Assembly (NCBI GenBank): GCA_016184365.1 | Contig: JACPCW010000075.1 | Span: forward strand, 81,617-145,616 | Length of the DNA: 64,000 bases | Direction: 5' to 3' | Source of the DNA: Candidatus Rokuibacteriota bacterium | GTDB taxonomy: Bacteria > Methylomirabilota > Methylomirabilia > Rokubacteriales > CSP1-6 | Part shown: piece after piece, positions 1-64,000 of the stretch | How the letters are laid out: every line of letters begins with the position of its first letter | How positions within the stretch are numbered: position 1 is the first letter of the stretch | Made by a program: the position numbers and the translations under genes | The notes under the pieces: model-generated | What the model saw: only the letters and a program-made list of their open reading frames with translations | Told to the model about the DNA's origin: nothing | The model's database searches: none

Positions 1-293
1 GGCGTGACCGCGCCGCGCGCGAGCTCTTCGAGGATCACCATCGTGGTTCGCATGTCGAGCCCGAGGCCGCCGTACTCCGGTGGCACGAGCGCGCCCAGCA
101 GACCGAGTCCGGCGAGCGTGTCGATCGCCCCGGTCGGATACCGGCGCTCCGATTCCCAGTCCGCGACGCGCGGCGCGAGGTCCTTGTCGACCGCCTGCCG
201 CACGGCGAGCGCGATTGCCTTGACGTCGTCCGGCTCGCTGTCGCGGGACGTCAGCGCGCCGAAGCGCTCGCCGTGGCGCTCGAGCAGGTTGCG
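1..293 (-). CDS. acyl-CoA dehydrogenase N-terminal domain (partial, continues past window start), read in the same frame as the upstream ACAD C-terminus with no intervening stop
   Basis: Reverse-strand translation of 61-300 gives ...ALTSRDSEPDDVKAIALAVRQAVDKDLAPRVADWESERRYPTGAIDTLAGLGLLGALVPPEYGGLG, a typical ACAD N-terminus. There is no start or stop between it and the preceding ACAD C-terminus (…GEGTNEIQRVVITRNLLERHGERFG). Confidence 0.4.
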
Positions 294-1276
294 CGTGATG
301 ACCACGCGCTGAATCTCGTTGGTGCCCTCGCCGATGATCATGAGCGGCGTGTCGCGGTAGTGACGCTCGACCTCGAGACGCTCGAGCTGGCCGGCGGCGC
401 CGTGCAGGCGCAGCGCATCCGTCGCGACCTGCTGCGCGGATTCCGACGCGTAGAGCTTCGCCATGCCGGCTTCGAGGTCGCAGCGGTCGCCGCGGTCCTT
501 CATCGCGCCCGCCCAGTACGTGAGCAGCCGGCCCGCCCAGTACGTGAGCAGCCGTGAGGCGTGCACGCGCGTCGCGATGTCGGCGAGCGCGGGCTCGGGC
601 GCGGCCGTCTCACGCGCGTGCGCGACGCTCGCGTCCAGGGCCGCCTGCGCGACGCCCACGCACCGGGCGGCGATGTTGATCCGGCCGGCCTCGAGCCCGC
701 CCATCACGTGCTTGAAGCCGCGCCCTTCGACGCCGCCGACGAGATTCGCCGCCGGCACGACGAAGTCCTCGAAGACGATCTCGACGGTATCGACGCCCTT
801 GTAGCCGAGCTTCCGGAGACTCTTCATCACGCGGAAGCCCGGATGACCTTTCTCGACGATGAAGCCCGACATGCCGCGGTGGCGCGGGCGCGCGTCCGGA
901 TCCCGTGCGGCTCGGTCAGACACAGTCCCCCGCGGGCCTCGCCCGACGCGAACCGCGGGAGAAACCGGCGGCGCTGCTCCTCGGTCCCGTAGTTCAGCAC
1001 CATCAGCGCGGCCATCGTGTGGCTGTTGATGACGCCGGCGAGCGACATGAACCCGCGGCACAGCTCTTCGATGACGCGCGCGTAGACGCTGACGGACAGA
1101 CCGAGACCGCCGTACTCCGCGGGGACCAGCGAGCCGAACAGGCCGAGCGACTTCATGCGGGCGACGAGCTCGTGCGGATAACGGTCGGCGTGTTCGAGCG
1201 CGGCCGCAGCCGGCCGCACCTCGTCGTCGACGAAGCGCCGGACGACCGAGACGATCGCGTGCTTCGGTGGCCCCAT
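294..1276 (-). pseudogene. acyl-CoA dehydrogenase, disrupted by a frameshift with loss of about 50 aa of the middle beta-domain near 915; carries an in-frame 8-aa tandem duplication
   Basis: ORF 827..1276 encodes an ACAD N-terminus (…VPAEYGGLG…GGLCLTEP) and then leaves frame. A second frame from about 920 down to 300 reads DPDARPRHRGMSGFIVEKGHPGF…HYRDTPLMIIGEGTNEIQRVV, the ACAD middle and C-terminus. The AGSD…TDP segment is absent. Confidence 0.5.
507..554. repeat. perfect 24-bp direct tandem duplication (gcccgcccagtacgtgagcagccg x2) inside the ACAD pseudogene
   Basis: Seen directly in the sequence. It translates to a duplicated RLLTYWAG on the minus strand. Confidence 0.85.
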
Positions 1277-1305
1277 CGGGCCGGATAGTACAATGGAAGG
1301 ACGCG

Positions 1306-2946
1306 ATGCCCCTCGACGATGCCGTCCTGCGCCTGCAATCGCTGATCGATCGGATCGTCCGTCGCCTGCGTCTCGGCCCGCGGCCTGCGCGCGCCTCCCG
1401 CCGTCTGCTGATCGTGCAGATCGACGGGCTGCCGCGGTCGGTGTTCGAGGAAGCGCTCGCGAACGGTCGCATGCCGTTCACGCGACGGCTCCTCGATCGT
1501 CAGGCGTTCCGGACGACGCCGATGAACGTCGGGCTGCCGACGTCGACGCCCGCGTTTCAGATGGCCGCGATGTATGGCGTGCGCCCGGACATCCCGGGCT
1601 TCCACTATCACGACAAGCAGCGGCACGGCGACGTGTACTTTCCGCGCGCCGGCGATGCCGCGCACGTGGAAGCGACGCAGGCGCGCGACCGCTTCGGCAT
1701 CGTCGACGACGGGTCGACCTACGGCTGCGTGTTCACGGGCGGCGCGGCCAGCAACCTGTTCAGCTTTTCCATGTTGAAGCAGCCGAGCGGCGCCGGTGTG
1801 CTGCGGCTCCTATCGACGTTCGTCGTGCTCCTCTGGGTCGTCGTGAAGTGCGTCGGGCTCACGGCGATCGAGCTCCTGCATGCGGTGTTGCGATTGATCG
1901 CCGATCCGGTGAGCGAGGTCTCGCGCGGCTGGAAGTGGCTCGCGATCAAGGTCGGGCTCTCCGTGTGGGTGCGGCAGTTCTTCACGCTCGCCGTCTCCGC
2001 GGACCTCTACCGCGGCGTGCCCGCGATCTACGTGAACTACCTGGACTATGACGTCTTCGCGCATGCGTACGGGCCGCGACACCGGCGGGCCTTCCACGGC
2101 CTCCGGGTCATCGACGCGTCGATGCATCAGCTCTGGAACGTGCTGCGACGCGTGCCCGAGCACGAGTACGACCTGTACATCCTGTCCGATCACGGTCAGG
2201 CGGCGACGATCCCGTACCAGTCGCTCACCGGGGCGCGCATCGAGCGACGGCTCTTCGACGAGTTCTTCGACCCGAGCGGCACGGCGCCCGTCAGCGCGGC
2301 GACGCGTGGCGGCCGCCGGCTGCTCGCCGCCGTCGAGACGCTGCGGGCGCATCGCCGGCACGGCCTGTTCCAGCGGTTCCTCAACTATCTCGAGCGCGAC
2401 TTCATCTCGTGGCTGGGCGACGTGCGCGAAACCCACGAGCGCGCGGGCGTCCGCGTCGTCGCGGCCGGGCCGAACGCCTTCGTGTACTTCATGGAGTCTC
2501 CGGAGCCGCTCACCATCGACGCGATCGATCAGCGGTCGCCGGGGATCGTGGACGAGCTGTCGCGCAGTCGCGGGATCGGGTTCGTGCTCGCGCGCTCGGC
2601 CGCCGGACCCGTCTGCATCTGGCGCGGGAAGCGCTACGGCATCGATGCGCTCGCCGACGGACCGTTCGCGGGCCGGCCCGACCTCGACCTCGTCGCGTCA
2701 GGCATCCGGGATCTGATGGCGATGCGCTGCGCCGGCGATCTCGTCCTCTACGGGCTCGGCGCGACCGACGGCGACGTGTCCTTCATCGGCGAGCAGGGCG
2801 CGCACGCCGGGCCGACGGTCGACGAGATGCAGACGTTCATCGTGCATCCGGCGGATGCGCCGGTGCCGTCGCCGGTCCTTCACCCCATCCAGCTCTACGA
2901 CGTGTTCGTCCGCTATCGGCGGGCTGCGCAGTCGCTCGCCGCGTGA
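1306..2946 (+). CDS. alkaline-phosphatase-superfamily (type I phosphodiesterase/nucleotide pyrophosphatase-like) membrane protein
   Basis: ORF 1267..2946. The N-terminal IDGLPRSVFEEAL… motif resembles metal-dependent phosphodiesterases, with internal hydrophobic segments. The start at M1306 is chosen because 1267 overlaps the divergent ACAD start. Confidence 0.4.
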   Translation: MPLDDAVLRLQSLIDRIVRRLRLGPRPARASRRLLIVQIDGLPRSVFEEALANGRMPFTRRLLDRQAFRTTPMNVGLPTSTPAFQMAAMYGVRPDIPGFHYHDKQRHGDVYFPRAGDAAHVEATQARDRFGIVDDGSTYGCVFTGGAASNLFSFSMLKQPSGAGVLRLLSTFVVLLWVVVKCVGLTAIELLHAVLRLIADPVSEVSRGWKWLAIKVGLSVWVRQFFTLAVSADLYRGVPAIYVNYLDYDVFAHAYGPRHRRAFHGLRVIDASMHQLWNVLRRVPEHEYDLYILSDHGQAATIPYQSLTGARIERRLFDEFFDPSGTAPVSAATRGGRRLLAAVETLRAHRRHGLFQRFLNYLERDFISWLGDVRETHERAGVRVVAAGPNAFVYFMESPEPLTIDAIDQRSPGIVDELSRSRGIGFVLARSAAGPVCIWRGKRYGIDALADGPFAGRPDLDLVASGIRDLMAMRCAGDLVLYGLGATDGDVSFIGEQGAHAGPTVDEMQTFIVHPADAPVPSPVLHPIQLYDVFVRYRRAAQSLAA

Positions 2947-3707
2947 CCCGCCTCGTCATCACCAGCTACAACATCCACCGCGGCGTCGGGCTCGACCGCC
3001 GCCGCGATCTCGACCGCATCGCCGCGGTCATCGCCGAGACGGGCGCCGACGTGATCGGCCTCCAGGAAGTGATCGCCGACAACGGCGCGGACCACCTGAA
3101 CCAGGGCGCGTACATCGCGTCGAAGCTCGGCATGCATGTCGTGATGGGCGAGACGCGCGAGCTGGCCGGCGGCGCGCTGTACGGCAACGCGGTGCTCAGC
3201 CGTCTCCCGGTCCTCGGGTTCTCGCGCTGCGACCTGTCGTGGCGCGCGCGCGAGCCGCGCGGATGCGTGCGCGTCGATCTCGGCATCCACGGCACGTCGG
3301 TCCACGTGTTCAACTGCCACTTCGGACTGGCGCTCCGCGAGCGCCGCGATCAGTTCCACCTCCTCGCGCGCTTCATCAAGGACTCGGCGAGCCTCGCCGG
3401 ACCGCGCGTGTTGATGGGCGACTTCAACGAGTGGCACACGGGGCCGATCACGCGCGGGTTGAAGCGCGAGTTCTCGTCGCCCATGCGCTTCATGCGCCGG
3501 ACGCATCCGTCGTGGTTTCCGCTCTTCGCCCTCGACCGGATCTACTGGGACGTGGAGCTGGAAGGGCAGGAGTTCCACGTGCACCGGAGCAAGCTCGCCC
3601 GCCTCGCCTCCGACCATCTGCCGGTCGTGGTGACGATGCGCGTGCGGCATCCCGTCGCGCACGCCGTGCCGTACCTGGTCGGCGACGCGCTGCCGCCGCC
3701 GGAGTAG
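2943..3707 (+). CDS. endonuclease/exonuclease/phosphatase (EEP) family protein
   Basis: Translation VTRLVITSYNIHRG…GLQEV…GDFNEWH…SDHLPVV carries typical EEP motifs. The GTG start overlaps the upstream TGA (GTGA). Confidence 0.75.
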   Translation: MTRLVITSYNIHRGVGLDRRRDLDRIAAVIAETGADVIGLQEVIADNGADHLNQGAYIASKLGMHVVMGETRELAGGALYGNAVLSRLPVLGFSRCDLSWRAREPRGCVRVDLGIHGTSVHVFNCHFGLALRERRDQFHLLARFIKDSASLAGPRVLMGDFNEWHTGPITRGLKREFSSPMRFMRRTHPSWFPLFALDRIYWDVELEGQEFHVHRSKLARLASDHLPVVVTMRVRHPVAHAVPYLVGDALPPPE

Positions 3708-3734
3708 CCGGGCGCCGCCGCCCTGACCTTCTAC

Positions 3735-4895
3735 ATGGACCGCTACGAGGTGACCGGCGCGCAGTTCGAGCGGTTCGTGCGCGTGACCGGGCATCGGACG
3801 ACTGCGGAGCGCGAGGGGTGGGGGTGGGTGTGGCGGCAAAAGGACGGCGCATGGCAGTCGGTGAAGGTCGATGGGGCCGACTGGGGGAAACCGAACGGTC
3901 CCGGATCCTGGAGCGAAGCGAAGCATCCGGTGGTCCAGGTGTCGTGGCATGACGCGGATGCGTATTGCCGCTGGGCGGGGAAGCGGCTGCCGACCGAGGC
4001 CGAGTGGGAGAAGGCGGCGCGCGGCACGGATGGCCGGCGCTACCCGTGGGGCGACGCGTGGGATGAGACGAGAGTCGGAGACTGGAAGAACGACCGCACC
4101 CATGCCGTCGGCTCAGCGACGCGAGGCGTGAGCCCGTACGACGTGCACGATATGGCGGGGAACGTCTGGGAGTGGGTCGCGGACTGGTTCCACGAGGACT
4201 ATTACACGCATCGCGCGCTCGACCGCTGCCAGGCGCTCATGCGCTGCCATCCGTACGTGCTGAAGTCCGACGTCTCGAAGTTCTTTCCGAGCGTCGACCA
4301 CGAGATCCTCGACGCGCTGCTCACGAAGCGTGTCCGTTGCGCGCGCACGCGGCAGCTGATGCGGTCGATCCTCGCGAGCGGCGCCGGCATTCTTGCCGAC
4401 GAGTACCGGATGACGTGGTTCCCCGGCGACACGCTGCCGAGCCCGCTCGACCGCCCGCGCGGCTTGCCGATCGGCAACCTCACGAGCCAGTTCTGGGCGA
4501 ACGTGTACCTGCACGAGCTGGACGGCTTCGTCGTCCGTCGGCTCGGCCGGGACGCTTACTTGAGATACGTCGACGATTTCCTGGTCTTCGGCCACACCAA
4601 GGCCGAGCTGCACGAGGTGCGAGCCCAGATCGAGGCGTTCCTCGTCGGGCTCCGGCTGACGGTGCATCCGACGAAGACACGCGTCTGCCCCGTCGCCGCC
4701 GGAGTGCCGTTTCTGGGCTTCGTCCTCCGCCCCGGCCGAGTCCGGCTCAAGCGCGAGTCTGTCCGCCGGTTCACCCGCCGGATGCGGCGTGCTCGCCGCG
4801 CGCTCGTCGAGCGCGCGCTGACCGTCGAACGGCTGAGCGCGTCGGTGAGGAGTTGGATCGCGCACGCCGCGTACGGTCAAACCTACCGGCTGTGA
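3735..4895 (+). CDS. chimeric ORF: an FGE/SUMF1-like (C-type lectin fold) fragment fused in frame to a DGR-type reverse transcriptase lacking its N-terminal motifs
   Basis: About 160 N-terminal aa have FGE-fold motifs ([17 protein letters not shown], [34 protein letters not shown], [10 protein letters not shown]). The remainder has RT motifs: [26 protein letters not shown] (the SQ variant typical of DGR RTs), [26 protein letters not shown] and a C-terminal [12 protein letters not shown]. Confidence 0.55.
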
Positions 4896-4942
4896 TCCGC
4901 GGTGATCGGCGAATTCGTGTTCGGCGATGGCCGGTGAGCAGG

Positions 4943-5299
4943 ATGAGCCTGGAGTCGCCGGTCTTCGTCAAGACGTACGACCTCCTGCGGTGGGTGCTGC
5001 CGTCCACGGCGAAGTTTCCGAAGCAGCAGCGCTTCGTCCTCGCGCGCCAGATCGAGGACGCGGCGTTCGCGCTTCATCGCGCGATGCTTCGCGCGGCGCG
5101 GGAGCCCGGGCCGTCGCTGCGCGAGGCCGATCTCGAGCTCGCCGCGCTGCGGACCTACCTGCGGCTGGCGTGCGAGCTGAAGTTCTATTCGGTCAACCAG
5201 TACGAGCACGCCGCGCGTCTCACCGGCGAGATCGGGCGGCTGATCGGCGGCTGGACGCGGTCATTGACGGCACCAACGGCCTCCCGTGGCCGCTCTTGA
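4943..5299 (+). CDS. avd: Avd-like accessory variability determinant (four-helix-bundle protein family)
   Basis: 119 aa: MSLESPVFVKTYDLLRWVLPSTAKFPKQQRFVLARQIEDAA…, resembling the four-helix-bundle (23S rRNA-intervening-sequence protein) family to which DGR Avd proteins belong. It lies directly downstream of the RT. Confidence 0.55.
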   Translation: MSLESPVFVKTYDLLRWVLPSTAKFPKQQRFVLARQIEDAAFALHRAMLRAAREPGPSLREADLELAALRTYLRLACELKFYSVNQYEHAARLTGEIGRLIGGWTRSLTAPTASRGRS

Positions 5300-5334
5300 C
5301 CGAGGTAGCTTCTGGAGGCTACCGTGTGGGCACC

Positions 5335-5646
5335 ATGAGAGCAGTCGGCCTCAAGGTCTTGAAGAACAAGCTGAGCGAGTACGTGCGGCTCGCGCAAGGA
5401 GGCGAAACGATCCTGGTCACCGACCGTGACCGCGTCGTCGCCGAGCTCGTGCCGCCTCGGCCCGGCCGCGGTGAACTGGTCACGGACGCCGTGATCGCGG
5501 AGCTGGTGCGAAACGGCTGGGTGACCCCGGCGTCCGCGCCGCGCGGCGGTCCACCTCCTCGCAGACCGGTGGCGCGGTTCGATGACCTCATGCGGGAACT
5601 CGACGCGGACCGGGCCGACCGGTGGTCTACCTCGACGCCTCGGTAG
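5335..5646 (+). CDS. type II antitoxin, Phd/YefM (prevent-host-death) family
   Basis: MRAVGLKVLKNKLSEYVRLAQGGETILVTDRDRVVAELVP is the antitoxin consensus. It overlaps the downstream PIN gene. Confidence 0.7.
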   Translation: MRAVGLKVLKNKLSEYVRLAQGGETILVTDRDRVVAELVPPRPGRGELVTDAVIAELVRNGWVTPASAPRGGPPPRRPVARFDDLMRELDADRADRWSTSTPR

Positions 5647-6008
5647 CGCTCGCGCACATCTTCGCCGAGGACCGGGTGCCGCCGGGAGCCCTCTGGGACG
5701 AATCGTTGATCGCGAGCCGCCTGATCCAGTACGAGATCTGGACGCGCGTGCATGCTCGCGGAATCGAGCGGTCGCACGGTGACGAGGTCCGGGCGCTGCT
5801 GGAGCGTGTCGCGCTCGTGGAGATGACGCCGCTCGTTCTGGCGAGAGCCGCCGAACCGTTCCCGTTGCCGGTCCGCACGCTCGATGCACTGCACCTCGCC
5901 ACGGTGGAATTCCTCCGCGGCCGCGGCCAGGCGCTCGAGCTGGCGACCTACGACGACCGCATGCTCGCAGGCGCGCGGGCGCTCGGGATTCCCGTCCGGC
6001 CGCTCTGA
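5622..6008 (+). CDS. vapC: PIN-domain toxin VapC
   Basis: VYLDASVALA…RTLDALHLAT…ATYDDRM with a GTG start and a 25-nt overlap with the antitoxin gene. Confidence 0.75.
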   Translation: MVYLDASVALAHIFAEDRVPPGALWDESLIASRLIQYEIWTRVHARGIERSHGDEVRALLERVALVEMTPLVLARAAEPFPLPVRTLDALHLATVEFLRGRGQALELATYDDRMLAGARALGIPVRPL

Positions 6009-6042
6009 CGGATATGGAACCTCGCGAGGCCGACCGGCAGCG

Positions 6043-7266
6043 TCAGGCCAGGCCAGCGAGCTCCAGCGCTGCGCCGAGCAGCGTGTTGGCGCCGTGCTCG
6101 ATTTCGTCCATGCCCGTGAACTCTTCCTCGCAGTGGCTGCGCCCCGCGCGCGACGGCACGAAGATCATGCCGGCCGGCCCGATCGCCGCCATGTACTGGG
6201 CGTCGTGGCCCGCGCCGGACAGGATGCGCCGGTACGGCGCGCCCGTCGCGCGCGCCGCCCGCTCCACGGCCGCGACGACGTCGGCGGCGAACGGCGTGTA
6301 CGGCACGCGCCAGTAGTGCTCGAGCTCGTAGCGCACGCCCTCGCGCCCGCAGGCCTCGGCCACGACGCGGTCGAGCAGCGGCATCGCGCGATCGAGCGTC
6401 GCATCGCGCGGGTCGCGCATGTCGATGGACATCGTCACGCGGCCGGGAATGGCGTTGACGATGTTCGGATGCACGGTGAGGTTGCCGACGGTCGTGACGA
6501 CGTCCCCGCCGATCTCGCGCGCGATCCGCCGCACACCGCTCACGACCTCCGCGGCGGCGACGAGGGCGTCGTGGCGGATGCGCATCGGCGTCGGGCCGGC
6601 GTGGTCTTGCACGCCGTGGATCGTGAGCCGCGACCACGCGATCGCGACGATGCCCTCGACGACCCCGACCGACCGGCCTTCCTCTTCGAGGAACGGCCCC
6701 TGCTCGATGTGGAGCTCGAGATACGCGCGGAACGCCCGGGGGACGCAGGGCTCCGGGCCGAGATAGCCGATGCGCTCCAGCTCGTCGACCAGCCGGATGC
6801 CGTCCTTGTCGCGGGCGTTGTAGGCGTCTTCGAGCGCGATCTTGCCCGCCATGACCCCGCTCGCGATCATCGCGGGCTGGAACCGCGCGCCCTCTTCGTT
6901 GGTGAAGATCCCCAGCACCACGGGGTGCCGGGTCCGCACGTCGTGGTCGTTGAGCGTGCGGACCACTTCGAGCCCGCACATGACGCCGAGCTGGCCGTCG
7001 TACTTGCCGCCGGTCGGCACGGAGTCGATGTGCGAGCCCATCATGACGGGCGCGACGCGCTCCGTGCCGGGACGCTCGCCGAAGATGTTGCCCATCTGGT
7101 CCACCGACACGCGGAGCCCGACCGCGCGCATCCAGGCGACCATCTGGTCGCGGCCGCGCTTGTCCTCATCGGTCAGGGCCACGCGCGTCAGGCCGCCACG
7201 CGGTGTCTCGCCAATCCGGCCCATCTCGTCCATGGTGCGCTCGAGCCGCGTCCGATCGATCTTCAC
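6043..7266 (-). CDS. Zn-dependent amidohydrolase, M20 family (allantoate amidohydrolase / N-carbamoyl-L-amino-acid hydrolase type)
   Basis: The C-terminal 408 aa of ORF 6043..8493 (VKIDRTRLERTMDEMGRIGE…GSHIDSVPTGGKYDG…) match this family. GTG start with GAAGG upstream; the rest of the long ORF is an artefactual extension. Confidence 0.75.
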   Translation of the reverse strand: MKIDRTRLERTMDEMGRIGETPRGGLTRVALTDEDKRGRDQMVAWMRAVGLRVSVDQMGNIFGERPGTERVAPVMMGSHIDSVPTGGKYDGQLGVMCGLEVVRTLNDHDVRTRHPVVLGIFTNEEGARFQPAMIASGVMAGKIALEDAYNARDKDGIRLVDELERIGYLGPEPCVPRAFRAYLELHIEQGPFLEEEGRSVGVVEGIVAIAWSRLTIHGVQDHAGPTPMRIRHDALVAAAEVVSGVRRIAREIGGDVVTTVGNLTVHPNIVNAIPGRVTMSIDMRDPRDATLDRAMPLLDRVVAEACGREGVRYELEHYWRVPYTPFAADVVAAVERAARATGAPYRRILSGAGHDAQYMAAIGPAGMIFVPSRAGRSHCEEEFTGMDEIEHGANTLLGAALELAGLA

Positions 7267-7841
7267 GGTGAGGCGCCTTCGGACGCCGTCTCCGCGCGCC
7301 GGCGCACTGACCTGATCGCGTGCCACCAGTACGCCGCGGCGATGCCGATCATGAGCAGGGCGCAGAACGAGACGAAGACGACGTTGAACGGCCGCGCGAT
7401 GAAGGCGGGCAGCGGCACGGCGATCGGGCCGACGCCGAGCATGGCGGAGTCGCCGGCGTTGCCCGTCGCCAGGACCCACACGAGGAACGCGGCCGTCGAC
7501 GTGACGAAGATCAATCCGGCCGCATAGCCGAGCGCGTTCCAGACCCAGGCGCCGAGACCGAGCGCCGAGAGCAGGATCCCGGCGCCGAGGAGGACGAACG
7601 GAATCACGAGCACGGCGGCCAGGAGCCGCGGCACGTGAATCTCGGAATCCGGCGTCTCGATGACGTTCACGGCCCGAAGAAACGGGACGAGCCCCATGGC
7701 CGTGACGGCGAGACCGATCGCGGCGGCGCCGGCGCGGCCGCGCGACGTGATCGCGACGGGCATCCGATTGCCGGGGCGTGGCAGGCGCGCCCGCGCACCC
7801 TGTGCGAATCTGCGAGCGGAAGATCGTCGCGCGTCGGTCAT
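7263..7841 (-). CDS. hypothetical integral membrane protein
   Basis: ORF with several hydrophobic helices. It overlaps the amidohydrolase start by 4 nt. The start codon is uncertain. Confidence 0.4.
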   Translation of the reverse strand: MTDARRSSARRFAQGARARLPRPGNRMPVAITSRGRAGAAAIGLAVTAMGLVPFLRAVNVIETPDSEIHVPRLLAAVLVIPFVLLGAGILLSALGLGAWVWNALGYAAGLIFVTSTAAFLVWVLATGNAGDSAMLGVGPIAVPLPAFIARPFNVVFVSFCALLMIGIAAAYWWHAIRSVRRRAETASEGASP

Positions 7842-7881
7842 TCGAAATCCCGAGCGAGTCTAGCAGCATAATGAGAGGCCC

Positions 7882-8427
7882 ATGAGCCACGACCACGCGC
7901 CGCGCATCCTCGCGCCCGCCACCATCCGGTTCTGTCCCCTGTGCGGCGCGGCGCTGACGCGGCAGGCGGTGCCGCCCGATCTGCGTGAGCAGGCGGTGTG
8001 CGAACGCTGCGGGTTCGTGTTCTACCTGAACCCGAAAGTCGTCGCCGCGACGATTCCGGAAGACGACGGCCGTGTGCTGCTCACCCGGCGCACGATCGAT
8101 CCCGGCCGCGGCCTCTGGACGTTTCCCGGCGGTTTCGTCGATTTCGGCGAAACGGCGAGCGACGCGGCGGTCCGCGAGACCTTCGAGGAAACGGGCTTGA
8201 GCGTCGAGCTGACGGGCCTGCTGAACGTCTTCACGTACCCGGCCGCGCCGATCATCATCGTGTATCGCGCACGCGTGCGGTCCGGCGTGCTCACGACGTG
8301 CTCGGAGAACGACGCGCTCGAGTGGATGCCGTCGACGGACATCCCGTGGGAGAAGCTCGCGTTCCAGTCGACGCGTGAAGCCCTGCGCGAGTGGATCGCC
8401 GCGCGCGGGGAGATGCCGCGCGGCTGA
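7882..8427 (+). CDS. NUDIX hydrolase with N-terminal zinc ribbon
   Basis: CPLCGA…CERCG followed by the Nudix box GGFVDFGETASDAAVRETFEETGL. Confidence 0.8.
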   Translation: MSHDHAPRILAPATIRFCPLCGAALTRQAVPPDLREQAVCERCGFVFYLNPKVVAATIPEDDGRVLLTRRTIDPGRGLWTFPGGFVDFGETASDAAVRETFEETGLSVELTGLLNVFTYPAAPIIIVYRARVRSGVLTTCSENDALEWMPSTDIPWEKLAFQSTREALREWIAARGEMPRG

Positions 8428-8437
8428 CGCTGTTCGA

Positions 8438-8507
8438 GTCGCGCCCCGGGTGTCCCGGGGCGCGTACGAGCGATGGGGGGTGTGGGGGGCCATGTCGGGG
8501 CCCCCAC
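8438..8507 (+). repeat. REP/MITE-like palindromic element, copy 1
   Basis: gcgccccgggtgtcccggggcg…gggggtgtggggggccatgtcggggccccca. Three stacked hairpins, intergenic. Confidence 0.6.
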
Positions 8508-8509
8508 CT

Positions 8510-8947
8510 TCAACGATCCCTGCTGGGCAGACCGACGGTCGCCCGGCCGGTGACGACCTTCTCGCCGCGCTGGTTCTCGGCCCAGATCTCGAGCTCGACG
8601 GTGTGCGCGCCGTCCTTGGCCACCTTGTCGACGACGCGCCCGCGGCACGTCACCGTGTCCTTCAATCGGACGAGGCCGGTGAAACGCACGCCGATCTTGC
8701 GCACGCTGCCGGCGCCCGCCCAGTCGGTCACGGCCTGCGCGACGAAGCCCATGGTCAGCATGCCGTGCGCGAACACGCCGCCCATGCCCGCGGCCTTCGC
8801 GAACTCGTCGTCCTGGTGGATCGGGTTGAAGTCGCCGGACGCGCCCGCGTACCGCGTGAGCTGAATCTGCTGGATCGGCCCCTTCTGGAGCGACGTGATC
8901 TCGGCGCCCACGACGACGTCTTCGAAGTAGACCTTGCCGTATTTCAC
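8510..8947 (-). CDS. MaoC-like (R)-hydratase/dehydratase, hot-dog fold (HadB-like)
   Basis: VKYGKVYFEDVVVGAEI…YAGASGDFNPIHQDDEFA…; GTG start preceded by AGGA. Confidence 0.7.
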   Translation of the reverse strand: MKYGKVYFEDVVVGAEITSLQKGPIQQIQLTRYAGASGDFNPIHQDDEFAKAAGMGGVFAHGMLTMGFVAQAVTDWAGAGSVRKIGVRFTGLVRLKDTVTCRGRVVDKVAKDGAHTVELEIWAENQRGEKVVTGRATVGLPSRDR

Positions 8948-8966
8948 CGGCGCCGTCCTCGCGGCG

Positions 8967-9419
8967 TCATAGCCGGACCACCGTGATGTGCCGCATCGTG
9001 GCCACGATCTCGTTCGCGTCGTCGGTCGCGACCGTCTCGCGCACGACGAACGCCATCGACCCCGTACGGCCGCTCTTCTCGTAGATGTCGATGACCTTGC
9101 TCCGGCACAGGTACGTTTCGCCCGGCCGCATCTGCCGGTGGATCTCGAATTCCTGCTCACCGTGGAGCACGCGCGAGATGTCGATGCCGAGGTCGCGGAG
9201 CGCCTGCGCCGCGATGGCCTCGTCGCGGAACGTGGTCGCGAAGGTCGGCGGCGCGACGACGTCGCCCCACTCGCTCGCGCGCCCGACGGCGTCGTCGAGG
9301 TAGAACGGGTTCAGATCGCCGATCGCGCGCGCGAACTCCTTGATCTTTCCGCGCTCGACCGTCACCGTGTACGGCGGATACTCCTTGCCGATCACACCGC
9401 GGTTCACCTGGATCGCCAT
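8967..9419 (-). CDS. hot-dog fold dehydratase subunit (HadA-like, MaoC N-terminal type)
   Basis: MAIQVNRGVIGKEYPPYTVTVERGKIKEFARAIGD…APPTFATTF…; adjacent to the MaoC-like gene, as in hadAB pairs. Confidence 0.6.
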   Translation of the reverse strand: MAIQVNRGVIGKEYPPYTVTVERGKIKEFARAIGDLNPFYLDDAVGRASEWGDVVAPPTFATTFRDEAIAAQALRDLGIDISRVLHGEQEFEIHRQMRPGETYLCRSKVIDIYEKSGRTGSMAFVVRETVATDDANEIVATMRHITVVRL

Positions 9420-9430
9420 GGCCCCGCCTT

Positions 9431-10162
9431 TTACCGCGGGTAGAGGAGGAAGTGCAAGCCCATCACGATCAGCAGCGCCTCGATCACGTGGAGGAAGACG
9501 CGGTCGCTCATGCGGTCGAGCAGCCGTCGGCCGAGCCACGAGCCCGCGAACATGGTGCCGCCGAGCACGCATCCGATCGCGATCGTGTCCCACGTGAGCA
9601 GCGCGTAGCGGGTCAGCACGACGCCGCGCGTGAGGTGCATGCCGAACGCGCAGACCGCCTCGGTCGCGATGTAGGCGCCGCGCCGGAGGCCGTAGGCGAG
9701 AAAGAACGGTGTCACCACGGGGCCCGTGGCCACGACGAGCGACGACAGGAACCCGAAGACCGCGCCGATGATCGGGAAGTGGCGCAGCCGGACCTGCACG
9801 ATCGGCGTGAACAGAAATCGGCGCAGCGGCACCGACGCGAGCAGGAAGGCGCCGATCACGAGCGACAGCGCGGTGGTCGGCGTGCCGGCGTAGAGCACCG
9901 CCCCGAGCGCCGTCGCGGGAACCGCGCCGGCGAGGAAGCGGACGCTCGCCGCGCGATCGACCTCGCCGCGGCTCCACCAGAGGCGCGAGAGATTCCCGAC
10001 GAGCATCGTGACCGTCAGAACGGGAACCGCGGCGCGCAGCCCGAGCGTCCAGGCGACGACCGGCAGCAGCACGACACCGGCGCCGAACCCGGCGACCCCG
10101 CCCAGGATCGACGCGGCGAGCGCCGTGCCGAGCAGGACCAGCCAGCCGAACGTGTCAGGCAC
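9431..10162 (-). CDS. TauE/SafE family sulfite/anion exporter (DUF81) membrane protein
   Basis: Polytopic membrane protein with glycine-rich helices typical of TauE/SafE. Confidence 0.65.
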   Translation of the reverse strand: MPDTFGWLVLLGTALAASILGGVAGFGAGVVLLPVVAWTLGLRAAVPVLTVTMLVGNLSRLWWSRGEVDRAASVRFLAGAVPATALGAVLYAGTPTTALSLVIGAFLLASVPLRRFLFTPIVQVRLRHFPIIGAVFGFLSSLVVATGPVVTPFFLAYGLRRGAYIATEAVCAFGMHLTRGVVLTRYALLTWDTIAIGCVLGGTMFAGSWLGRRLLDRMSDRVFLHVIEALLIVMGLHFLLYPR

Positions 10163-10506
10163 CGGCGACGTGCCTGGCGGAACGTCGGCAACGGGTCAGG
10201 CGGCGACGTTGTGATCCGAACCGGGGTCTTTGGGACGCGAGAGACCGGCGGCGTCCCGCAGAGCGGAGTCGAGCGCCGCGGCGGCGCGCCGCAACGCAGA
10301 CAGCGTGTCGACGAGCATCTGATTCGGTCCATCCTGATCCGCGGTCGTGCCCGAGGTCGTCTCGGCTTCTGGCTTCACGACCGCTGTCGAAGTGCAAGGC
10401 ACTCGCCGCACCGACCTGGGAAAACGAGTTCACATTCCGTCGCACGATCCAGCACGCAACTGATTGATTTCTCGGGTGCCCGACGGACGTCCCGACGAGT
10501 CCTTCA

Positions 10507-11742
10507 ATGAGGGGTGCGCGGCAGAACGCCCGGGCGGCCGGGCGTTCCACCGGTCGGGATGGCGGGACGGCGACGCGCCGGATCGCCGCCGCCGGCGTCT
10601 TCGTCATCTCGCTCGACTCGATGGTCAACGTCGCGTTTCCCGCGATGGCCGCGTGGTTCGAGCGGCCGCCGGAAGACATGCGCTGGGTGATCATTCCGTA
10701 CGTTCTCTCGTACTCGATCATGTCCTTCGTCGGCGGCATCGCCGCCGACGCTCTCGGGTACCCGCGCGTCTTCCGCGTGGGCGTGCTCGTCAGCACGGTG
10801 GCGTTCGCCGCGGCCGCGGCCGCGCCGGCGTTCGGATGGCTGGTCGCCGCCCGCATCCTACAGGGTCTGAGCGGCGGGCTCGTGTACGGGACGGCGCCGG
10901 GCTGGATGACCGCGACGGCGCCGCCTGCCGAACGCGGCCGCGTGCTCGGATTCCTCAATGCCGTGATCGGGTTGGCGTTCGCCGTCGGGCCGATCATCGC
11001 GGGGGCGCTCATCGACACGTTCGGCTGGCAGGCGATCTTCGCGGTGCGCGCGCCGATGGCGCTCGGGGCCTTGGCCTGGGCCTGGACCGCGGCGACGGAC
11101 TCCGCGGTCCGCGTGCGCACGCCGGCGGTCGGCGCGCGCGACATCCTGCGCGTCCCCGTGCTGCTGCCGGCCTCGCTGACGTTCCTCGCCAACGCCGGCA
11201 TGTTCGCCATCTGGCTGCTCGCGCCGTTCTACCTCGTGCAGGGGCTCGGTCTCGGCACGTTCGCCGCCGGAGCGCTGTTCACGCTCACCCCGCTCGGCAC
11301 CGCCGTCGCCGCGCCGCTCGCCGGCCGCGTCGCCGACCGGATCGGGCCGCGCGGCCCCATGGTCGCGGGTCTCGCGCTCGAGTCCGGTGCGCTGCTCCTG
11401 CTGTCCGGCGCCGGAGCGGCGACGTCCGTCGTCGTCGTCGCCGCGGCGCTGTTCGCGGCCGGCTTCGGGCTCGGCATGTTCCAGCCGCCGAACATGAGTC
11501 TCGTGATGGGCGAGTTTCCCGCGGGGCAACAGGGCGCGGCCGGCGGGTTTTCGTTCATGGCGCGCACGCTCGGCGTCGTGAGCGGCGTCGCGGCGCTGTC
11601 CGCGATTTTCGCCGCGCGCCGTGCGACCGCGGGATTCGAGCCGGCGTTCGCGACGGCGTTCACGGTCGCCGCGTCCACCGTCGCCGTCGCGGCCGTGGCC
11701 GGACTCGTGCGCGTGCGTCGCCGTGGGCGCCTCGAACCGTGA
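10507..11742 (+). CDS. MFS transporter
   Basis: 12-TMS-like hydrophobicity and MFS loop motifs. Confidence 0.7.
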   Translation: MRGARQNARAAGRSTGRDGGTATRRIAAAGVFVISLDSMVNVAFPAMAAWFERPPEDMRWVIIPYVLSYSIMSFVGGIAADALGYPRVFRVGVLVSTVAFAAAAAAPAFGWLVAARILQGLSGGLVYGTAPGWMTATAPPAERGRVLGFLNAVIGLAFAVGPIIAGALIDTFGWQAIFAVRAPMALGALAWAWTAATDSAVRVRTPAVGARDILRVPVLLPASLTFLANAGMFAIWLLAPFYLVQGLGLGTFAAGALFTLTPLGTAVAAPLAGRVADRIGPRGPMVAGLALESGALLLLSGAGAATSVVVVAAALFAAGFGLGMFQPPNMSLVMGEFPAGQQGAAGGFSFMARTLGVVSGVAALSAIFAARRATAGFEPAFATAFTVAASTVAVAAVAGLVRVRRRGRLEP

Positions 11743-12926
11743 CCGCGTCCTACCGGTGGGTGATCCTCGCGCTCACCATCGTCGCCTTCATGCAGACCCA
11801 CGTGCATCGGCTCGCGTTCGCTCCGCTGATTCCGACCTTCGTCGCCGACATGGGCCTCGGGTACACCGCGGCCGGCACGATCCAGACGGCGTACTTCTGG
11901 ACCTACATGACGGCGCAGCTGCCGATCGGCCTCGCGACCGATCGCTGGGGCGCGCGCCGCGTGATGCTGACGTGCTTCGTGATCCTGATCGTCGGCGGCG
12001 CGTGGTTCGCGGCGAGCGCCAGCTACGCGGCCAGCCTCGTCGCGCGCATGCTCGTCGGCCTCGGCGCCGCGGCGGTGTGGGTGCCCGGCATGCGCCTCAT
12101 GGCGGAATGGTTTCCCGCCGCCGAGCGCGGACGCGCGACGGGCATGATGTCCGCAGGCGGCGGCATCGGCGGGACCGTCGGACTGGTCCTCGTGCCCTGG
12201 CTCGCGACGTTCTGGGGGTGGCGGCTCGCCTACGGCGTGCTCGTCGTTCCCGCCGTGCTGACGTTCGTCCTCATCGCCGTGTTCCTGCGCGGAGGCGAGG
12301 CCACCACAGCGGCGGCCGTGCGACCCGGAGCGCTCCGGCGCGTGCTCGCGTCGCACGCGTTGTGGCCGTTCAACCTGAGCGTGATCTTTTCGTACGGCGC
12401 GTACTTCAGCTTCCTCACGTTCCTGCCGGCGTACCTCGTGAAGTCGCTCGGATTTGGCGCGACGCAGGCGGGGCTCGTCACCGGCCTCATCACCGCCGGC
12501 ACGATCATTTCCTGGCCCGCGGCCGGAGTGCTGAGCGACCGGCTCGGCCGGCGGAAGGCGCTCTTCCTCGCGAGCCAGGGCGTGAGCGTCCTCGTGCCGC
12601 TCGCCTTTGCGTTCGTCGCGCCGCAGGTCGGCATGCCGGCGACGATGGCGATCGCGTTCATCTCGGGCCTGCTCGTGGGCGGCTTGATCCTGCCGTTCGT
12701 GATGATCGTGGAGCTCTTTCCGCGGGAGGACGCGGCCACCGCCTCGGGCGTGGCCAACTCCGCGTGCTTCGTCGGCGGCATCGTCCTGCCGATCGTCTTC
12801 GGCCGCATCGTGGACGTCACCGGAAGCTTCACGATCGCGTTCGTCGTCGCCGCGGCGCTGCAGGCGATCGCGTTCGTCTTCGCCCTCGGCGTGAAGGAAG
12901 CGACGCCGGTGGCGCTCCAACGGTGA
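11739..12926 (+). CDS. MFS transporter (second, tandem)
   Basis: GTG start overlaps the upstream TGA (GTGA). The MFS motifs GRRKALF/DRWGRR and hydrophobic helices are present. Confidence 0.7.
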   Translation: MTASYRWVILALTIVAFMQTHVHRLAFAPLIPTFVADMGLGYTAAGTIQTAYFWTYMTAQLPIGLATDRWGARRVMLTCFVILIVGGAWFAASASYAASLVARMLVGLGAAAVWVPGMRLMAEWFPAAERGRATGMMSAGGGIGGTVGLVLVPWLATFWGWRLAYGVLVVPAVLTFVLIAVFLRGGEATTAAAVRPGALRRVLASHALWPFNLSVIFSYGAYFSFLTFLPAYLVKSLGFGATQAGLVTGLITAGTIISWPAAGVLSDRLGRRKALFLASQGVSVLVPLAFAFVAPQVGMPATMAIAFISGLLVGGLILPFVMIVELFPREDAATASGVANSACFVGGIVLPIVFGRIVDVTGSFTIAFVVAAALQAIAFVFALGVKEATPVALQR

Positions 12927-12997
12927 GCGCGTGGTTGCGCCGGGCGATGGGGCGGTGGTAGCGTGACGTCGCGCCGCCCACATTCACGGAGGAGCCC

Positions 12998-14035
12998 ATG
13001 CCCGCCACGCTGAGCTCGAAGCGCCACCGCGTCGAAGACACCGCCGACCTGATCGAGTTCTGCTTCCAGCAGGGCTGGAGCGACGGCCTGCCGGTCGTGC
13101 CGCCGACGGAAGGTCGCGTGCGCGCGATGCTCGACGCCGTCGAGCTCGCGCCCGAGCGGCAGGTCGGCTACATCGACCACCGCGCTGTCGCGATCACGGC
13201 CGAGAAAGTCGCGATCAACGCCGTCATGGCCGGCTGCACGCCGGAACACATGCCCGTCGTGATCGCGGGCGTCGAGGCGATCGCCGACCCGAAGTGGAGC
13301 TACCACGGTCCCGGCACGTCGACGGGCGGGGCGGGCGTGCTCATGATCGTCAACGGCCCGATCGCCCGCGAGCTCGACATCAACGCCGGAGACAACCTCT
13401 TCGGACCGGGCTGGCGGGCGAACCTGACGATCGGCCGCGCCGTCCGACTGGTGATGCGCAACGTGTGCGGCTCGATGCCGGGTCTGCTCGACCGCGGCAC
13501 GCTCGGTCATCCCGGCAAGCTGTCGTACGTGATCGCGGAGAACGAAGTGGACAGCCCGTGGACGCCGCTGCACGTCGAGCGCGGCTTCCGTCCCGATCAG
13601 AGCGCGGTCACGGTCGTCGCCGCGAACGGCCCGCATCAGTTCTACAACCAGCTGTCGAGCAGCGCCGAGGGCGTGCTGACGACGCTCGCGGACGACATGC
13701 GCATCTCGGGCGGCGTGATGGGGCAGCCGACGTACACGGTCGTGCTCGCCGGCGAGCACATGAACACGATCGCGAAGGACGGCTGGGACAAGAAGCGCAT
13801 CCGCCAGTTCCTCTTCGACCACACGAAGAACACGCACGCGCATCTCAAGCGCACCGGACGGATGTCCGGCGCGATGAAGCCCGGCGACGACGCGGCGATG
13901 CGGCCGCTCGTCGAGACACCGGACGACATCCTCGTCGTGGCGGCCGGAGGGCGCGCCGGAGCGTTCAGCGCCTACATCCCCGGCTGGGGCAGCCGACGAA
14001 ATTCGGAAGCGGTGACAAAGGAGATCAAGCGATGA
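12998..14035 (+). CDS. conserved hypothetical protein, translationally coupled to the UGSC selenoprotein gene
   Basis: 345-aa ORF with an ATGA overlap with the downstream gene. No family recognised by eye. Confidence 0.5.
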   Translation: MPATLSSKRHRVEDTADLIEFCFQQGWSDGLPVVPPTEGRVRAMLDAVELAPERQVGYIDHRAVAITAEKVAINAVMAGCTPEHMPVVIAGVEAIADPKWSYHGPGTSTGGAGVLMIVNGPIARELDINAGDNLFGPGWRANLTIGRAVRLVMRNVCGSMPGLLDRGTLGHPGKLSYVIAENEVDSPWTPLHVERGFRPDQSAVTVVAANGPHQFYNQLSSSAEGVLTTLADDMRISGGVMGQPTYTVVLAGEHMNTIAKDGWDKKRIRQFLFDHTKNTHAHLKRTGRMSGAMKPGDDAAMRPLVETPDDILVVAAGGRAGAFSAYIPGWGSRRNSEAVTKEIKR

Positions 14036-14562
14036 CCGAACTGCTGGATCCCACCACCGGAGCGGCGACGCAGACGATTGCGTTCGCGCCCCGGCCGCAG
14101 GCCCTCGCGGGCAAGCGGATCGCCCTGATCGAGAACACGAAGTTCAACTCGGACCGGCTGCTCGAGAAGATCGGCGCGCTGCTGCGGTCCGAGTACGGCG
14201 CGGCCGACGCGCGGCTCTGGCGGAAGAGGAACGCCAGCGTGCCCGCGCACCAGGAGATCATCGAGGAGGTGCGCAAGACCTGCGACGTCATGGTCGCAGG
14301 CATCGGAGACTGAGGGAGCTGCTCGTCGGGCAGTGTGCTCGACGGAATCCTGCTGGAGAAGGCCGGTGTTCCCTCCGCGTCGATCATCACGGACGTCTTC
14401 GAGGCGACCGGCCGCGCGATGGCCGAGCAGTGGGGACTGCCGTACTACAAGTTCCTGATGATGCCGCACCCGATCGCGAACCTGACCGAGAAGGAGCTCG
14501 ACCAGCGGGCGCGTGAGATCACGCCCGAAGTGGTCAAGCTGATCCTCCAGGGTCAGGCGTAA
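14032..14562 (+). CDS. UGSC-family selenoprotein (in-frame TGA at 14311-14313 read as Sec)
   Basis: ORFs 13294..14313 (C-terminal part MTELLDPTTG…MVAGIGD) and 14335..14562 are in one frame, separated only by TGA plus 7 codons. This gives …GIGD-U-GSCSSG…, the U-G-S-C motif. AAAGGAG lies 8 nt before the ATG, and a hairpin follows the TGA. Confidence 0.6.
14314..14340 (+). other. candidate bacterial SECIS hairpin immediately 3' of the UGA of the UGSC gene
   Basis: GAGCUGC-UCGUCGG-GCAG…GCUC stem-loop with a G-containing apical loop, starting 3 nt after the TGA. Confidence 0.3.
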
Positions 14563-14569
14563 CGCTCGC

Positions 14570-14602
14570 TCGCCGGGGCGCTCTCGCCGAGCGCCCCGGC
14601 GC
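14570..14602 (+). terminator. GC-rich hairpin after the UGSC gene (gccggggcgctc-tcgcc-gagcgccccggc)
   Basis: 12-bp perfect inverted repeat 10 nt after the stop. There is no T-tract; it resembles the middle hairpin of the REP family. Confidence 0.35.
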
Positions 14603-14618
14603 CCGTCACCCCTCCTGG

Positions 14619-15593
14619 ATGTCCTGGCAACCCGCATGGTGGTGTCGCAACCCGCATCTCCAGACGATGTGGGGCCCGATCGTCCGGCGCTCGCGGGTCG
14701 CGCTGCGCCGTGAGCGCTTCGCGATGCGCGACGGCGACTTCGTCGATCTCGACTGGCTGGACGGCCGCGCCGGCGCGCCGCTGCTGCTCGTGCTCCACGG
14801 TCTCGAAGGCTCCTCGCGCTCGCATTACGCCGGCGGCCTCGTGGGGCTCGCCGCGGCTCGCGGCTGGCGGGGCGTCGTGCTGAACTTCCGGTCCTGCTCA
14901 GGCGAGCCGAATCGGCTGCCGCGCTTCTACCACGGCGGCGAGACCGGAGACCTCGACGAGGTCGTGACGGCGCTCGTCGCGCGCGAGCCGGCTGCGGCCA
15001 TCGGCGCCGCCGGCGTGTCGATCGGCGGGAACGTCCTGTTGAAGTGGCTCGGCGAGCGCGGGACGGACGCGCCGAAGTCGCTCGTCGCCGCGGTCGGGAT
15101 CTCCGTGCCGTTCGATCTCGGCGCGTGCGCCCGCGCGCTCGACCGCGGGTTCTCTCGCGTGGTGTACACAGCGAATTTTCTCCGGACGTGCCGCGCGAAG
15201 ATCCGCGAGAAGGCGGTCCGGTATCCGGGATTCGTCGACGTCGCCGCCGCGCTGCGCGCGCGCACGTTCGAGGAATACGACCGCGCCGTCACCGCGCCGC
15301 TGCATGGCTTCGCGGACGAGATCGACTACTGGACGCGCTCGTCGAGCGGGCCATGGCTCGCGCGCATCCGCCGGCCGACGCTGCTGCTCGCGGCGCTCGA
15401 CGACCCGTTCGTGCCCGCCGAGACGCTGCCCGACGTCGCGCGGCTGCCCGAGGACGTGCGGGCGGAGTTCGTGCCGCACGGCGGCCACGCGGGGTTCATC
15501 GACGGGCCGCCATGGCGAGCGTCGTCGTGGGCCGAGCGGCGCGCGACCGCTTTTCTTGCCGAGCGCTTCGCCGCTGTATGCTCACCGGCATGA
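14619..15593 (+). CDS. alpha/beta hydrolase (YheT/ABHD-type)
   Basis: LVLHGLEGSS…GVSIGGN (nucleophile elbow)…HGGHAGF. Confidence 0.7.
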   Translation: MSWQPAWWCRNPHLQTMWGPIVRRSRVALRRERFAMRDGDFVDLDWLDGRAGAPLLLVLHGLEGSSRSHYAGGLVGLAAARGWRGVVLNFRSCSGEPNRLPRFYHGGETGDLDEVVTALVAREPAAAIGAAGVSIGGNVLLKWLGERGTDAPKSLVAAVGISVPFDLGACARALDRGFSRVVYTANFLRTCRAKIREKAVRYPGFVDVAAALRARTFEEYDRAVTAPLHGFADEIDYWTRSSSGPWLARIRRPTLLLAALDDPFVPAETLPDVARLPEDVRAEFVPHGGHAGFIDGPPWRASSWAERRATAFLAERFAAVCSPA

Positions 15594-16873
15594 CGACTGA
15601 CGCCTACGGGCTCCCGGTCACCACGACGTCCGATGTCGCGCTCGAGGCCTACAACCGCGGCGTCGAGGCCGCACTCGGCTGGAAAGCCGACGCGCTCGAG
15701 CTGTTCCAGGCCGCGACGCGCCAGGACCCCAATCTCGCGGTGGCGTACGCCGGCGCGGCCGCGTGCCTCTTCCTCGAAGAGCGCTTCGCGGAGACGAAGG
15801 CCGCGAGCGATGCGGCCCGCGCCATGGCGTCGCCGGCCGTCAGCGACCGCGAGCGCAGCTACGTCGAGGCGGTGACGCTCTGGACGTCCGGCAAGGTGCC
15901 GGAGGCCGAGCGCCAGATGCGCGAGCACCTGCGACGGTTTCCGCGTGATCTCGCGATCGTCCAGCGCCTGTACTTCGTCTTCTTCTGGCTCGGCAAGTTC
16001 CCGGAGATGCTGGCGGCGACGACCGAGCAGGTGCGCTCGCTCGGCGACACCTCGTACATGCTCGGCATGCATGCCTTCGCGCTCGAGGAGGCGGGGCAGT
16101 GCGCCGACGCGATGCGGATCGCCGAATCGGCGGTGGCGAAGAACCCGGAAGACGCGTGGTCGATCCACGCGCTGGCGCATGCGCTGTACGAGTCGTCGGC
16201 GTTCGACGAAGGCGTCGCGCGACTGCCGGGCGTCATCGAATCGGTCCACGGGCTCAACTGGTTTCAGAATCATCTGTGGTGGCACCTCGTCCTCATGCAT
16301 CTCGCGCGTGGAGAGTACGACCACGTGTCGACGCTGTCGCGCGACCTGTTCGAGCGCGAGCCGTCGTCGATCGCCGGCGACCTGCACGATTCGATCTCGC
16401 TGATGTGGCGGCTCGAGCTCGCCGGGAAGCCGGTCGGCGACCGATGGGCGCCGTTCGCCGACATCGCGCGCGAGCGGGTGAGCCGCACCGGTTTGTACTT
16501 CCACGTCGCGCACGTTGCGATGGCGCTCGCCGCGGTCGGCGACTCGGCGACGACACAGAAGCAGCTTGGCGTCCTGCGTGATCGCGCCGCCAGGGACGCG
16601 ACGGGGTTGTTGGGCGAGGTGCTCGTGCCGCTCGTCGAAGGCATCCACGCCTTCGGCGGCCGCGATTACGCGACGACGATCGCGAAGATCGAGCCGCTGC
16701 GGTCACGCATCGTGCATCTCGGCGGCAGTCGCGCGCAGCGTGACGTGTTTCACGACACGCTGCTCGAAGCCTGTTTCCGGGCGGGTGACATGGACCGGGC
16801 GGAGCGCCTGCTGACCGAACGCCTCGGGCGCCGGCCGGATCACTACTGGAAGAATCGGCGCGGGGTGGGGTAG
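15590..16873 (+). CDS. TTC38-like tetratricopeptide/helical-repeat protein
   Basis: YGLPVTTTSDVALEAYNRG…QDPNLAVAYAGAA… resembles the TTC38 family. ATGA overlap with the hydrolase stop; an alternative ATG exists at 15578. Confidence 0.55.
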   Translation: MTTDAYGLPVTTTSDVALEAYNRGVEAALGWKADALELFQAATRQDPNLAVAYAGAAACLFLEERFAETKAASDAARAMASPAVSDRERSYVEAVTLWTSGKVPEAERQMREHLRRFPRDLAIVQRLYFVFFWLGKFPEMLAATTEQVRSLGDTSYMLGMHAFALEEAGQCADAMRIAESAVAKNPEDAWSIHALAHALYESSAFDEGVARLPGVIESVHGLNWFQNHLWWHLVLMHLARGEYDHVSTLSRDLFEREPSSIAGDLHDSISLMWRLELAGKPVGDRWAPFADIARERVSRTGLYFHVAHVAMALAAVGDSATTQKQLGVLRDRAARDATGLLGEVLVPLVEGIHAFGGRDYATTIAKIEPLRSRIVHLGGSRAQRDVFHDTLLEACFRAGDMDRAERLLTERLGRRPDHYWKNRRGVG

Positions 16874-17256
16874 TTCACTCCACAGGGACGTTCCAGCTGG
16901 AACGCGCGCTCCCCGAGCGCATCGAAATGGTGCGGATCGGGATGAAAGAGCATCGTGCCTGGCCGGTACTCGCGGCCACCGATCCGAAACGTTCCCTCGA
17001 GGATGTACCAGATCTGCGCGAAGTCGTGGTAGTGCAGCGGATGATGCGCGCCCGGCTCAAGGCGCAGGATGCCCGCGTTGGGCTCGGTCGGCCGCTCCGG
17101 CCGAGGATGAAAGAGCATCTTTCCGGTCTCTCCCGGCCAGCGAATCGTCTCCCATTCCAACTCGTCGCGGTGACGTGCTTCCATCGGCTGATGTTCCGCG
17201 AATTTTGGATCGGTGGCCACGGTGACCTCCTCGTGCAGGGATGGGGACCGTAGCAT
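16843..17256 (-). CDS. cupin domain protein
   Basis: GAHHPLHYHDFAQIWYILEGTFRIGG is a cupin motif; GGGAG lies 5 nt upstream of the ATG. It overlaps the convergent TTC38 gene by 31 nt. Confidence 0.55.
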   Translation of the reverse strand: MLRSPSLHEEVTVATDPKFAEHQPMEARHRDELEWETIRWPGETGKMLFHPRPERPTEPNAGILRLEPGAHHPLHYHDFAQIWYILEGTFRIGGREYRPGTMLFHPDPHHFDALGERAFQLERPCGVNYPTPRRFFQ

Positions 17257-17390
17257 CACTCCCGGTGGCGCGTGGTGACAGCCGAACTCCGTCGCGAATG
17301 CTCTCTGACGCCGAACGCCGCCGTTCACCTGCGCGCGGCGCTCTGGCCGCGCGTCCGCTGAACGCCGAAGTTGGACCGCTGACAGGCCTC

Positions 17391-17615
17391 TCAGCGACGA
17401 TCAAGCAGTTCCTCGACGGTAATCCCGATGTCGCGCGCGATCTTCCGCAGCAACGTCGGTGAGATGTCGCGTCCAGGATGGAAGGGGACAGTCGTTCCGC
17501 GCCCGTCAGGATGCCTGAACTGTCGATGCGACCCGCGCTGGCGCACGCCGACGAACCCCAGCCGCTCAAGCAGCGCGGCGACTTCGCGCGGCTTGAGGAC
17601 TGGGATCGCCCCCAC
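17391..17615 (-). CDS. hicA: HicA toxin (mRNA interferase)
   Basis: KPREVAALLERLGFVGVRQRGSHRQFRHPDGRGTTVPFH is the HicA consensus. Confidence 0.75.
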   Translation of the reverse strand: MGAIPVLKPREVAALLERLGFVGVRQRGSHRQFRHPDGRGTTVPFHPGRDISPTLLRKIARDIGITVEELLDRR

Positions 17616-17618
17616 CCG

Positions 17619-17828
17619 CTACGCCACCTGGATCGTCTGGATGCCGACGAACTCGGACTCGAGTTTTGGCTCGCCATCCTCGAGGAGCATCTCGACAACC
17701 TCCTGAAGATTCCGCCGCAACTCGTCAAGACCTTCGCCTTGACTGTGAGCACCCGGCCAGCCCGGGACGTAGCCGACGTACATGCCCGTGTCGGGGTCTC
17801 GCTCAACTACGATGTTGAAGGTGCGCAT
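17619..17828 (-). CDS. hicB: HicB-like antitoxin (UPF0150)
   Basis: MRTFNIVVERDPDTGMYVGYVPGWPGAHSQGEGLDELRRNLQEVVEMLLEDG, immediately upstream of hicA. Confidence 0.65.
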   Translation of the reverse strand: MRTFNIVVERDPDTGMYVGYVPGWPGAHSQGEGLDELRRNLQEVVEMLLEDGEPKLESEFVGIQTIQVA

Positions 17829-17895
17829 CGTTCGGACTCCTTCCGTCGATCCTACTCTGAAGCTCGCATCCGTTGTCGGCCCAACACCCGGTCGG

Positions 17896-18438
17896 TCATT
17901 TCGGAACCCCCGGGGCACGCATCACGCTTTCGATCTGCTGCCGATGGAGGTCAAGGTGGAATCGCACAAACGCTAACCACTGACGCGCATCCCAGGGGCC
18001 GGAGATTGGATGCGGCGTGATTACTTCAACTGGGTCGAGGCCCGCGAGCGCGACCGGCAGCGCCTCAAGCAACGGCTGATTGCATTGGATAGCGACGACC
18101 CAGTAATCGAGTGGCCCACGGCGCCTGGGAGTCGCGATGTCGGGGGCCTGCTGCCGTGGCACCCACGTCTCGGCTACGATCTGCTCGATCGACTTCCCGC
18201 GATGAATCGGTTCGTCAGTCCAGACCGGCTGCCCTCGACGCAGACCCTCGGCCGCAGCCCAAACACGGTTGATCGATCCCTGTTCCGCGAGTACCAAGTG
18301 CTCGACGTTCTCAGCGATTGACCACTCCCCGGGGTCAGGGTTGAAGGCGCCCTGCACCGACGACAGGGCACGGATTCGGTCGCGCAGCCGGGCGCGCGCA
18401 TCGGTCGCTGCGGAAATCAGTTCAGCGATGTCTCCCAT
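17896..18438 (-). CDS. DinB/YfiT-like (DinB_2) four-helix-bundle metalloenzyme family protein
   Basis: SIAENVEHLVLAE…WVVAIQCNQ…HLDLHRQQI pattern. The start is chosen at MGDIAEL. Confidence 0.5.
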   Translation of the reverse strand: MGDIAELISAATDARARLRDRIRALSSVQGAFNPDPGEWSIAENVEHLVLAEQGSINRVWAAAEGLRRGQPVWTDEPIHRGKSIEQIVAETWVPRQQAPDIATPRRRGPLDYWVVAIQCNQPLLEALPVALAGLDPVEVITPHPISGPWDARQWLAFVRFHLDLHRQQIESVMRAPGVPK

Positions 18439-18479
18439 GATCTCCTCGCCACGGCGCCCAAGCTGCCGAACGCCCGCGG

Positions 18480-18809
18480 TCACCGGCCGGAGCGAGCAAC
18501 GCGAGCCCCGGCCCGGTGCACTGCGTGGTTCGGCGATCGCCGCCTCACGCGGCGCTTGGTCGTGGGTTTCGTCTCGGGTGGCAGCTTGTACAGCGTCTCA
18601 GGGGCAATGTCCGCGCCGTTCGGCCATGCGACCGTTCCCGCGACGGGATCGAGCATGACGCGCGCGAAAACGGCGGGATCACGAAGAGGCTCGAAGACGG
18701 GACCTTCGAGCAAGGGAAGAAGGTTCACCTGTTTCCGCTTCCCGTCCTTGAACTTGACGGTCAGCGAATACGGTCCAACGACTTCAATCCCGACAACTCG
18801 CCATTTCAT
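18480..18809 (-). CDS. DUF2442 domain protein
   Basis: MKWRVVGIEVVGPYSLTVKFKDGKRKQVNLLPLLEGPVFEPLRDPAVFARV; AGGAG RBS before the ATG. Confidence 0.6.
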   Translation of the reverse strand: MKWRVVGIEVVGPYSLTVKFKDGKRKQVNLLPLLEGPVFEPLRDPAVFARVMLDPVAGTVAWPNGADIAPETLYKLPPETKPTTKRRVRRRSPNHAVHRAGARVARSGR

Positions 18810-18820
18810 GGTGTCGCTCC

Positions 18821-19081
18821 TCACGCCAGCGGCCGAATCCTCTGCAAAGGACGATTGGTGCGCGCCAGTTCCCAATCGTGTTCAAGCGCGTCTCGATGGA
18901 GCTTGCCCCACGTCCTGACGAGCGCAAGAGCCCGCGGTGGCAAGCGACCTTCCAGGACCCGGAGGCTCTGAATCGAGATCACCGCCTCCTGTCCGCCGTA
19001 GATCGCGTGGAAGTGCGGAACCCCGTGATCCCGGTAGTACATGTAGATCACGATGCCGTAGAACTCCGAGATCCTTGGCAT
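18821..19081 (-). CDS. DUF4160 domain protein (partner of DUF2442)
   Basis: MPRISEFYGIVIYMYYRDHGVPHFHAIYGGQEAVISI; adjacent to and upstream of the DUF2442 gene. Confidence 0.6.
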   Translation of the reverse strand: MPRISEFYGIVIYMYYRDHGVPHFHAIYGGQEAVISIQSLRVLEGRLPPRALALVRTWGKLHRDALEHDWELARTNRPLQRIRPLA

Positions 19082-19434
19082 TCGTCCTCACGACTCGTGA
19101 GAGGGTTGAAGTCCGGTCGCCCACTGGGATAGCGTCGCCGAACTAGAAGTCGGTCGTGAGATTGACCGGTCAATGTATCGAGGCACAACCTGCGCGGCAG
19201 TGTCGCTCATCCGCTGGTGTGCACGCCGGCTTGCCTCAGCATATGTCCTTGTTTCGCCGGTGATTTCATGCGATCCGAGTGCCTCGACGGCCTGAGCGCT
19301 CGCCGAAGGGTGGTGCGGGATATCCGGTCGGCCTATTTCGTCGCACTTCCGGGGATTATGCGGCCCCACGCGTTTCCGGCGCGCGGCCGAGCTGGCCGGC
19401 CCCGCTTGCGCAGGACTGGCCGCGCTCCTCGAAT

Positions 19435-20586
19435 TCACGGCCCCTCGTCCTCGATGGTCGGCAGGGTACGGCGCGGGAACTCGCGGTACGCGTGCCGCGC
19501 GAGCGCGGCTTCGTCGAGCTCGAGTCCCAGGCCCGGCGCGGTCGGCAGACGGATGTAGCCGTCTTCGACGACGAACGGCTCGGCCGCGATCGCGTTTCCC
19601 ACCGACTCGAAGTTCACGAAGTACTCCGTGATCAGGAAGTTCGGGATCGCGGCCGACACCTGCAGCGTCGCGGCGAGGCCGATGGTCGTCGAATTGTAGT
19701 TGTGCGGTGACACGACGACGTGATGCGGCTCGGCCATCTGCGCGATCGCGCGGAGCTCGCCGATGCCGCCGCAGTTGCAGACGTCCGGGTTGATGATGTC
19801 GGCGGCGCGCGCTTCGAAGACCGGGCGGAACTCGGCGCGCGTGTACAGCTCTTCGCCGGTCACGACCGGTAAACGGATCGCGCGGCGCACTTCGGCCAGC
19901 GCGTCGATGTCGCGCGACGACACCGGTTCCTCGTACCAGAACGGCCGGAACGTTTCGAGCCGCTCCGCGATGCGGATGGCGTGCATCGGTGCCAGGCGCC
20001 GATGGACTTCGACGAGCACGTCGACGTCTGGACCGACGGCGGCGCGCACTGCGCGGACGTTCTCGACGGCATAGTCTTCCATCACACGAGAGATGTGGGT
20101 GCGCCACGGCCCCGGAAACGGATCGAACTTCAGCGCAGTGAACCCGCGCGCGACCATCTCCTGCGCCTTCGCCGCGAGCGCGTCCGGCGTCTTCGCGGTG
20201 CCGTACCAGCCGTTCGCATACACGCGGATGCGTCGCCGGCACGGCCCGCCGAGCAGATCGTAGACGGGCACGCCGAGCGACTTGCCGCGGATGTCCCAGA
20301 GCGCCTGCTCCAGGCCCGACACCGCGCTCCAGAAATCCATCGCGCCGCGCTTGGCGCCGAAGTCGTGATACGCGACGTGGACGAAGTGGGTGATCTGCGC
20401 CGCATCGCGCCCGACGAGATACCGTCCGAGCGCTTCGACGTGCGCGACGATCGCGCGATCGCGGTCGGCCTGCGTGTAGCACTCGCCCCAGCCATGCACG
20501 CCGGCGTCGGTCTGAACCTTGACGAAGACCCAGTTCTTGCCGGTGCCGGGATGCACGAGGAACGGCGTGACGCCGGTGACTTTCAT
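19435..20586 (-). CDS. mandelate racemase/muconate-lactonizing enzyme (enolase superfamily) protein
   Basis: MKVTGVTPFLV…KFDPF…EEPV… with an MR/MLE-type N-terminal capping domain and barrel. Confidence 0.75.
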   Translation of the reverse strand: MKVTGVTPFLVHPGTGKNWVFVKVQTDAGVHGWGECYTQADRDRAIVAHVEALGRYLVGRDAAQITHFVHVAYHDFGAKRGAMDFWSAVSGLEQALWDIRGKSLGVPVYDLLGGPCRRRIRVYANGWYGTAKTPDALAAKAQEMVARGFTALKFDPFPGPWRTHISRVMEDYAVENVRAVRAAVGPDVDVLVEVHRRLAPMHAIRIAERLETFRPFWYEEPVSSRDIDALAEVRRAIRLPVVTGEELYTRAEFRPVFEARAADIINPDVCNCGGIGELRAIAQMAEPHHVVVSPHNYNSTTIGLAATLQVSAAIPNFLITEYFVNFESVGNAIAAEPFVVEDGYIRLPTAPGLGLELDEAALARHAYREFPRRTLPTIEDEGP

Positions 20587-20602
20587 CGCCGCGGGGTTCG
20601 CC

Positions 20603-22015
20603 TCAGACCGCCGGCGGACGTCGATGCGCCCACGGCTGCGCCGCCTCGAACGCGGCCGCGACACGCAGCACGCCGGCCTCGTCGCGCGCGCGTCCCGCGA
20701 TCTGCAGGCCGACCGGCAGCCCGTCGCGCGTGAAGCCGCACGGCACCGAGATCGCCGGCGAGCCGACGACCGTGAACGCGTACGTCAGCAGCGCCCACTG
20801 GATGTAGTTCTCCATGGGCTTGCCGTTGATCTCCGTCGGATAGATCGTCTCGACCGGGAACGGCGGCACCGCGGCGGTCGGCGTCAGGATCGCGTCGTAG
20901 CGATCGAAGAACTCGCGCACGCGGTGCAGCAGGGCGGTGCGCAGCCGTTCCGCGCGTCCGATCTGCGGCGCGGCCAGGGTCAGGCCGTACTCGATGTTCT
21001 TGACCAGGTTCGCCTGCATCACGTCGCGCCACTTCGGCAGCTTCTCGGCATGCACGGCCGCCATGCGCGCGCCGCGACTCACCTGGACGATCTCGACGAG
21101 ATCGGCGAAGTCCGGATGCGCGCGCTCCACGCGCGCGCCGAGCCGCCGGAATACCGACGTCGCCTCGGTCACGACACGCTCGACCTCCGCGTCGACCGGC
21201 GTGACGCCGAGATCCGCCGACCACGCGATCCGGAGACCCTTGACGCTCGCGCGCTTCACCGCCGCGGTGAACGTACGCGGGTCGACCGGATAGGCGATGG
21301 GCGAGCGCGGATCATGCCCCGCGATCGTCGCGAGCATCAACGCGACGTCGGCGACCGTGCGCGCCATCGGGCCCTGGACGCTGTACGTGTCCCACGCGAG
21401 GTCGGTCGGCCAGATGGGAACGAGGCCGGGCGACGGACGGAGGCCGACGACGCCGCAGAACGCCGCGGGCAGGCGCAGCGAGCCCCCGAGATCGGACCCC
21501 TGCGCGAGCGGCCCCATCCCGGTCGCGAGCGCGACGGCGCCGCCGCCGGTCGAGCCGGCGGGCGTGAGCTTCGGGTTCCACGGATTGCGGGTGATCCCGA
21601 AGACGGCGTTGAACGTGTTCGCGCCCGCGCCGAACTCGGGCGTGTTCGTCTTGCCGATGACGATCGCCCCGGCCGCTTGCAGACGCTCGACGACGAGCGC
21701 GTCGACCTCGGGCACGTGATGCTCGTAGATCTTCGACCCCCACGTCGTGCGAATGCCCTTCGTCGGCGTGAGGTCCTTGATCGAGACGGGAACGCCGTGG
21801 AGAGGCGGCAGCGTGCCGCGCCGCCTGAGCGCGGCGGTCGCCGCGCGTGCCGCGCGAAGCGCCTGGTCGGCCGCGACGGTGCAGTACGCGGTGAGCCTCG
21901 GATTGACGCGCTCGATCTGCGCGAGCACCGCCTCCGTGACTTCGAGCGGCGAGACCCTGCGCCGGCGGTAGAGCGAGAGCAGCTCGACCGCCGGCGTGAA
22001 GCAGAGGTCCGGCAC
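20603..22015 (-). CDS. amidase (amidase-signature family)
   Basis: GVPVSIKD…GGSTGGGAVALATGMGPLAQGSDLGGSLRLPAAFCGVVGLRPS is the AS-family signature. GTG start 2 nt after the stop of the substrate-binding-protein gene. Confidence 0.75.
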   Translation of the reverse strand: MPDLCFTPAVELLSLYRRRRVSPLEVTEAVLAQIERVNPRLTAYCTVAADQALRAARAATAALRRRGTLPPLHGVPVSIKDLTPTKGIRTTWGSKIYEHHVPEVDALVVERLQAAGAIVIGKTNTPEFGAGANTFNAVFGITRNPWNPKLTPAGSTGGGAVALATGMGPLAQGSDLGGSLRLPAAFCGVVGLRPSPGLVPIWPTDLAWDTYSVQGPMARTVADVALMLATIAGHDPRSPIAYPVDPRTFTAAVKRASVKGLRIAWSADLGVTPVDAEVERVVTEATSVFRRLGARVERAHPDFADLVEIVQVSRGARMAAVHAEKLPKWRDVMQANLVKNIEYGLTLAAPQIGRAERLRTALLHRVREFFDRYDAILTPTAAVPPFPVETIYPTEINGKPMENYIQWALLTYAFTVVGSPAISVPCGFTRDGLPVGLQIAGRARDEAGVLRVAAAFEAAQPWAHRRPPAV

Positions 22016-22016
22016 G

Positions 22017-23813
22017 TCAGGCCTTGTGCCAGTAGGGCAGATGCCACAGCGTCGAGTCCCACCCCGTGAGATCCATGCCGCGGAGCTTCGCCGTCGCGGC
22101 GCCGACACCGCTGCGCCAGAGCACCGGGATGACGACGACGTTCTGGATCAGGATGTCGTTGATGCGGATGAACATCGCGGCGCGCTTGACGGGATCCATC
22201 TCCGTCGTCGCGGACTTCCACAGCCGGTCGCACTCTTCGTTGCGATAGCGGGTGATGTTGCGGCTCGCCCACTTGTTGTCTTTCGACGCGACCTGCCACG
22301 TCGTGAACTGCTCCATGTAAAGCTGGGCGTCCGGCGCTCCGGGGCCATTCGTGTACATCTGCAAATCGGTGTAGAAGTGCGAGTAGGTGTCCGGGTTGGC
22401 GGGGTCCGACGAGAAGTACACCGAGGCCACCACGGACTTGATCTCGATGTCGATGCCGGCCTTGGCGCACGCCTGCTTCACGATCGCCTGCGTCTTCTGG
22501 CGGGGCGCGTTGATCGACGTCTGGTAGACGAACTTCAGCCGCTTGCCGTCCTTCGCGCGGATGCCGTCGGCGCCGCGCTTCCAGCCGGCCTGGTCGAGGG
22601 TCTGGTTCGCCTTGTCGACGTTGAACTCCCACTTCGTGTTCGGCGACCGGAAGCGGCTCGGCGCGTTCAGGTAGTTCGCGGTCGTCTGGCCCTGCCGGCC
22701 GTAGATCTGCTCCTGGACCGAAGCCCGGTCGACCAGCAGGTTCAGCGCCTGGCGCACCGCGGGGTCGGAGAGCGTCGGATGCGTCGTCTTCGCGCTCGAG
22801 CGCTCGCCGTCGACCTCCTTCCACGGGTCGGTGAAATTCACCTGGATGTGCTCGCAGGCGCCGGTGGACCAGATCTCGACGCGCCCTTTGCCGGCCTGCT
22901 CGAGCCGGCGGAGGATCTCGTCCTCGACCTGCATGTTCCACGCGTAGTCGTATTCGCCGGTCTGCAGCACCGCGCGCGCCGCCGAGGCGGCGTCACCGCC
23001 GCCCTTCATCTCGACCGCGTCGAAGAACGGGCGGTTCGGCACGTGATAGTTCGGGTTGATCTCGGCGCGGAGCGTGTCACCGGGCTTGAAGTCCACGAAG
23101 CGATAACCGCCCGTGCCGACGGGCTTGACGTTCGCCGGCGCCTCGCGCGACTTCGCGCCCTTGTACGGCTCGAAGACGTGTTTCGGGATCAGCTGCCCGC
23201 GGTTGCCGCAGAAGGCGTCGTACCAGAACGGGGTCGGCTTCTTGAAGACGACCTTGACGGTGTGACTGTCGACCTTCTCGACGCGGTCGAGGTCGCGGTA
23301 CGAGCCGACCGACACCGTCGCCGTCGCGGGATCCGCGGCGTACTCCCAGTTGAAGACGACGTCGTCGGCGGTGAACGGCTTGCCGTCGTGCCACGTCACG
23401 CCCTTCTTGAGACGCCAGGTGACGGACAGGCCGTCCCTGGCGAGATCGCCGTTCTCGAGGCTCGGCGTCCGCTCGGCCAGGATCGGGATCACGTTCCCGT
23501 CGGGATCGAACGCCGCGAGCGGCTCGTAGAAGATGCGGGAGCCGTCCTGGTCCTTCGTTCCCGTCGCGAAGTGCGGGTTCAGCAGCGTGGGCGCCTGCCA
23601 CCACAGCACCCGCAGCGGGCCGCCGCCGCCGCGCCGCGTCGGCGTGAACGCGGGCGCCTTGGGCTGCGCGTGCGCGACGCCCGCCGAGGCGAGCATCTGC
23701 GCGGCCATGGGGGCGGTGAGACCGACGGCGACCATCGTCTGCACGAATGCCCGGCGTGACAGCCGGCCCGACGTGACGTCGTTGAGGAGCCCGCGAATGT
23801 CCCGTTCGTCCAT
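22017..23813 (-). CDS. ABC transporter substrate-binding protein, family 5 (peptide/nickel/opine type), Tat signal
   Basis: MDERDIRGLLNDVTSGRLSRRAFVQTM (twin-arginine) followed by a DppA/OppA-like body. GGGAGGA RBS. Confidence 0.8.
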   Translation of the reverse strand: MDERDIRGLLNDVTSGRLSRRAFVQTMVAVGLTAPMAAQMLASAGVAHAQPKAPAFTPTRRGGGGPLRVLWWQAPTLLNPHFATGTKDQDGSRIFYEPLAAFDPDGNVIPILAERTPSLENGDLARDGLSVTWRLKKGVTWHDGKPFTADDVVFNWEYAADPATATVSVGSYRDLDRVEKVDSHTVKVVFKKPTPFWYDAFCGNRGQLIPKHVFEPYKGAKSREAPANVKPVGTGGYRFVDFKPGDTLRAEINPNYHVPNRPFFDAVEMKGGGDAASAARAVLQTGEYDYAWNMQVEDEILRRLEQAGKGRVEIWSTGACEHIQVNFTDPWKEVDGERSSAKTTHPTLSDPAVRQALNLLVDRASVQEQIYGRQGQTTANYLNAPSRFRSPNTKWEFNVDKANQTLDQAGWKRGADGIRAKDGKRLKFVYQTSINAPRQKTQAIVKQACAKAGIDIEIKSVVASVYFSSDPANPDTYSHFYTDLQMYTNGPGAPDAQLYMEQFTTWQVASKDNKWASRNITRYRNEECDRLWKSATTEMDPVKRAAMFIRINDILIQNVVVIPVLWRSGVGAATAKLRGMDLTGWDSTLWHLPYWHKA

Positions 23814-23839
23814 GAGTCGTCCTCCCTCGGACTGCAGCG

Positions 23840-24778
23840 TTACTTCTGGAGCACCTTGCGCGGATCGAGCGCGTCGCGGAGACCGTCGCCGATGTAGTTG
23901 ATGGACAGCACGGTGAGGAAGATCGCGGCGCCGGGAAAGAGCGCCCAGTGCGGCGCGAAGTCCAGGTTGTCCTTGGCGTCGAAGAGAATGCGGCCCCACG
24001 TCGGAATGTCCGGCGGAAATCCGAGCCCGAGGAACGAGAGCGACGACTCGGCGATGATCGCGGCGGCCACGTCGATCGTCCCGGCCACGAGCACCGGTCC
24101 CATGGCGTTCGGGAGGATGTGCCGGACCACCTGACGAAGCGGCGGCGCGCCCAGACCCCTGGCCGCCTCGACGAATTCCTTTTCCCGCAGCGACAGGAAC
24201 TGGGCGCGCACGAGCCGGGCGACCGGCATCCAGCGGAGACCGCCGATGACCGCGACGACGAGGAGGAAGACGCCCATTTCGGGCCCGACCCACGTCTTCA
24301 GCGAATCACGGAAGAGGTAGACGATCAGCAGCAGCAACGGCAGGCCGGGCAGCGACAGGAACAGGTCGGTGACGCGCATCAGCGTGTGATCGGTCGGTCC
24401 CCCCACGTAGCCGGCGGTCGCGCCGATGAGCGTGCCGATGCTGATCGCAATCAGCATCGACGTCACGCCGACGGCCATCGAGATGCGGCCGCCATACAGC
24501 ATGCGCGCGAGCAGATCCTGGCCGAGGTCGTCCGTGCCGAGCGGGTGAGCGCGCGACGGACCCTTCAGCTTGTCCTTGAAGTCGATCTCGTTGATCGGCA
24601 CGCGATAGAAGAACGGGCCGGCGAGCACCGCCACCACCATGACGCCGAGGATGGCGACGCCGACCATGGCCAGGCGGTGGCGCCGGAACCGCCGCCCGGC
24701 GTCGCGCCAGAGCGAAATGGGCGCTTCGTGCGACCTGTGCAGAGCGTGCAGCGCCTTGGACTCGGACACCGTGCTCAT
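23840..24778 (-). CDS. ABC transporter permease (DppC/OppC-like)
   Basis: Permease with the EAA-loop region and six hydrophobic helices. Confidence 0.8.
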   Translation of the reverse strand: MSTVSESKALHALHRSHEAPISLWRDAGRRFRRHRLAMVGVAILGVMVVAVLAGPFFYRVPINEIDFKDKLKGPSRAHPLGTDDLGQDLLARMLYGGRISMAVGVTSMLIAISIGTLIGATAGYVGGPTDHTLMRVTDLFLSLPGLPLLLLIVYLFRDSLKTWVGPEMGVFLLVVAVIGGLRWMPVARLVRAQFLSLREKEFVEAARGLGAPPLRQVVRHILPNAMGPVLVAGTIDVAAAIIAESSLSFLGLGFPPDIPTWGRILFDAKDNLDFAPHWALFPGAAIFLTVLSINYIGDGLRDALDPRKVLQK

Positions 24779-24791
24779 GGGTGGTCGAGGA

Positions 24792-24857
24792 GCGCCACGG
24801 GTGTCCCGGGGCGCTCCGAGGGCTGGGGGGTTTGGGGGGCCATGTCGGGGCCCCCCA
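24792..24857 (+). repeat. REP/MITE-like palindromic element, copy 2
   Basis: gcgccacgggtgtcccggggcgctccgagggctggggggtttggggggccatgtcggggcccccca, between the two permease genes. Confidence 0.6.
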
Positions 24858-24869
24858 TGTCATCGATCG

Positions 24870-25829
24870 TCACCGGTAGCTGATCCTCGGGTCGAGCCAG
24901 CCGTACAGCAGGTCGGCGATGAGGTTCGAAAGCACCACGAGGCACGAGAAGACGAACGTGATCGCCATGATGACCGGTGTGTCGTTGGCGAGGATGGACG
25001 AGATCAGGAGCGACCCGATGCCCGGGACGCGGAAGATCTGCTCGGTGATGATGGCGCCGCCGAAGATCGTCGGGACCTGCAGGGCGAGCAGCGTCACCAC
25101 CGGGATCAGCGCGTTGCGGATGACGTGCTTCACGACGGTGATCCACTCGGAGAGTCCCTTGGCGCGGGCGGTGTTGACGAAATCGAGCCGGGCGACGTCG
25201 AGCACGGCGGAGCGCACGAAGCGCGTGAGCGTCGCGCCCTGGAAGAGTCCGAGCACCGCGACGGGCATGATCGACTGCCGCAGGTGCTCCCACCACCACC
25301 GCCAGCCGGTCGCGTCGATGTCGGCGCGGTAGATGAAGGGCAGCCAGTCGAGATAGATCGAGAAGAGGAGGATGAAGACGAGACCGGTGAAGAACGTCGG
25401 GAGCGAGAAGCCGATGAACGCGAACGTCGTGGCGATCTGATCGAAGATCGAATACGGCCGCAGCGCCGACAGCGTGCCGATCGGGAGCGCGACCGCGACC
25501 CCCAGCAGCAGGGCCGCGCCGAGCACGATGATCGTCGTCGGCAGCCGCTGGAGGATGAGCGTGTCGACGTCCACGCGCGACACGAAGGAGAAGCCCCAGT
25601 TGCCCCGGATCATCGACGCGAGCCACTGCACGTAGCGCACGGGCAGGGGATCGTCGAGGCCGAACTGCGCTCGAAGGTTGGCGCGGACTTCGGGCGGGAC
25701 GTTCGGATTGGTCGCGAGCTCCTCGAACGGGTCGCCCGGCGCCAGCGCCAGGATCGTGAACAGGACGATGCTGATCCCGAAGATGACCGGGATCGCGATC
25801 AGGATGCGGCGGATGAAGTAGCGGTACAC
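24870..25829 (-). CDS. ABC transporter permease (DppB/OppB-like)
   Basis: MYRYFIRRILIAIPVIFGISIVLF… is a typical DppB N-terminus. Confidence 0.8.
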   Translation of the reverse strand: MYRYFIRRILIAIPVIFGISIVLFTILALAPGDPFEELATNPNVPPEVRANLRAQFGLDDPLPVRYVQWLASMIRGNWGFSFVSRVDVDTLILQRLPTTIIVLGAALLLGVAVALPIGTLSALRPYSIFDQIATTFAFIGFSLPTFFTGLVFILLFSIYLDWLPFIYRADIDATGWRWWWEHLRQSIMPVAVLGLFQGATLTRFVRSAVLDVARLDFVNTARAKGLSEWITVVKHVIRNALIPVVTLLALQVPTIFGGAIITEQIFRVPGIGSLLISSILANDTPVIMAITFVFSCLVVLSNLIADLLYGWLDPRISYR

Positions 25830-25869
25830 GCGGAAACGGGGCCGGGCCGTCAGGCCCGGCCCCGGCGGG

Positions 25870-27660
25870 CTATCCCTCGCGGTACCAGCTGGCCAGGTTC
25901 CAGAAGTTGGAATCCCAACCCGACACGTCGGTGCCCTTCAGCTTGTTCGACACGGCCGAGACGACCATGCGCCACAGCACGGGGATCACGACCACGTTCT
26001 GGATCGTGAGGTCGTTCATCTTGATGAACAGCGCGGCGCGCTTCACGGCGTCGAGCTCGACCTCGGCCGTCTTGAAGAGCTTGTCGTACTCCTCGCTGCG
26101 CCAGCGCGTGATGTTGCGTCCCTGCCACTTGTTCGCCTTGGACGCGACCTCGGTGGTCGTGAACTGGTTCATGAACGTCTGCGGGTCCGGCGCGCCCATC
26201 GTCGTCGTGTACATCTGGATGTCGGTGTAGAACTTCGTGTAGGTGTCGGGATTGCCGACGTCCGACGAGAAGTACTGGGCGGCCGGTACCGCCTTGATCT
26301 CGATCTCGACGCCCGCCTTCGCCGCCGCCTGCTTGATGATCTGCTGCGTCTTCTGGCGCTCGGCGTTGATCGACGTCTGGAACACCATCTTGAGCTTCTT
26401 GCCGTCCTTGGCGCGGATCCCGTCCGGTCCCTTCTTCCAGCCGGCCTGCTCCAGGATCTGGTTCGCCTTGTCGACGTTGAACGCCCACTTCATGTTCGCC
26501 GAGCGATACCGCGACGGCGCGTTCAGGAAGTTCGCCGTCGCCATGCCGAGCCGGCCATAGATCTGCTCGTGGATGGACGAGCGGTCGACGAGGAGGTTCA
26601 GCGCCTGCCGGACGGCGGGATCGAGCAGGAACGGGTGCTTCGTCTTGGCGGACGAGCGCTCGCCCTCGACGTCCGTCCACGGGTCGGTCTGGTTGCACTG
26701 GATGTGCTCGATGTTGCCGGCCTGCGCGATGTCGACCTTGCCGCGGCCGCCGGCCTCGAGGCGCTTCAGGATCTCGTCGGCGACCTGCATGTTCCAGGCG
26801 AAGTCGAACTCGCCCGTCTGGAGCACCGCGCGCGCCGCCGACGGCGCGTCGCCGCCGCCCTTCATCTCGATGCTGTCGAAGAACGGCCGGTTCGGCATGT
26901 GGTAGTTCGGGTTGCGCTCGCCGCGGACGATGTCCCCCGGCTTGAAGTCGACGAACTTGTACGGTCCCGTTCCGACCGGCTTGAGGTTCGTCGGCGCCTC
27001 GCGCGACTTCGCGCCCTTGAAGTTCTCGAACAGGTGCTTGGGGATGATCTGCCCGCGGGACGCCGTGAACGGCTCCGCCCAGAACGGCGTCGGGTTCTTG
27101 AAGAGGATCTTGATCGTGTGCGAGTCGACCTTTTCGACCTTGTCGATGTCCTTCACGGTGCCGGTCGTCGTCGCCGCCGTCGCGGGGTCGGCGGCGTACT
27201 CCCAGTTGAAGATGACGTCGTCCGCCGTGAACGGCTTGCCGTCGTGCCAGCTCACGCCCTTCTTGAGACGCCACGTGACGCTACGACCGTCCTTCGCGAC
27301 GCCGCCGTTCTGCGTCGACGGGATCTCGGCCGCGAGGATCGGCATCAGGTTGCCGTCCGGATCGAACGCCGCGAGCGGCTCGTAGAAGACCCGCGAGCCG
27401 TCCTGATCCTTCGTGCCGACCGCGAAGTGCGGGTTGAGCAGCGTGGCCGCCTGCCACCAGAGCACCTTGAGCTGTCCGCCGCCGCGCTTGGCGGGGTACG
27501 TGCCCCGCGCCTGGGCGTGCGCGACGCCCGCGGAGGCCAGCATCTGGGTCGCGAGCGGTGCGGTCAGCCCGAGGCCGACCATCGTCTGGATGAACGACCG
27601 GCGCGTGAGGCGCCCGGCCTCGACGTCGTTGATGAGACTGCGGAGTTCTCGCTCGTCCAT
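25870..27660 (-). CDS. ABC transporter substrate-binding protein, family 5 (paralogue of 22017..23813), Tat signal
   Basis: MDERELRSLINDVEAGRLTRRSFIQTM…; roughly three-quarters identical to the other substrate-binding protein by eye. Confidence 0.8.
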   Translation of the reverse strand: MDERELRSLINDVEAGRLTRRSFIQTMVGLGLTAPLATQMLASAGVAHAQARGTYPAKRGGGQLKVLWWQAATLLNPHFAVGTKDQDGSRVFYEPLAAFDPDGNLMPILAAEIPSTQNGGVAKDGRSVTWRLKKGVSWHDGKPFTADDVIFNWEYAADPATAATTTGTVKDIDKVEKVDSHTIKILFKNPTPFWAEPFTASRGQIIPKHLFENFKGAKSREAPTNLKPVGTGPYKFVDFKPGDIVRGERNPNYHMPNRPFFDSIEMKGGGDAPSAARAVLQTGEFDFAWNMQVADEILKRLEAGGRGKVDIAQAGNIEHIQCNQTDPWTDVEGERSSAKTKHPFLLDPAVRQALNLLVDRSSIHEQIYGRLGMATANFLNAPSRYRSANMKWAFNVDKANQILEQAGWKKGPDGIRAKDGKKLKMVFQTSINAERQKTQQIIKQAAAKAGVEIEIKAVPAAQYFSSDVGNPDTYTKFYTDIQMYTTTMGAPDPQTFMNQFTTTEVASKANKWQGRNITRWRSEEYDKLFKTAEVELDAVKRAALFIKMNDLTIQNVVVIPVLWRMVVSAVSNKLKGTDVSGWDSNFWNLASWYREG

Positions 27661-27741
27661 GTGTCCTCCTCGGAGCAGCTGATCGCGTCCGGCCATCGGG
27701 GCGGGCCACACTATAGAGGTATACTTTACGAGGTTTCAAGC

Positions 27742-28413
27742 TTGGACCGGACAAGACGTCTTCTTCTCGTCGGTGTCTTCGTAGTGATGCTCGGAGCGGG
27801 GGCAGGTTTGCTCGCTTACTGGTCATTGGCCCCGATGTCGCCAGCCGACTTGCCCGCTCGTGACGCGGCGCGCACGCCGACGGCTGCGCCTATGGCACCC
27901 GTCATTACTCTGCCTACCCGACCGAGCGTGCCGCCTGAGCGCCGATTTTCCGTCGACGACGCGATGAAGGAGCTAGACCTGATCCGCCCGTCGCGGCCGA
28001 AACTTGCACACGATTTCGCGCTACCCACGCCAGCGGGGCGGACGTTCCGGCTGTCCGAACATCGCGGGAAGACCGTGTTCGTGAACTTCTGGGCGACGTG
28101 GTGCCCGCCGTGCCGCGAGGAGATGCCCGCGATGGAGCGTCTGTGGAAGCAGCACCGCGAGCGCGGCTTCGTGATCGTCGCCGTGTCCGTGGACTCCGAT
28201 ACGAAGCTCGTCGTGCCGTTCGTGAACAAGGGCCGGTTCACGTTTCCGATCGTGCTCGATCCGAAGCTCGAGGCCGCGAATGCCTATGGCGTCCGCGCGC
28301 TGCCGTCGAGCTTCATCGTGGATCGCCAGGGGAACATGACGGCGCTCGCGCTCGGGCCGCGCCAGTGGGACAACAACGCGGCCCACTCGCTGATCGAAGC
28401 GCTGGTGCGCTGA
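27742..28413 (+). CDS. TlpA/ResA-family thiol:disulfide oxidoreductase (thioredoxin fold, membrane-anchored)
   Basis: VFVNFWATWCPPCREEMP. Proposed TTG start before the N-terminal anchor helix; ATG 27787 is an alternative. Confidence 0.7.
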   Translation: MDRTRRLLLVGVFVVMLGAGAGLLAYWSLAPMSPADLPARDAARTPTAAPMAPVITLPTRPSVPPERRFSVDDAMKELDLIRPSRPKLAHDFALPTPAGRTFRLSEHRGKTVFVNFWATWCPPCREEMPAMERLWKQHRERGFVIVAVSVDSDTKLVVPFVNKGRFTFPIVLDPKLEAANAYGVRALPSSFIVDRQGNMTALALGPRQWDNNAAHSLIEALVR

Positions 28414-28414
28414 C

Positions 28415-29152
28415 GTGGGCCAGCCCGTCGGCGTCCTCGTCGCGTTCACCGCGGGACTCTTCTCGTTCCTGTCGCCGTGCGTGCTCCCGCTGTTCCCGTC
28501 CTATCTCTCGTTCGTGACCGGCATGTCGGTGTCGGATCTGTCCGCCGACCTCACGAGCGCGACGCGCCGCCGGGTCGTGCTGCACTCGCTCGCGTTCATC
28601 TTCGGCTTCTCGGTCGTCTTCGTGTCGCTCGGCGCGTCGTTCAGCGTCGCCGGACAGTTCCTGCTCGACTACCGCGAGTGGATCCGACGCATCGGCGGCA
28701 TCCTGATCATCGTCTTCGGTCTCTACATCGCCGGAGTCCTCAGAATCGGATTCCTCGCCCGTACGCAGCAGTGGCAGCTGCGCGAGAAGCCCGCGGGCTA
28801 CCTCGGCTCGCTCGCCGTCGGCCTCACGTTCGCGATCGGCTGGACGCCGTGTGTCGGACCGATCCTCGGCGCGATCCTATCGCTCGCGAGCACCGCCGAC
28901 AACGTCGGCCGCGGCATCGGGCTGCTCATCGCGTATTCCGCGGGACTCGGCGTGCCGTTCCTGCTGTCGTCGCTCGCGCTCGGGTCGTTCCTGAAGTTCT
29001 TCCGCCGGTACCGGCCGTTCATCCCGATCGTGGAGCGCGGCGCGGGCGTGCTGCTCGTGATCGTCGGCGTGCTCGTCTTCACGAACTACTACCTCGTGCT
29101 GAACGCCTGGGCGATCTCGTTGACGCCCGAGTGGCTGCTGAAGCGTCTGTGA
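28415..29152 (+). CDS. ccdA: cytochrome c-type biogenesis protein CcdA (DsbD-like electron transporter)
   Basis: FLSPCVLPLFP…GWTPCVGPILG, the two conserved Cys motifs. GTG start 2 nt after the tlpA stop. Confidence 0.8.
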   Translation: MGQPVGVLVAFTAGLFSFLSPCVLPLFPSYLSFVTGMSVSDLSADLTSATRRRVVLHSLAFIFGFSVVFVSLGASFSVAGQFLLDYREWIRRIGGILIIVFGLYIAGVLRIGFLARTQQWQLREKPAGYLGSLAVGLTFAIGWTPCVGPILGAILSLASTADNVGRGIGLLIAYSAGLGVPFLLSSLALGSFLKFFRRYRPFIPIVERGAGVLLVIVGVLVFTNYYLVLNAWAISLTPEWLLKRL

Positions 29153-29174
29153 TCAGCAGCGCGACGGCGAGGAG

Positions 29175-29287
29175 CGTCCCGGGTCGAGACGGGCCCGGGG
29201 TTTCCCCGGGACCGTCGAGCGATCGGGGGTCGAGGGGGCCCTTCGAGGCCCCCTCGATGATCGGACGGGCCATGTCGGGGCCCCCCA
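29175..29287 (+). repeat. composite palindromic repeat carrying the REP core (gggccatgtcggggcccccca) plus two extra perfect hairpins
   Basis: cccggggtttccccggg and tcgagggggcccttcgaggccccctcga precede the core hairpin. Confidence 0.5.
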
Positions 29288-29288
29288 C

Positions 29289-30188
29289 GTGATGATTCAC
29301 GTCCGTATTCCGGCGACGAGCGCGAATCTCGGGCCGGGATTCGACGCCCTCGGTCTGGCCCTCGCGCTCTACAACGAGGTCGAGGCGCGCGACGCCGATG
29401 CCGTGAGCGTCGCGATCGAAGGCCACGGCGCCGGCGACCTCGCGACGGACGCGCGCAACGTCGTCGTGCGCGGCGTGCGGCTCGCGCACGAGGCGGCGGG
29501 CCGCCCGTTCAAGGGCGTGGCGCTCCGATGCGTGAACCGCATTCCGGCGTCGCGGGGGCTCGGGTCGAGCGCGGCGGCGTGGGTCGGCGGCCTGGTCGCC
29601 GGCAACGCGCTCCTCGGCGGAACGCTCGACCGCGACGCGCTGCTGGCGCTCGCGACACGAAGCGAAGGTCACCCGGACAACGTCGCCGCGGCGCTCCACG
29701 GTGGACTCACCGTGTCGTGCCTCGAGGGCGACGCCGTGCGCGCGATCGCGTTGCCGGTGCCGCCGGCGCTCACGTGGGTCGCGCTGATTCCCGAAGTGCG
29801 GAGCGCGACGGCGGAGGCGCGCGCGGTGCTGCCGGCCACCGTTCCGCGCAGCGACGCGATCTTCAACGTGCAGCGTGTCGCGCTGCTGCTCGCGTCCTTG
29901 AGCGCCGGCCGGTTCGAGATGCTCGCGACGGCGCTCGACGACCGGCTGCACCAGCCATATCGGCTGAAGCTCTTTCCGTGGATGCCCGCGGTGGCCGACG
30001 CGGCGCGCGCGGCCGGCGCGGCCGGCTGCGTGCTGAGCGGCGCGGGACCATCGCTGCTCGCCGTGGTTGCCGGCGACGGCACCGCCGTGGCCCGCGCGAT
30101 GGAAGCGGCGCTCGGGGCCGCGCGGATCCAGGGCTCGGCGCACGCGTTCGACGTCGACACCGCGGGGGCAACGGTGAGGGAGGTATGA
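29289..30188 (+). CDS. thrB: homoserine kinase
   Basis: IPATSANLGPGFDALGLAL…PASRGLGSSAAA are GHMP-kinase and ThrB motifs. Confidence 0.8.
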   Translation: MMIHVRIPATSANLGPGFDALGLALALYNEVEARDADAVSVAIEGHGAGDLATDARNVVVRGVRLAHEAAGRPFKGVALRCVNRIPASRGLGSSAAAWVGGLVAGNALLGGTLDRDALLALATRSEGHPDNVAAALHGGLTVSCLEGDAVRAIALPVPPALTWVALIPEVRSATAEARAVLPATVPRSDAIFNVQRVALLLASLSAGRFEMLATALDDRLHQPYRLKLFPWMPAVADAARAAGAAGCVLSGAGPSLLAVVAGDGTAVARAMEAALGAARIQGSAHAFDVDTAGATVREV

Positions 30189-31321
30189 CGGCGACGCGCG
30201 GCGTGCTCGCCTACCAGGAGCTCAAGGCGGCGGTCGCGCAGGGCTGGCTCGTGGCCGGCGCGCCGATCGACGAGCGCCAGTTCCAGCCCGCGAGCCTCGA
30301 TCTCCGGCTCGGCCCCGTCGCGTATCAGCTGCGCGCGAGCTTCCTGCCGTTCCGCGAGACGGTCGAGCGTCGGCTCGTCCATCCCGACGCCGTCGACGTG
30401 GACCTCGTGATCGACCGGCTTTCGCTCGACACGGGCGCGACGCTGCAGCGGCGCTCCGTGTATCTCATCCCGCTCATGGAATCGCTCGCGCTGCCGCCCC
30501 ACGTGCGCGGCCGGACGAATCCGAAATCGACGACCGGCCGGCTCGACATCTTCACGCGCGTGATCACCGACGGCACGCCGCGGTTCGACGAGATTCGCGC
30601 CGGCTATCACGGGCCGCTCTATCTCGAGGTGTCGCCGCAGTCGTTCCCCGTGCGCGTGCACGCCGGCCTGTCGCTGAACCAGCTGCGCCTGTCCTCAGGT
30701 ACGGCCGCGATGTCGGACGCCGACCTCGCCGCGCTGTATCGCGAGTCCCCGCTGCTCTACGACGACGACGATCAGCCGGTCCCGCTCGATCGCGTGGCGT
30801 TCAACGACGGGCTCGGCATGGGCGTCGATCTCTCGGGACGGACGAGCGACGGCATCATCGGGTACCGCGCGCAGCCGAATCCGCCCCTCGTCGACCTGGC
30901 GCGCGTGGGCTTCTATGCGGTCGACGAGTTCTGGGAACCGATCAAGCGGCCGGCGCGCGACTCGTACATCCTCGAAGCGGATCGGTTTTACATCCTCGCG
31001 TCGAAGGAACGAATCCGGGTGCCCCCCGATTACGCTGCTGAGATGGTGGTCTACGATGCGGGCGCCGGCGAGATCCGAACGCACTACGCCGGGTTCTTCG
31101 ATCCCGGGTTCGGGTACGGCGACGGCAGCGTGCTGGGCACGAAAATCGTGATGGAGGTGCGTGCGCGCGAGGTGCCGTTCATGCTCTACGACGGTCAGAC
31201 GTCGTTCAAGGTCTGGTTCGAGCGTCTGTCGAGCCGACCCGAGCGCCTGTACGGGGAGGGGCTCGGATCGTCTTATCAATATCAGACGCTCACGCTATCC
31301 AAACAGTTCAAGCGGACGTGA
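30185..31321 (+). CDS. 2'-deoxycytidine 5'-triphosphate deaminase-like protein (long-form dCTP deaminase/dUTPase fold)
   Basis: 378 aa; SLDLRLG…GRTNPKSTTGRLDIFTR. GAGGGAGG RBS and ATGA overlap with thrB. Confidence 0.6.
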   Translation: MTATRGVLAYQELKAAVAQGWLVAGAPIDERQFQPASLDLRLGPVAYQLRASFLPFRETVERRLVHPDAVDVDLVIDRLSLDTGATLQRRSVYLIPLMESLALPPHVRGRTNPKSTTGRLDIFTRVITDGTPRFDEIRAGYHGPLYLEVSPQSFPVRVHAGLSLNQLRLSSGTAAMSDADLAALYRESPLLYDDDDQPVPLDRVAFNDGLGMGVDLSGRTSDGIIGYRAQPNPPLVDLARVGFYAVDEFWEPIKRPARDSYILEADRFYILASKERIRVPPDYAAEMVVYDAGAGEIRTHYAGFFDPGFGYGDGSVLGTKIVMEVRAREVPFMLYDGQTSFKVWFERLSSRPERLYGEGLGSSYQYQTLTLSKQFKRT

Positions 31322-31482
31322 CGGCGTGCCATAACGTCGCGGTATCCCGACATTGCGAACCGGCAACCGTCTTGCACGATGATAGACTTCGGATAGGGGC
31401 GGCAGAACGAAGCCGCGAGGCGAGTCTGTGAGGGTGGCGACAACCGCCGCACCACACGGTCCGGTGCCCGATGGAGGGCAAG

Positions 31483-31683
31483 ATGGCTGAGCAGAAGCGT
31501 AAAGAGACGCGACCCACGAAGCCCGCCGAAGGCGGAGACGCCGCCGCCGGCAACGCCGAGATCGCCAAGAAGGGCAAGAAGATCAAGGAAGACATCGACA
31601 AGCTGCTGGACGAAATCGACGACATCCTCGAGGAGAACGCCGAGGAATTCGTCAAGAGCTACGTCCAGCGAGGTGGCGAGTAG
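31483..31683 (+). CDS. pup: prokaryotic ubiquitin-like protein Pup (C-terminal GGE)
   Basis: …DIDKLLDEIDDILEENAEEFVKSYVQRGGE is near-identical in pattern to the actinobacterial Pup C-terminal half. GGAGGG lies 5 nt before the ATG; an alternative ATG is at 31471. Confidence 0.75.
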   Translation: MAEQKRKETRPTKPAEGGDAAAGNAEIAKKGKKIKEDIDKLLDEIDDILEENAEEFVKSYVQRGGE

Positions 31684-31686
31684 TCG

Positions 31687-31902
31687 ATGCCGATCTACGA
31701 ATATCGTTGCCGCAGCTGTCAGGGTGATTTCGAGAAGTACGTGCACACGACCGGGACGGCCGTCGCCTGTCCGTCCTGCGCGAGCGACAACGTAATGCGC
31801 AAGCTCTCGGTGTTCGGCCTTCGCAGCGACGGCGGCTCCGTCGCGTCCATGCCCATGGGCGGAGGCGGCGGGTGCTGCGGCGGCGGGTGCGGCTGCCACT
31901 GA
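31687..31902 (+). CDS. FmdB-family zinc-ribbon protein
   Basis: MPIYEYRCRSCQGDFE…CPSCAS… with a Gly/Cys-rich tail. Confidence 0.65.
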   Translation: MPIYEYRCRSCQGDFEKYVHTTGTAVACPSCASDNVMRKLSVFGLRSDGGSVASMPMGGGGGCCGGGCGCH

Positions 31903-31928
31903 TCGTCATCGTCGACCGGTGACCGTGT

Positions 31929-31964
31929 CGCCACGGGCCCCCCGCGGGGCCCGTGGCATTTTCA
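31929..31964 (+). terminator. rho-independent terminator after the FmdB-family gene
   Basis: gccacgggcccc-ccgc-ggggcccgtggc hairpin followed by ATTTTC. Confidence 0.5.
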
Positions 31965-32047
31965 GGCGTACAATCCGCCCCGATGGATGGGCGAAGCCGC
32001 AGCACGACGCGTAGCCGCAGGCGGAGCGGGTGCGAGGCGAGTCTGTG

Positions 32048-32965
32048 ATGGACCTGCGCCGACTCGAAATCTTCGCCAAGGTCGCCGAGCTCGGCAGTTT
32101 CTCGCGCGCGGCCGAAGCGCTGTATCTCACGCAGCCGACCGTCTCCGAACACATCCGCGCGCTCGAAGACGAGCTCGGCGTGCAGCTGCTCGACCGGCTC
32201 GGGCGCGGCGCCGCGCCGACGCGCGCCGGCCAGCTCTTCCTCGGCTACGCGCACCGTCTGCTCGGTCTCGCCCGCGAAGCGCGTCAGGCGATCGACCAGT
32301 TCCAGGGCCGCATGAGCGGCGAGCTCGTCGTCGGCGGCAGCACGATTCCCGGTGAGTACGTGCTGCCGGCCCTGATCGGCGAGTTCAAGGGCAAGTACCC
32401 CGACATCCTCATCACGCTGGTGATCGGCGACAGCCGCCAGGTGATCGACTGGGTCGAGGAAGGCCGCGTCGAAGTCGGCGTCGTCGGCGCCCGCCCGACC
32501 GCCCGCACGCTCGAGTCACGGGAGCTCATGTCCGACGAGCTCGTCGTCGTCGTGCCGGCCGCGCACCCGTGGGCCGAGCGGGACGACGTCACGCTCGCCG
32601 AGCTGCAGGAACAGCCGCTCATCGTGCGCGAGCACGGGTCCGGCTCGCGCGACGCGATGGAGCGCGCGCTCGCCGAGGCCGGGCTCGATCTCGACGCGTT
32701 CCGCATCGCCGGCGAGATCGGCTCGACGCAGGCGATCAAGCAGGGCGTGCGCGCCGGCGTCGGTGTCGCGCTCATCTCGAAGCGCGCGGTGGAGGACGAG
32801 TGCCGCGCGCGGCTCCTCCGCTGCGTGAAGATCCGCGATTTCCGGGTGTCGCGCGCGTTCCATCTCGTCACGCATCGCGACCGCAGCCGGTCGCCGCTGG
32901 CGGTCGCGTTCCTCGAGTTCATCGAATCCCGGCTGCCGGGCGCGGCATCCCAATCAGCACGATGA
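32048..32965 (+). CDS. LysR-family transcriptional regulator
   Basis: MDLRRLEIFAKVAELGSFSRAAEALYLTQPTVSEHIRALE is an HTH LysR N-terminus. Confidence 0.8.
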   Translation: MDLRRLEIFAKVAELGSFSRAAEALYLTQPTVSEHIRALEDELGVQLLDRLGRGAAPTRAGQLFLGYAHRLLGLAREARQAIDQFQGRMSGELVVGGSTIPGEYVLPALIGEFKGKYPDILITLVIGDSRQVIDWVEEGRVEVGVVGARPTARTLESRELMSDELVVVVPAAHPWAERDDVTLAELQEQPLIVREHGSGSRDAMERALAEAGLDLDAFRIAGEIGSTQAIKQGVRAGVGVALISKRAVEDECRARLLRCVKIRDFRVSRAFHLVTHRDRSRSPLAVAFLEFIESRLPGAASQSAR

Positions 32966-34020
32966 CGGGAAAGGACATCCGCCTCACGTCGTACGCGTCC
33001 TGCGCCGGCTGAGCGTCCAAGATGGCTCCTGGAGATCTCCAGGAGGTGCTCGCGGTGCTCAAGCCGGCGGACCCCGCCGCGCATGAAGCATTGCTCGTCG
33101 GGCTCGGCCGCGCGGACGACGCGGCGGTGTATCGGCTGGCGCCCGATCTCGCGATCGTCGAAACGGTGGACTTCTTTCCGCCGGTCGTCGACGACGCGTA
33201 CACGTGGGGCGCGATCGCGGCGGCCAACGCGATGTCGGACGTCTACGCGATGGGCGGGCAGGTGCTCTTCGCCCTCGCGATCGCCGGCTTTCCGCGTGAG
33301 CTGCCGAAGGCCGTCATCAGGGAAGTCTTCCGCGGCGGCGCGGAGAAGGTCGCCGAGGCCGGCGGCGTCATCGCCGGCGGTCACACCGTCGTCGACAACG
33401 AGCCGAAGTACGGTCTCTGCGTCACCGGGCGCGTGCATCCCGACCGCGTGCTGACGAAGGGCGGCCTGCGGGCCGGCGACCGGTTGTTCCTGTCGAAGCC
33501 GCTCGGCACGGGGGTCATCACGACGGGCGCGAAGAACGACGTCGCGAGCGCCGACGTCCTCGACGGCGCCGTGCAGAGCATGCTGCGGCTCAACCGCGTG
33601 GCGGCGGAGGTTGCGTGCGAACGCGGCGCGCATGGCGCGACGGACATCACCGGCTTCGGTCTGCTCGGCCATCTCGGCGAGATGGTGGAAGCCTCGGGTG
33701 TCGGCGCCATCATCCGAGCCTCGCGGCTGCCCGTTCTGCCAGGCGCGCTCGCGCTCGCGGAGCAGGGGCAGTTCAGCGGCGGGATGAAACGGAACCGGCG
33801 CCACGTCGATGCGGTGTTCGGTCCGCGGCTCACCGTCGACGCGTCGGTGCCCGAGGTCGTCGCCTCGCTGGCCGCCGAATCCGAGACGTCGGGCGGGCTG
33901 CTGTTTTCCGTCGCGCCCGCCGAAGCGTCACGGGTGCTCGACGACTTCGCGAAACGCGGCGAGGAGTGCTTCGAGATCGGCGAAGTCATCGCCGATCGCG
34001 CCATCCGCCTCCTCGCCTGA
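32962..34020 (+). CDS. selD: selenide, water dikinase (selenophosphate synthetase), Sec-containing form with UGA at codon 17
   Basis: From ATG 32962 the frame reads MTGKDIRLTSYASCAG-TGA-ASK and continues, with no frame change, into ORF 33022..34020, which has a SelD/AIR-synthase-like body. The TGA falls in the conserved Cys/Sec position. ATGA overlap with the lysR stop. Confidence 0.7.
33025..33044 (+). other. candidate SECIS hairpin for selD (perfect palindrome CTCCTGGA-GATC-TCCAGGAG)
   Basis: 8-bp stem and 4-nt GAUC loop, 12 nt downstream of the in-frame UGA. Confidence 0.4.
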
Positions 34021-34077
34021 CGCCTTCCCTTTCGCACAGTCGGGCGCCGGCCTATCAGCAGCGGGGATGAGCATCGG

Positions 34078-34110
34078 GAATCCCGATCGTTCGCAGCGGA
34101 GAATCCCGAT
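34078..34110 (+). promoter_or_regulatory. direct repeat GAATCCCGAT x2 (23-bp spacing) upstream of phnD; candidate response-regulator (Pho-type) box
   Basis: Two identical 10-mers about 60-90 nt upstream of the phnD start. Confidence 0.3.
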
Positions 34111-34166
34111 ACGCTTGGCCCGTATCTAAAGGCACATTGCGCAATCCACTGTCCTGGGGGCATCGA

Positions 34167-35027
34167 ATGCGTCGCCTTCTTGCGCTGGTCCTGGTGTTCT
34201 GTGCGGTCGCAGCTCCGGCCGTCGTCTCCGCGGACAAGCCGGACGTGCTCCGGATCTCCGCCATTCCGGACGAGAACCCGAACGAGCTGATGCGGATCTA
34301 CACGCCGTTCGCCGAGTACCTCGCGAAGGAGCTCGGCATGAAGGTGCAGTTCACGCCTGTCGTCGATTACGCGGCGACCGTCGAAGGGCTCGCCGCGAAG
34401 AAGCTCGACCTCGTGTGGTACGGCGGGTTCACGTCGGTTCAGGCGGTGAAGCGCACGAGCGGCAGCGCGAAGCGGCTCATCCTTCGTCAGGAAGACGCCG
34501 AGTTCAAATCGGTCTTCGTGGCGAAGCCGGGCTCCGGCATCAGGACGCTCGCCGACCTGAAGGGCAAGAGCTTCGCGTTCGGCTCGGTGTCCTCGACGTC
34601 GGGACACCTGATGCCGCGCTACTTCCTGCTGAAGTCCGGTGTCGCGCCCGATCGTGAATTCAAGCGGATCGCGTTCTCCGGCGCGCACGACGCGACGGCG
34701 CTCTGGGTGGAATCCGGAAAGGTGGACGCCGGCGCGCTCAACTTCCTCGTGTGGGAGAAGCTCGTCCAGCAGAAGAAGGTCGACGTCGGCAAGGTCGACG
34801 TGTTCTACACCACGCCGCCGTACGTCGACTACGTCTGGACCGCGCGTGGCGATCTGGACCGCGGCGTTACCGACAAGCTCGTCGCCGCGTTCCTGAAGCT
34901 CGACTACGCGAATGCCGAGCATCGGAGGCTCCTCGACCTCCACCGGACGAAGAAGTACATCCGCGCCAACGATGCCGACTGGAAGAGCATCGAAGAGGCG
35001 GCCGTCGAGGCCGGACTCCTGAAGTAA
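34167..35027 (+). CDS. phnD: phosphonate ABC transporter substrate-binding protein
   Basis: Signal peptide MRRLLALVLVFCAVAAPAVVSA followed by a PhnD-like body (…YGGFTSVQA…SGH…). The ORF reports an in-frame TTG at 34137. Confidence 0.75.
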   Translation: MRRLLALVLVFCAVAAPAVVSADKPDVLRISAIPDENPNELMRIYTPFAEYLAKELGMKVQFTPVVDYAATVEGLAAKKLDLVWYGGFTSVQAVKRTSGSAKRLILRQEDAEFKSVFVAKPGSGIRTLADLKGKSFAFGSVSSTSGHLMPRYFLLKSGVAPDREFKRIAFSGAHDATALWVESGKVDAGALNFLVWEKLVQQKKVDVGKVDVFYTTPPYVDYVWTARGDLDRGVTDKLVAAFLKLDYANAEHRRLLDLHRTKKYIRANDADWKSIEEAAVEAGLLK

Positions 35028-35036
35028 GGGTTCGCG

Positions 35037-35861
35037 GTGTACCGGCTTCGCGAGATCACGAAGGTCTTCGGCCGCGAGACGTCCGCCCTCGACGGCGTCA
35101 CGCTGCACGTGGCCCCGGGCGAGCACGTCGCGGTCATCGGCCCGAGCGGGGCGGGGAAGACCACGCTGTTCCGGCTGCTGAACCTGGCGCTGCGGCCGAC
35201 GTCCGGCTCGCTGCGCTTCGAAGGCGCCGACGTCGCGACCCTGTCCGACGCCGCGCTGCGGCAGGCACGGACGCGCATCGGCACGATCTACCAGCAGCAG
35301 AACCTCGTCGGCCGCCTGCGTGTCGTCCACAACGTGCTCGCCGGCCATCTCGGCCGGTGGTCGACGGCGGCGGCGCTCGCGTCGCTCGTCCGGCCGCGCG
35401 AGGTCGAGACGGCGAGCGCCGCGCTCGCGCGCGTGGGCATCGGCGAGAAGCTCTACGCGCGAACCGACGAGCTCTCCGGCGGCCAGCAGCAGCGGGTCGC
35501 GATCGCGCGGGTGCTCGTGCAGGATCCGGACGTCGTGCTCGCCGACGAGCCGGTGTCGTCGGTCGATCCCTCGCTCGCGGTGACGCTCATCACGCTCCTC
35601 CGCGATCTCTCGGACGAATCGCGGAAGACGCTGCTCGTGAACCTGCACAGCGTCGACCTGGCGCTGTCGTTCTTCCCTCGCATCGTCGGGGTGCGCGCCG
35701 GCCGTGTCGCGTTCGATCTCCCGCCGGACCGCGTCACGGTGGATCTGCTCGAAGCGCTGTATGCCGGCGATCGCGACGACGAGGCGCAGCTCGAACGCCT
35801 GAGAGATGGCTACGATCCCTTCGGACGCGCCTGTCGCCCGCTCACTGGCTTCCGACCGTAA
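35037..35861 (+). CDS. phnC: phosphonate ABC transporter ATP-binding protein
   Basis: Walker A GPSGAGKTT, signature LSGGQQQRV, Walker B VVLADEP. Confidence 0.8.
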   Translation: MYRLREITKVFGRETSALDGVTLHVAPGEHVAVIGPSGAGKTTLFRLLNLALRPTSGSLRFEGADVATLSDAALRQARTRIGTIYQQQNLVGRLRVVHNVLAGHLGRWSTAAALASLVRPREVETASAALARVGIGEKLYARTDELSGGQQQRVAIARVLVQDPDVVLADEPVSSVDPSLAVTLITLLRDLSDESRKTLLVNLHSVDLALSFFPRIVGVRAGRVAFDLPPDRVTVDLLEALYAGDRDDEAQLERLRDGYDPFGRACRPLTGFRP

Positions 35862-36672
35862 GTCGGGTTTTCCCTGGCTGCTCGCGGTTGCGTTCGCGCT
35901 GACGCTCGTCGGCTCGCTGCGCGTCGCGGAGGTCGATCCGCGGCTGCTCGTCGAGCGTGACGCGCTCGCCAACGTCGGCCGGTTCGTGGCCGGCGCGTGG
36001 CCGCCGCGCGTCTCCGCCGAGTTCCTCGGTCTCATGGCGCGTCCCGTCGCCGAGACGATCCAGATCTCCGTCACCGGAACGCTCTTCGCCGTCCTGATCG
36101 GGTTCCCGCTCGGGATCCTCGCGACGTCGACGCTCATGTGGCGCGGCGTGCTGCACGAGCGCCGCGTGCAGCGCCGGCGCTGGCTGCTCGGGCTGCCGGT
36201 CTACGCGGTCGCGCGCGCCCTGCTGTCGGTGTTCCGTGCGATCCCCGAATACGTCTGGGCCTTCATGTTCGTGCGCGCCGTCGGGCTGGGTCCGTTTCCC
36301 GGGGTCCTCGCGATCGGCATCGCGTACGGCGGCATGCTCGGCAAGGTCTATTCCGAGATTCTCGAGAGCGTCGACCCGCGACCGCTCGAGACGTTGCAGG
36401 CCGCGGGCGCCTCGCGCATGGCCGTCGTGTTCTATGGCCTCGTCCCGCAGGCGCTGCCGACGTTCGTGTCGTACACGCTGTACCGCTGGGAGTGCGCGAT
36501 CCGTGCCTCGGCGATCCTCGGCTTCGTCGGCGCCGGCGGGCTCGGGCAGCAGATCGAGCTGTCGATGCGGATGTTCCAGTTCGACGAGGTCCTGACGCTG
36601 CTCGCGACGCTCTTCGTCCTGGTCGCGCTCGTGGATTTCATCAGCGGTCGCCTGCGCGCGAGGCTCCTGTGA
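35806..36672 (+). CDS. phnE: phosphonate ABC transporter permease
   Basis: PhnE-like membrane protein. The start is uncertain because it overlaps the phnC 3' end. Confidence 0.7.
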   Translation: MATIPSDAPVARSLASDRKSGFPWLLAVAFALTLVGSLRVAEVDPRLLVERDALANVGRFVAGAWPPRVSAEFLGLMARPVAETIQISVTGTLFAVLIGFPLGILATSTLMWRGVLHERRVQRRRWLLGLPVYAVARALLSVFRAIPEYVWAFMFVRAVGLGPFPGVLAIGIAYGGMLGKVYSEILESVDPRPLETLQAAGASRMAVVFYGLVPQALPTFVSYTLYRWECAIRASAILGFVGAGGLGQQIELSMRMFQFDEVLTLLATLFVLVALVDFISGRLRARLL

Positions 36673-37523
36673 GTCGCCCGCCGGCCGCGATGACCGTCCG
36701 CCCGGCGCGCGCGCCGGCGTCGTGGGCCATCGCCGCCGCCGCCGTGGCGCTCGTCGTCTGGTCCGCGCATGGCGCGGGCGTCGACTTCGTCACGCTGTTC
36801 GGCGGCGAAGCCATCCGACAGATCGGGCTGTATGTCGCCAGGCTGTTCCCGCCGGATCTCTCGCCCGTCGCGCTGCGCGCGGCGGCGGTCGGCGCGGTCG
36901 AGACGTTTGCGATCTCGTTCGTCGGCTCGCTGCTGTCCGTCATGATCGCGCTGCCGCTCGCGATCGCGACGATGCGGACGCTGCTCTATCGCGGCGCGCT
37001 CTACGAAGGCCAGCAGCTCCATGCGTCACGGCGGCTGGCCGGCGTCGCGGTGTACGCGGCCGCGAAGGCGATCCTGAACGTGCTTCGCACGATCCCGGAG
37101 ATCGTCTGGGCGCTCATCTTCGTGTTCATGGTCGGGCTCGGACCGTTCCCCGGGGTCCTGGCACTCGGCCTCCACACGGGCGGGGTGCTCGGCAAACTCT
37201 TCGGCGAAGTGCTCGAAGACGTCGATCCGCGTCCGCTCGAGGCGTTACAGGCGACCGGTGCGACGCGGCGGCAGATCCTGCTCTATGGTGTCCTGCCGCA
37301 GGCGGCCCCGCAGTTCCTGTCCTACGCGCTCTATCGATGGGAAGTGAACATCCGCGCGGCCGCGATCATGGGCTTCGTCGGGGCGGGCGGCCTCGGTTCT
37401 CAGATTCACATCGCGATCAGCCTCTTCCTCGAACAGCAGCTCCTGACGCTGATCCTCGCGGTCTACGTGATCGTGACGCTGGTGGACGCGCTGAGCGCGT
37501 GGCTGCGCTCGCGGCTGGTCTGA
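36669..37523 (+). CDS. phnE: phosphonate ABC transporter permease (second)
   Basis: GTGA overlap. Paralogous to the upstream phnE (…GLGPFPGVLA…). Confidence 0.7.
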   Translation: MSRPPAAMTVRPARAPASWAIAAAAVALVVWSAHGAGVDFVTLFGGEAIRQIGLYVARLFPPDLSPVALRAAAVGAVETFAISFVGSLLSVMIALPLAIATMRTLLYRGALYEGQQLHASRRLAGVAVYAAAKAILNVLRTIPEIVWALIFVFMVGLGPFPGVLALGLHTGGVLGKLFGEVLEDVDPRPLEALQATGATRRQILLYGVLPQAAPQFLSYALYRWEVNIRAAAIMGFVGAGGLGSQIHIAISLFLEQQLLTLILAVYVIVTLVDALSAWLRSRLV

Positions 37524-37530
37524 TCGAGGC

Positions 37531-37596
37531 GCGCCACGGCTTCGCCGGGGCGCGTCCGAGCGTCCGGGGGGTATGGGGGCCATATCGGGGCCCCCA
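37531..37596 (+). repeat. REP/MITE-like palindromic element, copy 4 (core variant ccatAtcg)
   Basis: gcgccacggcttcgccggggcgcgtccgagcgtccggggggtatgggggccatatcggggccccca. Confidence 0.6.
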
Positions 37597-37599
37597 TGT

Positions 37600-37860
37600 T
37601 CAACCGGTCTGGCGGAGGACGGCGATGAGCCGCTGCTTGAGCTCGGCGGGGATCTCGGTGTCGCGGAGCTTCGTCGCGGCGTCGACGGTACCGCGATAGG
37701 TGTTCACGAACGCGACGCACGGTTGACAGCCCTCGATGTGCCACTCGAGCAGCTCCCGCGTTCGTTTGGGGAGCGTTCCGTCGAGATAGTCACCGAGCAG
37801 CTCGGCCAGCTGCCGGCATTCGACCGTTCCGGGCTCGGACGGCTCCGCCATCACCACCAT
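37600..37860 (-). CDS. zf-HC2 anti-sigma factor-like protein (RsrA-type), no adjacent sigma gene
   Basis: 86 aa with Cys…H-x3-C-x2-C (EWHIEGCQPCVAF). Confidence 0.5.
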   Translation of the reverse strand: MVVMAEPSEPGTVECRQLAELLGDYLDGTLPKRTRELLEWHIEGCQPCVAFVNTYRGTVDAATKLRDTEIPAELKQRLIAVLRQTG

Positions 37861-37911
37861 TATATGTAGACGTCCAAACGCGACCGTCAGATTCGCGTAT
37901 TCTGCGGTTGG

Positions 37912-38964
37912 ATGGCTCCCTCTGTGGCGCTGCTGACGCCGTTCGCATTTCCGTCGCTTCGGGGGAATGCGGTGACGGTGGAGCGCATCGCCCGCGGCCT
38001 CGCCGAGCGTGGCGTCGCGCTGCGCGTGTGGGACCTGTCGGCGACGGGGGAGTCGCGCGTCGCCGAGGAGGTCGATGCCGGGCGCCCGGCGCTCATTCAC
38101 GCGTTCCACGCCTGGCGCGTCGGGCCGCTCGCGCTGCGCGTGGCGCGACGGCTCGAGGTCCCGCTGATCGTGACGCTGACCGGCACCGACGCGAACCACG
38201 ATCTCTTCGATCCGGACCGCGCCGCCGTCGTCCGCCGCGTGCTCGAGGGGGCGGCGGCCATCGTCGTCTTTCACGACTCGGTCGGCGCGCGCGTCGCGGC
38301 CGCGCTGCCGGACGTCGCCGCGCGCCTCGTCGTCATCCCGCAGGCCGCCACGCTCCGGACGGAACCGTACGAGCTCGCCGCGCGTTGGGACCTGCCGGAG
38401 GACCGCGTCCTGTTCCTGTTCGCGGGAGGCATCCGACCGGTCAAGCGTCCGCGCTTTCCGTTGCGGCCGTTCGCGCAGCTCGTGGAACGCCACCCGCGCG
38501 CGCGTCTCGCGTACGCCGGACCGGTGCTCGATCGGATCGAGGGCGAGGCGCTGATGCGCGAGCTGGAGGGCCGCGGATGGGCGCGATACCTCGGCGCCGT
38601 GCCGCACGGGCAGATGGCGTCATTGTTGCGGGCAGCCGACGTCGTCGTGAACTGCTCCGAGTCGGAAGGTGGGATGGCGAACGCAATTCTCGAGGCGTTC
38701 GCCGTCGGTCGCGCCATGCTGGCCGCCGATATCCCCGGCAATCGCTCACTCGTTCAGCACGACGTGACGGGCCTGCTGTTTTCTGATGCAGGAACTTTCT
38801 TGGCCGGCGCCGAGCGGCTGACGACGGATTCCGCGCTGCGGGACCGTCTGGGACGCGCCGGACGTCAGCGTGTGGAGCGGGATCACCCACCCGGGCGCGA
38901 AATCGACGACTATCTGGCCCTGTATCGCCGTTTCGTTGCCGTGCCGGCGGGCCGCGCGTGTTGA
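37912..38964 (+). CDS. glycosyltransferase family 4 (GT-B)
   Basis: A C-terminal EGGMANAILEAFAVGRAMLAADIPG (E-x7-E type) motif. Confidence 0.75.
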   Translation: MAPSVALLTPFAFPSLRGNAVTVERIARGLAERGVALRVWDLSATGESRVAEEVDAGRPALIHAFHAWRVGPLALRVARRLEVPLIVTLTGTDANHDLFDPDRAAVVRRVLEGAAAIVVFHDSVGARVAAALPDVAARLVVIPQAATLRTEPYELAARWDLPEDRVLFLFAGGIRPVKRPRFPLRPFAQLVERHPRARLAYAGPVLDRIEGEALMRELEGRGWARYLGAVPHGQMASLLRAADVVVNCSESEGGMANAILEAFAVGRAMLAADIPGNRSLVQHDVTGLLFSDAGTFLAGAERLTTDSALRDRLGRAGRQRVERDHPPGREIDDYLALYRRFVAVPAGRAC

Positions 38965-39046
38965 CGCATGTACGGGTGGGTTCGATAATGCGAATGACAG
39001 TGACGTCTCGTTCATCGTTCGCCAGCCTCGGCGAGAGGAGACCCGG

Positions 39047-40060
<1,014 letters not shown>

Positions 40061-40074
40061 CCCGGGAGGGTCCG

Positions 40075-41520
40075 ATGTCGCACACCGAAGCGCTTGACCG
40101 GCTCGTACGCCAGGTCGTGAGCCAGGTGCGGTGGCGGCGGGCGGAGCACTACGCGCTCCGCGGGCTCTTCTGGGGCCTCGTCGTCGCCGTCGTGCTGCTG
40201 CTCGTGAAAGGACCGCTCGCCGTCTGGGCGGCTCCGTTCGGCATCGCGGCGATCGCCGCCGGTGCGCTCGGCGGTCTGCTCTACGGCTTCGTCCGGCGCG
40301 TCGGTCCGCTCGACGCCGCGCGCCTCGCGGACCGCGCGTTCGGCCTCGCCGACCGCGTGACGACGGCGCTCGAGTGCGCGAAGCGACCCGAGGCCGGTCC
40401 GATGATCCAGTCCCTGCTCGCGGATGCGGGCGCGCGCGTCGGGCAGCTGAAGATCAGGCAGATCGTCCGGCGCGTCGTGCCGCGCGAGGCGAAGCTGCTG
40501 CCGGTACCGCTGATCGCCGCGGTCGTGCTCGCGCTCGCGCCGCCGGTGCCGATGCCGTCCGGCCGGCTGTTCGACACCACGGCGTCGACGGCGGAAGACG
40601 AGACCAAGGAGCGGGTCGCGTCGACGATGCTCGAAGACCGGGCGCGGCCGATGCCGCGCGACCCGATGCGGCGGCCGTCGTTCGAGGAGCGGGACTACAT
40701 GCAGCGCGGCGCGTCCGGCGCGCCGTCCGCGCAGGGCGACCTCGCCGCGATCTTCAAGGACACGTCGCTCGCGAGCCAGCGGCCGGACTTCAACAGCTTC
40801 CTCAAGAAGGGCGACGAGCGTCTCAAGATGCTCGAGCAGGTCGACCGTCTGCCGGACCTCCAGTCCGACTTCACCCAGAGCCAGTACAAGATGGTCTTCC
40901 GCAAGTCGAAGGCGCTCCGCGGCGGCATGCGTCCGGATCAGATCTCGCCCGACAAGCTGCGCGAGCTGCTGCAGGAGATGGAGCGGCTCGGGCGCAAGGG
41001 CAATCAGAACTGGTCGCAGGACGCGATGGAAGGCATGGACGCGCTCGAGGGCGGCAACCAGGACAAGGCGCTCGAGGCGATGGAGAAGGCGCTCAACAAG
41101 ATGCGCGCCTCCGAGGAAGCGAGGCGCTCGGGCAAGAACCTGCGCGGCGGGAAAGACGATCGCGCGAGCCGCGGCGACGGGACGCGCGGCAGCGGCGGCC
41201 CCGAGGACCAGGACTTCGGCGAGGGCGAAGGCATGATGCCCGGCAAGGGCCGCAGCCCGTCACCGAAGGGCGACGCCACGCAGCGCCTGCGCGCGAATCC
41301 GTTCGACGCCGGCGTCGAAGGCGAATCGCGCCGCGGTCGCAAGGACGGCTACGACACGAACATGACCGGCCGCGGCGGCAAGATGGAATCGCGGATGCAG
41401 TACCTCGGCGTCATCGGCCAGTACCGCAAGATGATGGAGGACTCGATCGCGCGCGAGCAGGTGCCTCGCGACTTCCACGGCCAGATCAAGGACTACTTCC
41501 AGTCGCTGGACGAGCGCTAG
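40075..41520 (+). CDS. hypothetical membrane-anchored, charged/coiled-coil protein in the MoxR operon
   Basis: N-terminal TM helices followed by a low-complexity, K/E/R-rich region. Confidence 0.45.
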   Translation: MSHTEALDRLVRQVVSQVRWRRAEHYALRGLFWGLVVAVVLLLVKGPLAVWAAPFGIAAIAAGALGGLLYGFVRRVGPLDAARLADRAFGLADRVTTALECAKRPEAGPMIQSLLADAGARVGQLKIRQIVRRVVPREAKLLPVPLIAAVVLALAPPVPMPSGRLFDTTASTAEDETKERVASTMLEDRARPMPRDPMRRPSFEERDYMQRGASGAPSAQGDLAAIFKDTSLASQRPDFNSFLKKGDERLKMLEQVDRLPDLQSDFTQSQYKMVFRKSKALRGGMRPDQISPDKLRELLQEMERLGRKGNQNWSQDAMEGMDALEGGNQDKALEAMEKALNKMRASEEARRSGKNLRGGKDDRASRGDGTRGSGGPEDQDFGEGEGMMPGKGRSPSPKGDATQRLRANPFDAGVEGESRRGRKDGYDTNMTGRGGKMESRMQYLGVIGQYRKMMEDSIAREQVPRDFHGQIKDYFQSLDER

Positions 41521-41522
41521 AC

Positions 41523-42413
41523 GTGCCCGCCCTCGACCGTCAGACGCTGTTCGCGCCAGAGTTCCTGGCGCAGCTCGAGCGCCTGTCGCTCGCCTCGCGG
41601 CGCGTGTTCCGCGGCCGGGTGAAAGGCGAGCGCAAGAGCCCGCGGCGCGGGCACAGCGTCGAGTTCTGCGACTACCGCGCGTATGGCGTGGGCGACGACC
41701 TGCGCTACGTCGACTGGAACATCTACGGGCGCCTCGATCGCCTCCACGTGAAGGTGTTCGTCGACGAGGAAGACCTCTGCCAGCACCTGCTCGTCGATGC
41801 GTCGGCCTCGATGGACTTCGGGCGCCCGACGAAGTTCGAGTACGCCGCGAAGCTCGCGGCCGCGCTCGGCTTCATCGGCCTCGTGAACCTCGAGCGCGTC
41901 GGCGTCGGCATCCTGAAGGAGCGCGGCGGGGAGGGCTGGGCGCCCACGCGCGGCCGGAACCAGTTCGGTCCGCTGGTCGATTTCCTCGCGCGCGTGAAGC
42001 CCGACGGCGCCACGCGGCTGAACGACGCGATCACCGGCTACGCGATGCGCTCGCGCGAGCCCGGCCTGGCCGTCGTCGTGTCGGATCTGCTCGATCCGCT
42101 CGGCTTCGAAGCCGGCATCCGCGCGCTGCTCGAGCGGCGCTTCGACGTGCACGTCATCCATCTCCTCGATCCGCAGGAGGTCAATCCCGAGTTCGGCGGT
42201 GACCTGCGCCTGATCGACGCCGAGACCGGCGAGCCCCGGGAGATCACCGTCGACGGGGAGGCCATCCGCGCCTACCGCGAGCGTCTCCACCAGTTCCTCG
42301 AGCGCGTCGAGACGTTCTGCCGTACGCGTGAGCTCGGCTACCACCGCGTCATCACGGACACGCCGGCCGAGGAATTCGTGCTGGCGCAGCTGAAGGGCCT
42401 CGTCCTGACATGA
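41523..42413 (+). CDS. DUF58 (vWA-like) protein of MoxR operons
   Basis: …RRGHSVEFCDYRAYGVGDDLRYVDWN… is the DUF58 hallmark. GTG start. Confidence 0.75.
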   Translation: MPALDRQTLFAPEFLAQLERLSLASRRVFRGRVKGERKSPRRGHSVEFCDYRAYGVGDDLRYVDWNIYGRLDRLHVKVFVDEEDLCQHLLVDASASMDFGRPTKFEYAAKLAAALGFIGLVNLERVGVGILKERGGEGWAPTRGRNQFGPLVDFLARVKPDGATRLNDAITGYAMRSREPGLAVVVSDLLDPLGFEAGIRALLERRFDVHVIHLLDPQEVNPEFGGDLRLIDAETGEPREITVDGEAIRAYRERLHQFLERVETFCRTRELGYHRVITDTPAEEFVLAQLKGLVLT

Positions 42414-45400
42414 GTTTCCTGTCACCGATCGCCTTCGCGGTCTTCGCGCTCTCGCTGCCGCTCGTGCTGCTGTACTTCCTCAAGGTGCGGCGGCGCGAAC
42501 GGCGCGTGCCGAGCCTGTTCCTCTGGGGCTCGGAGCTGCGCGACCGCGAGGCCTCCGCGTTCTTCCAGCGCCTGCAGCGCGACCCGCTGCTGCTCCTCCA
42601 GGTGCTCGCGCTGCTGATGCTGTCGCTCGCGCTCGCGCGGCCGGCGCTCACGGTCATGGGGGTCGGCGCGCAGAAGGTCGTCGTCGTGCTCGACGCGTCG
42701 GCGTCGATGAAATCCCGCGACGTCGCGCCGTCGCGATTCGCCGTCGCGCGGAGCGAGGCGGTGTCGCTCGTGTCGCGGCTCGGCGAGGGCGCCGAGGTGA
42801 TGGTCATCGAGGCGGGCGTGCAGCCGCGCGTGATCGTCCCGCTCGGCCGCGACCGCGACCGCGCGATCGCCGGGATCCGTGCCATGCACGCGCGCGACCT
42901 GCCGAACCGGCTGACCGAGGCCGTGCGCACGGCCCGCGCGCTGGTCGGCGACGATCCGCGCGCGCAGATCCACGTCTTCACGGACGGCGCCTACACGCTG
43001 GCCGAGTCGCCGGAGACGTCGGACGGCCGGATCCGCTGGGTCGGCATCGGACGCGGCGGCCACAACGTCGGCATCACGAATCTCGCCGTCCGGAAGACGT
43101 ATTACGGGACGTTCGACCACCAGGCCTTCGTCTCGCTCGTGAACTACACGGCGGAGACGCAGACCTTCAGCTTCAAGATCGAGGTCGGCGACGGCGTCAT
43201 CGCGGAGAAGTCCGTGACCCTCGAGCCGAGCGTCCGGCGCTCGGTCGTCGTTCCGTTCAGCCACAACGGTGGCGGCACGGTGACGGCGCGTCTCAGCGTG
43301 TCGGACGACCTCGAGGCCGACAACGTCGCGTGGGCCGTGCTGCCGCCGACGCGGAAGATCAAGGTTCACCTCGTCAGTCCGGGCAACCTGTTCCTCGAAA
43401 AAGTCCTCAAGACGGACCCGCAGGTCGAGTACGAGGTGAAGACGCCCGAGGAGTACCAGGGCGGGATGGGCGAGGCCGACGTCGTCATCATCGACTCCGT
43501 CAACCCGACGCGCGTGGGCCCCGGCCGGTTCGTGTTCGTGAACGGCGTGCCGTCCGACGTGCCCCTCGAGCTCCTCGGCCGCATGGAGCGTCCGACGATC
43601 ATGGACTGGGACCGGAAGCATCCGGTCATGCGCCACGTCGAGTTCGCCAAGGTCGCCATCGAGGAAGCGGTGCGCATGCGGCCGCTCGCCGCCGGCCGCT
43701 CGCTCGTCGAGGCCGTTGGCGGCCCGCTGATCTACGCGCTCGAGGAAGCCGACCGCAAGGCCGTGTTCGTCGGCTTCGATCTGTTCAAGACGGACTTCCC
43801 GCTGCGCGTGGCGTTCCCGCTGATCCTGTCGAACTCGCTGCGCTGGCTGCATCCAGCCGGTCTCGACCAGACGAGCCTGCAGCTCGCGTCGGGCCAGCCG
43901 ATCCTGGTGCCCGTCGAGCACGGCGTGAGCACGGTGACCGTCAGCACCCCGCGCGGGCGCTCCGTGAAGGGACAGGTCACGCGGGGCGTGGTGTCCTTCA
44001 CGGAGACCGACGAGGTCGGCGTCTACACGCTCGCGACGGCCAAGGGCGACATCCGCATCGCCGTCAACCTGATGGACGCCGACGAATCCAACGTCGCGCC
44101 GCGGCCGTTGCCGGCGCACGCCCAGGCGACGCCGGCGGCGTCCGCGCCCCTGCCGATCCAGCGTGAGCTGTGGCCCCTGTTCGTGATGCTCGCCGCCGCG
44201 CTCCTCGCGCTCGAGGGCTTCCTCTACTGGCGGCGGCAGGCCGGCGGCCGGCTCCGCGTGCCGGCGAACATGTCGGACCGCTGGGCCCTCGGTCTGCGCA
44301 CGGCGCTGGTCGTGATCCTGCTCGCCACGCTGGCGCGTCCGACCGTGCCGCGCTGGGTCGACCGCATGAACGTGATGTTCCTGCTCGACGTGTCGGACAG
44401 CGTGAGCCTCGCCGCCCGCGAGCGCGCGTGGCGGTTCGTGAACGAAGCCGCGAAGCACATGAAGCCCGGTGACAAGAACGGCGTGGTCGTCTTCGGCGAG
44501 CACGCCGTGGTCGATCAGTCGCTCGCGAATCGCGGCGCGCCGGACCGGCCGAAGGCGGAGATCGGCGGCCGCGGCACCAACCTCTTCCAGGGGCTGCAGC
44601 TGGCGCTCGCGAGTCTCGCGCCGGGGCAGGCGAACCGCATCGTCATGCTGACGGACGGTCGCCAGAACGCCGGGAACGCACTCTCCGCGGCGCAGGCGGC
44701 GAAGAACGCGGCGATCGACGTCCATTACGTCGCCGCGCCGCTGACGTTCTCCCAGGAAGTCGTCGCCGAGGCGATGGTCCTGCCGCAGGAAGTGAAGTTC
44801 GGCGAGCCGTTCCAGGCGAAGGTCGTCGCCTGGAGCCTCAAGGACACGCAGGGGCGCCTGTCGCTCTTCCGGAACGGCGAGTTCCTCGGATCGCAGGTCG
44901 TCCGCCTGTCGGCCGGCAAGAACGTCTTCAGCTATCGGCAGTCGCTCGACTCGAGCGGCATCCACGTCTACCAGGCGGCGCTCGAGATCGAGGGCGACAC
45001 GATCGAGGACAACAACCGCGCGGTCGGTACCGTCGTCGTGCGCGGCCGGCCGCAGGTGCTGATCGCGGACAAGGACAAGAGCCACGCCGGCTCGCTGGCG
45101 GCTGCGCTTCGCTCGCAGAACATCGACGTGACGGTCGTCGAGCCGTCCGGGATTCCGCAAGACCTCGCCGGCCTGCAGAAGTACGACGGGCTGATCCTGT
45201 CGAACGTCTCGTCGCTGAAGCTGACGCGTCCGCAGATGGGCCACATCCGCGACTACGTCCGCGAGCACGGCGGTGGACTGATGATGCTCGGCGGCGAGGA
45301 GAGCTTCGGTCTCGGCGGCTACTACCGCACGCCGATCGAGGAAGCGCTGCCCGTCACGATGGAGGTCAAGCAAAAGGTCGAGATCCCGAGCCTCGCGGTC

Positions 45401-46790
45401 GTGCTGTCGATCGACCGGTCCGGCTCGATGGCGATGTCGACGGACGAGAAGATCACGAAGCTCGATCTCGCGAAGGAGGCCGCGCACCTCGTCGTCGATC
45501 TGCTCGACGAGCGCAACGAGGTCGGCGTCCAGAGCTGGGACACCGAGTTCCTCTGGGACGTCGGGATCCGGTCCGCGCGCGACAAGCAGGCGATCCATCA
45601 CGCGATCGCGACGGTGAAGGCCGGCGGCGGTACCGACGGCTATCCGGCGCTGAAGGACTCGTACGCGCAGCTGTTCGAGCGCCCGGCGCTGCTCAAGCAC
45701 GTGATCTTCCTGTCCGACGGCCAGATGACGCGCGGTGATTTCGCCGGGCTCCTGCGCCGCATGGTGAAGGACAAGATCACCGTCTCGAGCGTCGCGATCG
45801 GCAAGGACGCGGACGTGCCGCTGATGGTCGACATCGCGAAGTGGGGGCGCCTACTACACGGAAGACTCGCAGACGATTCCGCGCATCTTCACGCTGGAGA
45901 CGCAGCTCGCGTCCAAGGCGTCGCTGATCGAGCAGCCGTTCAAGCCGCAGCTCACCGCACCCGGGCACGAGGCGATGCAGGATATCGACTGGAAAGCCGT
46001 GCCGCCGCTCGGCGGCTACGTCGCGGCGACCGTGAAGTCGACCGCGGAGCTCGTGCTGATGAGCCACCAGGAAGACCCCGTCCTGGCGACCTGGCGCTAC
46101 GGCCTCGGCCGCACCGTCGCGTTCACGTCCGACGCGAAAGCGAAGTGGGGCGTGCTCTGGCTCCGGTGGCGCGACTTCAACAAGTTCTGGGCGCAGCTGA
46201 CGCGGTGGACGCTCCGCAGCGGCACCCGGAGTGACACCGTCGCGCGCGTGGATCGCCGCGACGAGGTCGGCGAGGTCATCGTCGACGCGGTCGACGGCAA
46301 GGGCGATTTCATCAACTTCCTCGACTCCCAGGTCGGGGTCGTCGCGCCGGACCGCGAGCGCACGGTGATCGATCTGGAGCAGGTGGGACCCGGCCGGTAT
46401 CGCGGGCGGTTCCCGGCGCCGAAGGAAGGCGTGTACCTCGTGGGCATGGCGCAGCGCCGCGGCGAGCGGGTCGTCGGCTCGCAGCTCGCGGGGCTGGTGG
46501 TACCGTATGCGCAGGAACTCCGGGACCTCGGCGTGGACGAGGTCCTCCTGAAGGAGATGGCGGACCTGACGGGCGGCACCGCGGTGGCGGACCCGAAGGA
46601 CGTCTTCCTCAAGGCGCGGCGGCAGTCGAGGATCGCGGTCGAGATCTGGCCGTGGCTCGTCGGGCTGGTCGCGCTCATGATGCTCCCCGAGATCGCGATT
46701 CGACGCCTCGGCGGCGGCGTGATCAGCTCCCTGATCGCACGCTTCGGCAGCCGACGTGGCGGCGAGCCCGGACGGGAGGAACGCGCATGA
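42410..46790 (+). CDS. giant BatA/BatB-like protein with three vWA domains; reading frame broken at poly-G 45843-45847 (sequencing error or authentic frameshift/pseudogene)
   Basis: ORF 42410..46234 encodes N-terminal TM helices (BatA-like) and vWA domains (VVVLDASASM, MFLLDVSDSV, VVLSIDRSGSM). After …DIAKWG the protein continues in ORF 45975..46790's frame (…YYTEDSQTIPRIFTLETQL…). Confidence 0.55.
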
Positions 46791-48127
46791 TCGGTCGTCA
46801 CGCTCGGCCTGCGCTCCTGGCGGTGGCGCTCGTGCTCGTCTTCGTCGCGGCGGCCGACGCCGCGGCCAAGCCGCGGACGGTGCTGGTGCTGCCGTTCGAC
46901 GCCTCCACGCTCGCGAGGGAGCAGCAGTGGCTCGGCGAAGGGGCGGCGCAGGTCGTCGGCCTCGCCCTCGCGCAACATCCGTCGTTCGTGCAGATCGAGC
47001 GGTCACGGCTGGCCTCGTTCGGCTCGCCGGAGGTGTGGGGCGACGACGTCGTCGTCCAGGCGATGCGCGGCGTTCGCGCCGAGGCCGCGCTCTTCGGTCG
47101 CATCCACCGCACGAACACCGACATCGTCGTGCAGCCCCGTCTGGCCGAGATGAAAGGCGCCAACGTCGAGACGGTCGCGCTCGAGCCGATCACGGTCACC
47201 GAGAGCGACCTGATCACGCGGCTCGGCACGCTGCCGACGGCATTCGCCCGGACGCTCCGCGTGACGATCAGCGAGGGCGAGGCCGGCCGCATGGAAAAGG
47301 CGGCGCGGCCGACGCGCTCGATGCGCGCGTTCGAGCTCTTCACGCGCGGCCAGATCGAGCTCTACCGCGCGAAGCAGGAGAGCCGCGAGGCGGCCGCGGA
47401 GCTGCTGTCGCGCGCCATCGAGGCCGATCCGAATTTCGTGGTCGCGCAGTACACGCTCGGCACCGTGCATCAGGCGCTCGGGAACCGGTGGAAGGCGGCG
47501 GCGCAATTCCGGGCCGCGACGCAGCTCGATCCCTTGCTGCCGGAGCCGCTGAAGGCGCTCGGCGACCTCTTCCTCGCCGCACCGCGCCGCCTGTTCGACC
47601 AGGCGGTGGAGGCGTATACGAAGGCGATCGAGCTGCGGCCCTTCTACGCCGAAGCGCACGTCGGCCTGGGCGACGCGCGCGCGGCGAAGGGCGAGGTGGA
47701 CGCGGCGATCGGCGCGTATCAGAAGGCGCTCGTGTACAACCCGGTGAATCCGCGCGTGCACCTGTCGCTCGGCAAGATCTACTATTCCGAGAAGGGCCTG
47801 TACTACGAGGCCGTGAACGCCTACAAGAAAGCGATCGAGCTCGATCCGGCGTCGGTCGACGCGCGGATGGGGCTCGGCGAGGTCTACGAGGAGAAGGGCC
47901 TCTACAAGGAAGCTCTCGACGAATACCGGCGCGTCATCGACCTGGATTCGAAGCACACGGGCGCCCTGTACAATCTCGCGCTCGTGTACGAGAAGGTCGA
48001 TCCGCGCGAGGCGATCGTGCAGTGGGAACGCTACATTGCGCTCGCCGCGCAGCTGCCGTCCGAGAAGGACTGGGTGGACGTCGCGCGGCAGCACCTCCGC
48101 AAATTGCGGAACCAGCTCAAGGAGTAG
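46787..48127 (+). CDS. TPR-repeat protein (BatC-like), signal peptide
   Basis: MIGRHARPALLAVALVLVFVAAADA followed by several TPR units (…AYTKAIELRP…AYQKALVYNP…AYKKAIELDP…). ATGA overlap; GGGAGGA RBS. Confidence 0.65.
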   Translation: MIGRHARPALLAVALVLVFVAAADAAAKPRTVLVLPFDASTLAREQQWLGEGAAQVVGLALAQHPSFVQIERSRLASFGSPEVWGDDVVVQAMRGVRAEAALFGRIHRTNTDIVVQPRLAEMKGANVETVALEPITVTESDLITRLGTLPTAFARTLRVTISEGEAGRMEKAARPTRSMRAFELFTRGQIELYRAKQESREAAAELLSRAIEADPNFVVAQYTLGTVHQALGNRWKAAAQFRAATQLDPLLPEPLKALGDLFLAAPRRLFDQAVEAYTKAIELRPFYAEAHVGLGDARAAKGEVDAAIGAYQKALVYNPVNPRVHLSLGKIYYSEKGLYYEAVNAYKKAIELDPASVDARMGLGEVYEEKGLYKEALDEYRRVIDLDSKHTGALYNLALVYEKVDPREAIVQWERYIALAAQLPSEKDWVDVARQHLRKLRNQLKE

Positions 48128-48188
48128 ACACGCGGCCCCGACCGGGGCGCCCCGCGGGGCGCCCGTTCTCCGCCCCGTTCGACATTTC

Positions 48189-49175
48189 GTGGACGAGCTC
48201 AGAAAAGATCCGACGCGTGGCAACTGGGTCCTGATCCGGCCGAAGGCCGGCTCGGAGCCGTCTGCCGACTGTCCCTACTGTCCGGGCGGCGAGGCGGCCA
48301 CCGCGCCGGAGATCGCCGCCTACCGCAAGGACGGCTCGGCGCCGAACACCGGTGGCTGGAGTGTCCGCGTCGTGCCCGAATCCGATCCCTACTTCCGCGT
48401 CGAGAGCGAGCTCGTGCGTGAAGGGGTCGGGATGTACGACATGATCACGCCCCGCGGCGCCTCGGAACTGATCCTGGAATCGCCGCGGCACGACGACACG
48501 CTCGCCACCATGACCGTCGATCAGATCGAATCGGCGTTGTGGATGTACCGCGACCGGCTCGTCGATCTGAAGCGCGACGGACAGATCCGCGACATCCTGA
48601 TTTCGCGGCGCCACAAGAAACCGGGCGTCGCGCCGCATCACCCGTATTCGCGGCTGACGGCGATCCCGATCGTGTTCGCGGCGACGCGGCGCGAGCTGCG
48701 CGAGGCGCGCGAGTACTACCAGTACAAGCGCCGGTGCCTCTACTGCGACCTGATGCGGCAGGAGATCGCGGCGGGCGAGCGCATCGTGAAGCTCACGCCG
48801 GCGTTCGCGGTGATCGTGCCGTACGCGGCGCGGACGCCGCTCGAGACGTGGATCCTGCCGCGCCGCCATTCCTGCTCGTACGAAGACGCGCTGACCGCCG
48901 AGGCCGCCGCCGAGCTCGCGGCCTTGTACCGCAGCTATTTCCGCGCGCTCGCCGAGCGCTTCGGCGATCCGGGATACGAGATCCAGATGCACAACGCGCC
49001 GAACCTCCGGTCGCGGATCCTCCAGGGTGAGTGGGCGACGCTTCGCGACGACTACCACTGGCACATCGAGATCCAGGTGGAGCCCGAGCGCGCGAACCGT
49101 GTCGGGGGGATTTACGTCACGGAGAAGGCGCCCGAGGACAGCGCCGCGGAGCTGCGCAAGGCCTGGGTCGACTGA
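48189..49175 (+). CDS. galactose-1-phosphate uridylyltransferase-like (HIT-superfamily) protein
   Basis: CPYCPG zinc motif and an HHPY… segment resembling the GalT HPH site. The start is uncertain (in-frame GTG at 48189). Confidence 0.45.
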   Translation: MDELRKDPTRGNWVLIRPKAGSEPSADCPYCPGGEAATAPEIAAYRKDGSAPNTGGWSVRVVPESDPYFRVESELVREGVGMYDMITPRGASELILESPRHDDTLATMTVDQIESALWMYRDRLVDLKRDGQIRDILISRRHKKPGVAPHHPYSRLTAIPIVFAATRRELREAREYYQYKRRCLYCDLMRQEIAAGERIVKLTPAFAVIVPYAARTPLETWILPRRHSCSYEDALTAEAAAELAALYRSYFRALAERFGDPGYEIQMHNAPNLRSRILQGEWATLRDDYHWHIEIQVEPERANRVGGIYVTEKAPEDSAAELRKAWVD

Positions 49176-49182
49176 TCAATTG

Positions 49183-49248
49183 GGGGGCCCCGATATGGCC
49201 CCCACCCCCCCCAACGCTCGGGCCGCCCCGGGAAACCCGGGGCGCCCC
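49183..49248 (-). repeat. REP/MITE-like palindromic element, copy 5 (reverse orientation)
   Basis: Reverse complement reads ggcgccccgggtttcccggggcggcccgagcgttgggggggtgggggccatatcggggccccca. Confidence 0.6.
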
Positions 49249-49257
49249 TCGACCTCG

Positions 49258-50520
49258 CTACGGGTACAGGCCCCGGATCTTGTAGCCCTCCGCGACTCGC
49301 CGGATGCCCTCCATCAGTGCTGCCGTGCGCAGGTCCACGCCCTCTTTCGTCCCCAACGCCCACACGCGATTGAACGCGCGCGTCATCACTTCCTGCAGCC
49401 GCGCGGTGATCTCGCTCTCGCGCCAGAAGTAGTACTGCAGCCCCTGCACCCACTCGAAGTACGACACGACCACGCCGCCGGCATTCGCGAGCACGTCGGG
49501 AATGACCGTGACGCCGCGGTCCTTCAGGATGCGGTCGGCCTCCGGCGTCGTCGGCCCGTTGGCGCCCTCGGCGATGATCGACGCCTTGATGCGATCGGCG
49601 TTGTCCTCGCGGATCTGCGAGCCGATCGCGGCGGGGATGAGGATGTCGCACGGCTGTTCCAGGATCTCGGCGTTGTTCAGCACGTCGGCGCCGGGAAAGC
49701 CGACGACCGTGCCGGATGCCGCGACGTGGCGCTCGAGCTCACCGACGTCGAGTCCGTTGGGATTCCACACGGCGCCCTTGTAGTCGGCGACGCCGGCGAG
49801 GATCGCGCCTTCGCGCCAGAGGAGACGCGCGGCGACGCTGCCGACGTTGCCGAAGCCCTGAACGACGACCTTGCGACCGCGGATCTCCTGGCCGAGGTGG
49901 CGCGCCGCCTGGTAGAGCACGTACACGATCCCGCGCCCGGTCGCCTCGCGGCGTCCCGCGGAGCCGCCGACGAGGAGCGGCTTGCCGGTCACGACGCCGG
50001 GCACCGTGCGGCCCTGCGTCATCGAGTAGGTGTCCATCATCCACGCCATCGTCTGCTCGTCGGTGCCGAGATCCGGCGCGGGGATATCGAGGTCGGGACC
50101 GATCAGTAGAATGATCTCGGCGGTGTAGCGCCGCGTCAGGTGCTCGAGCTCGGTGCGCGACAGATCGCGCGGCGTGCACCGGACACCGCCCTTCGCGCCG
50201 CCGTACGGCAGACCCATCAGCGAGCATTTCCAGCTCATCAGCATCGCGAGCGCCGTGACCTCGCCGAGGTTGACGTCGGGCGCGTATCGCAGCCCGCCCT
50301 TCGTCGGACCGAGCACCGTGTTGTGGTGCACCCGGTAGCCGGTGAAGACCGCGGTCTTGCCGCTGTCCATGCGGATGGGAACGGAGACGACGAGCGCCCG
50401 GCGCGGATAGCGCAGGCGCTCATGGATATCGTCGTCGAGGTTCAGCCGTGCGGCGACCTGATCGAGCTGCTGGATCGTCGTCCGGAACAGGTCGGACTCG
50501 AAGTCGAGATGGTCGGTCAT
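49258..50520 (-). CDS. gdhA: NAD(P)-dependent glutamate dehydrogenase
   Basis: …KGGLRYAPDVNLGEVTALAMLMSWKCSLMGLPYGGAKGGV… is the Glu/Leu/Phe/Val dehydrogenase signature. Confidence 0.85.
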   Translation of the reverse strand: MTDHLDFESDLFRTTIQQLDQVAARLNLDDDIHERLRYPRRALVVSVPIRMDSGKTAVFTGYRVHHNTVLGPTKGGLRYAPDVNLGEVTALAMLMSWKCSLMGLPYGGAKGGVRCTPRDLSRTELEHLTRRYTAEIILLIGPDLDIPAPDLGTDEQTMAWMMDTYSMTQGRTVPGVVTGKPLLVGGSAGRREATGRGIVYVLYQAARHLGQEIRGRKVVVQGFGNVGSVAARLLWREGAILAGVADYKGAVWNPNGLDVGELERHVAASGTVVGFPGADVLNNAEILEQPCDILIPAAIGSQIREDNADRIKASIIAEGANGPTTPEADRILKDRGVTVIPDVLANAGGVVVSYFEWVQGLQYYFWRESEITARLQEVMTRAFNRVWALGTKEGVDLRTAALMEGIRRVAEGYKIRGLYP

Positions 50521-50555
50521 TGGCTCACCCTTGACAGGAACGGGTCCCGGCAGGA

Positions 50556-50580
50556 GACTCCGACTAAATTAGTCGCCGAT
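50556..50580 (+). promoter_or_regulatory. candidate IscR type-1 binding site (GACTAAATTAGTC core) upstream of iscR
   Basis: Matches the GACTRwwwYAGTC core of the type-1 IscR motif about 95 nt upstream of the iscR start. A TTGACA hexamer lies nearby at 50531. Confidence 0.4.
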
Positions 50581-50671
50581 CAAAAGCGTCGGGTATACTC
50601 TCTTATCGGGCGCGGCGTCGTGCCGTACCGGTGCGGGTTCGCAGCCCATGGGGAAAGGGACAAGGCGTTAG

Positions 50672-51106
50672 ATGCTCCGATTCACGAAGCGTGCCGACTA
50701 CGGGCTGATGGCGATTCATTATATCGCCGTCAACGAGAACCTCGGCGCGGTGAGCACCAAGCGCATCGCCGACGAGTTCCGGATTCCGCCGGAACTGCTC
50801 GCGAAAATTTTGCAACGCCTGGCGAAGGAAGGGCTGATCACGAGCCAGAACGGGCCGAAGGGCGGGTACGCGCTCGCCCGGCGCGCGACCGCGATCACCG
50901 TGGGCGAGGTGATCCGCGCGCTCGAGGGCCCGATCCGCATCGTCGACTGCTACGAGGCGACGAGCGAATGCCCGCAGATGGAGCGCTGTAATCTCCGTCG
51001 GCCGGCGCAGAAGATCCAGGCCGCAATCAGCCAGATGCTGGACACGATGAGCCTCAGCGAGCTCACGGCCGACGACGTGCCGGAGCTGCTGTCGATCAGG
51101 GCGTGA
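50672..51106 (+). CDS. iscR: Rrf2-family Fe-S cluster regulator IscR
   Basis: MLRFTKRADYGLMAIHYIA… HTH and the C-x5-C-x5-C cluster ligands (CYEATSECPQMERC). Confidence 0.8.
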   Translation: MLRFTKRADYGLMAIHYIAVNENLGAVSTKRIADEFRIPPELLAKILQRLAKEGLITSQNGPKGGYALARRATAITVGEVIRALEGPIRIVDCYEATSECPQMERCNLRRPAQKIQAAISQMLDTMSLSELTADDVPELLSIRA

Positions 51107-51147
51107 GAGCGGGATGTGACGCACATCCTGTCGAGGAGACCGATGCG

Positions 51148-52374
<1,227 letters not shown>

Positions 52375-52388
52375 GGGGCAAGGGGGCC

Positions 52389-52787
52389 ATGGCCTACAGC
52401 GAGAAGGTCGTCGATCACTACAACAACCCACGGAACGTCGGGTCCTTCACGAAGGACACGCCCGGAATCGGGACCGGCCTGGTCGGCGCGCCGGAGTGCG
52501 GCGACGTCATGAAGCTCCAGATCAAGGTCAATCTCGAGACCGGGGTGATCGAGGACGCGAAGTTCAAGACGTTCGGGTGCGGCAGCGCGATCGCGTCGTC
52601 GAGCCTCGCCACCGAGTGGCTGAAGGGCAGGACGATCGACGAGGCGGCCAAGATCAAGAACACCGACATCGTGAACGAGCTGAAGCTGCCGCCGGTGAAG
52701 ATCCACTGCTCGGTGCTGGCGGAAGACGCGATCAAGGCCGCGCTCGCGGATTACAAGACCAAGAACGCCGAGACGGCGGCGCGGTGA
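52389..52787 (+). CDS. iscU: Fe-S cluster scaffold IscU
   Basis: GAPECGDVMKLQIKV…FKTFGCGSAIASSS…IHCSVLAEDAIK. Confidence 0.85.
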   Translation: MAYSEKVVDHYNNPRNVGSFTKDTPGIGTGLVGAPECGDVMKLQIKVNLETGVIEDAKFKTFGCGSAIASSSLATEWLKGRTIDEAAKIKNTDIVNELKLPPVKIHCSVLAEDAIKAALADYKTKNAETAAR

Positions 52788-52809
52788 GAAAAGGGAGGAC
52801 GTCCGTTCC

Positions 52810-53136
52810 ATGGTCAATCTGACGGAGACGGCAGTCAAACAGGTCCACGAGCTCAGGCGCGCCCAGAACCTGGGGGACAACGTGTTCCTCCGCATGGGAG
52901 TCAAGGGCGGCGGCTGCTCGGGTCTCAGCTACCTGCTCGAGTTCGACTCGGAGGTGGGCCCGCACGACAAGGAGTTCGACGTCGAGGGCGTGAAGGTCGT
53001 CGTGGACAAGAAGAGCTACCTCTATCTGAACGGCACGACGCTCGACTACGTGCAGCAGGGACTCACGGGCGGCTTCACCTTCGTGAATCCCCAGGCCAAG
53101 TCGAGCTGCGGCTGCGGGACGTCCTTCTCCGCCTGA
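52810..53136 (+). CDS. iscA: Fe-S cluster insertion protein IscA (HesB family)
   Basis: …GGGCSGLSY… and C-terminal SCGCGTSF. Confidence 0.8.
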   Translation: MVNLTETAVKQVHELRRAQNLGDNVFLRMGVKGGGCSGLSYLLEFDSEVGPHDKEFDVEGVKVVVDKKSYLYLNGTTLDYVQQGLTGGFTFVNPQAKSSCGCGTSFSA

Positions 53137-53210
53137 CCGGGGTCGTCCGAACTGACGCGGGCGGGCCCGAACCTCGGGCCCGTTCCTATTTTCGGGGACG
53201 CATAGAGCAG

Positions 53211-53801
53211 ATGAACTATTTCGAAGTGTTCGGGCTCGACCGCAAGCTCGGGATCGACCAGGCTGCGCTGCAAGCGCGCTTCTACGAGCTGTCGCGCCGC
53301 TGGCATCCCGACTACCAGCACGCGGCGCCGCCGGACGAGCAGGCGCGCGCGCTCGAGCAGTCGGCGCTCGTGAACGCGGCGTACCGCGCGCTGCGCGATC
53401 CGATCGCGCGCATCGAGTACCTGATCCGGCTCGAGGAGGGGCGCGAGACGAAGGAAGGCGCGGCGGTGAAGCCGCAGGCGCCGCCTGAGCTGCTGGAGGA
53501 GATCTTCGAGCTCCAGGAAATGCTGCAGGACGCAAAGGCCGGCGGACTCGACCAGGCGTCACGGGCGCGGCTCGTGGCCGAGCGCGATGCGCTGGCCGCG
53601 CGGCAGCGCGAGGAATCCGCGCGTCTGACCGGCCCGCTGTCCGCGCGCTGGGACGACGCCGGGCCGGCGGATCGGCGGCAGGCCCTCGACGCGCTGAAGC
53701 GGTCGCTCGCGACGCGCGCCTATCTGCGCACCGTGATCGACGACCTGAACGCCGCGCTCGAGGAAACGCAGGAGGACCATGTCCCGCATCATCGGCATTG
53801 A
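53211..53801 (+). CDS. hscB: co-chaperone HscB (J-domain)
   Basis: MNYFEVFGL…RRWHPDY is a J-domain. Confidence 0.75.
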   Translation: MNYFEVFGLDRKLGIDQAALQARFYELSRRWHPDYQHAAPPDEQARALEQSALVNAAYRALRDPIARIEYLIRLEEGRETKEGAAVKPQAPPELLEEIFELQEMLQDAKAGGLDQASRARLVAERDALAARQREESARLTGPLSARWDDAGPADRRQALDALKRSLATRAYLRTVIDDLNAALEETQEDHVPHHRH

Positions 53802-55632
53802 CCTCGGGACGACGAACAGCCTCGTCGCGTACGTCGACGAGAAGACGAATCTGCCGCGCGTCATCCCGGACGAGCGCGGGCGCGCGCTGCTGCCGTCGAT
53901 CGTGGCGTTCACGCCCGAAGGCATCCTCGTCGGCGAGGCCGCGCGCCGCCAGCTCGTGCGCCGGCCGCGCGCCACGGTCTACTCGGTGAAGCGGCTGATG
54001 GGCCGCGGCTTCGACGACGTGAAGGGTGAGCTGCGCTACCTGCCGTTCGCCATCGCGCCCGCCGACGGGATCGTCAAGATCCAGGTCGAGGGGCGCGAGG
54101 TCACGCCGCCGGAGGTGTCCGCGGTCGTGCTGCGGGCGCTCAAGGAGCGCGCCGAGCGGCATTTCGGCGAGGCGATCGAGCAGGCGGTCATCACCGTGCC
54201 CGCGTACTTCAACGACAGCCAGCGCCAGGCGACGCGCGACGCCGGCCGCATCGCGGGCCTCGACGTCGTCCGCATCGTGAACGAGCCGACGGCGGCGTCG
54301 CTCGCCTACGGCCTCGACCGTCTCAAGCGCGGCGTCGTCGCGGTCTACGACCTCGGCGGCGGCACGTTCGACATCTCCATCCTGCGCGTCAACGAGGGGA
54401 TCTTCGAGGTCCTCGCGACGAACGGCGACACGCACCTCGGCGGTGACGATTTCGATCGCGTGCTGATGTTGTGGCTGGCCGAAGACATCCAGTCCCATCA
54501 TCATCGCGAGCTCGCGCAGGCCGGCGTCGATCTGGTGCGCGATGCCGACGCCGCCCAGGAGCTGCGGCTCGCCGCCGAGGCGGCCAAGATGCGGCTCTCG
54601 ACCGTGGAGCGGACGACGCTGACGATCCCGTTCGCCGATTTCACGTATCACCGCGACATCCCGCGTGACGACATCGAGCGGCTGATTGCGCCGCTCGTGG
54701 CCAAGACGCTCGGCCCGTGCCGGCAGGCGCTGAAGGACGCCGGGCTCGGCGCGTCCGAGATCGACGAGGTCGTGCTCGTCGGCGGCTCGACGCGTGTCCC
54801 GCTCGTGCGCCGTCGCGTGCAGGAGCTGTTTGGCCGCGTGCCGCACAGCCAGCTGAATCCCGACGAGGTCGTCGCGCTCGGCGCCGCCGTCCAGGCCCAC
54901 ATCCTCGCGGGCGGCATCACCGACATGCTGCTGCTCGACGTCACGCCGCTGTCGCTCGGGATCGAAACGCTCGGCGGCATCGTGAGCGTGCTGATTCCGC
55001 GCAACACGACCATCCCGACGAGCGCACGGGAGATGTTCACGACGTCCGTGGACGGGCAGACCGTCGTCGACATGCACGTCCTGCAGGGTGAGCGCGAGCT
55101 GGCGAAAGATTGCCGATCGCTCGCGCGGTTCGAGCTCTCCGGGATCGATCCGATGCCGGCGGGCATGCCTCGGATCGAGGTCACGTTCCTGATCGACGCC
55201 AACGGCCTGCTCACGACGACGGCGAAAGAGCTCCGAACGGGGAAGGCGGCGGCGATCGAGGTGAAGCCGACCTACGGTCTGAGCGAGACGGAAGTCCAGC
55301 GCATGGTCGAGGACTCGTTCACGTACGCCGAAGCCGACGTCGAGACGCGCCTGCTGATCGAGGCGCGGAACGAGGCCGACACGGTGATCACGCACGTGGA
55401 GCGCGCGCTGCGGCAGGGCGCGCATCTCGCGACGGACGCAGAGCGGCGCGCGATCGAGGCCGCCCTCGCGAAGCTCCGGCAGGCACGTGGCGGGGACGAT
55501 CGCCACGTGATCATCGAGACGACGACCGCGTTGAACCGGGCGACGGAACACCTCGCCGAGGTGATGATGGACGCGGCGCTGAGGGGCGCCATCCAGAGCC
55601 GCCGCGCCGACGAGATCATGGAGTCGCAGTGA
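53779..55632 (+). CDS. hscA: Fe-S assembly chaperone HscA (Hsp70)
   Basis: IIGIDLGTTNSLVA…DLGGGTFDIS… are Hsp70 motifs. Confidence 0.85.
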   Translation: MSRIIGIDLGTTNSLVAYVDEKTNLPRVIPDERGRALLPSIVAFTPEGILVGEAARRQLVRRPRATVYSVKRLMGRGFDDVKGELRYLPFAIAPADGIVKIQVEGREVTPPEVSAVVLRALKERAERHFGEAIEQAVITVPAYFNDSQRQATRDAGRIAGLDVVRIVNEPTAASLAYGLDRLKRGVVAVYDLGGGTFDISILRVNEGIFEVLATNGDTHLGGDDFDRVLMLWLAEDIQSHHHRELAQAGVDLVRDADAAQELRLAAEAAKMRLSTVERTTLTIPFADFTYHRDIPRDDIERLIAPLVAKTLGPCRQALKDAGLGASEIDEVVLVGGSTRVPLVRRRVQELFGRVPHSQLNPDEVVALGAAVQAHILAGGITDMLLLDVTPLSLGIETLGGIVSVLIPRNTTIPTSAREMFTTSVDGQTVVDMHVLQGERELAKDCRSLARFELSGIDPMPAGMPRIEVTFLIDANGLLTTTAKELRTGKAAAIEVKPTYGLSETEVQRMVEDSFTYAEADVETRLLIEARNEADTVITHVERALRQGAHLATDAERRAIEAALAKLRQARGGDDRHVIIETTTALNRATEHLAEVMMDAALRGAIQSRRADEIMESQ

Positions 55633-55955
55633 TGGCTGTACACCGCGTGACGTTTCTCCCCCTCAACCAGACGGTCGAGGTGGACGATACGAAGTACCCG
55701 TTCGGCGACCACGGCAAGCCGGGCTCGGTGCTCGACATCGCGCTCGCCAACGACATCGAACTCGAGCACAACTGCGGCGGCAGCTGCGCCTGTACGACGT
55801 GCCACGTCGTCGTGCGCGAAGGCAAGGAGAACCTGTCCGAGATGCAGGAGGACGAGGAGGACCGGCTCGACATGGCGGAAGGCCTCACCATCCACTCGCG
55901 CCTCGGCTGCCAGGCGGTCGTGCGCGGCGACGTCGTCGTGGAGATCCCGAAGTGA
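55632..55955 (+). CDS. fdx: [2Fe-2S] ferredoxin of the ISC system
   Basis: CGGSCACTTCHV…LGCQ cysteine pattern. ATGA overlap with hscA. Confidence 0.8.
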   Translation: MAVHRVTFLPLNQTVEVDDTKYPFGDHGKPGSVLDIALANDIELEHNCGGSCACTTCHVVVREGKENLSEMQEDEEDRLDMAEGLTIHSRLGCQAVVRGDVVVEIPK

Positions 55956-56158
55956 GCCTGCGCTGGCGCGACGCCGAGGACATCGCCATCGCGCTCGCCG
56001 AGAAGTTTCCCGACACGGACCCGCTCACCGTGCGATTCACGGATCTGCACCGCTGGGTGACCGAGCTCGACGGGTTCTCCGACGACGTGAAGGCGTCGAA
56101 CGAAGGGATGCTCGAGAAGATCCAGATGGCGTGGCTGGAGGAGCACCGCGGCCGCTGA
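55952..56158 (+). CDS. iscX: Fe-S assembly protein IscX
   Basis: SLRWRDAEDIAIALAEKFPDTDPLTVRFTDLHRWVTELDGFSDD resembles IscX/YfhJ. GTGA overlap. Confidence 0.7.
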   Translation: MSLRWRDAEDIAIALAEKFPDTDPLTVRFTDLHRWVTELDGFSDDVKASNEGMLEKIQMAWLEEHRGR

Positions 56159-56171
56159 GGCGGACGAGCGG

Positions 56172-56396
56172 TTACCACGCGATGACGCGCTCGGCTTCGA
56201 ACACGAGGTCCAGGAGTTGCGAGTAGGACACGTCCTCGGGAACGCGAACCCGCCGGACGCCGGCGGGCACGCCGGCCGACGCGGCGCCGTCGAGCAGCGC
56301 GACCGTGACGCGGTCGCCGGCGGCGACTTCCCGCCGCATCGTCTCGTCGGCCAGCGGATGGCCGCCCGCCTTGAGCAGGTGCAGGACGGTCGCCAT
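56172..56396 (-). CDS. DsrH/TusB-like sulfur-relay protein
   Basis: 74-aa protein, last gene of a DsrE-DsrF-DsrH-like trio. TGATG overlap with the preceding gene. Confidence 0.45.
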   Translation of the reverse strand: MATVLHLLKAGGHPLADETMRREVAAGDRVTVALLDGAASAGVPAGVRRVRVPEDVSYSQLLDLVFEAERVIAW

Positions 56397-56758
56397 CAGA
56401 ACACGATGAAGCGGCGGCCGCGCGTCACGAGGGCGGCGAGCTCATCGCGCGAGAGCGGCACGACGGGATGGCCGTCGGCGTTCCAGTCCGGATCGTCGGG
56501 AATCGCATCGCGATCGACGTGGAAGGGGATGTCGAGCGCTTTGAGATTCGCGCGGAACTTCGCGATGTCGTCGCCGTCGACGAGGTCGTCGGTGTCGCCG
56601 TCGAGCAGATGGACGCCGTGGCCGGTGAGCACGAACGTCACCTCGTTTTCGCCGGCGATGATGCCGAGGCCGATCCGCATGCCCTCGTTGGCGCGGTGCG
56701 ACTGGCGGGCGTCGCTGGAGATGACGACGAGCACAGGCGCTTGCTCAGACGGTGGCAT
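56396..56758 (-). CDS. DsrF/TusC-like sulfur-relay protein
   Basis: DsrE/DsrF-fold pattern (…LVVISSDARQ…VTFVLTGHGV…). Confidence 0.5.
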   Translation of the reverse strand: MPPSEQAPVLVVISSDARQSHRANEGMRIGLGIIAGENEVTFVLTGHGVHLLDGDTDDLVDGDDIAKFRANLKALDIPFHVDRDAIPDDPDWNADGHPVVPLSRDELAALVTRGRRFIVF

Positions 56759-56785
56759 CGTGGTCCTTCCCGCGTGTTCGAGGCC

Positions 56786-56847
56786 GGCGCCGGGTTCCCC
56801 GGCGCCGGCCGAGCGCTGGGGGTCTGGGGGCCATGTCGGGGCCCCCA
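56786..56847 (+). repeat. REP/MITE-like palindromic element, copy 6 (between dsrE-like and dsrF-like genes)
   Basis: ggcgccgggttccccggcgccggccgagcgctgggggtctgggggccatgtcggggccccca. The 5' hairpin here is GCCGGCGCCGGG-tt-CCCCGGCGCCGGC. Confidence 0.6.
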
Positions 56848-56849
56848 GG

Positions 56850-57170
56850 TCAATTGAGCGCGATGAAGCGATCCGTGCCGTTGATCAGGTCGGTGAGCAC
56901 GACGAGACCGCAGTACGTGACGGTGTCGGCGTCCTCGAGCGCGATGCGCCGCTTCTGACAGCCGTACGCGCAGACGAACAGCTTCGCGCCGCGGTCCGCG
57001 AGCGGTCGCACGTCGCGCAGCGCCCGCACGCCGTCGTCGATGAGGTAGAGGTAGACGGACGCGCCGCGATCGAGCGCGGCGTCCGCGAGACCGCGCGCGG
57101 CGCGCAGATTCGTCGCGTGATCCGGTCCGGTCGACAGCATGAGGCCGAGTTTTTTCTTCGCGAGCTCCAT
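56850..57170 (-). CDS. DsrE/TusD-like sulfur-relay protein
   Basis: …LFVCAYGCQKR… carries the conserved DsrE Cys motif. Confidence 0.55.
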   Translation of the reverse strand: MELAKKKLGLMLSTGPDHATNLRAARGLADAALDRGASVYLYLIDDGVRALRDVRPLADRGAKLFVCAYGCQKRRIALEDADTVTYCGLVVLTDLINGTDRFIALN

Positions 57171-57211
57171 CGCGAAGCGAGCGTAACACCCGCACCCGGA
57201 GGGGGCAATCG

Positions 57212-58366
57212 ATGAGCCGCCGCGTCTACCTCGATCACAACGCGTCGACGCCCGTGCATCCCGACGTCGTCGCCGAGATGCTGCCGTTCTTCAGCGAGAC
57301 GTTCGGCAACCCGTCCAGCGTGCACGGCTTCGGCCGCGAAGCGCGCGACGGCATGGACCAGGCGCGGGCGCGGATGGCCGCGTTCATGCGCACGAGTCCC
57401 GACGAGCTCGTGTTCACGTCCGGCGGGACGGAGTCGGACAACCTCGCCATCAAGGGCGTCGCGTACGCCGCGAAGCGCGGCCACCTGATCACGTCGAAGA
57501 TCGAGCACCACGCGGTGCTCCGCACGTGTCAGTGGCTCGAGACGCAGGGCTTCGCGGTCACGTATCTCGACGTCGACGAGTACGGCATGGTCGATCCGGA
57601 CGACGTCAAGCACGCGATGCGCCCGGACACGATCGCGATCAGCATCATGCACGCGAACAGCGAAGTCGGGACGATCCAGCCCATCGCCGCGATCGGCGCG
57701 CTCGCGCGCGAGCGTGGTGTGCCGCTCCACGTCGACGCCGTCCAGACGTTCGGCAAGGTGCCGATCGACGTCGACGCCATGGGCATCAGTCTGCTCAGCG
57801 CCTCCAGCCACAAGATCTACGGGCCGAAGGGCGTGGCGCTGCTCTGGATCCGCAAGGGGACCCGGATGGTCTCGGTCCAGCACGGCGGCGAGCACGAGCG
57901 GCGGCGGCGCGCCGGCACCGAGAACGTCGCCGGCATCGTCGGGTTCGGCAAGGCCCTGGAGATTCGCGGGCGCGACATGGCCGCCGAGGCGACGCGGCTG
58001 ACCGCGCTGCGCGATCGGCTCTGGGACGGCATTCGCGCGGCGGTGCCGGACGTGAAGCTGAACGGCCATCCGACCGAGCGCCTGCCGGGGACGGCGAACC
58101 TGTCGTACCGCAACGTCGAGTCCGAATCCATCGTGCTCGGCCTGGATCTCAAGGGGGTGGGGGTGTCCGCGGGCTCGGCGTGCACGTCGGGCAGCGTGGA
58201 GCCCTCGTACGTGCTGGTCGCGATGGGGGTGTCGCTCGACTGGGCGATGGGCGCCGTGCGGCATTCGCTCGGGCGGTCCACGACGGCGGAGGACATCGAT
58301 TACGTCGTCGCGTCCGTCGAGCCGATCGTCCGGAGGCTTCGCGAGAAGATGCCGGTCACTGCGTGA
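57212..58366 (+). CDS. nifS: cysteine desulfurase (NifS-like, second copy)
   Basis: RVYLDHNASTP…FTSGGTESDNLAIKG…SSHKIYGPKG…SAGSACTSG. Confidence 0.8.
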   Translation: MSRRVYLDHNASTPVHPDVVAEMLPFFSETFGNPSSVHGFGREARDGMDQARARMAAFMRTSPDELVFTSGGTESDNLAIKGVAYAAKRGHLITSKIEHHAVLRTCQWLETQGFAVTYLDVDEYGMVDPDDVKHAMRPDTIAISIMHANSEVGTIQPIAAIGALARERGVPLHVDAVQTFGKVPIDVDAMGISLLSASSHKIYGPKGVALLWIRKGTRMVSVQHGGEHERRRRAGTENVAGIVGFGKALEIRGRDMAAEATRLTALRDRLWDGIRAAVPDVKLNGHPTERLPGTANLSYRNVESESIVLGLDLKGVGVSAGSACTSGSVEPSYVLVAMGVSLDWAMGAVRHSLGRSTTAEDIDYVVASVEPIVRRLREKMPVTA

Positions 58367-58734
58367 GGTACAGCCGCACCCTCGTCGACCATTTCCTCAA
58401 CCCGCGCAACGCCGGGATGATGCGGGAGCCCGACGGCGTCGGCGAGGATCGGTACGAGGGATGCGGCGACCTCGCGCGGTTCTTTCTGCGCGCGCCGGAC
58501 GGCGTCGTGGTGGAGGCGCGGTTCCAGACATGGGGCTGCGGACCGACGATCGCCGCGGCCAGCGCCGCCAGCGAGCTCGTCGCGGGGCGGCGGCTCGACG
58601 ACGTGGCGCGGCTCGAGCCGGTCGAAGTCGAGCGCGCGCTCGACGGGTTGCCGGAGGACCGGAAACACGCGGCCGACGTGGTCGCCGGCGCGCTTCGCGC
58701 GGCGGCGCGCGCGTGCCTCGGACGGGATGGATGA
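58363..58734 (+). CDS. NifU/SufU-like Fe-S scaffold-type protein
   Basis: [18 protein letters not shown]…GCGDLARFF…[16 protein letters not shown] overlap with nifS. Confidence 0.6.
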
Positions 58735-59407
58735 CGTGTTCGACGACCTGAAGCGTGACATCCGCGTCGTACGCGAGCGCGACCCGGCCGCGCGCTCGTC
58801 GCTGGAGGTCCTCGTCTGCTACCCCGGCGTTCATGCGCTCGCGCTGCATCGCGTCGGGCATCGCCTGTGGAACGCCGGCTGGACGACGCTCGCCCGGCTG
58901 GTGTCCCACGTGTCGCGGTTCGTGACGGGCATCGAGATCCACCCGGCGGCCAGGATCGGGCGCGGCTGCTTCATCGACCACGGCATGGGCATCGTCATCG
59001 GCGAGACGGCCGAGATCGGCGACAACGTGAGCCTCCTGCAGGGCGTGACGCTCGGCGGAACGAGCACGAAGCGCGAGAAGCGCCACCCGACGCTCGGCAA
59101 CAACGTCACCGTCGGCGCGGGCGCGAAGATCATCGGCGCATTCCGCATCGGCGACGGCAGCCGCATCGGCGCCGGCTCGGTGGTCGTGCGCGAGGTGCCG
59201 CCGAATTCGGTCGTCGTCGGCGTGCCCGGACGGGTCACGTTCCGCGACGGCCAGCGCGTGACCGACGGCATCGATCTCAACCAGACGGACCTGCCGGATC
59301 CCGTCGCCAACGCGCTCGAGCAGCTGCTGGAGCGTATCCGCGCGCTCGAAGCGGAGCTCGAGGCGATGCGCAAGACCGTCGAGCGCGACGAGCGGTCGGC
59401 GCGGTGA
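58727..59407 (+). CDS. cysE: serine O-acetyltransferase
   Basis: …[41 protein letters not shown]… hexapeptide repeats. Confidence 0.8.
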
Positions 59408-59432
59408 GCGATCCGCTGCGCGAGGTCGAGGA

Positions 59433-59495
59433 GCGCCACGGGTTCCCCGGGGCGCTCCGAGCGCCGGGGGTCTGGGGGCCATGTCGGGGCCCCCA
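59433..59495 (+). repeat. REP/MITE-like palindromic element, copy 7
   Basis: gcgccacgggttccccggggcgctccgagcgccgggggtctgggggccatgtcggggccccca, followed by agcacgatcgat. Confidence 0.6.
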
Positions 59496-59555
59496 GCACG
59501 ATCGATGAGGGCGCACGCCGTGATCGAGCCGGGCGACGGCTTTGCCGGCGGCCGG

Positions 59556-59595
59556 CGAGCGGTGGGGGTCTGGGGGCCATGTCGGGGCCCCCAGC
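59556..59595 (+). repeat. REP-like element, copy 8 (3' half only, tandem to copy 7)
   Basis: ggcgagcggtgggggtctgggggccatgtcggggccccca followed again by agcacgatcgat; a local tandem duplication. Confidence 0.55.
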
Positions 59596-60161
59596 ACGAT
59601 CGATTCGACCGCGCGCAGGCGTGGTCGCTGCTGACCGAGTTCACGAAGGGCGAGTCACTGCGGAAGCACGCGCGCGCGGTCGAGGCGTCGATGCGCGCGT
59701 ACGCGGCGCGATACGACGCCGACGCCGACCGCTGGGGCGTCGCCGGGATGCTCCACGACTTCGACTACGAGATGCACCCGCGCGCGCCGCATCATCCGAT
59801 GAAGGGCGCGGAAATCCTGCGTGCCCGCGGCGTGCCCGACGACGTCGTGTACGCGATCCTCGCGCACGCCGACTATTCCGGGATGCCGCGCACGTCGCTG
59901 CTGGATCGGGCGCTCTACGCGTGCGACGAGCTCACGGGCTTCGTGCACGCGTGCGCGCTCGTCCGGCCCGGCAAGGTCGTGACGGGTCTCGATCCGTCGT
60001 CGGTCAGGAAGAAGCTCAAGGACAAGGCGTTCGCGCGGACGGTGAACCGGGACGACGTGTATCGCGGAGCCACCGAGCTCGGGGTCGACCTGGACGCGCA
60101 CATCGCGTTCGTCGTTTCCGCGCTCACCGACGTCGCGCCGGACGTCGGTCTCTCACGCTAG
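59562..60161 (+). CDS. HD-domain phosphohydrolase (YqeK-like); N-terminus and start codon embedded in REP copy 8
   Basis: …AWSLLTEFTKGESLRKHARAVEASMR…GMLHDFDY has the H…HD motifs. There is no conventional start between the REP and the domain. The in-frame candidates are GTG 59562 and ATG 59505/59481, all inside or between the repeats. Confidence 0.5.
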   Translation: MGVWGPCRGPQHDRFDRAQAWSLLTEFTKGESLRKHARAVEASMRAYAARYDADADRWGVAGMLHDFDYEMHPRAPHHPMKGAEILRARGVPDDVVYAILAHADYSGMPRTSLLDRALYACDELTGFVHACALVRPGKVVTGLDPSSVRKKLKDKAFARTVNRDDVYRGATELGVDLDAHIAFVVSALTDVAPDVGLSR

Positions 60162-60217
60162 ACCGCGCGTTCCGCCCGGCCAGCGCGCCGGACGCCGCGC
60201 CGACGGGAGGGCATAGC

Positions 60218-61396
60218 GTGGTGGAGCGGCATCGCGCGATCGCGCACGTCGACATGGACGCGTTCTACGCGTCCGTCGAGCAGCGGGACCGCCCGGAGCT
60301 GCGCGGTCGCCCGGTGGTCGTCGGCGCCGATCCGGGTGGACGTGGCGTGGTGTCCGCCGCGTCCTACGAGGCGCGCGTCTTCGGCGTCCGCTCCGCGATG
60401 CCGATCTCGAAGGCGGTGCGGCTCTGCCCGCAGGCCGCCTTCGTTCCGGTCGACATGCCGAAGTACCAGGCCGTCTCGGCGGAGATCATGGCGATCCTGG
60501 CCGACTTCTCGCCCGTCGTCGAGCCGCTGTCCGTCGACGAGGCGTTCGTGGATCTCACGGGAACGGATCGCCTCCACGGCACGCCGGTGGACGCCGTCGC
60601 GGCCATGAAGACACGCATCCGGTGCGAGACGGGGCTGACCGCGTCGGCCGGCCTCGCGCCGAACAAGTTCCTCGCGAAGGTGGCGTCGGACCTCCGGAAG
60701 CCCGATGGCCTCGTCGTCGTTGCGCCGGGCGAGGAAGCCGCGTTCCTCGCACCGCTCGGCGTCGAGCGTATCTGGGGCGTCGGCAAGGTGACGGCCGCGG
60801 AGCTGGCGACGCTCGGGATCCGGACGGTCGGTCAGCTGCAGCGCCTGTCGCCGGCGGTGCTGACGCGGCGGTTCGGCGCCGCTCACGGCGCACACCTCGC
60901 GGACCTCGCGGTCGGACGCGACGATCGTCCGGTGGAGCCGTTCTCGCCGCCGAAGTCGATGGGCGCCGAGACGACGTTCGACGTCGACACCCGCGACCGC
61001 AGCCGGCTCGAAGTCGAGCTGCGCGCACAGGCCGAGCGTGTGGCGCGGGAGCTCAGATCGGAGGCTCTCGCGGGCGCGTGCATCACGCTGAAGCTTCGTC
61101 TCGTGCCGTGGCAGACGCTGACGCGGAGTCACACCGCCGACCCGACGCAGGACGGCCTGGAGATCTACCGGCGCGCGCAGACGCTGCTGTCGAGAGAACC
61201 GCTCGACCGGCCGGTTCGCCTCATCGGTGTGTCGGTCTCGCACCTCGGGCCGGCGGCCGCAGGCCAGCTGGACCTTCTCGATCCCGCCGCCCTCCGGCGC
61301 GAGCGGCTCGCGCACGTCGTCGATCGTCTCGCACGGCGCTTCGGCGACGGCGTCGTCAAGCCGGCGAGCCTGCTCGACCCCGAACACCCGTCGTAA
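60218..61396 (+). CDS. dinB: DNA polymerase IV
   Basis: IAHVDMDAFYASVEQRDRPEL…SIDEAFLDL-like and …GVGKVTAAELATLGIRTVGQL. GGGAGGG RBS and GTG start. Confidence 0.8.
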   Translation: MVERHRAIAHVDMDAFYASVEQRDRPELRGRPVVVGADPGGRGVVSAASYEARVFGVRSAMPISKAVRLCPQAAFVPVDMPKYQAVSAEIMAILADFSPVVEPLSVDEAFVDLTGTDRLHGTPVDAVAAMKTRIRCETGLTASAGLAPNKFLAKVASDLRKPDGLVVVAPGEEAAFLAPLGVERIWGVGKVTAAELATLGIRTVGQLQRLSPAVLTRRFGAAHGAHLADLAVGRDDRPVEPFSPPKSMGAETTFDVDTRDRSRLEVELRAQAERVARELRSEALAGACITLKLRLVPWQTLTRSHTADPTQDGLEIYRRAQTLLSREPLDRPVRLIGVSVSHLGPAAAGQLDLLDPAALRRERLAHVVDRLARRFGDGVVKPASLLDPEHPS

Positions 61397-61483
61397 GCGC
61401 GCGAAATCGCGGGCGCGGTTTGCGCGCCTCGGGAGCATCGGCTACACTCGGCCGCGCACGACATTTCGTCGCCCGGAGCGTCC

Positions 61484-62239
61484 ATGGATCGGCCGATCGC
61501 CTACGACAAGCTCGCACGTGAAAATCGCTTCGTCCGCATGCGGGCTCGCGACGTCGGCGAGCTGCGCGTGGAGCAGGGGCTCGCGCCGTTCCCCGATCTG
61601 GCCTCGCCGGAATCGATCCGCGAGCGCGTGCACGGCATCATGGTCGGCGAGCTGCAGGCCATGGAAGGCGCCGGACGCAGCGTCTACGATTTCCCGGACG
61701 CGCCGTGGGAGTTCACCATGGACATGGCGCGCCAGGTCTGGGACGAGTCGCGCCACGTCGAGATCTACCTCGCGCTGATCGATCACCTGGGCGGCTACGC
61801 CGGGGAGTTCCCGGAGACGACGATCCTGTGGCGCTGCGCCTGCGCCGAGGACGCCGCGGCGCGCGTCGCGGGCGTCAACCGCGGGCTCGAAGGCCTGGCG
61901 TGCGACGTCTTCGCCCAGCTGATCCACATCGCGAAGAAGATCGGCGACCCCGTGATCGAGCGTGCCGTCGACTTCGTGCTCGCCGACGAGATCACGCACG
62001 TCCGCATGGGCTCGCGCTGGCTCAACGAGCTGACGCGCGACGATCCCGAGCGCCGCCGCCGCGCCGTCGAGTTCCAGGATTCGATCGACGAGCGCTTCAA
62101 CCTCGGCGGCGCGCGGCGCGACGGCGCGCCGGAAGAGGTCGGCATCTCGATCGCGAAGGACGCCCGCCGTCTCGCCGGATTCACGGACGAGGAAATCGAG
62201 CGCCTGATCAAGTCCACGCAACGCTCGCCGGTTTATTAG
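61484..62239 (+). CDS. ferritin-like di-iron domain protein (DUF455-like)
   Basis: Two ExxH motifs (DESRHVE…, DEITHV…). Confidence 0.45.
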   Translation: MDRPIAYDKLARENRFVRMRARDVGELRVEQGLAPFPDLASPESIRERVHGIMVGELQAMEGAGRSVYDFPDAPWEFTMDMARQVWDESRHVEIYLALIDHLGGYAGEFPETTILWRCACAEDAAARVAGVNRGLEGLACDVFAQLIHIAKKIGDPVIERAVDFVLADEITHVRMGSRWLNELTRDDPERRRRAVEFQDSIDERFNLGGARRDGAPEEVGISIAKDARRLAGFTDEEIERLIKSTQRSPVY

Positions 62240-62241
62240 AT

Positions 62242-62305
62242 GGGGGGCCCCGACATGGCCCCCCATACCCCCCGTCGCTCGGAACGCCCGCGGCGAAGCC
62301 GCGGT
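62242..62305 (-). repeat. REP/MITE-like palindromic element, copy 9 (reverse orientation)
   Basis: Reverse complement reads …ccgcggcttcgccgcgggcgttccgagcgacggggggtatggggggccatgtcggggccccca. Confidence 0.6.
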
Positions 62306-62336
62306 CGTCCTCGAACTCCGTGGCCGTGATTCGCTC

Positions 62337-63293
62337 GTGACCTCGTCCCCGCTCGCCGGCGAGTTCTCGGTCGAGCTCTCGGGGCGGGTCATCCGCCATT
62401 ACCGGTACGCCGAGGAGCGGATGATGCGCACGATGGGCGGGTGGATCGCGCTCACTGCCGAGCTGCCCGCCAAGCTCGTGCTCGGCCGCCACGTCTGGGA
62501 CTGCGCGCAGCACGCCGATCTCTGGGGGCGCCGGTTACCGGAGCTTCGCGCAGCGGCGCAGAAATCCGAGCCGCCGAACGAGGCCTTCGTCCGCTTCATG
62601 GATCTGCTCGAGCGTCCGGAGGACCGGGACCAGACCGTCGAGCGCCTCGTCGGCGTCTATCGCGTGCTCAAGCCGCATCTCGTCGCGGCGTACGAGCGGC
62701 ATCTCGAGCGCGCCAATCCGGTGTACGAGCCGCCGACGCGCCGGATCCTCGAGCGCGTCATTCCGGAGGAACGGCGTCACGTCGCCGCCGGTCTCCAGGT
62801 GATCGCGCGTCTCGGTGAATCGCCGCGCGTCGCCGAGTGGACGCGCCGGCTGGCGGACGCGCTCGCCGAGGCGGGCGGTGTCACCGGTGACGGCACCTCG
62901 CCCGCGCTCGTGACCATCGACGTCGACGGTGTGAACACCGCCGGCGACCTCGTCGCGCTCGATTCCGCGTTCGACGTCACGAAGGTGGAACCGGACCTGC
63001 GCGGCCGTGTCGAAGCGCACGGCCGCGCGCTGATCGAGGGCGACGCCGCCGGGATTGCGGCCGACGTCGCGCCGGACGCTCGGGATGCGGTGCTCGGCGC
63101 GTACGCGCGCCTGCCGCGCGGGGCGAACGCCACGGAGATCGTCGGCTGTGCGCGCCTCGGCGCCCAGCGAGTGGTGAAGACGCGGCTGTCGGGCCCGCCC
63201 GGAAGCGTCGTCATCCAGCAGCGCTGGCAGCGTGACGGCGCCGCCTGGCGGGTCGTGGCGGCCGATGTCGTCGGCGCCGAGCGCCCCGCGTAG
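62337..63293 (+). CDS. ferritin-like domain protein with an extra C-terminal domain (paralogue of the upstream gene)
   Basis: AEER…CAQHADLW…EERRH are di-iron-type motifs. The C-terminal 120 aa are unassigned. Confidence 0.4.
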   Translation: MTSSPLAGEFSVELSGRVIRHYRYAEERMMRTMGGWIALTAELPAKLVLGRHVWDCAQHADLWGRRLPELRAAAQKSEPPNEAFVRFMDLLERPEDRDQTVERLVGVYRVLKPHLVAAYERHLERANPVYEPPTRRILERVIPEERRHVAAGLQVIARLGESPRVAEWTRRLADALAEAGGVTGDGTSPALVTIDVDGVNTAGDLVALDSAFDVTKVEPDLRGRVEAHGRALIEGDAAGIAADVAPDARDAVLGAYARLPRGANATEIVGCARLGAQRVVKTRLSGPPGSVVIQQRWQRDGAAWRVVAADVVGAERPA

Positions 63294-64000
63294 TGTTCCG
63301 TGCCGTTCTCGTTGCGAACCGGGGCGAGATCGCCCGTCGGATCATCCGCGGCTGCCACGCGGTCGGCGTCCGCGCGATCGCGGTGTACTCGGAAGCGGAT
63401 CGCGACGCGCCGCACGTGCGCGATGCCGATGACGCCGTCGCCATCGGCCCGGCGCCCGCACGCGACAGCTATCTGAGCGGCGCCGCGATTCTCGACGCCG
63501 CGCGCGGCGCCGGCGCCGACGCGATCCATCCGGGCTACGGATTTCTCAGCGAGAACTGGCAATTCGCCGAGGCGTGCGGCAAGGCCGGCTTCGTCTTCAT
63601 CGGGCCGCCCCCGGACGCGATCCGCCAGATGGGCGACAAGACCGAGGCGCGCCGGGCGATGGCCGCGGCCGGTGTGCCCGTGCTTCCGGGCAGCGACGGC
63701 CCGTCGGCCGACGTCGCGCAGGCGCTCGGCGTCGCCGAGCGTGTCGGATTTCCGGTGATGCTCAAGGCGGCCGCCGGCGGGGGTGGCATCGGCATGGCGC
63801 GCGCAGCGGACCCCGCGGAGCTCGAGCGCTCGTTCGCGTCGGCGAGCCGGCGCGCGCAGTCCGCGTTCGGTGTCGGCGCGCTCTACGTGGAGCGTTATCT
63901 CGCCCGGCCGCGACACGTCGAGGTCCAGATCTTCGGCGACGGGCGCGGCGACGTCGTGCATCTGCACGAGCGCGAGTGCTCGGTGCAGCGCCGCCACCAG
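63293..64000 (+). CDS. biotin carboxylase / acyl-CoA carboxylase alpha subunit (N-terminal part, continues beyond window)
   Basis: VFRAVLVANRGEIARRIIR…GYGFLSEN…MLKAAAGGGGIGM are the biotin-carboxylase N-domain and ATP-grasp motifs. Confidence 0.75.
   Translation, partial: MFRAVLVANRGEIARRIIRGCHAVGVRAIAVYSEADRDAPHVRDADDAVAIGPAPARDSYLSGAAILDAARGAGADAIHPGYGFLSENWQFAEACGKAGFVFIGPPPDAIRQMGDKTEARRAMAAAGVPVLPGSDGPSADVAQALGVAERVGFPVMLKAAAGGGGIGMARAADPAELERSFASASRRAQSAFGVGALYVERYLARPRHVEVQIFGDGRGDVVHLHERECSVQRRHQ

Follow-up and report, generated by a model that had tools for sequence, protein, structure and literature searches.

The open reading frame (ORF) at positions 3735-4895 of the 64,000-nucleotide stretch of Candidatus Rokuibacteriota DNA analysed here (assembly GCA_016184365.1, contig JACPCW010000075.1; the whole stretch is called the window) joins, in frame, a central part of an FGE/C-type-lectin domain to a piece of a reverse transcriptase (RT) from the clade of diversity-generating retroelements (DGRs), which are bacterial hypermutation cassettes. 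With a probability of roughly 0.86, the locus is a dead, partly deleted DGR, with the ORF as a fusion pseudogene and the accessory gene avd (accessory variability determinant) as an orphan. This is ordinary gene decay and no new kind of system. In a working DGR, a complex of RT and Avd copies the RNA of a template repeat (TR) into cDNA with misincorporation opposite adenines, and the cDNA replaces the variable region (VR) of the target gene, which diversifies the ligand-binding face of a lectin fold. As the window copy possesses neither VR nor TR nor the RT fingers, mutagenic retrohoming would be impossible.

Domain content and class of the fused protein

The 386-aa product matches the FGE-sulfatase profile with residues 1-176 (profile positions 39-217 of 255, E 1.6e-42) and the RVT_1 profile with residues 163-330 (profile positions 58-204 of 205, E 4.2e-15; both Pfam). 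The in-frame chimera of an FGE/C-type-lectin fragment and a DGR-type RT, which the original prediction had read from the letters alone, is thus borne out on both halves, by Pfam as well as by tblastn (E 5e-71 and 4e-102, detailed below), at a level that chance comes nowhere near. The FGE fold had been described as its N-terminal two-thirds; the fold is right and the position is not, since the middle of the domain is present and about 38 N-terminal profile positions are missing.

In GenBank, the fused protein is annotated as a "SUMF1/EgtB/PvdO family nonheme iron enzyme" of a Candidatus Rokubacteria metagenome-assembled genome. Its first 160 residues do resemble FGE/SUMF1/EgtB enzymes (Pfam E 1.6e-42; FGEs in the PDB, E about 1e-29), but the domain is partial, the closest homologues are DGR targets and not enzymes, and the remainder is an RT fragment. 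The SenA, EgtB, PvdO and OvoA models of NCBIfam reach only 29-78 bits versus cut-offs of 360-500. The public annotation is misleading and is to be corrected to a fusion pseudogene.

With group II intron and retron RTs the RT half shares general palm motifs, and its best NCBIfam RT model is group_II_RT_mat, but with 91.5 bits versus a cut-off of 300, while the St85 retron RT model reaches 43 bits versus 235; neither an intron RNA nor a retron RNA was found in the window with Rfam. The structure 8ub7_A, which we take to be the Bordetella phage DGR RT (its PDB name is merely "Reverse transcriptase"), is far closer, with E values of 6e-25 for the RT fragment (best group II RT 1e-11) and of 8e-60 for the RT from L001, an intact relative described below (best group II RT 7e-23). 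Of the two outcomes that the original prediction had named as speaking against it, a group II intron or retron RT in the C-terminal half and a non-FGE fold in the N-terminal half, neither was observed. The JGI name of the RT homologues, "retron-type reverse transcriptase", is generic and assigns them to no retron.

In a search of 5.8 billion proteins, for which the statements made here rest on the 120 matches listed, the fusion forms a singleton cluster known from one contig only. Besides the query and one other protein (P0029), all matches listed cover one half, either RT or FGE, never both; among them, the RT half has its closest relatives at 75-76% identity and the FGE half its closest one at 76%. 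P0029, the sole other protein with both Pfam domains, was rejected as a deletion fusion, as its frame simply reads on from a complete target into a complete RT. A true target-RT fusion was found in none of 80 metagenome loci.

Upstream of the ATG at 3735, no Shine-Dalgarno-like sequence lies within about 30 nt, and the ATG itself is a substituted Ile/Leu/Val codon, conserved in the motif FY(I/L/V)DRYEVT of the target relatives. A promoter and terminator scan returned nothing informative. We infer that the 386-aa ORF is a fusion pseudogene.

Lesions and breakpoints of the window copy

From 3726 to 5293, the window is collinear with the target, RT and Avd of three intact relatives (L001-L003) at 72-76% amino acid and about 75% nucleotide identity. 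This collinear homology over all retained parts points to descent from a bona fide DGR cassette, from which the window copy differs by at least three or four lesions, a left truncation, the fusion deletion, a nonsense codon in the RT and a separate right break with loss of the TR (Table 1).

Table 1. Features of the decayed locus, its neighbours and the conserved region following the TR in relatives (window positions unless a locus is named)
Feature	Position	Strand	Description and basis
Left junction	3708..3725	+	15-18 nt from the TAG stop of the EEP gene (3705-3707) to the first target homology (3723-3726)
Target gene fragment	3726..4205	+	Residues 420-580 of the 636-aa target of L001; Pfam, tblastn, alignment of 15 homologues
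Fusion ORF	3735-4895	+	386 aa, 386 codons; presence of the ORF confirmed
Deletion junction 4205/4206	4204..4207	+	Target residue 580 joined in frame to RT residue 114
RT fragment, DGR clade	4206..4892	+	Residues 114 to about 341 of 356; palm and thumb motifs kept
Premature TGA and RT tail remnant	4893..4942	+	TGA at 4893-4895; tail SAVIGEFVFGDGR and stop in frame
avd	4943..5299	+	Intact, 118 aa; NCBIfam, Pfam
Right junction	5290..5297	+	Family homology ends at about 5293, about 25 nt short of the TR start in relatives
Phd/YefM-like antitoxin	5335-5625	+	Pfam; neighbour, outside the DGR
PIN toxin	5622-6008	+	Pfam; neighbour, outside the DGR
Region of about 165 nt after the TR	L001 6153-6320; L002 9560-9730; L003 9066-9235; L004 1341-1500		

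On the left side, the EEP-family gene is complete, its C-terminus …GDALPPPE and stop being kept at the syntenic loci of other species, and homology to target genes opens at F-Y-(I/M)-D-R-Y-E-V-T. The tblastn match of the L001 target to the retained fragment has 72% identity (E 5e-71). What is left of the FGE domain corresponds to Pfam positions 39 to about 200 of 255. Gone are the signal peptide, the caspase domain (Peptidase_C14), the PEGA domain, about 38 positions at the start of the FGE domain, its C-terminal strands and the VR.

Alignment to intact homologues places the fusion break, for which a junction at 4190-4215 had been indicated, exactly at 4205/4206, where the protein reads …EDYY/THRALDRCQ…. 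The target loses its last 56 codons, which include the VR, and its stop codon, and the RT loses its first 113 codons; together with the spacer between the two genes, this makes about 561 nt in L001 coordinates. The microhomology amounts to at most 2 nt (CA). The VR of the relatives does not begin until about 50 nt (17 codons) past this break, which contradicts the claim that the fold stops exactly where a VR would begin. As the TR is situated downstream of avd in the relatives, the fusion deletion took the VR, not the TR. The original prediction of one deletion removing both consequently holds for the VR, while the TR was lost at a separate breakpoint at about 5293, and several lesions stand in place of one.

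Residues 114-353 of an intact relative's RT align to window positions 4206-4925 (tblastn, E 4e-102). Having lost residues 1-113, the fragment retains the motif with the first catalytic Asp, IGNLTSQ, YVDD, HPTKT and FLGF; the reported motifs IGNLTSQ, YVDD, HPTKT and LGF are indeed present, but the gap at the front, given before as motifs 0/1, includes both finger motifs 1-2. The codon replaced by the premature TGA encodes Arg in 10/10 relatives, and the RT tail past it is still recognizable and carries a 3-codon (9-nt) insertion. The intact avd, which had been overlooked, follows. Its product scores 89 bits with DivGenRetAVD versus a cut-off of 80 (NCBIfam) and E 2.7e-21 with bAvd (Pfam), is 67-73% identical to the Avd proteins of L001-L003 and has no match when its sequence is compared with solved structures. 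The last two codons and the stop of avd lie beyond the right breakpoint at about 5293, to which collinear nucleotide homology with L001-L003 continues and past which there is neither a TR nor the conserved structured region (about 165 nt) that the relatives examined have 3' of it.

Compared with a functional DGR, the locus therefore has an accessory gene adjoining the RT (avd, where others have an HRDC-type gene), but no complete RT with motifs 1-7 (residues 1-113 deleted, tail ended by TGA), no TR/VR pair differing at TR adenines within the 64 kb, and no target with a VR at the C-terminus of a lectin/FGE or Ig-like fold (56 C-terminal codons deleted).

The lost pieces are not present elsewhere in the window. 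No TR- or VR-like sequence exists anywhere in the 64 kb, neither a caspase domain nor an RT N-terminus is found elsewhere in it, and tblastn and blastn searches with the window halves and with intact relatives gave nothing credible as a paralogous intact cassette or as lost pieces. Repeats of the TR/VR type, looked for over distances up to 12 kb, are only short GC-rich chance repeats, and Rfam families were found neither in the window nor in four relatives. A weak FGE-like match at 40722-40937 on the minus strand is without an ORF and a match to the TR end with three mismatches at 39503-39522 lies inside a MoxR-type ATPase gene; both were dismissed as chance. The search for an intact cassette with TR and VR, as suggested with the original prediction, is accordingly negative for the window and positive for relatives, where seven intact loci were found, six of them checked for TR and VR.

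A cassette family of Rokubacteria and Methylomirabilota

The relatives are contigs fetched for the best protein matches, mostly from Rokubacteria/Methylomirabilota. Seven distinct loci possess the order target, RT, Avd (L001, L002, L003, L085, L086, L087 and L089; L088, a duplicate of L087 from another sample, is not counted), with a cassette layout of a target ending in a 111-nt VR, RT, Avd and a 111-nt TR. In all six loci checked, that is all except L089, the VR is at the 3' end of the target and the TR just after avd. The targets combine a protease domain (Peptidase_C14/caspase or trypsin-like) with FGE-sulfatase, in L001 with PEGA in between; the RT gene of 355-356 codons lies 50-90 nt downstream of the target and avd overlaps or abuts the RT stop codon. 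Two apparently short targets were rejected as such, P0026 of L004, the gene of which is cut by the contig end, and the "221-aa" target of L003, which continues upstream.

The TR of the six checked loci contains 30 adenines in its 111 nt and 10-12 AAC codons. Mismatches between TR and VR fall on TR adenines in 20/21, 14/14, 13/15, 18/19, 18/19, 16/19 and 20/20 cases. By these sequence features, the intact relatives are bona fide DGRs. The TR is strongly conserved (consensus CGTCCTGCGCGGCGGNTCCTGGAACAACAACCCGATCAA…ATCGGGTTCCGCTGCGCGAG), with 91-95% identity across loci where the RT proteins share only about 77-80%. Past the TR, L001-L004, the four relatives inspected, have the conserved stretch of about 165 nt, which is full of stem-loops, with 53 predicted pairs, four of them with compensatory changes, and without a match in Rfam; it probably forms the priming/spacer segment of the DGR RNA.

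Individual loci show additional features. The called avd ORF of 155-164 aa runs through the TR in L001 (5664-6155), L085 (7038-7505) and L086 (5919-6413), so that the TR is located inside a 3' extension of the avd reading frame. L085 (4102-13041) has three caspase-FGE targets for one RT-Avd-TR set, with VRs at 5787-5897 and 9808-9918 that are each different from the single TR at 18/19 adenine positions, and is neighboured by transglutaminase-like, GNA1162-like and DUF4384 genes, while TIR and CHAT genes neighbour L086 and L087. In L003, a DDE transposase (DUF772/DDE_Tnp_1) at 5904-7271 is inserted on the opposite strand between target/VR and RT in an otherwise complete cassette.

Two further members are deletion remnants independent of the window copy. 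At 735-1340 of L004, RT residues 1-161 run straight into the TR, with loss of the RT C-terminus and of avd; among the matches listed, its target is the closest relative of the window FGE fragment (76%), and 18/19 mismatches between its VR and TR are still at TR adenines. In L092 (948-1755), residues 136-204 are missing from within the RT and the frame is shifted, while target and avd are still on the 2.2-kb contig.

Genomic setting

A scan with the EEP protein of species-representative genomes recovered about 66 Rokubacteria/Methylomirabilota loci, one per species (L005-L071), which share the order acyl-CoA dehydrogenase, phosphodiesterase, EEP, gap, M20 (convergent), NUDIX, MaoC, TauE and MFS. 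The gap between EEP and M20 extends from 20 nt to 3.7 kb and is practically empty in seven species (20-73 nt). Several of the sampled gaps contain a gene for a 450-480-aa membrane protein, which in L059, the one scanned, has a CPBP/Rce1-like domain. No RT or Avd is found in the EEP-M20 gap across the approximately 66 syntenic loci, and a homologue of the Phd/YefM-PIN toxin-antitoxin pair, which in the window fills the rest of the gap up to the convergent M20 peptidase gene (stop at 6043), occupies the same position in 0/66. In GCA_016200085.1, the DGR (L002) and the EEP locus (L040) are on different contigs. With no RT or Avd in the other gaps and L002 off the EEP contig, the DGR cassette is without a conserved chromosomal position, and the remnant and the toxin-antitoxin pair are, by the gene orders compared, a lineage-specific occupant of a variable spot between EEP and M20.

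The proposal that the PIN gene of the window and a PIN gene beside the L001 cassette belong to a rearranged shared island was rejected, as the two show no homology. A foreign origin of the remnant finds no support in composition, its GC of 0.66-0.71 being equal to that of the flanks. Further upstream, a 50-nt direct repeat with 80% identity (58-107 and 1098-1147) in the acyl-CoA dehydrogenase-like region probably reflects two paralogous genes; two such matches are present also at syntenic loci.

Probable course and age of the decay

By the layout of the relatives, the ancestral cassette encoded, in this order, a secreted target of protease and FGE/C-type-lectin domain with VR, the RT and Avd, an A-rich TR and a structured 3' RNA, the lectin fold in this family being linked to a protease effector. 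In the window, the target has lost its front end after the EEP gene, and target codon 580 was brought onto RT codon 114 by an illegitimate deletion of about 561 nt, in frame by chance. A nonsense codon is present in the RT tail, and the sequence from about 25 nt before the TR onward is missing, where the toxin-antitoxin pair is found now.

Of 80 columns with 90% conservation or more in 64 full-length homologues, the window RT deviates at none, versus a mean of 2.0 for intact genes, and the FGE part deviates at 2/73 conserved columns versus a mean of 3.5 for other homologues; both values fall inside the spread seen for intact genes. The dN/dS of the RT is 0.20-0.23 between the window and intact copies and 0.17-0.20 among intact copies. 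The lack of excess damaging substitutions in the retained parts suggests that decay is recent, and the low number of deviations together with a dN/dS of about 0.2 suggests that most divergence accumulated under constraint; by themselves, these data are also compatible with continued selection. A near-identical intact allele of the window cassette was not found, the closest relatives being about 75% identical, and junction-specific and protein-guided scans of metagenome contigs gave neither an intact ancestor nor an independent copy of the junction (best 73% identical). The order, number and age of the events are for this reason deduced, not observed.

Alternative explanations

The fusion could be an assembly artefact, in which case the DGR of the organism would be intact, the assembler having linked pieces that are not neighbours or merged variants of the population. 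The sequence is indeed a metagenome-assembled genome and the fused protein is known from a single contig; an exact search of JGI metagenome contigs with the 36-nt junction gave no match and so no independent confirmation. However, the junction has no repeat common to target and RT by which a de Bruijn assembler might be fooled, the microhomology being at most 2 nt, and one mis-join could not produce four separate lesions, among which are a point nonsense codon and a 9-nt indel. As both flanks also pass without a break into the gene order shared by about 66 species and comparable deletions come from unrelated samples, an artefact is regarded as unlikely.

It is still harder to credit that the FGE fragment, the RT palm and thumb and the intact Avd were selected for a new function, for example in nucleic acid binding or regulation. 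The in-frame fusion, open over 386 codons and unusually clean, does have the look of a selected functional fusion, and the undisturbed conserved RT columns, the dN/dS of about 0.2 and the avd gene scoring above its curated cut-off can be read in the same way. But a deletion stays in frame with a chance of one in three, and the constraint signal is dominated by the long history shared before the deletion (dS about 0.8). Furthermore, the fusion is a singleton without a second example among the matches listed or the 80 metagenome loci, its lectin fold is cut at both ends, the RT is without fingers and has a nonsense codon in its tail, and the ATG, with no Shine-Dalgarno-like sequence near it, replaces a conserved Ile/Leu codon. 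Equally improbable is an active, unusually organized DGR, with TR, VR and possibly a second RT piece elsewhere, to which the locus supplies Avd or the RT part in trans. Other bacteria do have remote targets and degenerate loci for which a complete locus provides (PMC10907252), L085 combines one TR with two VR-bearing targets, and, with the view limited to 64 kb, another part of the genome could contain what is missing here or a second intact DGR. However, a split RT is seen in no relative, the target fragment has no VR to receive cDNA and the 64 kb hold no TR- or VR-like sequence. Polymerization needs RT motifs 1-2, without which the RT fragment would be unable to polymerize. The unusually organized working DGR, which the original prediction had left as an alternative to a decaying one, finds no support, while the decaying DGR with a target-RT deletion fusion is upheld by halves that are 72-76% identical to cassettes with Avd and an adenine-biased TR/VR.

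Relation to described systems

The family is like the BPP-1-type DGRs (bRT, bAvd, TR/VR, Mtd) in its RT clade with the hallmark I-G-x-x-x-S-Q motif, in the Avd four-helix-bundle accessory gene, in the C-type-lectin-type fold of the target and, in the window's relatives, in the adenine-specific differences between TR and VR. In contrast, the order is target, RT, avd, TR in the window's family and target, avd, TR, RT in the classic element, and the window copy is a remnant without VR, TR and RT residues 1-113.

DGR targets with caspase-like domains and degenerate loci have both already been described. Doré et al. 2024 (PMC10907252) reported DGRs by which putative antigen sensors of conflict systems are diversified, as well as loci termed "degenerate" with key DGR machinery missing or pseudogenized. 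The relatives resemble these conflict-system DGRs in their caspase- or trypsin-like protease with a C-terminal FGE/CLec VR and in their location beside TIR, CHAT and DUF4384 genes, and the window copy resembles the degenerate loci in its missing machinery (Doré et al. 2024, PMC10907252). Different are the lineage, here Rokubacteria/Methylomirabilota, and the mode of decay, with transposon activity emphasized there (Doré et al. 2024, PMC10907252) and clean internal deletions here (but L003 contains a DDE transposase). A literature search found no papers tying DGRs to Rokubacteria.

Implications

An inactivated and partly deleted DGR, as the locus is interpreted here, opens no new mechanistic question. 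Its practical consequence concerns surveys based on RT or Avd, for which remnants like the window copy are false positives. Going further, one might consider either an exapted fusion with Avd or, more broadly, DGRs that are switched off by recurrent, possibly RT-associated internal deletions, the window copy, L004 and L092 each lacking a different part of the RT. Such an extension is given a very small chance; if recurrent deletions were true, decay could be a regular life-cycle stage of Rokubacteria-type DGRs. With the interpretation as an inactivated remnant, the locus and its relatives document a DGR family of Rokubacteria/Methylomirabilota in which a protease-plus-lectin target is followed by RT, avd and TR, in this order, and the cassettes of which decay through clean internal deletions in several independent lineages.

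Follow-up and report, generated by a model that had tools for sequence, protein, structure and literature searches.

What are the short folded repeats that recur between the genes of this locus, and how did they come to be there? A first-pass annotation of the stretch of DNA analysed here (64,000 nt, hereafter the window; it comes from the genome of an uncultured soil/groundwater member of the Rokubacteria) had proposed about nine dispersed intergenic copies of a REP- or MITE-like repeat made of three stacked hairpins. We searched the window for GGGGGCCATRTCGGGGCCCCC, allowing at most three mismatches, and found nine matches (8485+, 24835+, 29265+ with two mismatches, 37575+, 49183-, 56826+, 59474+, 59572+, and 62243-), where shuffled sequences gave 0.02. 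A covariance model trained on 95 copies recovered exactly nine full-length elements, scoring 63-89 bits; the next match reached 21.6 bits and lies within a gene. Set against chance expectation, this is a real family of intergenic, two-hairpin repeats of about 72 nt in Rokubacteria. The full copies in the window measure 69-73 nt and are accompanied by one remnant. The number of dispersed copies stands, as does their position outside coding bodies, since all those in the window lie in intergenic gaps.

Read 5' to 3' on the G-rich strand, the element may begin with a 5' module of some 20-25 nt (e.g., GAGCCCGTGAACGAATCGC) and otherwise consists of TCGAGG, hairpin 1, a linker, and hairpin 2. Hairpin 1 has 13 bp of variable sequence, as in GGAGCGCC-A-CGGC-TTC-GCCG-G-GGCGCTCC, and carries an A·G mismatch at one position in about half of the copies, so that it is not always the perfect palindrome previously described. 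The linker comprises an invariant unpaired CGAGCG (CCGAGCG), 2 nt, and then a G-run (G5-7). Hairpin 2 is constant, GGGGGCC-ATNTCGG-GGCCCCC (a G5CC/GGC5 stem and an ATNTCGG loop), with a covarying stem extension of 3-4 bp at its foot. The minimum-energy fold contains both hairpins on both strands (z-scores -2.7 to -4.2). We found two hairpins rather than three: the supposed 5' palindrome is the apex of hairpin 1, and the supposed middle hairpin, GCGCTC-c-GAGCGC, would have a 1-nt loop and reuse the 3' arm of hairpin 1, and shows no covariation (score 0.109, shuffles 0.107). The 3' hairpin is indeed invariant within the subfamily of the window, but not in other genomes, which have the loops ATTTC, ATCTC, ATTCC, and CACTC and other apexes.

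The copies nearly fill gaps of 82-136 nt, measured from gene to gene (stop to stop at 37524-37599) with codon-model gene calls as bounds. Three lie in convergent gaps. The copy at 8434..8508 (+, 76.6 bits; TCGAG, hairpin 1, CGAGCG, G-run, and hairpin 2) sits between an upstream TGA ending at 8427 and an antisense stop TCA at 8510-8512. At 37524..37598 (+, 83.2 bits), TCGAG directly adjoins the upstream TGA (37521-37523), and the antisense stop at 37600-37602 is that of a small zf-HC2 ORF. The copy at 49179..49252 (-, 75.1 bits) separates convergent GalT-like and glutamate dehydrogenase genes, with a spacer of 82 nt in the window and 1 nt in the relative L104 ('TGAcCTA'). Two others are antisense to their neighbours. 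One (24785..24859, +, 88.9 bits) lies between two minus-strand genes in a gap of 91 nt (24779-24869), where the orthologous junction of L064 is the 4-nt 'CATggttTCA'. The other (56778..56849, +, 77.8 bits) lies between two minus-strand DsrE-like genes, with an antisense stop TCA 3 nt past hairpin 2; the site has 4 nt in L104 ('CACgagcCTA'), and in L105, a 97% strain, the copy in this spacer is inverted and displaced relative to that of the window. The copy at 29184..29257 (+, 63 bits) is in sense at an operon junction that reads 'TGAggtgGTG' in L013. It has a variant hairpin 2, TCGAGGGGGCC-CTTCGA-GGCCCCCTCGA, and is followed at 29265..29285 (+) by a lone degenerate hairpin-2 remnant, ACGGGCCATGTCGGGGCCCCC, with two mismatches in the 5' arm (18.4 bits, partial). 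The composite reported at 29175 thus resolves into one full copy, with the hairpin-2 apex GGGGGCC-CTTCGA-GGCCCCC, and this remnant. Two copies form a 98-nt tandem pair, the first (59426..59497, +, 80.3 bits) downstream of a serine acetyltransferase gene (stop 59405-59407). The second (59524..59595, +, 68.5 bits), which had been taken for a half copy at 59556, is a full one; its hairpin 1 differs from that of the first, whereas hairpin 2 and the 3' tail are identical. The HD-domain gene further downstream has no in-frame start codons other than GTG at 59520 and 59562, which lie at or inside this copy. Finally, the element at 62239..62336 (-, 82.7 bits), a full copy (62239-62314) plus the 5' module GAGCGAATCACGGCCACGGAG (62315-62336), fills the whole spacer from the TAG of a DUF455 gene to the GTG of the next gene, where L104 has 12 nt.

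Five sites filled in the window thus correspond to spacers of 4, 4, 1, 4, and 12 nt in relatives (L064, L013, and L104). Conversely, L104 has a filled site where the window has a spacer of 13 nt, and L038 and L108 carry copies between hscB and hscA, genes that overlap in the window. These comparisons involve species that are about 13-20% diverged (the short L105 contig excepted), so that the precise boundaries of the element, and whether a site changed by insertion or by precise deletion, are inferred. Across one conserved 17-kb isc/hsc region, none of L104, L107, L108, and L109 shares an occupied site with the window. Copies turn over rapidly. Those that remain occupy, in either orientation, only places where genes stay unbroken, namely spacers of 1-13 nt at operon junctions and at the 3' ends of genes. 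Signs of decay, seen in the degenerate lone hairpin 2 at 29265 and in a truncated element of L104 (8926-9008), speak against strong selection on individual loci.

The position of the copies invites a reading in terms of RNA: a host regulatory element that stops transcription in both directions, or a 3'-end hairpin that protects mRNA from exonucleases or uncouples adjacent genes. Selection would maintain it site by site, and duplication or recombination, not transposition, would have spread it. Copies lie just past stop codons, within a few bases of them, and their contexts (42 sense, 41 antisense, 32 convergent, and 7 divergent) differ from those of element-free gaps by an approximately 3-fold enrichment in convergent gaps and a depletion in divergent ones (chi-square p = 6e-9). 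The median native spacer is 10 nt in tandem and 20 nt in convergent gaps. On either strand, the hairpins are also highly stable as DNA (-26 to -33 kcal/mol), and hairpin 2 is kept while hairpin 1 drifts: the former is identical in eight of the nine window copies, among which the latter differs widely, a pattern that selection by the host on hairpin 2, site by site, could also produce. Such action has been proposed for REPs elsewhere (PMC3733652). We nevertheless regard this reading as unlikely, because orientation relative to transcription is random, no occupied site is kept between the window and four relatives in the same operon, and some insertions delete the Shine-Dalgarno sequence or the start codon. 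The terminator role suggested earlier is not supported either: there is no T/U tract after the hairpins of either strand, and a terminator scan of 48000-64000 called a canonical site at 53159-53185 but none of the six copies scanned. A canonical terminator was rejected on these grounds.

The stems themselves carry evidence on which molecule folds. The compensatory changes reported earlier are confirmed: 14 of 24 pairs differ on both sides, and the covariation score (0.242) exceeds that of shuffles (0.090; 0 of 500 reach 0.242) and of slid controls (at most 0.08). Examples are pairs 31-35 (CG 60, GC 33) and 71-93 (GC 46, UA 38). Hairpin 1 is free to change in sequence provided that pairing is kept. 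Template-switch mutation can also yield compensatory changes in palindromes, without any selection. Stem mismatches, counted over copies that are non-independent events because subfamilies share them, are G·T in 88 cases and A·C in 7 (27 and 5 in hairpin 1 alone). This excess holds whichever way the neighbouring genes run (26:3 in sense, 30:4 in antisense, and 22:0 in convergent contexts), which indicates that one specific strand folds. The bias follows the strand of the element even in antisense copies, the opposite of what selection on transcripts predicts; together with the balanced orientations, this speaks against mRNA stability as the source of the covariation, as had been suggested.

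The excess of G·T over A·C and the covarying stems, which point to a folded single strand, also speak against a duplex DNA signal read by a host protein, be it a nucleoid or gyrase site of the BIME kind, a site that organises the chromosome, or an uptake-type signal that accumulates by biased recombination. The identity of the 21-mer across dozens of species, the presence of both orientations, and the absence of viral sequences carrying the core among the matches listed would fit such a signal, and the conserved unpaired parts (CGAGCG, the G-run, and the ATNTCGG loop) suggest sequence-specific recognition. Yet copies occur about once per 7 kb and almost never within genes, whereas uptake sequences are commoner and also found within genes, and mobile repeats typically have the modular, composite build (70-115 nt), the tandem arrays, and the subfamilies seen here. 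We find a duplex signal improbable.

We favour, as the probable explanation, a small, non-coding and non-autonomous mobile element that resembles REP/BIME elements, is specific to Rokubacteria (phylum Methylomirabilota), and is copied via a strand-specific single-stranded intermediate. An enzyme supplied in trans would copy or move the element, reading the constant hairpin 2 and the linker on one strand, single-stranded and folded. Only lineages in which the G-rich strand still folds would keep propagating, which would explain both the compensatory changes and the G·T rather than A·C mismatches. Folded single-strand substrates are read by HUH/Y1 enzymes (RAYT and the TnpA of IS200/IS605) and by integron integrases. 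A RAYT-like partner is our leading guess, a tentative one: about 0.8 Mb of Rokubacteria DNA around copies contained no Y1/HUH-like (RAYT/IS200-like) ORF, transposase, or other partner. Neither terminal inverted repeats nor consistent target-site duplications, which would demonstrate transposition, are present. The window shows no sign of a very recent burst, since no pair of its copies comes close to identity across hairpin 1.

Mobility could also mean a classical MITE or a miniature derived from IS200/IS605, a cut-and-paste element whose two ends are recognised by a transposase of a known family. One hairpin lies near each end, folding is strand-specific as in IS200/IS605 elements, and the 3' flank is often T(T)CA/TGA-like, with TCA, TTA, or CTA starting at +3 to +8 in 78 of 124 copies. 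But the flanking TCA is usually the pre-existing stop codon of the neighbouring gene, since empty sites show the same stop. Hairpins 1 and 2 are unrelated in sequence, while the left and right ends of IS200/IS605 have similar hairpins, and the sampled DNA held no parent insertion sequence. Terminal inverted repeats are at the level of shuffles (5.8 of 18 matches, against 5.4), and the flanks show no consistent fixed-length direct repeat or target-site duplication. This alternative is very improbable, and the label MITE-like does not fit.

Mycobacterial interspersed repetitive units (MIRUs) are reportedly elements of 40-100 nt at operon junctions, also in tandem arrays, whose short reading frames are said to overlap the upstream stop and the downstream start, so that translational coupling survives. 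The hscB of L038 and L108 is similar: its reading frame continues across the element and stops 1-2 nt short of the hscA ATG. MIRUs, however, are reportedly oriented with transcription and not defined by hairpins, whereas in our element, which occurs in both orientations, it is structural features that are conserved. Integron attC sites lie directly after a gene stop and are imperfect palindromes that vary in sequence and are recognised in folded, single-stranded form with a specific polarity; the element shares the variable palindrome, the strand-specific fold, and the position at the stop. Yet attC sites have one orientation, in cassette arrays adjoining an integrase gene, and the element is scattered among housekeeping genes in both orientations, without the R/L box consensus. 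Correia/NEMIS MITEs and Rickettsia palindromic elements are likewise small, non-coding, high-copy insertions that remodel gene ends and are occasionally translated, but the element lacks terminal inverted repeats and target duplication and is rarely in coding bodies.

The closest likeness is to REP/BIME sequences: GC-rich extragenic palindromes in either orientation, with covarying stems and clustered composite or tandem arrangements, mostly between unidirectional and convergent genes a few bases from stops, and sometimes supplying stops or being read as part of ORFs. Published REP families show the same placement: stop codons fall within 20 bp of them, and ORFs can run into REPs. They include GTAG- and CGTC-tagged superfamilies and are known from E. 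coli, Pseudomonas, and Stenotrophomonas (PMC3733652). The element differs in having about 72 nt and two unrelated hairpins (a REP is one palindrome of 20-40 nt), one near-fixed across a phylum-level group and the other free to vary, and in lacking the GTAG or CGTC tag, alternating inverted doublets, and a linked RAYT. As in the REPIN-RAYT system (Bertels & Rainey; PMC3116915, PMC3337134), a population of short folded repeats appears to evolve as a replicating lineage in which only variants that preserve structure persist, chromosome-borne and not found on viral contigs among the matches listed. A REPIN, however, is two inverted REPs in one long hairpin, flanking a single-copy RAYT gene, and REPIN positions are reported to be long-lived and vertically inherited (PMC3116915, PMC3337134), whereas this doublet geometry is absent among our copies, no RAYT was seen in the 0.8 Mb around them, and within one operon species differ entirely in which sites are occupied.

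Beyond the window, the motif is present across many Rokubacteria genomes. Among the matches listed, the exact core occurs in more than 103 stretches of 44 species-representative assemblies (MAGs), 40 of them labelled Rokubacteria, Rokuibacteriota, or Methylomirabilota. The covariance model gave 148 matches in 0.71 Mb, among them tandem arrays and subfamilies that have different loops, and a genome probably holds hundreds of copies. Rfam has no match for the element, and the literature searched held no description of it. The dispersed, structured, extragenic, REP-like family of the first-pass annotation is supported, and looks like a new family of small REP-like mobile repeats. Once inserted, a copy would leave a stable pair of hairpins right after a stop codon and may sometimes add a new C-terminal tail (hscB in L038 and L108), replace a start codon (the HD-domain gene of the window), or cost a gene its Shine-Dalgarno sequence.

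The 21-mer GGGGGCCATRTCGGGGCCCCC matches the window nine times with at most three mismatches (8485+, 24835+, 29265+, 37575+, 49183-, 56826+, 59474+, 59572+ and 62243-), against 0.02 times in dinucleotide-preserving shuffles. A covariance model trained on 95 copies from the window and its relatives also gives exactly nine full-length matches in the window (63-89 bits); the runner-up, at 21.6 bits, falls in a coding region. These counts confirm the dispersed repeat proposed by the first-pass annotation. In the alignment of the window copies, the unit measures 69-73 nt, from TCGAG to the end of a C-run. The low-scoring model match at 16726-16777 falls within a gene and is not a copy. The segment 29265-29285 is a lone, degenerate hairpin 2 (the constant 3' hairpin of the unit); such lone units occur, but are a minority. 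Because the G+C content of the window is about 70%, genes were called with a codon log-odds model, and by these calls each full copy sits in a gap of 82-136 nt that it almost fills. The density is about one copy per 7 kb (nine in 64 kb), with essentially none in coding bodies. Copies also stand head to tail, as in the pair at 59426/59524 (98 nt) and in arrays of four (L063, L090) or five copies (L075, L101), the L handles denoting stretches of related species or strains that carry or lack copies.

The repeat is structured, as had been claimed, but has two hairpins and not three. Hairpin 1, at the 5' side, has 13 bp (GGAGCGCC-A-CGGC / TTC / GCCG-G-GGCGCTCC). Its sequence varies widely among copies and its pairing is kept, with changes on both sides in 10 of the 13 pairs and an apical pair that is CG in 60 copies and GC in 33; one position has an A·G mismatch in roughly half of the copies. 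Hairpin 2 (GGGGGCC / ATNTCGG / GGCCCCC) stands on a covarying foot of 3-4 bp, whose first pair is GC (46) or UA (38) and whose next pair is UA (54), CG (10) or AU (6). The covariation score of the whole structure is 0.242, compared with 0.090 ± 0.006 in shuffles, of which none in 500 reaches this value; sliding the pairing partners gives at most 0.08. That the alignment shows no variation in the seven core pairs of hairpin 2 is due only to the retrieval of relatives by exact match. Among copies detected with the model, hairpin 2 has the loops ATTTC, ATCTC, ATTCC and CACTC and also other apexes (e.g., GGGGGGCTTCGNNNGTCCCCCC and GGGGGCCGTCGAGGCCCCC), and the repeat therefore has subfamilies. Between the hairpins lies a near-invariant unpaired CCGAGCG, then 2 nt and a run of 5-7 G. 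The middle hairpin of the earlier description, GCGCTC-c-GAGCGC, would have a 1-nt loop and borrow an arm of hairpin 1; it does not covary (0.109 against 0.107 in shuffles) and was rejected. The two hairpins of a unit show no sequence relatedness. Together they form the optimal single-strand fold on either strand, the G-rich one (the top strand of the element) being more stable by 2-4 kcal/mol. Outside the window genome, many copies are extended by a further 5' module, GAGCCCGTGAACGAATCGC or GATGAGCACGCGGG; a shortened form of this module is present in the copy at 62243.

Several further sequence features accompany this structure. The palindrome TCGA (often GATCGA or ATCGAT) occurs at the 5' end, as TCGAGG, and again 8-14 nt past hairpin 2 (in the window at 24785-24869, 59426-59506 and 59524-59604, and at many other loci), and ATCGA is found 16 times in 3' flanks where 4 are expected. 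The TCGA repeats could close a three-way junction, an example being the centroid fold of the copy at 24785. Four runs of at least three G are present on the G-rich strand in 86 of the 95 aligned copies with a first loop of at most 15 nt, and in 23 of the 95 with all loops of at most 7 nt, so that this strand has G-quadruplex potential. The G-run of the unpaired linker is nearly invariant, yet the two-hairpin model supplies no structural reason for it. A second, tiny palindromic repeat, GGTGCGTCCGCGCACC, is nested as one or two units in the hairpin 1 loop of several copies (L017 4936-5063, L054 123-231, L046 ~7360, L107 ~12490-12540; one groundwater Rokubacteria genome, JACPDG), and resembles a repeat family of its own, with hairpin loops as its target.

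The pairing is strand-specific. Counted by cells in the stems, which are not independent events, non-Watson-Crick pairs include 88 G·T versus 7 A·C (27 versus 5 in hairpin 1 alone). The ratio points in the same direction in sense (26:3), antisense (30:4) and convergent copies (22:0). Pairing maintained in mRNA should reverse this bias in antisense copies; since no reversal is seen, the structure is tied to the G-rich strand of the element. The bias is consistent with a folded single strand being recognised while the element is copied, and speaks against the covariation having arisen by selection on host transcripts. Template-switch mutation can restore palindromes too.

We classified the placement of 122 copies, all with the exact core (the constant 21-mer of hairpin 2): 42 lie in tandem gaps in sense, 41 in tandem gaps in antisense, 32 in convergent gaps and 7 in divergent gaps. 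Of the gaps that hold a copy, 65 are tandem, 29 convergent and 5 divergent, versus 484, 54 and 83 element-free gaps in the same DNA, an approximately threefold enrichment of convergent gaps and a depletion of divergent ones (p = 6e-9). At the gene end facing hairpin 2, the stop codon nearly always begins 2-8 nt past the C-run; native spacers in these genomes are tiny, the median being 10 nt for tandem and 20 nt for convergent gene pairs. In the window copy at 37524-37598, hairpin 2 is 4 nt from the end (37600) of a small ORF on the minus strand. This ORF (37600-37900, -) encodes an anti-sigma-type zf-HC2 zinc finger and overlaps a longer spurious ORF. In intrinsic (Rho-independent) terminators, a GC-rich hairpin is followed by a U-tract and oriented with transcription. 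A scan for hairpins with T-runs called none of the six copies in 48000-64000, and the near equality of sense and antisense copies also speaks against this function. The same region has a canonical intrinsic terminator after an iscA-like gene (53159-53185, +; a 12-bp GC stem, then CTATTTTCGG), which shows that terminators with a T-tract, a feature that the repeat lacks, are in use in this organism.

The gain and loss of copies is rapid. Five spacers of the window that hold copies correspond to syntenic empty sites in relatives: 24779-24869 (91 nt) to 4 nt in L064 (CATggttTCA), 29153-29288 (136 nt) to 4 nt in L013 (TGAggtgGTG), and, in L104, 49176-49257 (82 nt) to 1 nt (TGAcCTA), 56735-56849 (115 nt) to 4 nt (CACgagcCTA) and 62240-62336 (97 nt) to 12 nt. 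Conversely, hscB and hscA, which overlap in the window, have a copy at their junction in L038 and L108, and L104 has a decayed copy in a spacer that measures 13 nt in the window. Across the conserved isc/hsc region, L104, L107, L108 and L109 have no occupied site in common with the window, and L109 has no copy at all. L105, a strain with 97% identical IscS, has the copy of the DsrE/DsrE spacer inverted and displaced relative to the window. This closest relative, represented by a 2.3-kb contig that terminates in a copy, offered no clean strain-level empty site. Exact-protein searches for such a site gave no match with the DsrE gene of the window and, with SAT, a 1.2-kb contig that likewise ends in the repeat.

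In the convergent GalT/GDH gap, where the window has a repeat copy, L107 carries an unrelated insert of 183 nt (1821-2005) bounded by a 22-bp inverted repeat (GCGGCGAGGGCGGGGTGGGCTC ... GAGCCCACCCCGCCCTCGCCGC). The copy at 24785-24859 lies between two paralogous genes of about 597 residues (22017-23813 and 25870-27660, both -), 3856 nt apart, whose nucleotide sequences are 70-86% identical for the greater part of the genes. The segment 16000-20000 has a G+C of 0.65-0.66, compared with about 0.70, and 17829-19434 is free of genes according to the codon model, although Pfam places there DinB_2 (17896-18483, -) and DUF2442 (18480-18875, -); this segment may be recently acquired DNA.

Filled and empty sites also bear on the proposal that the repeat is a MITE. 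These elements have terminal inverted repeats and a target-site duplication of fixed length. When the 5' end is compared with the reverse complement of the 3' end, 5.8 of 18 positions match (5.4 ± 0.2 in shuffles), and the longest word shared by the flanks averages 4.2 nt (3.8 in controls), an excess that comes from at most 12 copies with a shared word of at least 6 nt, for which tandem arrays are the putative source. The pairs of filled and empty sites show no duplication. The 3' flank is enriched for TCA or TCAA, and the long 5' module often starts with CTCAGAGCC, elsewhere with CTCGGAGCC; a 3-nt TCA target duplication was considered and dropped because in the empty sites the 3' TCA mostly turns out to be the stop codon of the adjacent gene. 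The repeat was rightly seen as REP-like and structurally constrained, but it is neither a MITE nor a canonical terminator.

Compared with other named classes, the repeat misses defining features of several of them, yet behaves like them. DNA uptake sequences (DUS/USS-like) have about 10-12 nt and no internal modular structure, are very frequent and occur also inside genes, whereas the repeat is a modular unit of 70-115 nt, found about once per 7 kb and hardly ever in coding bodies. Miniature elements derived from IS200/IS605 have similar subterminal hairpins at both ends and insert 3' of a fixed tetra- or pentanucleotide; the two hairpins of the repeat are dissimilar, its 3' flank shows the TCA/TCAA enrichment described above, and its strand-specific folding is compatible with this family. 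In the REPIN-RAYT system, repeats flank a single-copy RAYT (Y1/HUH) gene, and the REPIN doublet consists of two inverted REPs forming one long hairpin; adjacent copies of our repeat stand head to tail instead (59426/59524 and the arrays of L063, L075, L090 and L101). REPs sensu stricto are single imperfect palindromes of 20-40 bp with an unpaired GTAG or CGTC tag at one end (PMC3733652). The repeat differs in its length of 69-73 nt, its two different hairpins and its conserved linker, and its consensus flanks are TCGAGG, CCGAGCG and G-runs, with no GTAG, CTAC or CGTC at the stem feet of the 95 aligned copies. Its placement is that of REP families, which are high-copy and extragenic, lie mainly between unidirectional or convergent ORFs near their 3' ends, have stop codons within 20 bp and in some cases are read into ORFs (PMC3733652); copy density, gap classes (p = 6e-9) and stop-codon proximity all agree with this.

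The repeat appears to be undescribed so far. No description was found in the literature searched, which included the founding Rokubacteria paper, nor by core sequence. Rfam 15 gave no match to the window at gathering score and only chance-level matches (E > 0.8) at permissive E-values for single copies, including the long form, and a tRNA/tmRNA scan found none. A scan for the exact core with one genome per species found it in more than 103 stretches from at least 44 assemblies. A search of viral contigs gave no exact match to the core. Among the matches listed, 40 of 44 assemblies are labelled Rokubacteria, Rokuibacteriota, Methylomirabilota or Methylomirabilia. The remaining four, all bins, bear the labels Acidoferrum, Anaerolineaceae, Binatia and "uncultured bacterium"; mis-binning is likely since at least two of them share 70-77% nucleotide identity with Rokubacteria contigs. 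The window IscS is 87% identical to proteins named Candidatus Rokubacteria, and the neighbours of the copies are housekeeping genes, such as the isc/hsc Fe-S cluster operon, DinB and glutamate dehydrogenase.

Copies may alter neighbouring genes. In L038 (1347-1433) and L108 (4694-4781), the hscB frame reads through the copy in the same frame (...GGMGGH(V/I)GAPH...) and stops 1-2 nt before the hscA ATG (53770-53801 is the window equivalent). The GGAGGA ribosome-binding site of the window is lost in L038, and HscB of L108 is annotated with 223 residues instead of about 196, i.e., 27 too long, because the frame continues through the copy. In the window (59405-59700), the ATG of an HD-domain gene, within ATGATCGACCGC in L104, is replaced by CGATTCGACCGC. 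This loss of the ancestral ATG leaves just two in-frame start codons, GTG at 59520 and GTG at 59562, both of which lie at or inside the second copy, so that the first ~14-28 residues would be encoded by the repeat. Four relatives have a 59-residue HTH_17 gene between the serine acetyltransferase and HD genes (L104 12188-12367, L107 12215-12394, L108 10455-10634, L109 12358-12537); it is absent from the window, where the space holds two repeat copies (59408-59655).

How this structured, dispersed and extragenic repeat spreads can be approached from its strand-specific pairing. An enzyme acting in trans would recognise the folded G-rich strand by its hairpin 2 and linker and make copies of the element, and insertions would persist only in tiny spacers at gene ends. 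No Y1/HUH-like ORF was found in about 0.8 Mb around copies; a single-copy gene may lie elsewhere in these genomes of 6-8 Mb. The E. coli RAYT YafM, searched by tblastn and phmmer in these loci and the window, gave no match, nor did a regular expression for the HUH motif (xxPxHxHxx) in six frames over the same DNA, both weak tests. A gene of L029 flanked by inverted copies was considered as a transposase, but encodes the ATP synthase epsilon subunit. We regard it as improbable that an enzyme family new to bacterial repeats reads the fixed hairpin 2, the G-run and CGAGCG on the G-rich single strand and delivers copies specifically to stop-codon junctions. If it did, such delivery would reach spacers of just 1 nt between convergent stop codons, and would make this a new, phylum-wide, targeted mobile system and not one more REP family. 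In a variant of this reading, the G-rich strand would be a switch between G-quadruplex and hairpin, given the four G-runs of most copies.

The contrast between one hairpin fixed in sequence and another fixed in shape only, together with the clear strand polarity, is of value for the study of mobile DNA, and provides a specific handle for finding the reader protein. The covariance model is directly usable for masking and annotating the repeat in Methylomirabilota MAGs. This matters in practice. Short-read assemblies based on k-mers are broken by the repeat at gene junctions: two Logan contigs of organisms closely related to that of the window, L105 (1-71) and L106 (1186-1230), terminate within a copy. 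Gene calls are also inflated or distorted, as in hscB of L108 and the HD-domain gene whose start lies inside a copy. Rokubacteria are abundant, uncultured bacteria of soil and groundwater with unusually large genomes. We know of no description of what their non-coding DNA contains. It is reported to amount to 8-17% of the genome (PMC5712423), and at the observed density the repeat would make up a visible share of the intergenic DNA. The repeat also remodels junctions within operons of core pathways, Fe-S cluster assembly being one of them.

What the first reader, a model, noticed from the sequence alone, without database searches (positions are those of the whole stretch)
14032..14562. UGSC-family selenoprotein: in-frame TGA giving the exact D-U-G-S-C motif, with a downstream hairpin
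Two annotated ORFs (…MVAGIGD and a following ORF in the same frame) are one 176-codon gene if TGA 14311-14313 is read as selenocysteine. The local sequence becomes GIGD-U-GSCSSG. A stem-loop with a G-containing apical loop begins 3 nt after the UGA. The gene has a canonical AAAGGAG RBS. Its ATGA overlap with the upstream 345-aa hypothetical gene implies co-translation with an uncharacterised partner. Together with the Sec-containing selD, this marks a selenium-using organism whose selenoproteome would be mis-annotated by standard gene callers.
Basis: partly seen in the sequence, partly recalled or inferred. Interest (0 to 1): 0.7.

Follow-up and report, generated by a model that had tools for sequence, protein, structure and literature searches.

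The report
UGSC selenoprotein gene with conserved partner
The in-frame TGA at 14311 is very probably a selenocysteine codon in a member of the already known UGSC selenoprotein family, whose function is unknown; it is almost always encoded next to, or fused with, a large uncharacterised partner protein, which gives a way to study its function.

Summary
ATG 14032 to TAA 14562 is one 176-codon gene interrupted only by TGA 14311-14313, giving GIGD-U-GSCSSG. With U replaced by C, the product passes the curated cut-off of NCBIfam NF041046 'UGSC family (seleno)protein' and matches Pfam PF24696 end to end. Seventy-seven full-length homologues carry CGSC. All 81 Rokubacteria/Methylomirabilota loci examined carry TGA. 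A 10-bp hairpin with a GUG loop (14323-14345) meets all four published bacterial SECIS criteria, and its eight codons are invariant in 79 of 81 loci and vary at one codon in the other two, while neighbouring synonymous sites vary freely. A Sec-containing selD sits at 32962-34020 in a selenium-metabolism island. selA, selB and selC are not in the window.

So this is a new member of a family known since 2006-2008, not a new kind of system. The added findings concern context. The upstream 345-aa gene belongs to a large family with no Pfam or NCBIfam model. It lies next to 91 of 97 UGSC domains examined and is fused in other organisms to UGSC, thioredoxin-fold, ferredoxin-thioredoxin-reductase-like or small CxxC modules. 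The UGSC model is flavodoxin-like, not thioredoxin-like. The likely role, a selenol/thiol redox subunit of a two-part enzyme, is inferred, not shown.

The parts
12998..14035 (+). Partner gene, 345 aa. No Pfam or NCBIfam family. Cys80 in the NAVMAGC motif is nearly invariant. Its stop TGA (14033-14035) overlaps the UGSC start codon.
   Evidence: ORF. No family hit. It is 100% identical to an NCBI 'hypothetical protein HYU41_09370 [Candidatus Rokubacteria bacterium]'. The family has 5312 representatives at the 50% clustering level.
14017..14023 (+). Shine-Dalgarno-like AAAGGAG, 8 nt upstream of the UGSC start codon and inside the end of the partner gene.
   Evidence: Read directly from the sequence.
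14032..14562 (+). UGSC-family selenoprotein gene: 176 codons plus TAA, with Sec at codon 94.
   Evidence: Translation. NF041046 scores 142.8 bits against a cut-off of 125. PF24696 scores 203 bits over profile positions 1-170 of 172.
14311..14322 (+). U-G-S-C motif: TGA (Sec94) GGG AGC TGC (Cys97).
   Evidence: Sequence. G95, S96 and C97 are invariant in 74 family members. The first codon is TGA in 81 of 81 Sec-type loci and TGC or TGT in three Cys-type loci.
14323..14345 (+). SECIS-like hairpin: 5' arm UCGUCGGGCA (14323-14332), loop GUG (14333-14335), 3' arm UGCUCGACGG (14336-14345).
   Evidence: Fold. Consensus fold of 77 distinct sequences, and -14.1 kcal/mol for the 23-nt element. Codons +3 to +10 after the UGA are codon-invariant across 81 loci, except at codon +4 in 2 loci. 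The element meets the published bacterial SECIS constraints (PMC13188914).
32962..34020 (+). selD (selenophosphate synthetase) with in-frame TGA at 33010-33012 and its own downstream hairpin. It shows that the organism decodes UGA as Sec.
   Evidence: Translation and sequence. Hairpin fold has a z-score of -2.7. The flanking genes are a selenium-metabolism LysR regulator and a putative selenate ABC transporter.

Best explanation
TGA 14311-14313 is decoded as selenocysteine, so 14032-14562 encodes one 176-residue protein of the UGSC (seleno)protein family. SelB would be recruited by the hairpin at 14323-14345, whose loop places G and U at positions 23 and 24 counted from the U of UGA.

The gene is translationally coupled to the upstream 345-aa gene. 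The two products most likely form a two-subunit enzyme. UGSC would be a flavodoxin-like domain with Sec94 at the N-terminus of helix 3 and Cys97 one turn later. It would act as the selenol/thiol redox module, cycling between selenol/thiol and selenenylsulfide. The partner would bind the substrate and carry a reactive Cys80.

Shown here: family membership, Cys/Sec interchange, RNA-level constraint on the hairpin, gene adjacency and domain fusions.

Inferred: the redox mechanism, physical complex formation, and a link to catabolism of a carboxylate or acyl-CoA. That link is seen only in Cys-type proteobacterial loci.

The confidence of 0.85 is for the identity: a Sec-decoded UGSC-family gene paired with the partner. 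For the redox-subunit mechanism alone I would give about 0.5.
For: **Family membership**
- NF041046 scores 142.8 bits against a cut-off of 125. PF24696 matches full length at 203 bits.

**Cys/Sec interchange**
- 77 full-length homologues carry CGSC. About 30 clusters are truncated exactly at ...GIGD.
- TGA occupies this codon in 81 of 81 distinct Rokubacteria/Methylomirabilota loci. It is TGC or TGT in the three Cys-type loci held at that point.

**Translation continues past the TGA**
- Amino acids downstream of the TGA are conserved while their synonymous sites vary.

**SECIS**
- Codons +3 to +10 (TGC TCG TCG GGC AGT GTG CTC GAC) are codon-invariant, except 2 of 81 loci at codon +4. This includes AGT, an A/T-ending codon in a gene with GC3 above 0.9. 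Other four-fold sites carry 1.0-1.6 bits of synonymous entropy.
- The consensus fold is this hairpin alone. The 23-nt element folds at -14.1 kcal/mol. Cys-type genes use other codons and have no such hairpin.
- All four constraints of the bacterial SECIS model are met: loop of 3-9 nt, stem of 4-16 bp, a G in the first two loop positions, 16-37 nt spacing (here 19), and MFE of -7.5 kcal/mol or lower (PMC13188914).

**Selenium use by the organism**
- A Sec-containing selD lies beside a selenium-associated LysR regulator and a putative selenate ABC transporter.

**Partner coupling**
- A partner domain lies next to 91 of 97 UGSC domains. The 4-nt overlap occurs in 58 loci.
- The pairing is kept in a paralogous pair in L087 (27% and 37% identity, reversed gene order) and in a second Sec-containing pair in at least eight Rokubacteria loci.

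**Fusions**
- Of 58 long partner-family representatives, 32 carry a UGSC domain, 5 Redoxin/AhpC-TSA, 2 the ferredoxin-thioredoxin reductase catalytic chain and 2 Thioredoxin_8.
- The fused modules carry redox motifs, and one protein is a fusion with the small CxxC protein.

**Structure**
- The UGSC model was built on the Cys homologue P0001 (pLDDT 89.4). It has a beta-alpha x5 topology with the motif Cys at the start of helix 95-110.
Against: - No selA, selB or tRNA-Sec is in the window or in any held locus, so the decoding machinery is inferred from the Sec-containing selD.
- The hairpin is almost invariant, so there is no covariation support, only synonymous-site conservation. The 81 loci are phylogenetically related.
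- No Rfam family matches the region.
- The redox mechanism is an inference from motifs and fusion partners. Some fused UGSC domains have lost one or both Cys (P0330, P0341, P0407).
- A metal- or cluster-binding role for U94, C97 and C80 is not excluded.
Confidence: 0.85

Rival explanations
1. TGA 14311 is a genuine stop codon. The locus would encode a 93-aa protein, plus either a separately initiated 75-aa protein from GTG 14335 or a pseudogene remnant.
For: Mechanical ORF calling gives exactly these two pieces. Many database entries are such 96-aa fragments. TGA is used as an ordinary stop 280 nt upstream, at 14033-14035, for the partner gene.
Against: The seven codons between the TGA and GTG 14335 (GSCSSGS) are invariant family residues. 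Sequence on both sides of the TGA aligns to a single-domain profile. Cys homologues are single polypeptides. A TGA kept in 81 of 81 loci, with purifying selection downstream, does not fit a decaying pseudogene.
Confidence: 0.03
2. The UGA is read through, but not as Sec. It could be read as Trp, Cys or Gly through a variant genetic code or near-cognate suppression.
For: One database homologue shows W and one shows R at this position (P0070, P0073).
Against: TGA terminates the adjacent partner gene, so it is a stop codon in this genome. A SECIS-type hairpin is held invariant at synonymous sites only in the TGA-type genes. selD in the same window has the same TGA-plus-hairpin layout. The W is most simply a code-4 translation of TGA, and the R a single-base variant or a base-calling error.
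Confidence: 0.03
3. Sec is incorporated, but U94 and C97, perhaps with partner Cys80, are ligands of a metal or iron-sulfur centre in a hydro-lyase-type enzyme, not a selenol/thiol redox couple.
Against: TM-scores are only 0.26. The profile comparison with E. coli FumA gives a probability of 0.1. The other fusion partners are thioredoxin-fold CPTC/CPTS modules, typical of dithiol exchange. To my knowledge, UxxC/CxxC at a helix N-terminus with Sec/Cys interchange is the usual pattern of redox selenoproteins.
Confidence: 0.12

Closest known systems
UGSC-containing protein / UGSC family (seleno)protein (NCBIfam NF041046, Pfam PF24696). First noted in Hyphomonas neptunium and in marine metagenomes.
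   Same: It has the same profile match above the curated cut-off, the same U/C-G-S-C motif, and the same preference for Sec over Cys in environmental bacteria. The literature reports 255 Sec against 21 Cys forms in the GOS data and lists the function as unknown (PMC2398784; PMC1976440; PMC13188914).
'UGSC/Unknown_1' fusion selenoprotein of the GOS study (PMC2398784, Figure S1A)
   Same: Here the partner domain is found fused C-terminally to UGSC domains, including forms truncated just after the Sec codon. This fits a UGSC protein fused to a conserved unknown domain.
   Different: In the window the two are separate, overlapping genes in the order partner then UGSC. I could not verify that Unknown_1 is this partner family, because the figure is held only as an image.
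Selenoprotein B subunits of D-proline and glycine reductase (PrdB/GrdB, Pfam PF07355)
   Same: Both have a UxxC-type motif (table in PMC2398784). To my knowledge, PrdB and GrdB also work together with a separately encoded substrate-binding subunit.
   Different: No sequence relationship was detected. No member of the UGSC alignment hits PF07355 even at E up to 5. The partner is not a PrdA/GrdE-type protein by any profile.
Reductases recycled by fused or adjacent thioredoxin-fold modules, such as Msr-Trx or PAPS reductase-type systems, and ferredoxin-thioredoxin reductase acting on a target disulfide
   Same: The partner domain is found joined alternately to UGSC, Redoxin/AhpC-TSA, Thioredoxin_8, ferredoxin-thioredoxin-reductase-B-like and small CxxC modules. 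It has one nearly invariant Cys.
   Different: This is an analogy of architecture only. The partner has no detectable homology to any known reductase, and its substrate is unknown.

Membership tests
UGSC family (seleno)protein (NF041046 / PF24696) | Score above the curated family cut-off over the full length | tested here: met
   NF041046 scores 142.8 bits against a cut-off of 125, over profile positions 2-146 of 147. PF24696 scores 203.4 bits against a cut-off of 25, over positions 1-170 of 172. The query had U replaced by C.
UGSC family (seleno)protein (NF041046 / PF24696) | U/C-G-S-C motif at the aligned position | tested here: met
   The window reads GIGD-U-GSCSSG. G95, S96 and C97 are invariant, and C94 is at least 90% conserved, in 74 aligned members.
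Bacterial selenoprotein gene (general criteria) | In-frame UGA aligned with Cys in homologues | tested here: met
   77 homologues carry CGSC. The codon is TGA in 81 of 81 Rokubacteria-type loci and TGC or TGT in three Cys-type loci.
Bacterial selenoprotein gene (general criteria) | Bacterial SECIS: 3-9 nt loop, 4-16 bp stem, G in the first two loop positions, 16-37 nt from the UGA, MFE of -7.5 kcal/mol or lower | tested here: met
   The loop is GUG (or A-GUG-U if the closing pair opens), the stem is 10 bp, the spacing is 19 nt and the energy is -14.1 kcal/mol. The criteria are from PMC13188914. The hairpin codons are frozen at synonymous sites in 81 loci.
Bacterial selenoprotein gene (general criteria) | Sec machinery (selA, selB, selC, selD) in the genome | tested here: inconclusive
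   selD is present and itself contains Sec. No selA, selB or tRNA-Sec is in the 64-kb window or in the held loci.
Bacterial selenoprotein gene (general criteria) | Selenium actually incorporated into the protein | not testable with these tools
   This needs 75Se labelling or mass spectrometry.
Thioredoxin-fold oxidoreductases (the fold suggested for UGSC in the literature) | Thioredoxin fold with the CxxC after beta-1 | tested here: not met
PrdB/GrdB selenoprotein B (PF07355) | Profile match to the GRDB family | tested here: not met
   None of the 73 UGSC members hits PF07355 at E up to 5.
Class I (Fe-S) fumarate hydratase, considered for the partner | Sequence or profile homology and a global fold match | tested here: not met

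The most novel reading that the evidence does not exclude
UGSC proteins are never stand-alone redox proteins. They would be the selenol/thiol subunit of a widespread, unrecognised two-component enzyme. Its catalytic subunit would be the 345-aa partner family, which has no Pfam or NCBIfam model and no close solved fold. In Cys-type proteobacteria this enzyme would act in an acyl-CoA or carboxylate catabolic pathway, together with an extra small CxxC protein. That would assign a first biochemical context to a selenoprotein family the GOS study ranks among the major ones in its samples and most frequent in its non-marine samples, whose function is still unknown.
Probability: 0.5. Interest if true: 0.6.

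Novelty: new member of a known kind. Interest (0 to 1): 0.33.

Why it matters
The gene itself is a routine, correctly recognised member of a known selenoprotein family. Its main practical value is as an annotation fix: public records split it, frameshift it or mistranslate it.

The wider value lies in the context. UGSC is among the major selenoprotein families in the GOS aquatic metagenomes and still has no known function. The near-obligate pairing and repeated fusion with one large uncharacterised protein family suggest where to look. So does the presence of Cys-type versions of the pair in Advenella kashmirensis and Paraburkholderia sediminicola, and in Advenella it sits among acyl-CoA metabolism genes.

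Tried and rejected
- **Rfam:** no hit at gathering threshold over the whole window. No SECIS family appeared at E up to 10 around the site; the only hit was a chance sRNA match on the opposite strand.
- **PDB by sequence:** nothing meaningful for either protein.
- **Remote Pfam relatives at E up to 5:** none for UGSC. For the partner there was only a sub-threshold SfsA_N match in 10 of 54 members, which I regard as noise.
- **Class I fumarate hydratase as a homologue of the partner:** Foldseek hinted at it, but TM 0.26 and an hhalign probability of 0.1 led me to drop it.
- **AlphaFold database search:** not available on the machine.
- **Source contig:** looking it up through the partner protein found nothing on record, so the flanks beyond the window could not be searched for selA, selB or selC.
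- **tRNA-Sec:** ARAGORN on all held loci found none.
- **GOS 'Unknown_1' domain:** I could not check whether it is the partner family, because the figure is an image.
- **Outer helix:** the helix starting at the UGA in the window's own fold is not in the consensus fold of related loci.
- **Gene neighbourhood in Rokubacteria:** an alpha/beta hydrolase lies downstream in 48 loci, a 493-aa protein cluster after it in 36 loci, and a 283-aa membrane-protein cluster upstream in 45 loci. The window also has transporter-like ORFs upstream that I did not scan. This gave no clear functional clue and may only reflect relatedness.
Full report
**1. The observation**

Reading 12900-14800 and listing ORFs confirms the layout.
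- A 345-codon ORF runs from 12998 to 14035.
- An ATG at 14032 overlaps that ORF's TGA stop (ATGA).
- AAAGGAG lies at 14017-14023, 8 nt upstream of the ATG.
- There is an in-frame TGA at 14311-14313, and the frame stays open to TAA at 14560-14562.

Translation gives 176 sense codons with the local peptide ...CDVMVAGIGD*GSCSSGSVLDG.... The window is 69% G+C. In a scan for TGA codons flanked on both sides by coding-like third-position G+C, 14311 was the only hit in the 64 kb. The filter required at least 15 codons upstream and 40 downstream, and the selD TGA did not pass it.

**2. Identity**

With U written as C, the product matches two curated models.
- NCBIfam NF041046 'UGSC family (seleno)protein': 142.8 bits against a cut-off of 125.
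- Pfam PF24696 'UGSC family': 203 bits over profile positions 1-170 of 172. One domain therefore spans the TGA.

A search of 5.8 billion proteins returned 129 relatives.
- 77 are full-length proteins of about 176-197 aa with CGSC at the aligned position.
- About 30 clusters are roughly 96-aa fragments ending exactly at ...VAGIGD.
- A few are calls that shift frame around the stop codon, or carry W or R at the U position. I read these as gene-caller or translation artefacts at a TGA.

A scan of one genome per GTDB species found 249 relatives. The best 80 loci are nearly all Rokubacteria/Methylomirabilota. The codon at the motif is TGA in all 81 distinct Sec-type sequences, including the window, and TGC or TGT in three Cys-type loci. 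This is the usual Cys/UGA signature of a selenoprotein gene.

The upstream protein is 100% identical to an NCBI entry from a Candidatus Rokubacteria MAG on a 228-kb contig, which places the window.

**3. SECIS**

In the window's own fold, a 10-bp hairpin (UCGUCGGGCA / GUG / UGCUCGACGG, 14323-14345) sits inside a weaker outer helix. Only the hairpin appears in the consensus fold of 77 distinct sequences. On its own it folds at -14.1 kcal/mol.

There is no covariation, because the element hardly varies. That lack of variation is informative in itself.
- Across 81 loci, codons +3 to +10 after the UGA (TGC TCG TCG GGC AGT GTG CTC GAC) have zero synonymous entropy. The only exception is 2 of 81 loci at codon +4.
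- These codons include AGT, an A/T-ending codon in a gene whose GC3 is above 0.9.
- Four-fold degenerate codons on either side carry 1.0-1.6 bits.
- The Cys-type genes use different codons there (for example TCT TCT GGC ACC GTA CTT) and have no comparable hairpin, folding at -5.8 and -7.0 kcal/mol.

The hairpin meets every constraint of the published bacterial SECIS model (PMC13188914, read).
- The loop is 3-9 nt.
- The stem is 4-16 bp.
- A G occupies the first two loop positions, and the A-GUG-U reading fits the N1-G-[G|U]-N-N2 pattern.
- The spacing from the UGA is 16-37 nt (here 19).
- The MFE is -7.5 kcal/mol or lower.

Counted from the U of UGA, the loop G and U are at positions 23 and 24. 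From my own knowledge these are the positions of the SelB-contacting G23 and U24 of E. coli fdhF. I did not verify this with a tool.

The amino acids after the UGA are conserved while their synonymous sites vary, so translation continues in this frame.

**4. Selenium use by the organism**

It has an in-frame TGA at 33010-33012, reading SCAG-U-ASK. An 8-bp hairpin with a GAUC loop follows it.

Its neighbours are selenium-related.
- A 'selenium metabolism-associated LysR family regulator' (NF040786, 309 bits, cut-off 250).
- A 'putative selenate ABC transporter substrate-binding protein' (TIGR04553, 334 bits, cut-off 250).
- An ABC ATPase and a permease.

No tRNA gene, selA or selB is in the window. 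No tRNA-Sec is in any held locus. The rest of the genome could not be reached.

**5. What is known**

'UGSC-containing protein' has been listed as a selenoprotein family since 2006-2008.
- It was noted in Hyphomonas neptunium and in ocean metagenomes (PMC1976440).
[quoted passage not shown] It was the most frequently used family in non-marine samples. [quoted passage not shown]
- A 2026 review still lists its function as uncharacterised (PMC13188914).

The core finding is therefore a new member of a known family.

**6. The partner**

The 345-aa upstream protein has no NCBIfam or Pfam family and no PDB relative by sequence. It nevertheless belongs to a large family.
- 7963 of the 8000 candidates scored in the word-indexed search had E below 1e-3.
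- 5312 representatives at the 50% clustering level were found in the exhaustive search, 1271 of them below 1e-30.
- It is more conserved than UGSC itself: 65% against 58-60% identity between the Rokubacteria window and Advenella.

In the 87 held loci, 91 of 97 UGSC domains have a partner domain within 250 nt on the same strand. Of the 81 loci where the junction could be scored, 58 share the 4-nt ATGA/GTGA overlap. The pairing survives paralogy.
- L087 has a second pair, UGSC2 (HCGSC) followed by partner2, at 27% and 37% identity and in reversed gene order.
- At least eight Rokubacteria loci have a four-gene cluster: UGSC-b(Sec) - partner-b - partner-a - UGSC-a(Sec).
- The window has only one pair.

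Some partner-family representatives are fusions. Of 58 that are at least 395 aa long, the fused domains are:
- UGSC in 32;
- Redoxin/AhpC-TSA in 5;
- the ferredoxin-thioredoxin reductase catalytic chain in 2;
- Thioredoxin_8 in 2.

Inspection of the sequences shows:
- CGSC or CGNC motifs in several UGSC fusions;
- post-TGA halves of UGSC at the N-terminus of many others, which I read as Sec-type fusions;
- CPTC or CPTS motifs in the thioredoxin-like fusions;
- CPC...CPC...CHC in the reductase-like one;
- one fusion (P0312) to the small CxxC protein described below.

Across 135 diverse members, only one Cys (Cys80, in NAVMAGC) is nearly invariant, alongside several Gly, Asn and Arg residues.

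**7. Structures**

The partner model has pLDDT 81.7 and pTM 0.84. It has no convincing solved relative.
- Foldseek's best hits are class I fumarate hydratases at E about 1e-4, but with TM 0.26 and rmsd 17 A. 'Toblerone-fold' cyclic amide hydrolases come next.
- A profile comparison with E. coli FumA is negative, with a probability of 0.1.

**8. Genomic context**

In the Cys-type loci, the pair is always followed by an 82-85-aa protein with an AC(E/T/H)(D/E)CLVPK motif. These loci are:
- Advenella kashmirensis (L001);
- an unnamed 5.3-Mb contig (L002, L003);
- loci encoding a protein NCBI labels Burkholderiales bacterium (L084, L085);
- L086-L088, of unknown taxon.

The cassette lies among the following genes:
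- acyl-CoA dehydrogenases, including a 734-750-aa double one;
- acyl-CoA synthetase;
- family I and family III CoA-transferases;
- enoyl-CoA hydratase;
- TctC;
- a GntR/FCD regulator.

The small protein is absent from the window and from every Sec-type locus.

In Rokubacteria the recurrent neighbours are an alpha/beta hydrolase downstream (48 loci; in the window at 14619-15593), then a 493-aa protein cluster (36 loci), with a 283-aa membrane-protein cluster upstream (45 loci). These give no clear functional clue.

**9. Mechanism**

Shown here:
- family membership and Cys/Sec interchange;
- RNA-level constraint on the hairpin;
- translationally coupled gene pairs;
- recurrent fusion of the partner to thiol-redox modules.

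Inferred:
- Sec94 and Cys97, at a helix N-terminus, form a selenol/thiol to selenenylsulfide couple.
- This couple exchanges with the partner's Cys80 or with a partner-bound substrate, so that UGSC is the redox subunit of a two-part enzyme.
- The proteobacterial context suggests a carboxylate or acyl-CoA substrate.

The main alternative, at about 0.12, is that the three Cys/Sec residues ligate a metal or Fe-S centre in a hydro-lyase-like enzyme. A true stop codon, or non-Sec read-through, is unlikely at about 0.03 each.

**10. Verdict**

The gene is a UGSC-family selenoprotein with a good SECIS element in a selenium-using Rokubacteria genome. This is already a known kind of gene, so its intrinsic interest is modest. 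The useful additions are three:
- the near-obligate pairing with a large partner family that has no Pfam or NCBIfam model;
- the non-thioredoxin fold of UGSC;
- Cys-type versions of the pair in named proteobacterial species, where the function could be tested.

Noticed in passing
window 32015-36672: A selenium-utilisation island. It holds a selenium-metabolism-associated LysR regulator (32015-32965) and a Sec-containing selD (32962-34020, TGA 33010-33012) with an 8-bp hairpin and GAUC loop about 14 nt after the UGA. It also holds a putative selenate ABC transporter substrate-binding protein (34071-35027), an ATPase (35028-35861) and a permease (35803-36672).
   Followed up: partly
window 14571-14601: A perfect 13-bp G+C-rich inverted repeat (CGCCGGGGCGCUC / loop UCGCC / GAGCGCCCCGGCG). 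The surrounding 58 nt fold at -34.2 kcal/mol. It starts 9 nt after the UGSC stop codon and ends 17 nt before the start of the next gene, and has no U-tract. It may be a terminator-like or mRNA-stabilising hairpin closing the two-gene operon.
   Followed up: partly
L010, L013, L017, L019, L022, L027, L029, L036 (about 1-6 kb in each locus): Other Rokubacteria carry a four-gene cluster: UGSC-b - partner-b - partner-a - UGSC-a. UGSC-b is a second Sec-containing paralogue with the motif SAD-U-GSCTSWS. The window has only the 'a' pair.
   Followed up: partly
L001 8569-8826; L002 8531-8779; L084 8546-8803; L086 8531-8779; L087 5063-5320: An 82-85-aa protein with no Pfam family and a conserved AC(E/T/H)(D/E)CLVPK motif follows every Cys-type UGSC gene. 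It is absent from all Sec-type loci. In P0312 it is fused to the N-terminus of a partner domain.
   Followed up: partly
proteins P0401, P0402, P0411, P0446, P0439, P0354, P0370: Thioredoxin-like/partner fusions share a second conserved motif, P-G-C-G/A-x-K/R, between the thioredoxin-like domain and the partner domain. Its role is unknown.
   Followed up: no
proteins P0070, P0073, P0074, P0075, P0109: Public protein records of this family show W or R at the Sec position, or a stretch translated out of frame around the TGA. This illustrates how gene callers mis-handle the Sec codon.
   Followed up: partly
window 3735-4895 (+): A 386-aa ORF with a C-terminal part containing an ...[11 protein letters not shown]... 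motif that resembles reverse transcriptases. The N-terminal part looked to me like a formylglycine-generating-enzyme/sulfatase-modifying domain. This was read from the translation only and not checked against any profile.
   Followed up: no
window 37870-38964 (+) and 28394-29152 (+): Two below-cut-off matches near the selenium island. A family 4 glycosyltransferase scores 374 bits for the GPMC type (cut-off 400) and 108 bits for the selenoneine selenosugar synthase SenB (cut-off 300). A DsbD-like membrane protein has a weak match to the selenoprotein TsoB.
   Followed up: no

Follow-up and report, generated by a model that had tools for sequence, protein, structure and literature searches.

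The locus described here lies in a 64-kb stretch of genomic DNA, which was analysed as a whole and is called the window below. It consists of a gene for the ubiquitin-like protein Pup, a gene for a zinc-ribbon protein of the FmdB family which follows it directly, and a few putative signals placed around these two genes (Table 1). The lineage of this pup is the order Rokubacteriales of the phylum Methylomirabilota. A preliminary description of the window had placed the gene between a dCTP-deaminase-like gene and a LysR regulator, and both of these neighbours were confirmed by their matches to NF005734 and NF040786.

Table 1. Features of the pup locus and of its flanks, in positions of the window
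Feature	Position	Strand	Details
Two-domain dCTP deaminase gene (flank, outside the module)	30185..31321	+	DCD_N and DCD_C domains; NF005734, 440 bits; ATG at 30185
Extended -10-like promoter element (tentative)	31380..31388	+	TGATAGACT; 94 nt before the pup ATG
Shine-Dalgarno sequence (read from the sequence)	31473..31478	+	GGAGGG; 4 nt before the pup ATG
pup	31483..31683	+	ATG to TAG (TAG at 31681-31683); 66 aa, MAEQK...YVQRGGE
FmdB-family zinc-ribbon gene	31687..31902	+	71 aa; CxxC...CPxC and conserved C-terminal tail GGGCCGGGCGCH
Hairpin (likely transcript end)	31930..31957	+	Perfect 12-bp GC-rich inverted repeat, 100% complementary (GCCACGGGCCCC / GGGGCCCGTGGC, 4-nt loop), followed by ATTTTC
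Selenium-metabolism LysR regulator gene (flank, outside the module)	32048-32965	+	NF040786, 309.5 bits vs 250
SelD gene (flank, outside the module)	33022-34020	+	TIGR00476, 331 bits vs 125

Pup, its zinc-ribbon neighbour and the surrounding signals

The full product of pup is the 66-aa protein MAEQKRKETRPTKPAEGGDAAAGNAEIAKKGKKIKEDIDKLLDEIDDILEENAEEFVKSYVQRGGE. It scored above the cut-offs of both curated models of the family, with 79.5 bits (E 3.6e-22) against PF05639, for which the cut-off is 27, and 63.2 bits against TIGR03687, for which it is 41.45. By phmmer it was matched to the Pup chains of Mycobacterium tuberculosis in complexes with Mpa (3M9D, 7PX9), Dop (7OY3) and PafA (4BJR), and its residues 29-66 are the part which aligns with these chains. 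The conserved C-terminal segment, predicted from this alignment to bind the coiled coil of Mpa and the groove of PafA and Dop, is thus present. The length of the protein and its QRGGE end are those of the family, whose members have about 60-70 aa and a GG[E/Q] end. The recognition of a Pup homologue in the preliminary description was therefore borne out by the two models and by the PDB chains, and its coordinates were exact. The protein is 100% identical to an NCBI entry (P0001) which is encoded on a 228-kb MAG contig and bears the name 'ubiquitin-like protein Pup [Candidatus Rokubacteria bacterium]'. The search gave 1,271 relatives, and the best 120 of these 1,271 are close Rokubacteria-type Pups; tblastn of the protein against plasmids returned no match.

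Since the C-terminus of this Pup is already a glutamate, deamidation would be unneeded. Among the relatives the segment for binding of PafA, Dop and Mpa is nearly invariant, and the terminus is GGE in 54 and GGQ in 31, a mixture which fits an active Dop deamidase. Over the last 40 codons, dN/dS of pup was 0.07 in 81 distinct related DNA sequences, which indicates strong purifying selection and hence a real gene and no chance ORF.

The zinc-ribbon protein scored 48.1 bits (E 1.2e-12; cut-off 34.4) against PF09723 and 51.4 bits (cut-off 31.3) against TIGR02605. Its cysteine pairs, C8xxC11 and C28PxC31, lie in an N-terminal ribbon of about 40 aa and are those by which a member of the FmdB family is recognised. 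The second CPxC is kept in all 83 intact relatives, and a tail of the form CCGGG..C.CH in 80 of the 83. With the FmdB/CxxC_CxxC_SSSS family (TIGR02605, PF09723) these proteins share the N-terminal MPxYEYxCxxC ... CPxC ribbon, whereas the Rokubacterial copies differ from it by their fixed tail, GGGCCGGGC[GSA]CH, and by their fixed place after pup. The N-terminal codons gave a dN/dS of 0.29, that is, moderate purifying selection. It had been stated earlier that this gene starts 4 nt after pup, which agrees with the three bases found between the pup stop codon and its ATG, and the two genes are probably co-transcribed.

The upstream regions of pup, of which 85 were distinct, were used for the evaluation of the signals. 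Of the 85, 37 contain TGnTAnA[AC]T, for which shuffles give an expectation of 0.3, and 50 contain TAGAAT. A generic sigma-70 scan upstream of pup called no promoter, and the promoter-like box is a tentative assignment made from its conservation. The Shine-Dalgarno core GGAGG is found in 74 of the 85 regions. The transcript of pup and the zinc-ribbon gene is likely to end at the perfect hairpin downstream of them; with just 4 T in its T run, this hairpin was passed over by the strict terminator scan. A 20-nt repeat common to the pup leader and the start of the LysR gene was considered as a regulatory motif and was dropped on account of its lack of conservation in relatives. Rfam and tRNA scans of the 64-kb window found nothing. 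In another part of the window, the FGE-sulfatase/RT ORF at 3735-4895 was considered for a DGR, which was rejected as the template/variable repeat pair is absent.

The pup locus in related genomes

One genome per GTDB species was scanned, and 238 of them were found to carry a Rokubacteria-type pup. The best 80 of these 238 matches came almost all from MAGs named Rokubacteria, Rokuibacteriota or Methylomirabilota, and together with seven indexed contigs they provided 87 related loci with a total of 1.28 Mb. The zinc-ribbon gene stands directly after pup in 84 of 84 assessable loci, while the remaining 3 of the 87 stop at a contig edge shortly behind pup. In 71 of 85 cases 0-5 nt separate the stop codon of pup from the start of the zinc-ribbon gene, a spacing suggestive of translational coupling. 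As to the outer neighbours, the dCTP deaminase gene lies upstream in 66 of the 87 loci, the LysR gene downstream in 78 and selD downstream in 71; the occurrence of the deaminase gene in just 66 loci shows that its linkage with pup is non-obligatory. None of PafA, Dop, Mpa and PrcAB was found within 10 kb of pup in the 87 loci.

The comparison of pup neighbourhoods across relatives, for which the preliminary description had called, thus gave the same solitary layout and the same zinc-ribbon partner in every assessable locus. The invariable adjacency, the unit's own signals and the selection on its genes indicate that pup and the zinc-ribbon gene form an autonomous, order-wide unit of two genes and no local accident. 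As to what joins the two genes, the data go no further than their obligatory co-location, a probable co-translation and the selection on both.

Pupylation enzymes in the window and in the clade

The window was searched in several ways for the enzymes which would use Pup. A six-frame tblastn with five PafA seeds, which were taken from the supplementary alignment of Hecht et al. 2020 (PMC7947786) and included those of Nitrospira and Leptospirillum, gave a best E of 1.2 over the 64 kb. The actinobacterial Mpa, Dop, PrcB, PrcA, PafA, PafB and PafC gave nothing at E<=1e-3 in the window, and their Rokubacterial counterparts (Mpa, Dop, PrcB, PrcA and PafA) gave no match there. Pfam scans of the 38 ORFs of the window revealed no Pup_ligase, Proteasome or Prot_ATP_ID_OB domain. 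The earlier statement that dop, pafA and proteasome genes are missing nearby is hence true for all 64 kb by both tblastn and Pfam scans, and PafA and Dop are absent for 31 kb on either side of pup.

The enzymes of the clade were tracked through PafA. A profile search of a set of 5.8 billion proteins gave only actinobacterial and Nitrospira sequences among the best 120 matches. One PafA match (P0228) was considered as an intermediate form and rejected, as it belongs to a canonical actinobacterial cluster; its locus served as a positive control and supplied seeds for Mpa, Dop and PrcAB. A divergent solitary PafA (P0250/P0391) emerged when the cluster representatives were searched exhaustively, and P0391 was taken as the next query. 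The search with it revealed a tier of 451-aa proteins named 'Pup--protein ligase', which NCBI assigns to Candidatus Rokubacteria, Rokuibacteriota, Methylomirabilia and Methylomirabilota.

All five Rokubacterial PafA loci which were looked up have the order mpa-dop-prcB-prcA-pafA and are without pup. Their GC content is 0.65-0.69, and the correlation of their tetranucleotide signature is r 0.87-0.89 with the pup loci of Rokubacteria and 0.70-0.71 with an actinobacterial control locus. In these relatives, and so outside the window, Mpa ends in TGQYL, a proteasome-docking motif, in five of five clusters, and PrcB retains the propeptide-GTTV context of its active site; in one of the loci (L094) the stop codon of dop abuts the start codon of prcB. 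The zinc-ribbon gene is absent from all five, from which it follows that this gene goes with pup rather than with the enzymes. A 66-aa ORF after pafA (L097-L099) was considered as a second pup and rejected, since it is unrelated.

The survey was extended by a metagenome scan with the Rokubacterial PafA followed by local tblastn, in which clusters with a PafA at least 80% identical to the query were classified as Rokubacteria-type. In 0 of 14 distinct clusters of this type was pup found, neither between dop and prcB nor elsewhere in the locus, whereas in 31 of 31 other clusters, mostly actinobacterial and with a PafA 60-63% identical, it comes right after dop. In some relatives of lower GC (L090-L092, L117-L121) pafA stands alone, with the surrounding 8-10 kb free of proteasome genes, so the gene content may vary within the phylum.

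Both loci are carried by the MAG JBIOTN01 (Candidatus Rokuibacteriota bacterium isolate MAG159), in which the pup-zinc-ribbon pair (L071) is on contig JBIOTN010000190.1 and the five-gene cluster (L102) on JBIOTN010000004.1. All five proteins of this cluster scored above the NCBIfam equivalog cut-offs, as proteasome ATPase, Dop, 20S beta, 20S alpha and PafA. The link of pup and enzymes in the same genome is provided by this one MAG, and the binning of MAGs is fallible.

The expectation of the preliminary description that ligase and proteasome lie elsewhere is supported by the pup-less clusters of the relatives and by the presence of both loci in this MAG. The source genome of the window would, to judge from its relatives, likewise contain pafA, dop, mpa and prcAB. 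The Pups of the relatives also argue that the enzymes must exist, through their near-invariant enzyme-binding segment and the alternation of E and Q at their end; a terminal glutamine is usable only after deamidation by Dop, and the GGQ form is therefore sensible only with a deamidase.

Interpretation and comparison with known systems

We consider it probable (about 0.85) that the window carries a functional Rokubacterium pup which has come out of the enzyme cluster into an operon of its own with the FmdB-type zinc-ribbon gene, and that the enzymes are encoded at a separate mpa-dop-prcB-prcA-pafA locus. The tag gene at one locus and the enzyme cluster at another complement each other within a single system; the Pup is canonical, whereas the arrangement of its genes, which extends over the order, is not. 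The Pup-proteasome system appears to be general for Rokubacteriales.

The biochemical steps by which such a system may act were derived from work on M. tuberculosis and C. glutamicum, for which two reviews were used (PMC3511204, PMC8223512). The pup-zinc-ribbon operon would be expressed from its own promoter-like element, with its own Shine-Dalgarno sequence and hairpin, and a separate promoter would let the amount of Pup be adjusted apart from that of the enzymes. PafA with ATP would activate the gamma-carboxylate of the terminal glutamate of Pup-GGE and ligate Pup to lysines of the substrates, the GGQ-ending Pups of the relatives being presumably deamidated by Dop beforehand, and Dop may also strip substrates of their Pup. 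Through its conserved C-terminal half (KIKEDIDKLLDEIDDILEENAEEFVKSYVQRGG) Pup is predicted to fold onto the coiled coil of Mpa, whose C-terminal GQYL would dock on the 20S core of PrcAB, so that the tagged protein could be threaded in.

The part played by the zinc-ribbon protein admits a further reading, which is possible and which we hold with reserve, that it is a dedicated factor of the Pup pathway gained when pup left the cluster, the two genes being then a two-part module. It may act as a holder or chaperone of the disordered Pup, may regulate PafA, Dop or Mpa or serve them as an adaptor, or may be a metal- or redox-sensing switch through its Cys-rich tail. Consistent with such a factor, it adjoins pup in all 84 assessable loci while the deaminase, LysR and SelD genes vary, the short gap of 0-5 nt in 71 of 85 suggests translational coupling, the hairpin closes the unit behind it, and it is missing from the pup-less enzyme clusters. 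The selection on it (dN/dS 0.29), the conservation of both CxxC pairs and the tail kept in 80 of 83 intact copies point the same way. Adjacency, however, is a sign of co-expression and not of interaction, and since all the loci are of one order, an accident inherited once and preserved by the tight spacing could account for the linkage. FmdB-family zinc ribbons (TIGR02605) are moreover widespread small proteins which occur in many phyla without Pup, and a literature search for a link of FmdB or the zinc-ribbon family with pupylation found none. On balance it is doubtful, though conceivable, that the protein is co-translated with Pup and binds or regulates it, or gates its use by PafA, Dop or Mpa, perhaps in response to zinc or redox state through the Cys-rich tail. 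Were it so, its membership in the pathway would explain both the joint departure from the cluster and the invariant pairing across the order.

The preliminary description had also offered a role of Pup independent of the proteasome in this lineage, as in Corynebacterium, where tagging would serve regulation or unfoldase-driven disassembly only. The lack of proteasome genes in the 64-kb window and the lower-GC contigs with a solitary pafA and no prcAB within 8-10 kb would suit this reading, and pupylation without a proteasome is known in corynebacteria (PMC6466877). It is nevertheless improbable, since prcB and prcA lie beside dop and pafA in the 14 distinct Rokubacteria-type clusters, the 20S alpha and beta subunits score above the equivalog cut-offs, and PrcB keeps its propeptide-GTTV context just as Mpa keeps the 20S-docking GQYL; with both subunits and a GQYL-ending Mpa in the clade, a proteasome-independent role is unneeded. 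The separation of the two loci could further be thought an artefact of mis-binned contigs from different organisms, or the solitary pup a decaying relic. The data are drawn entirely from MAGs and metagenome contigs, and binning errors do occur, as is seen from a few pup loci which are filed under the unrelated taxa Binatia, Nitrosocosmicus, Nitrosotalea and Dormibacterota. Such an explanation is very improbable, since pup is found on contigs up to 3.3 Mb in Rokubacterial MAGs, among them the long-read contigs CAVUPM010000002.1 (3.28 Mb), CAWHBD010000001.1 (3.02 Mb) and CAVTGC010000002.1 (1.16 Mb), the enzyme clusters have the GC content (0.65-0.69) and a tetranucleotide signature like that of Rokubacteria, and the distribution of pup (0 of 14 Rokubacteria-type against 31 of 31 other clusters) makes the two halves complementary. 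A dN/dS of 0.07 together with the conserved Shine-Dalgarno sequence and promoter-like box argues against decay.

The same five enzyme families which serve the actinobacterial system, with mpa-dop-pup-prcB-prcA ... pafA in M. tuberculosis, are present in the Rokubacterial MAG, and the enzyme order mpa-dop-prcB-prcA-pafA and the GQYL end of Mpa are retained. The identity of the window Pup with that of M. tuberculosis is about 80% over the last 26 residues, and both have the GG[E/Q] end. The differences concern the arrangement of the genes: the Rokubacterial pup is not between dop and prcB and is unlinked, in company of the zinc-ribbon gene, pafA comes directly after prcA, and neither pafB nor pafC (WYL) follows pafA in the five Rokubacterial loci seen. 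The N-terminal half of the Rokubacterial Pup is, in addition, lysine-rich and not acidic as in the actinobacterial protein. According to Iyer et al. 2008 (PMC2588565), pup is 'invariably' adjacent to a gene of the PafA family; such adjacency is lacking in the window, in the 87 related loci and in the 14 clusters.

Among the systems outside Actinobacteria, those of Nitrospirae and others as well as candidate division NC10, where PafA/Dop homologues were noted by Hecht et al. 2020 (PMC7947786), are comparable in having Pup beyond that phylum. The Rokubacterial PafA has Nitrospira-like features, for example a DPMQL segment. A difference is that in this clade the system is not sporadic, as Rokubacteria-type pup was found in 238 GTDB species genomes. 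Corynebacterium is alike in its GGE-ending Pup and in showing that pupylation genes need no linkage to proteasome genes; Rokubacteria, however, retain prcA and prcB, and it is pup which is uncoupled from the enzymes and not pupylation from the proteasome. UBact, too, is small and disordered and ends in G[E/Q]; this tag is found in non-actinobacterial bacteria together with PafA/Dop-like enzymes and proteasomes. The window protein carries the Pup motif LLDEIDD.LEENAE.FV and the GGE end, and as it scores as Pup on both PF05639 and TIGR03687 it is not UBact.

Our literature search on Pup, the proteasome or PafA in Rokubacteria and Methylomirabilota found nothing specific beyond the mention of NC10 (PMC7947786). 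The components themselves are not new, since Rokubacterial Pup and Pup-protein ligase are already annotated by NCBI. The modest novelty lies in the detachment of pup throughout an order and in its close coupling to a zinc-ribbon gene; the function of the system is ordinary, and its layout is unusual.

Almost all work on pupylation has been done in Actinobacteria, in which pup stands inside the cluster of enzyme and proteasome genes. Here an order of abundant uncultured soil bacteria is seen to have the complete set of Pup-proteasome genes, with the tag gene uncoupled in its transcription from those of the enzymes. Surveys which seek pup only beside pafA or dop would wrongly score Rokubacteria as pup-negative, and in the reverse error a solitary pup would be taken for an orphan. 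A separate promoter implies independent control of the tag supply, and the zinc-ribbon partner is a cheap and testable candidate for an accessory factor of the pathway; if this protein is a bystander, the Pup system of Rokubacteria would be an ordinary one whose genes have been rearranged.

The Pup protein and its fused records

The N-terminal half of the Rokubacterial Pup was found to be lysine-rich, with the segments QKKKETRPTKP and KKGKKIK, whereas in actinobacterial Pup the same half is acidic. With numerous lysines within the tag itself, Pup-on-Pup chains or self-modification of Pup could be possible. Two database proteins of relatives, P0083 and P0065 (one record each), carry Pup fused by read-through to the zinc-ribbon protein, and their junctions read ...QRGGE-QS-MPIYEYRC... 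and ...QRGGE-KL-MPIYDHRC.... These fusions may be sequencing errors; if such a fusion is real, the C-terminal Glu, which must be free for ligation, would be buried.

Repeats and selenium genes beside the pup pair

Two repeats were located around pup and the LysR gene. The first, GCGAGGCGAGTCTGTGA(G/T)GG, is a direct repeat of 20 nt and has one copy within the pup 5′ leader and another across the LysR start codon, and the second, also short, is CCCGATGGA(G/T)GG. The 20-nt repeat was not found in the remaining 84 pup upstream regions of the relatives and is therefore confined to the source genome. A phosphonate-type ABC transporter comes after the selenium-metabolism LysR regulator and SelD. LysR and SelD adjoin the pup/zinc-ribbon pair in most relatives and, despite this conserved position, they appear to be functionally unrelated to it.

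Other features of the window

The distribution of the features is given under their position, strand and basis in the following table.

Positions of the features in the window
Feature	Position	Strand	Basis
Single ORF with FGE-sulfatase and RVT_1 domains	3735-4895	+	domain matches
PIN-domain gene, after this ORF	5622-6008		
Low-GC stretch	about 17000-19400		
20-nt direct repeat, first copy	31415-31434		
Second short repeat, first copy	31467		
N-terminal half of Pup	31483-31600		
Second short repeat, second copy	31979		
20-nt direct repeat, second copy	32032-32051		
Selenium-metabolism LysR regulator and SelD	32048-34020		
Phosphonate-type ABC transporter	34137-36672		
MoxR ATPase, BatA/VWA (1,274 aa) and TPR block, aerotolerance-operon type	38870-48127		
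Rrf2-family regulator, class-V aminotransferase (cysteine desulfurase type), Hsp70-family protein	50672-55632		

The FGE-sulfatase/RVT_1 ORF combines two truncated domains, FGE-sulfatase at residues 1-176 and reverse transcriptase (RVT_1) at residues 163-330, and it looks like the remnant of a diversity-generating retroelement. A check for the template/variable repeat of such an element gave none of at least 40 nt at positions 2500-6200 of the window. In the low-GC stretch the GC, otherwise about 0.70, drops to 0.64. The only ORFs there are short and lack the high GC at third codon positions that is otherwise usual, and the Rfam and tRNA scans gave no match; this stretch could be foreign or non-coding.

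At the corresponding position of the MoxR/BatA block the relatives have a DUF58 gene. The AAA protein MoxR does not belong to the proteasome ATPases. The gene block from the Rrf2-family regulator to the Hsp70-family protein resembles one for iron-sulfur cluster assembly.

Solitary pafA on related contigs

On the related contigs of lower GC (0.62-0.64), namely L090-L092, L117-L121 and L123, pafA was found alone, and where the contigs are long enough (L090-L092, L120 and L121) there is no dop, mpa or prcAB in the 8-10 kb upstream of it. The PafA of L117-L121 and L123 is of the Rokubacteria type, being 84-86% identical to the Rokubacterial PafA used as query; that of L090-L092 is more distant, with 57-60% identity to the Rokubacterial tier. 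The genes of the Pup system may be dispersed still further in some related lineages.
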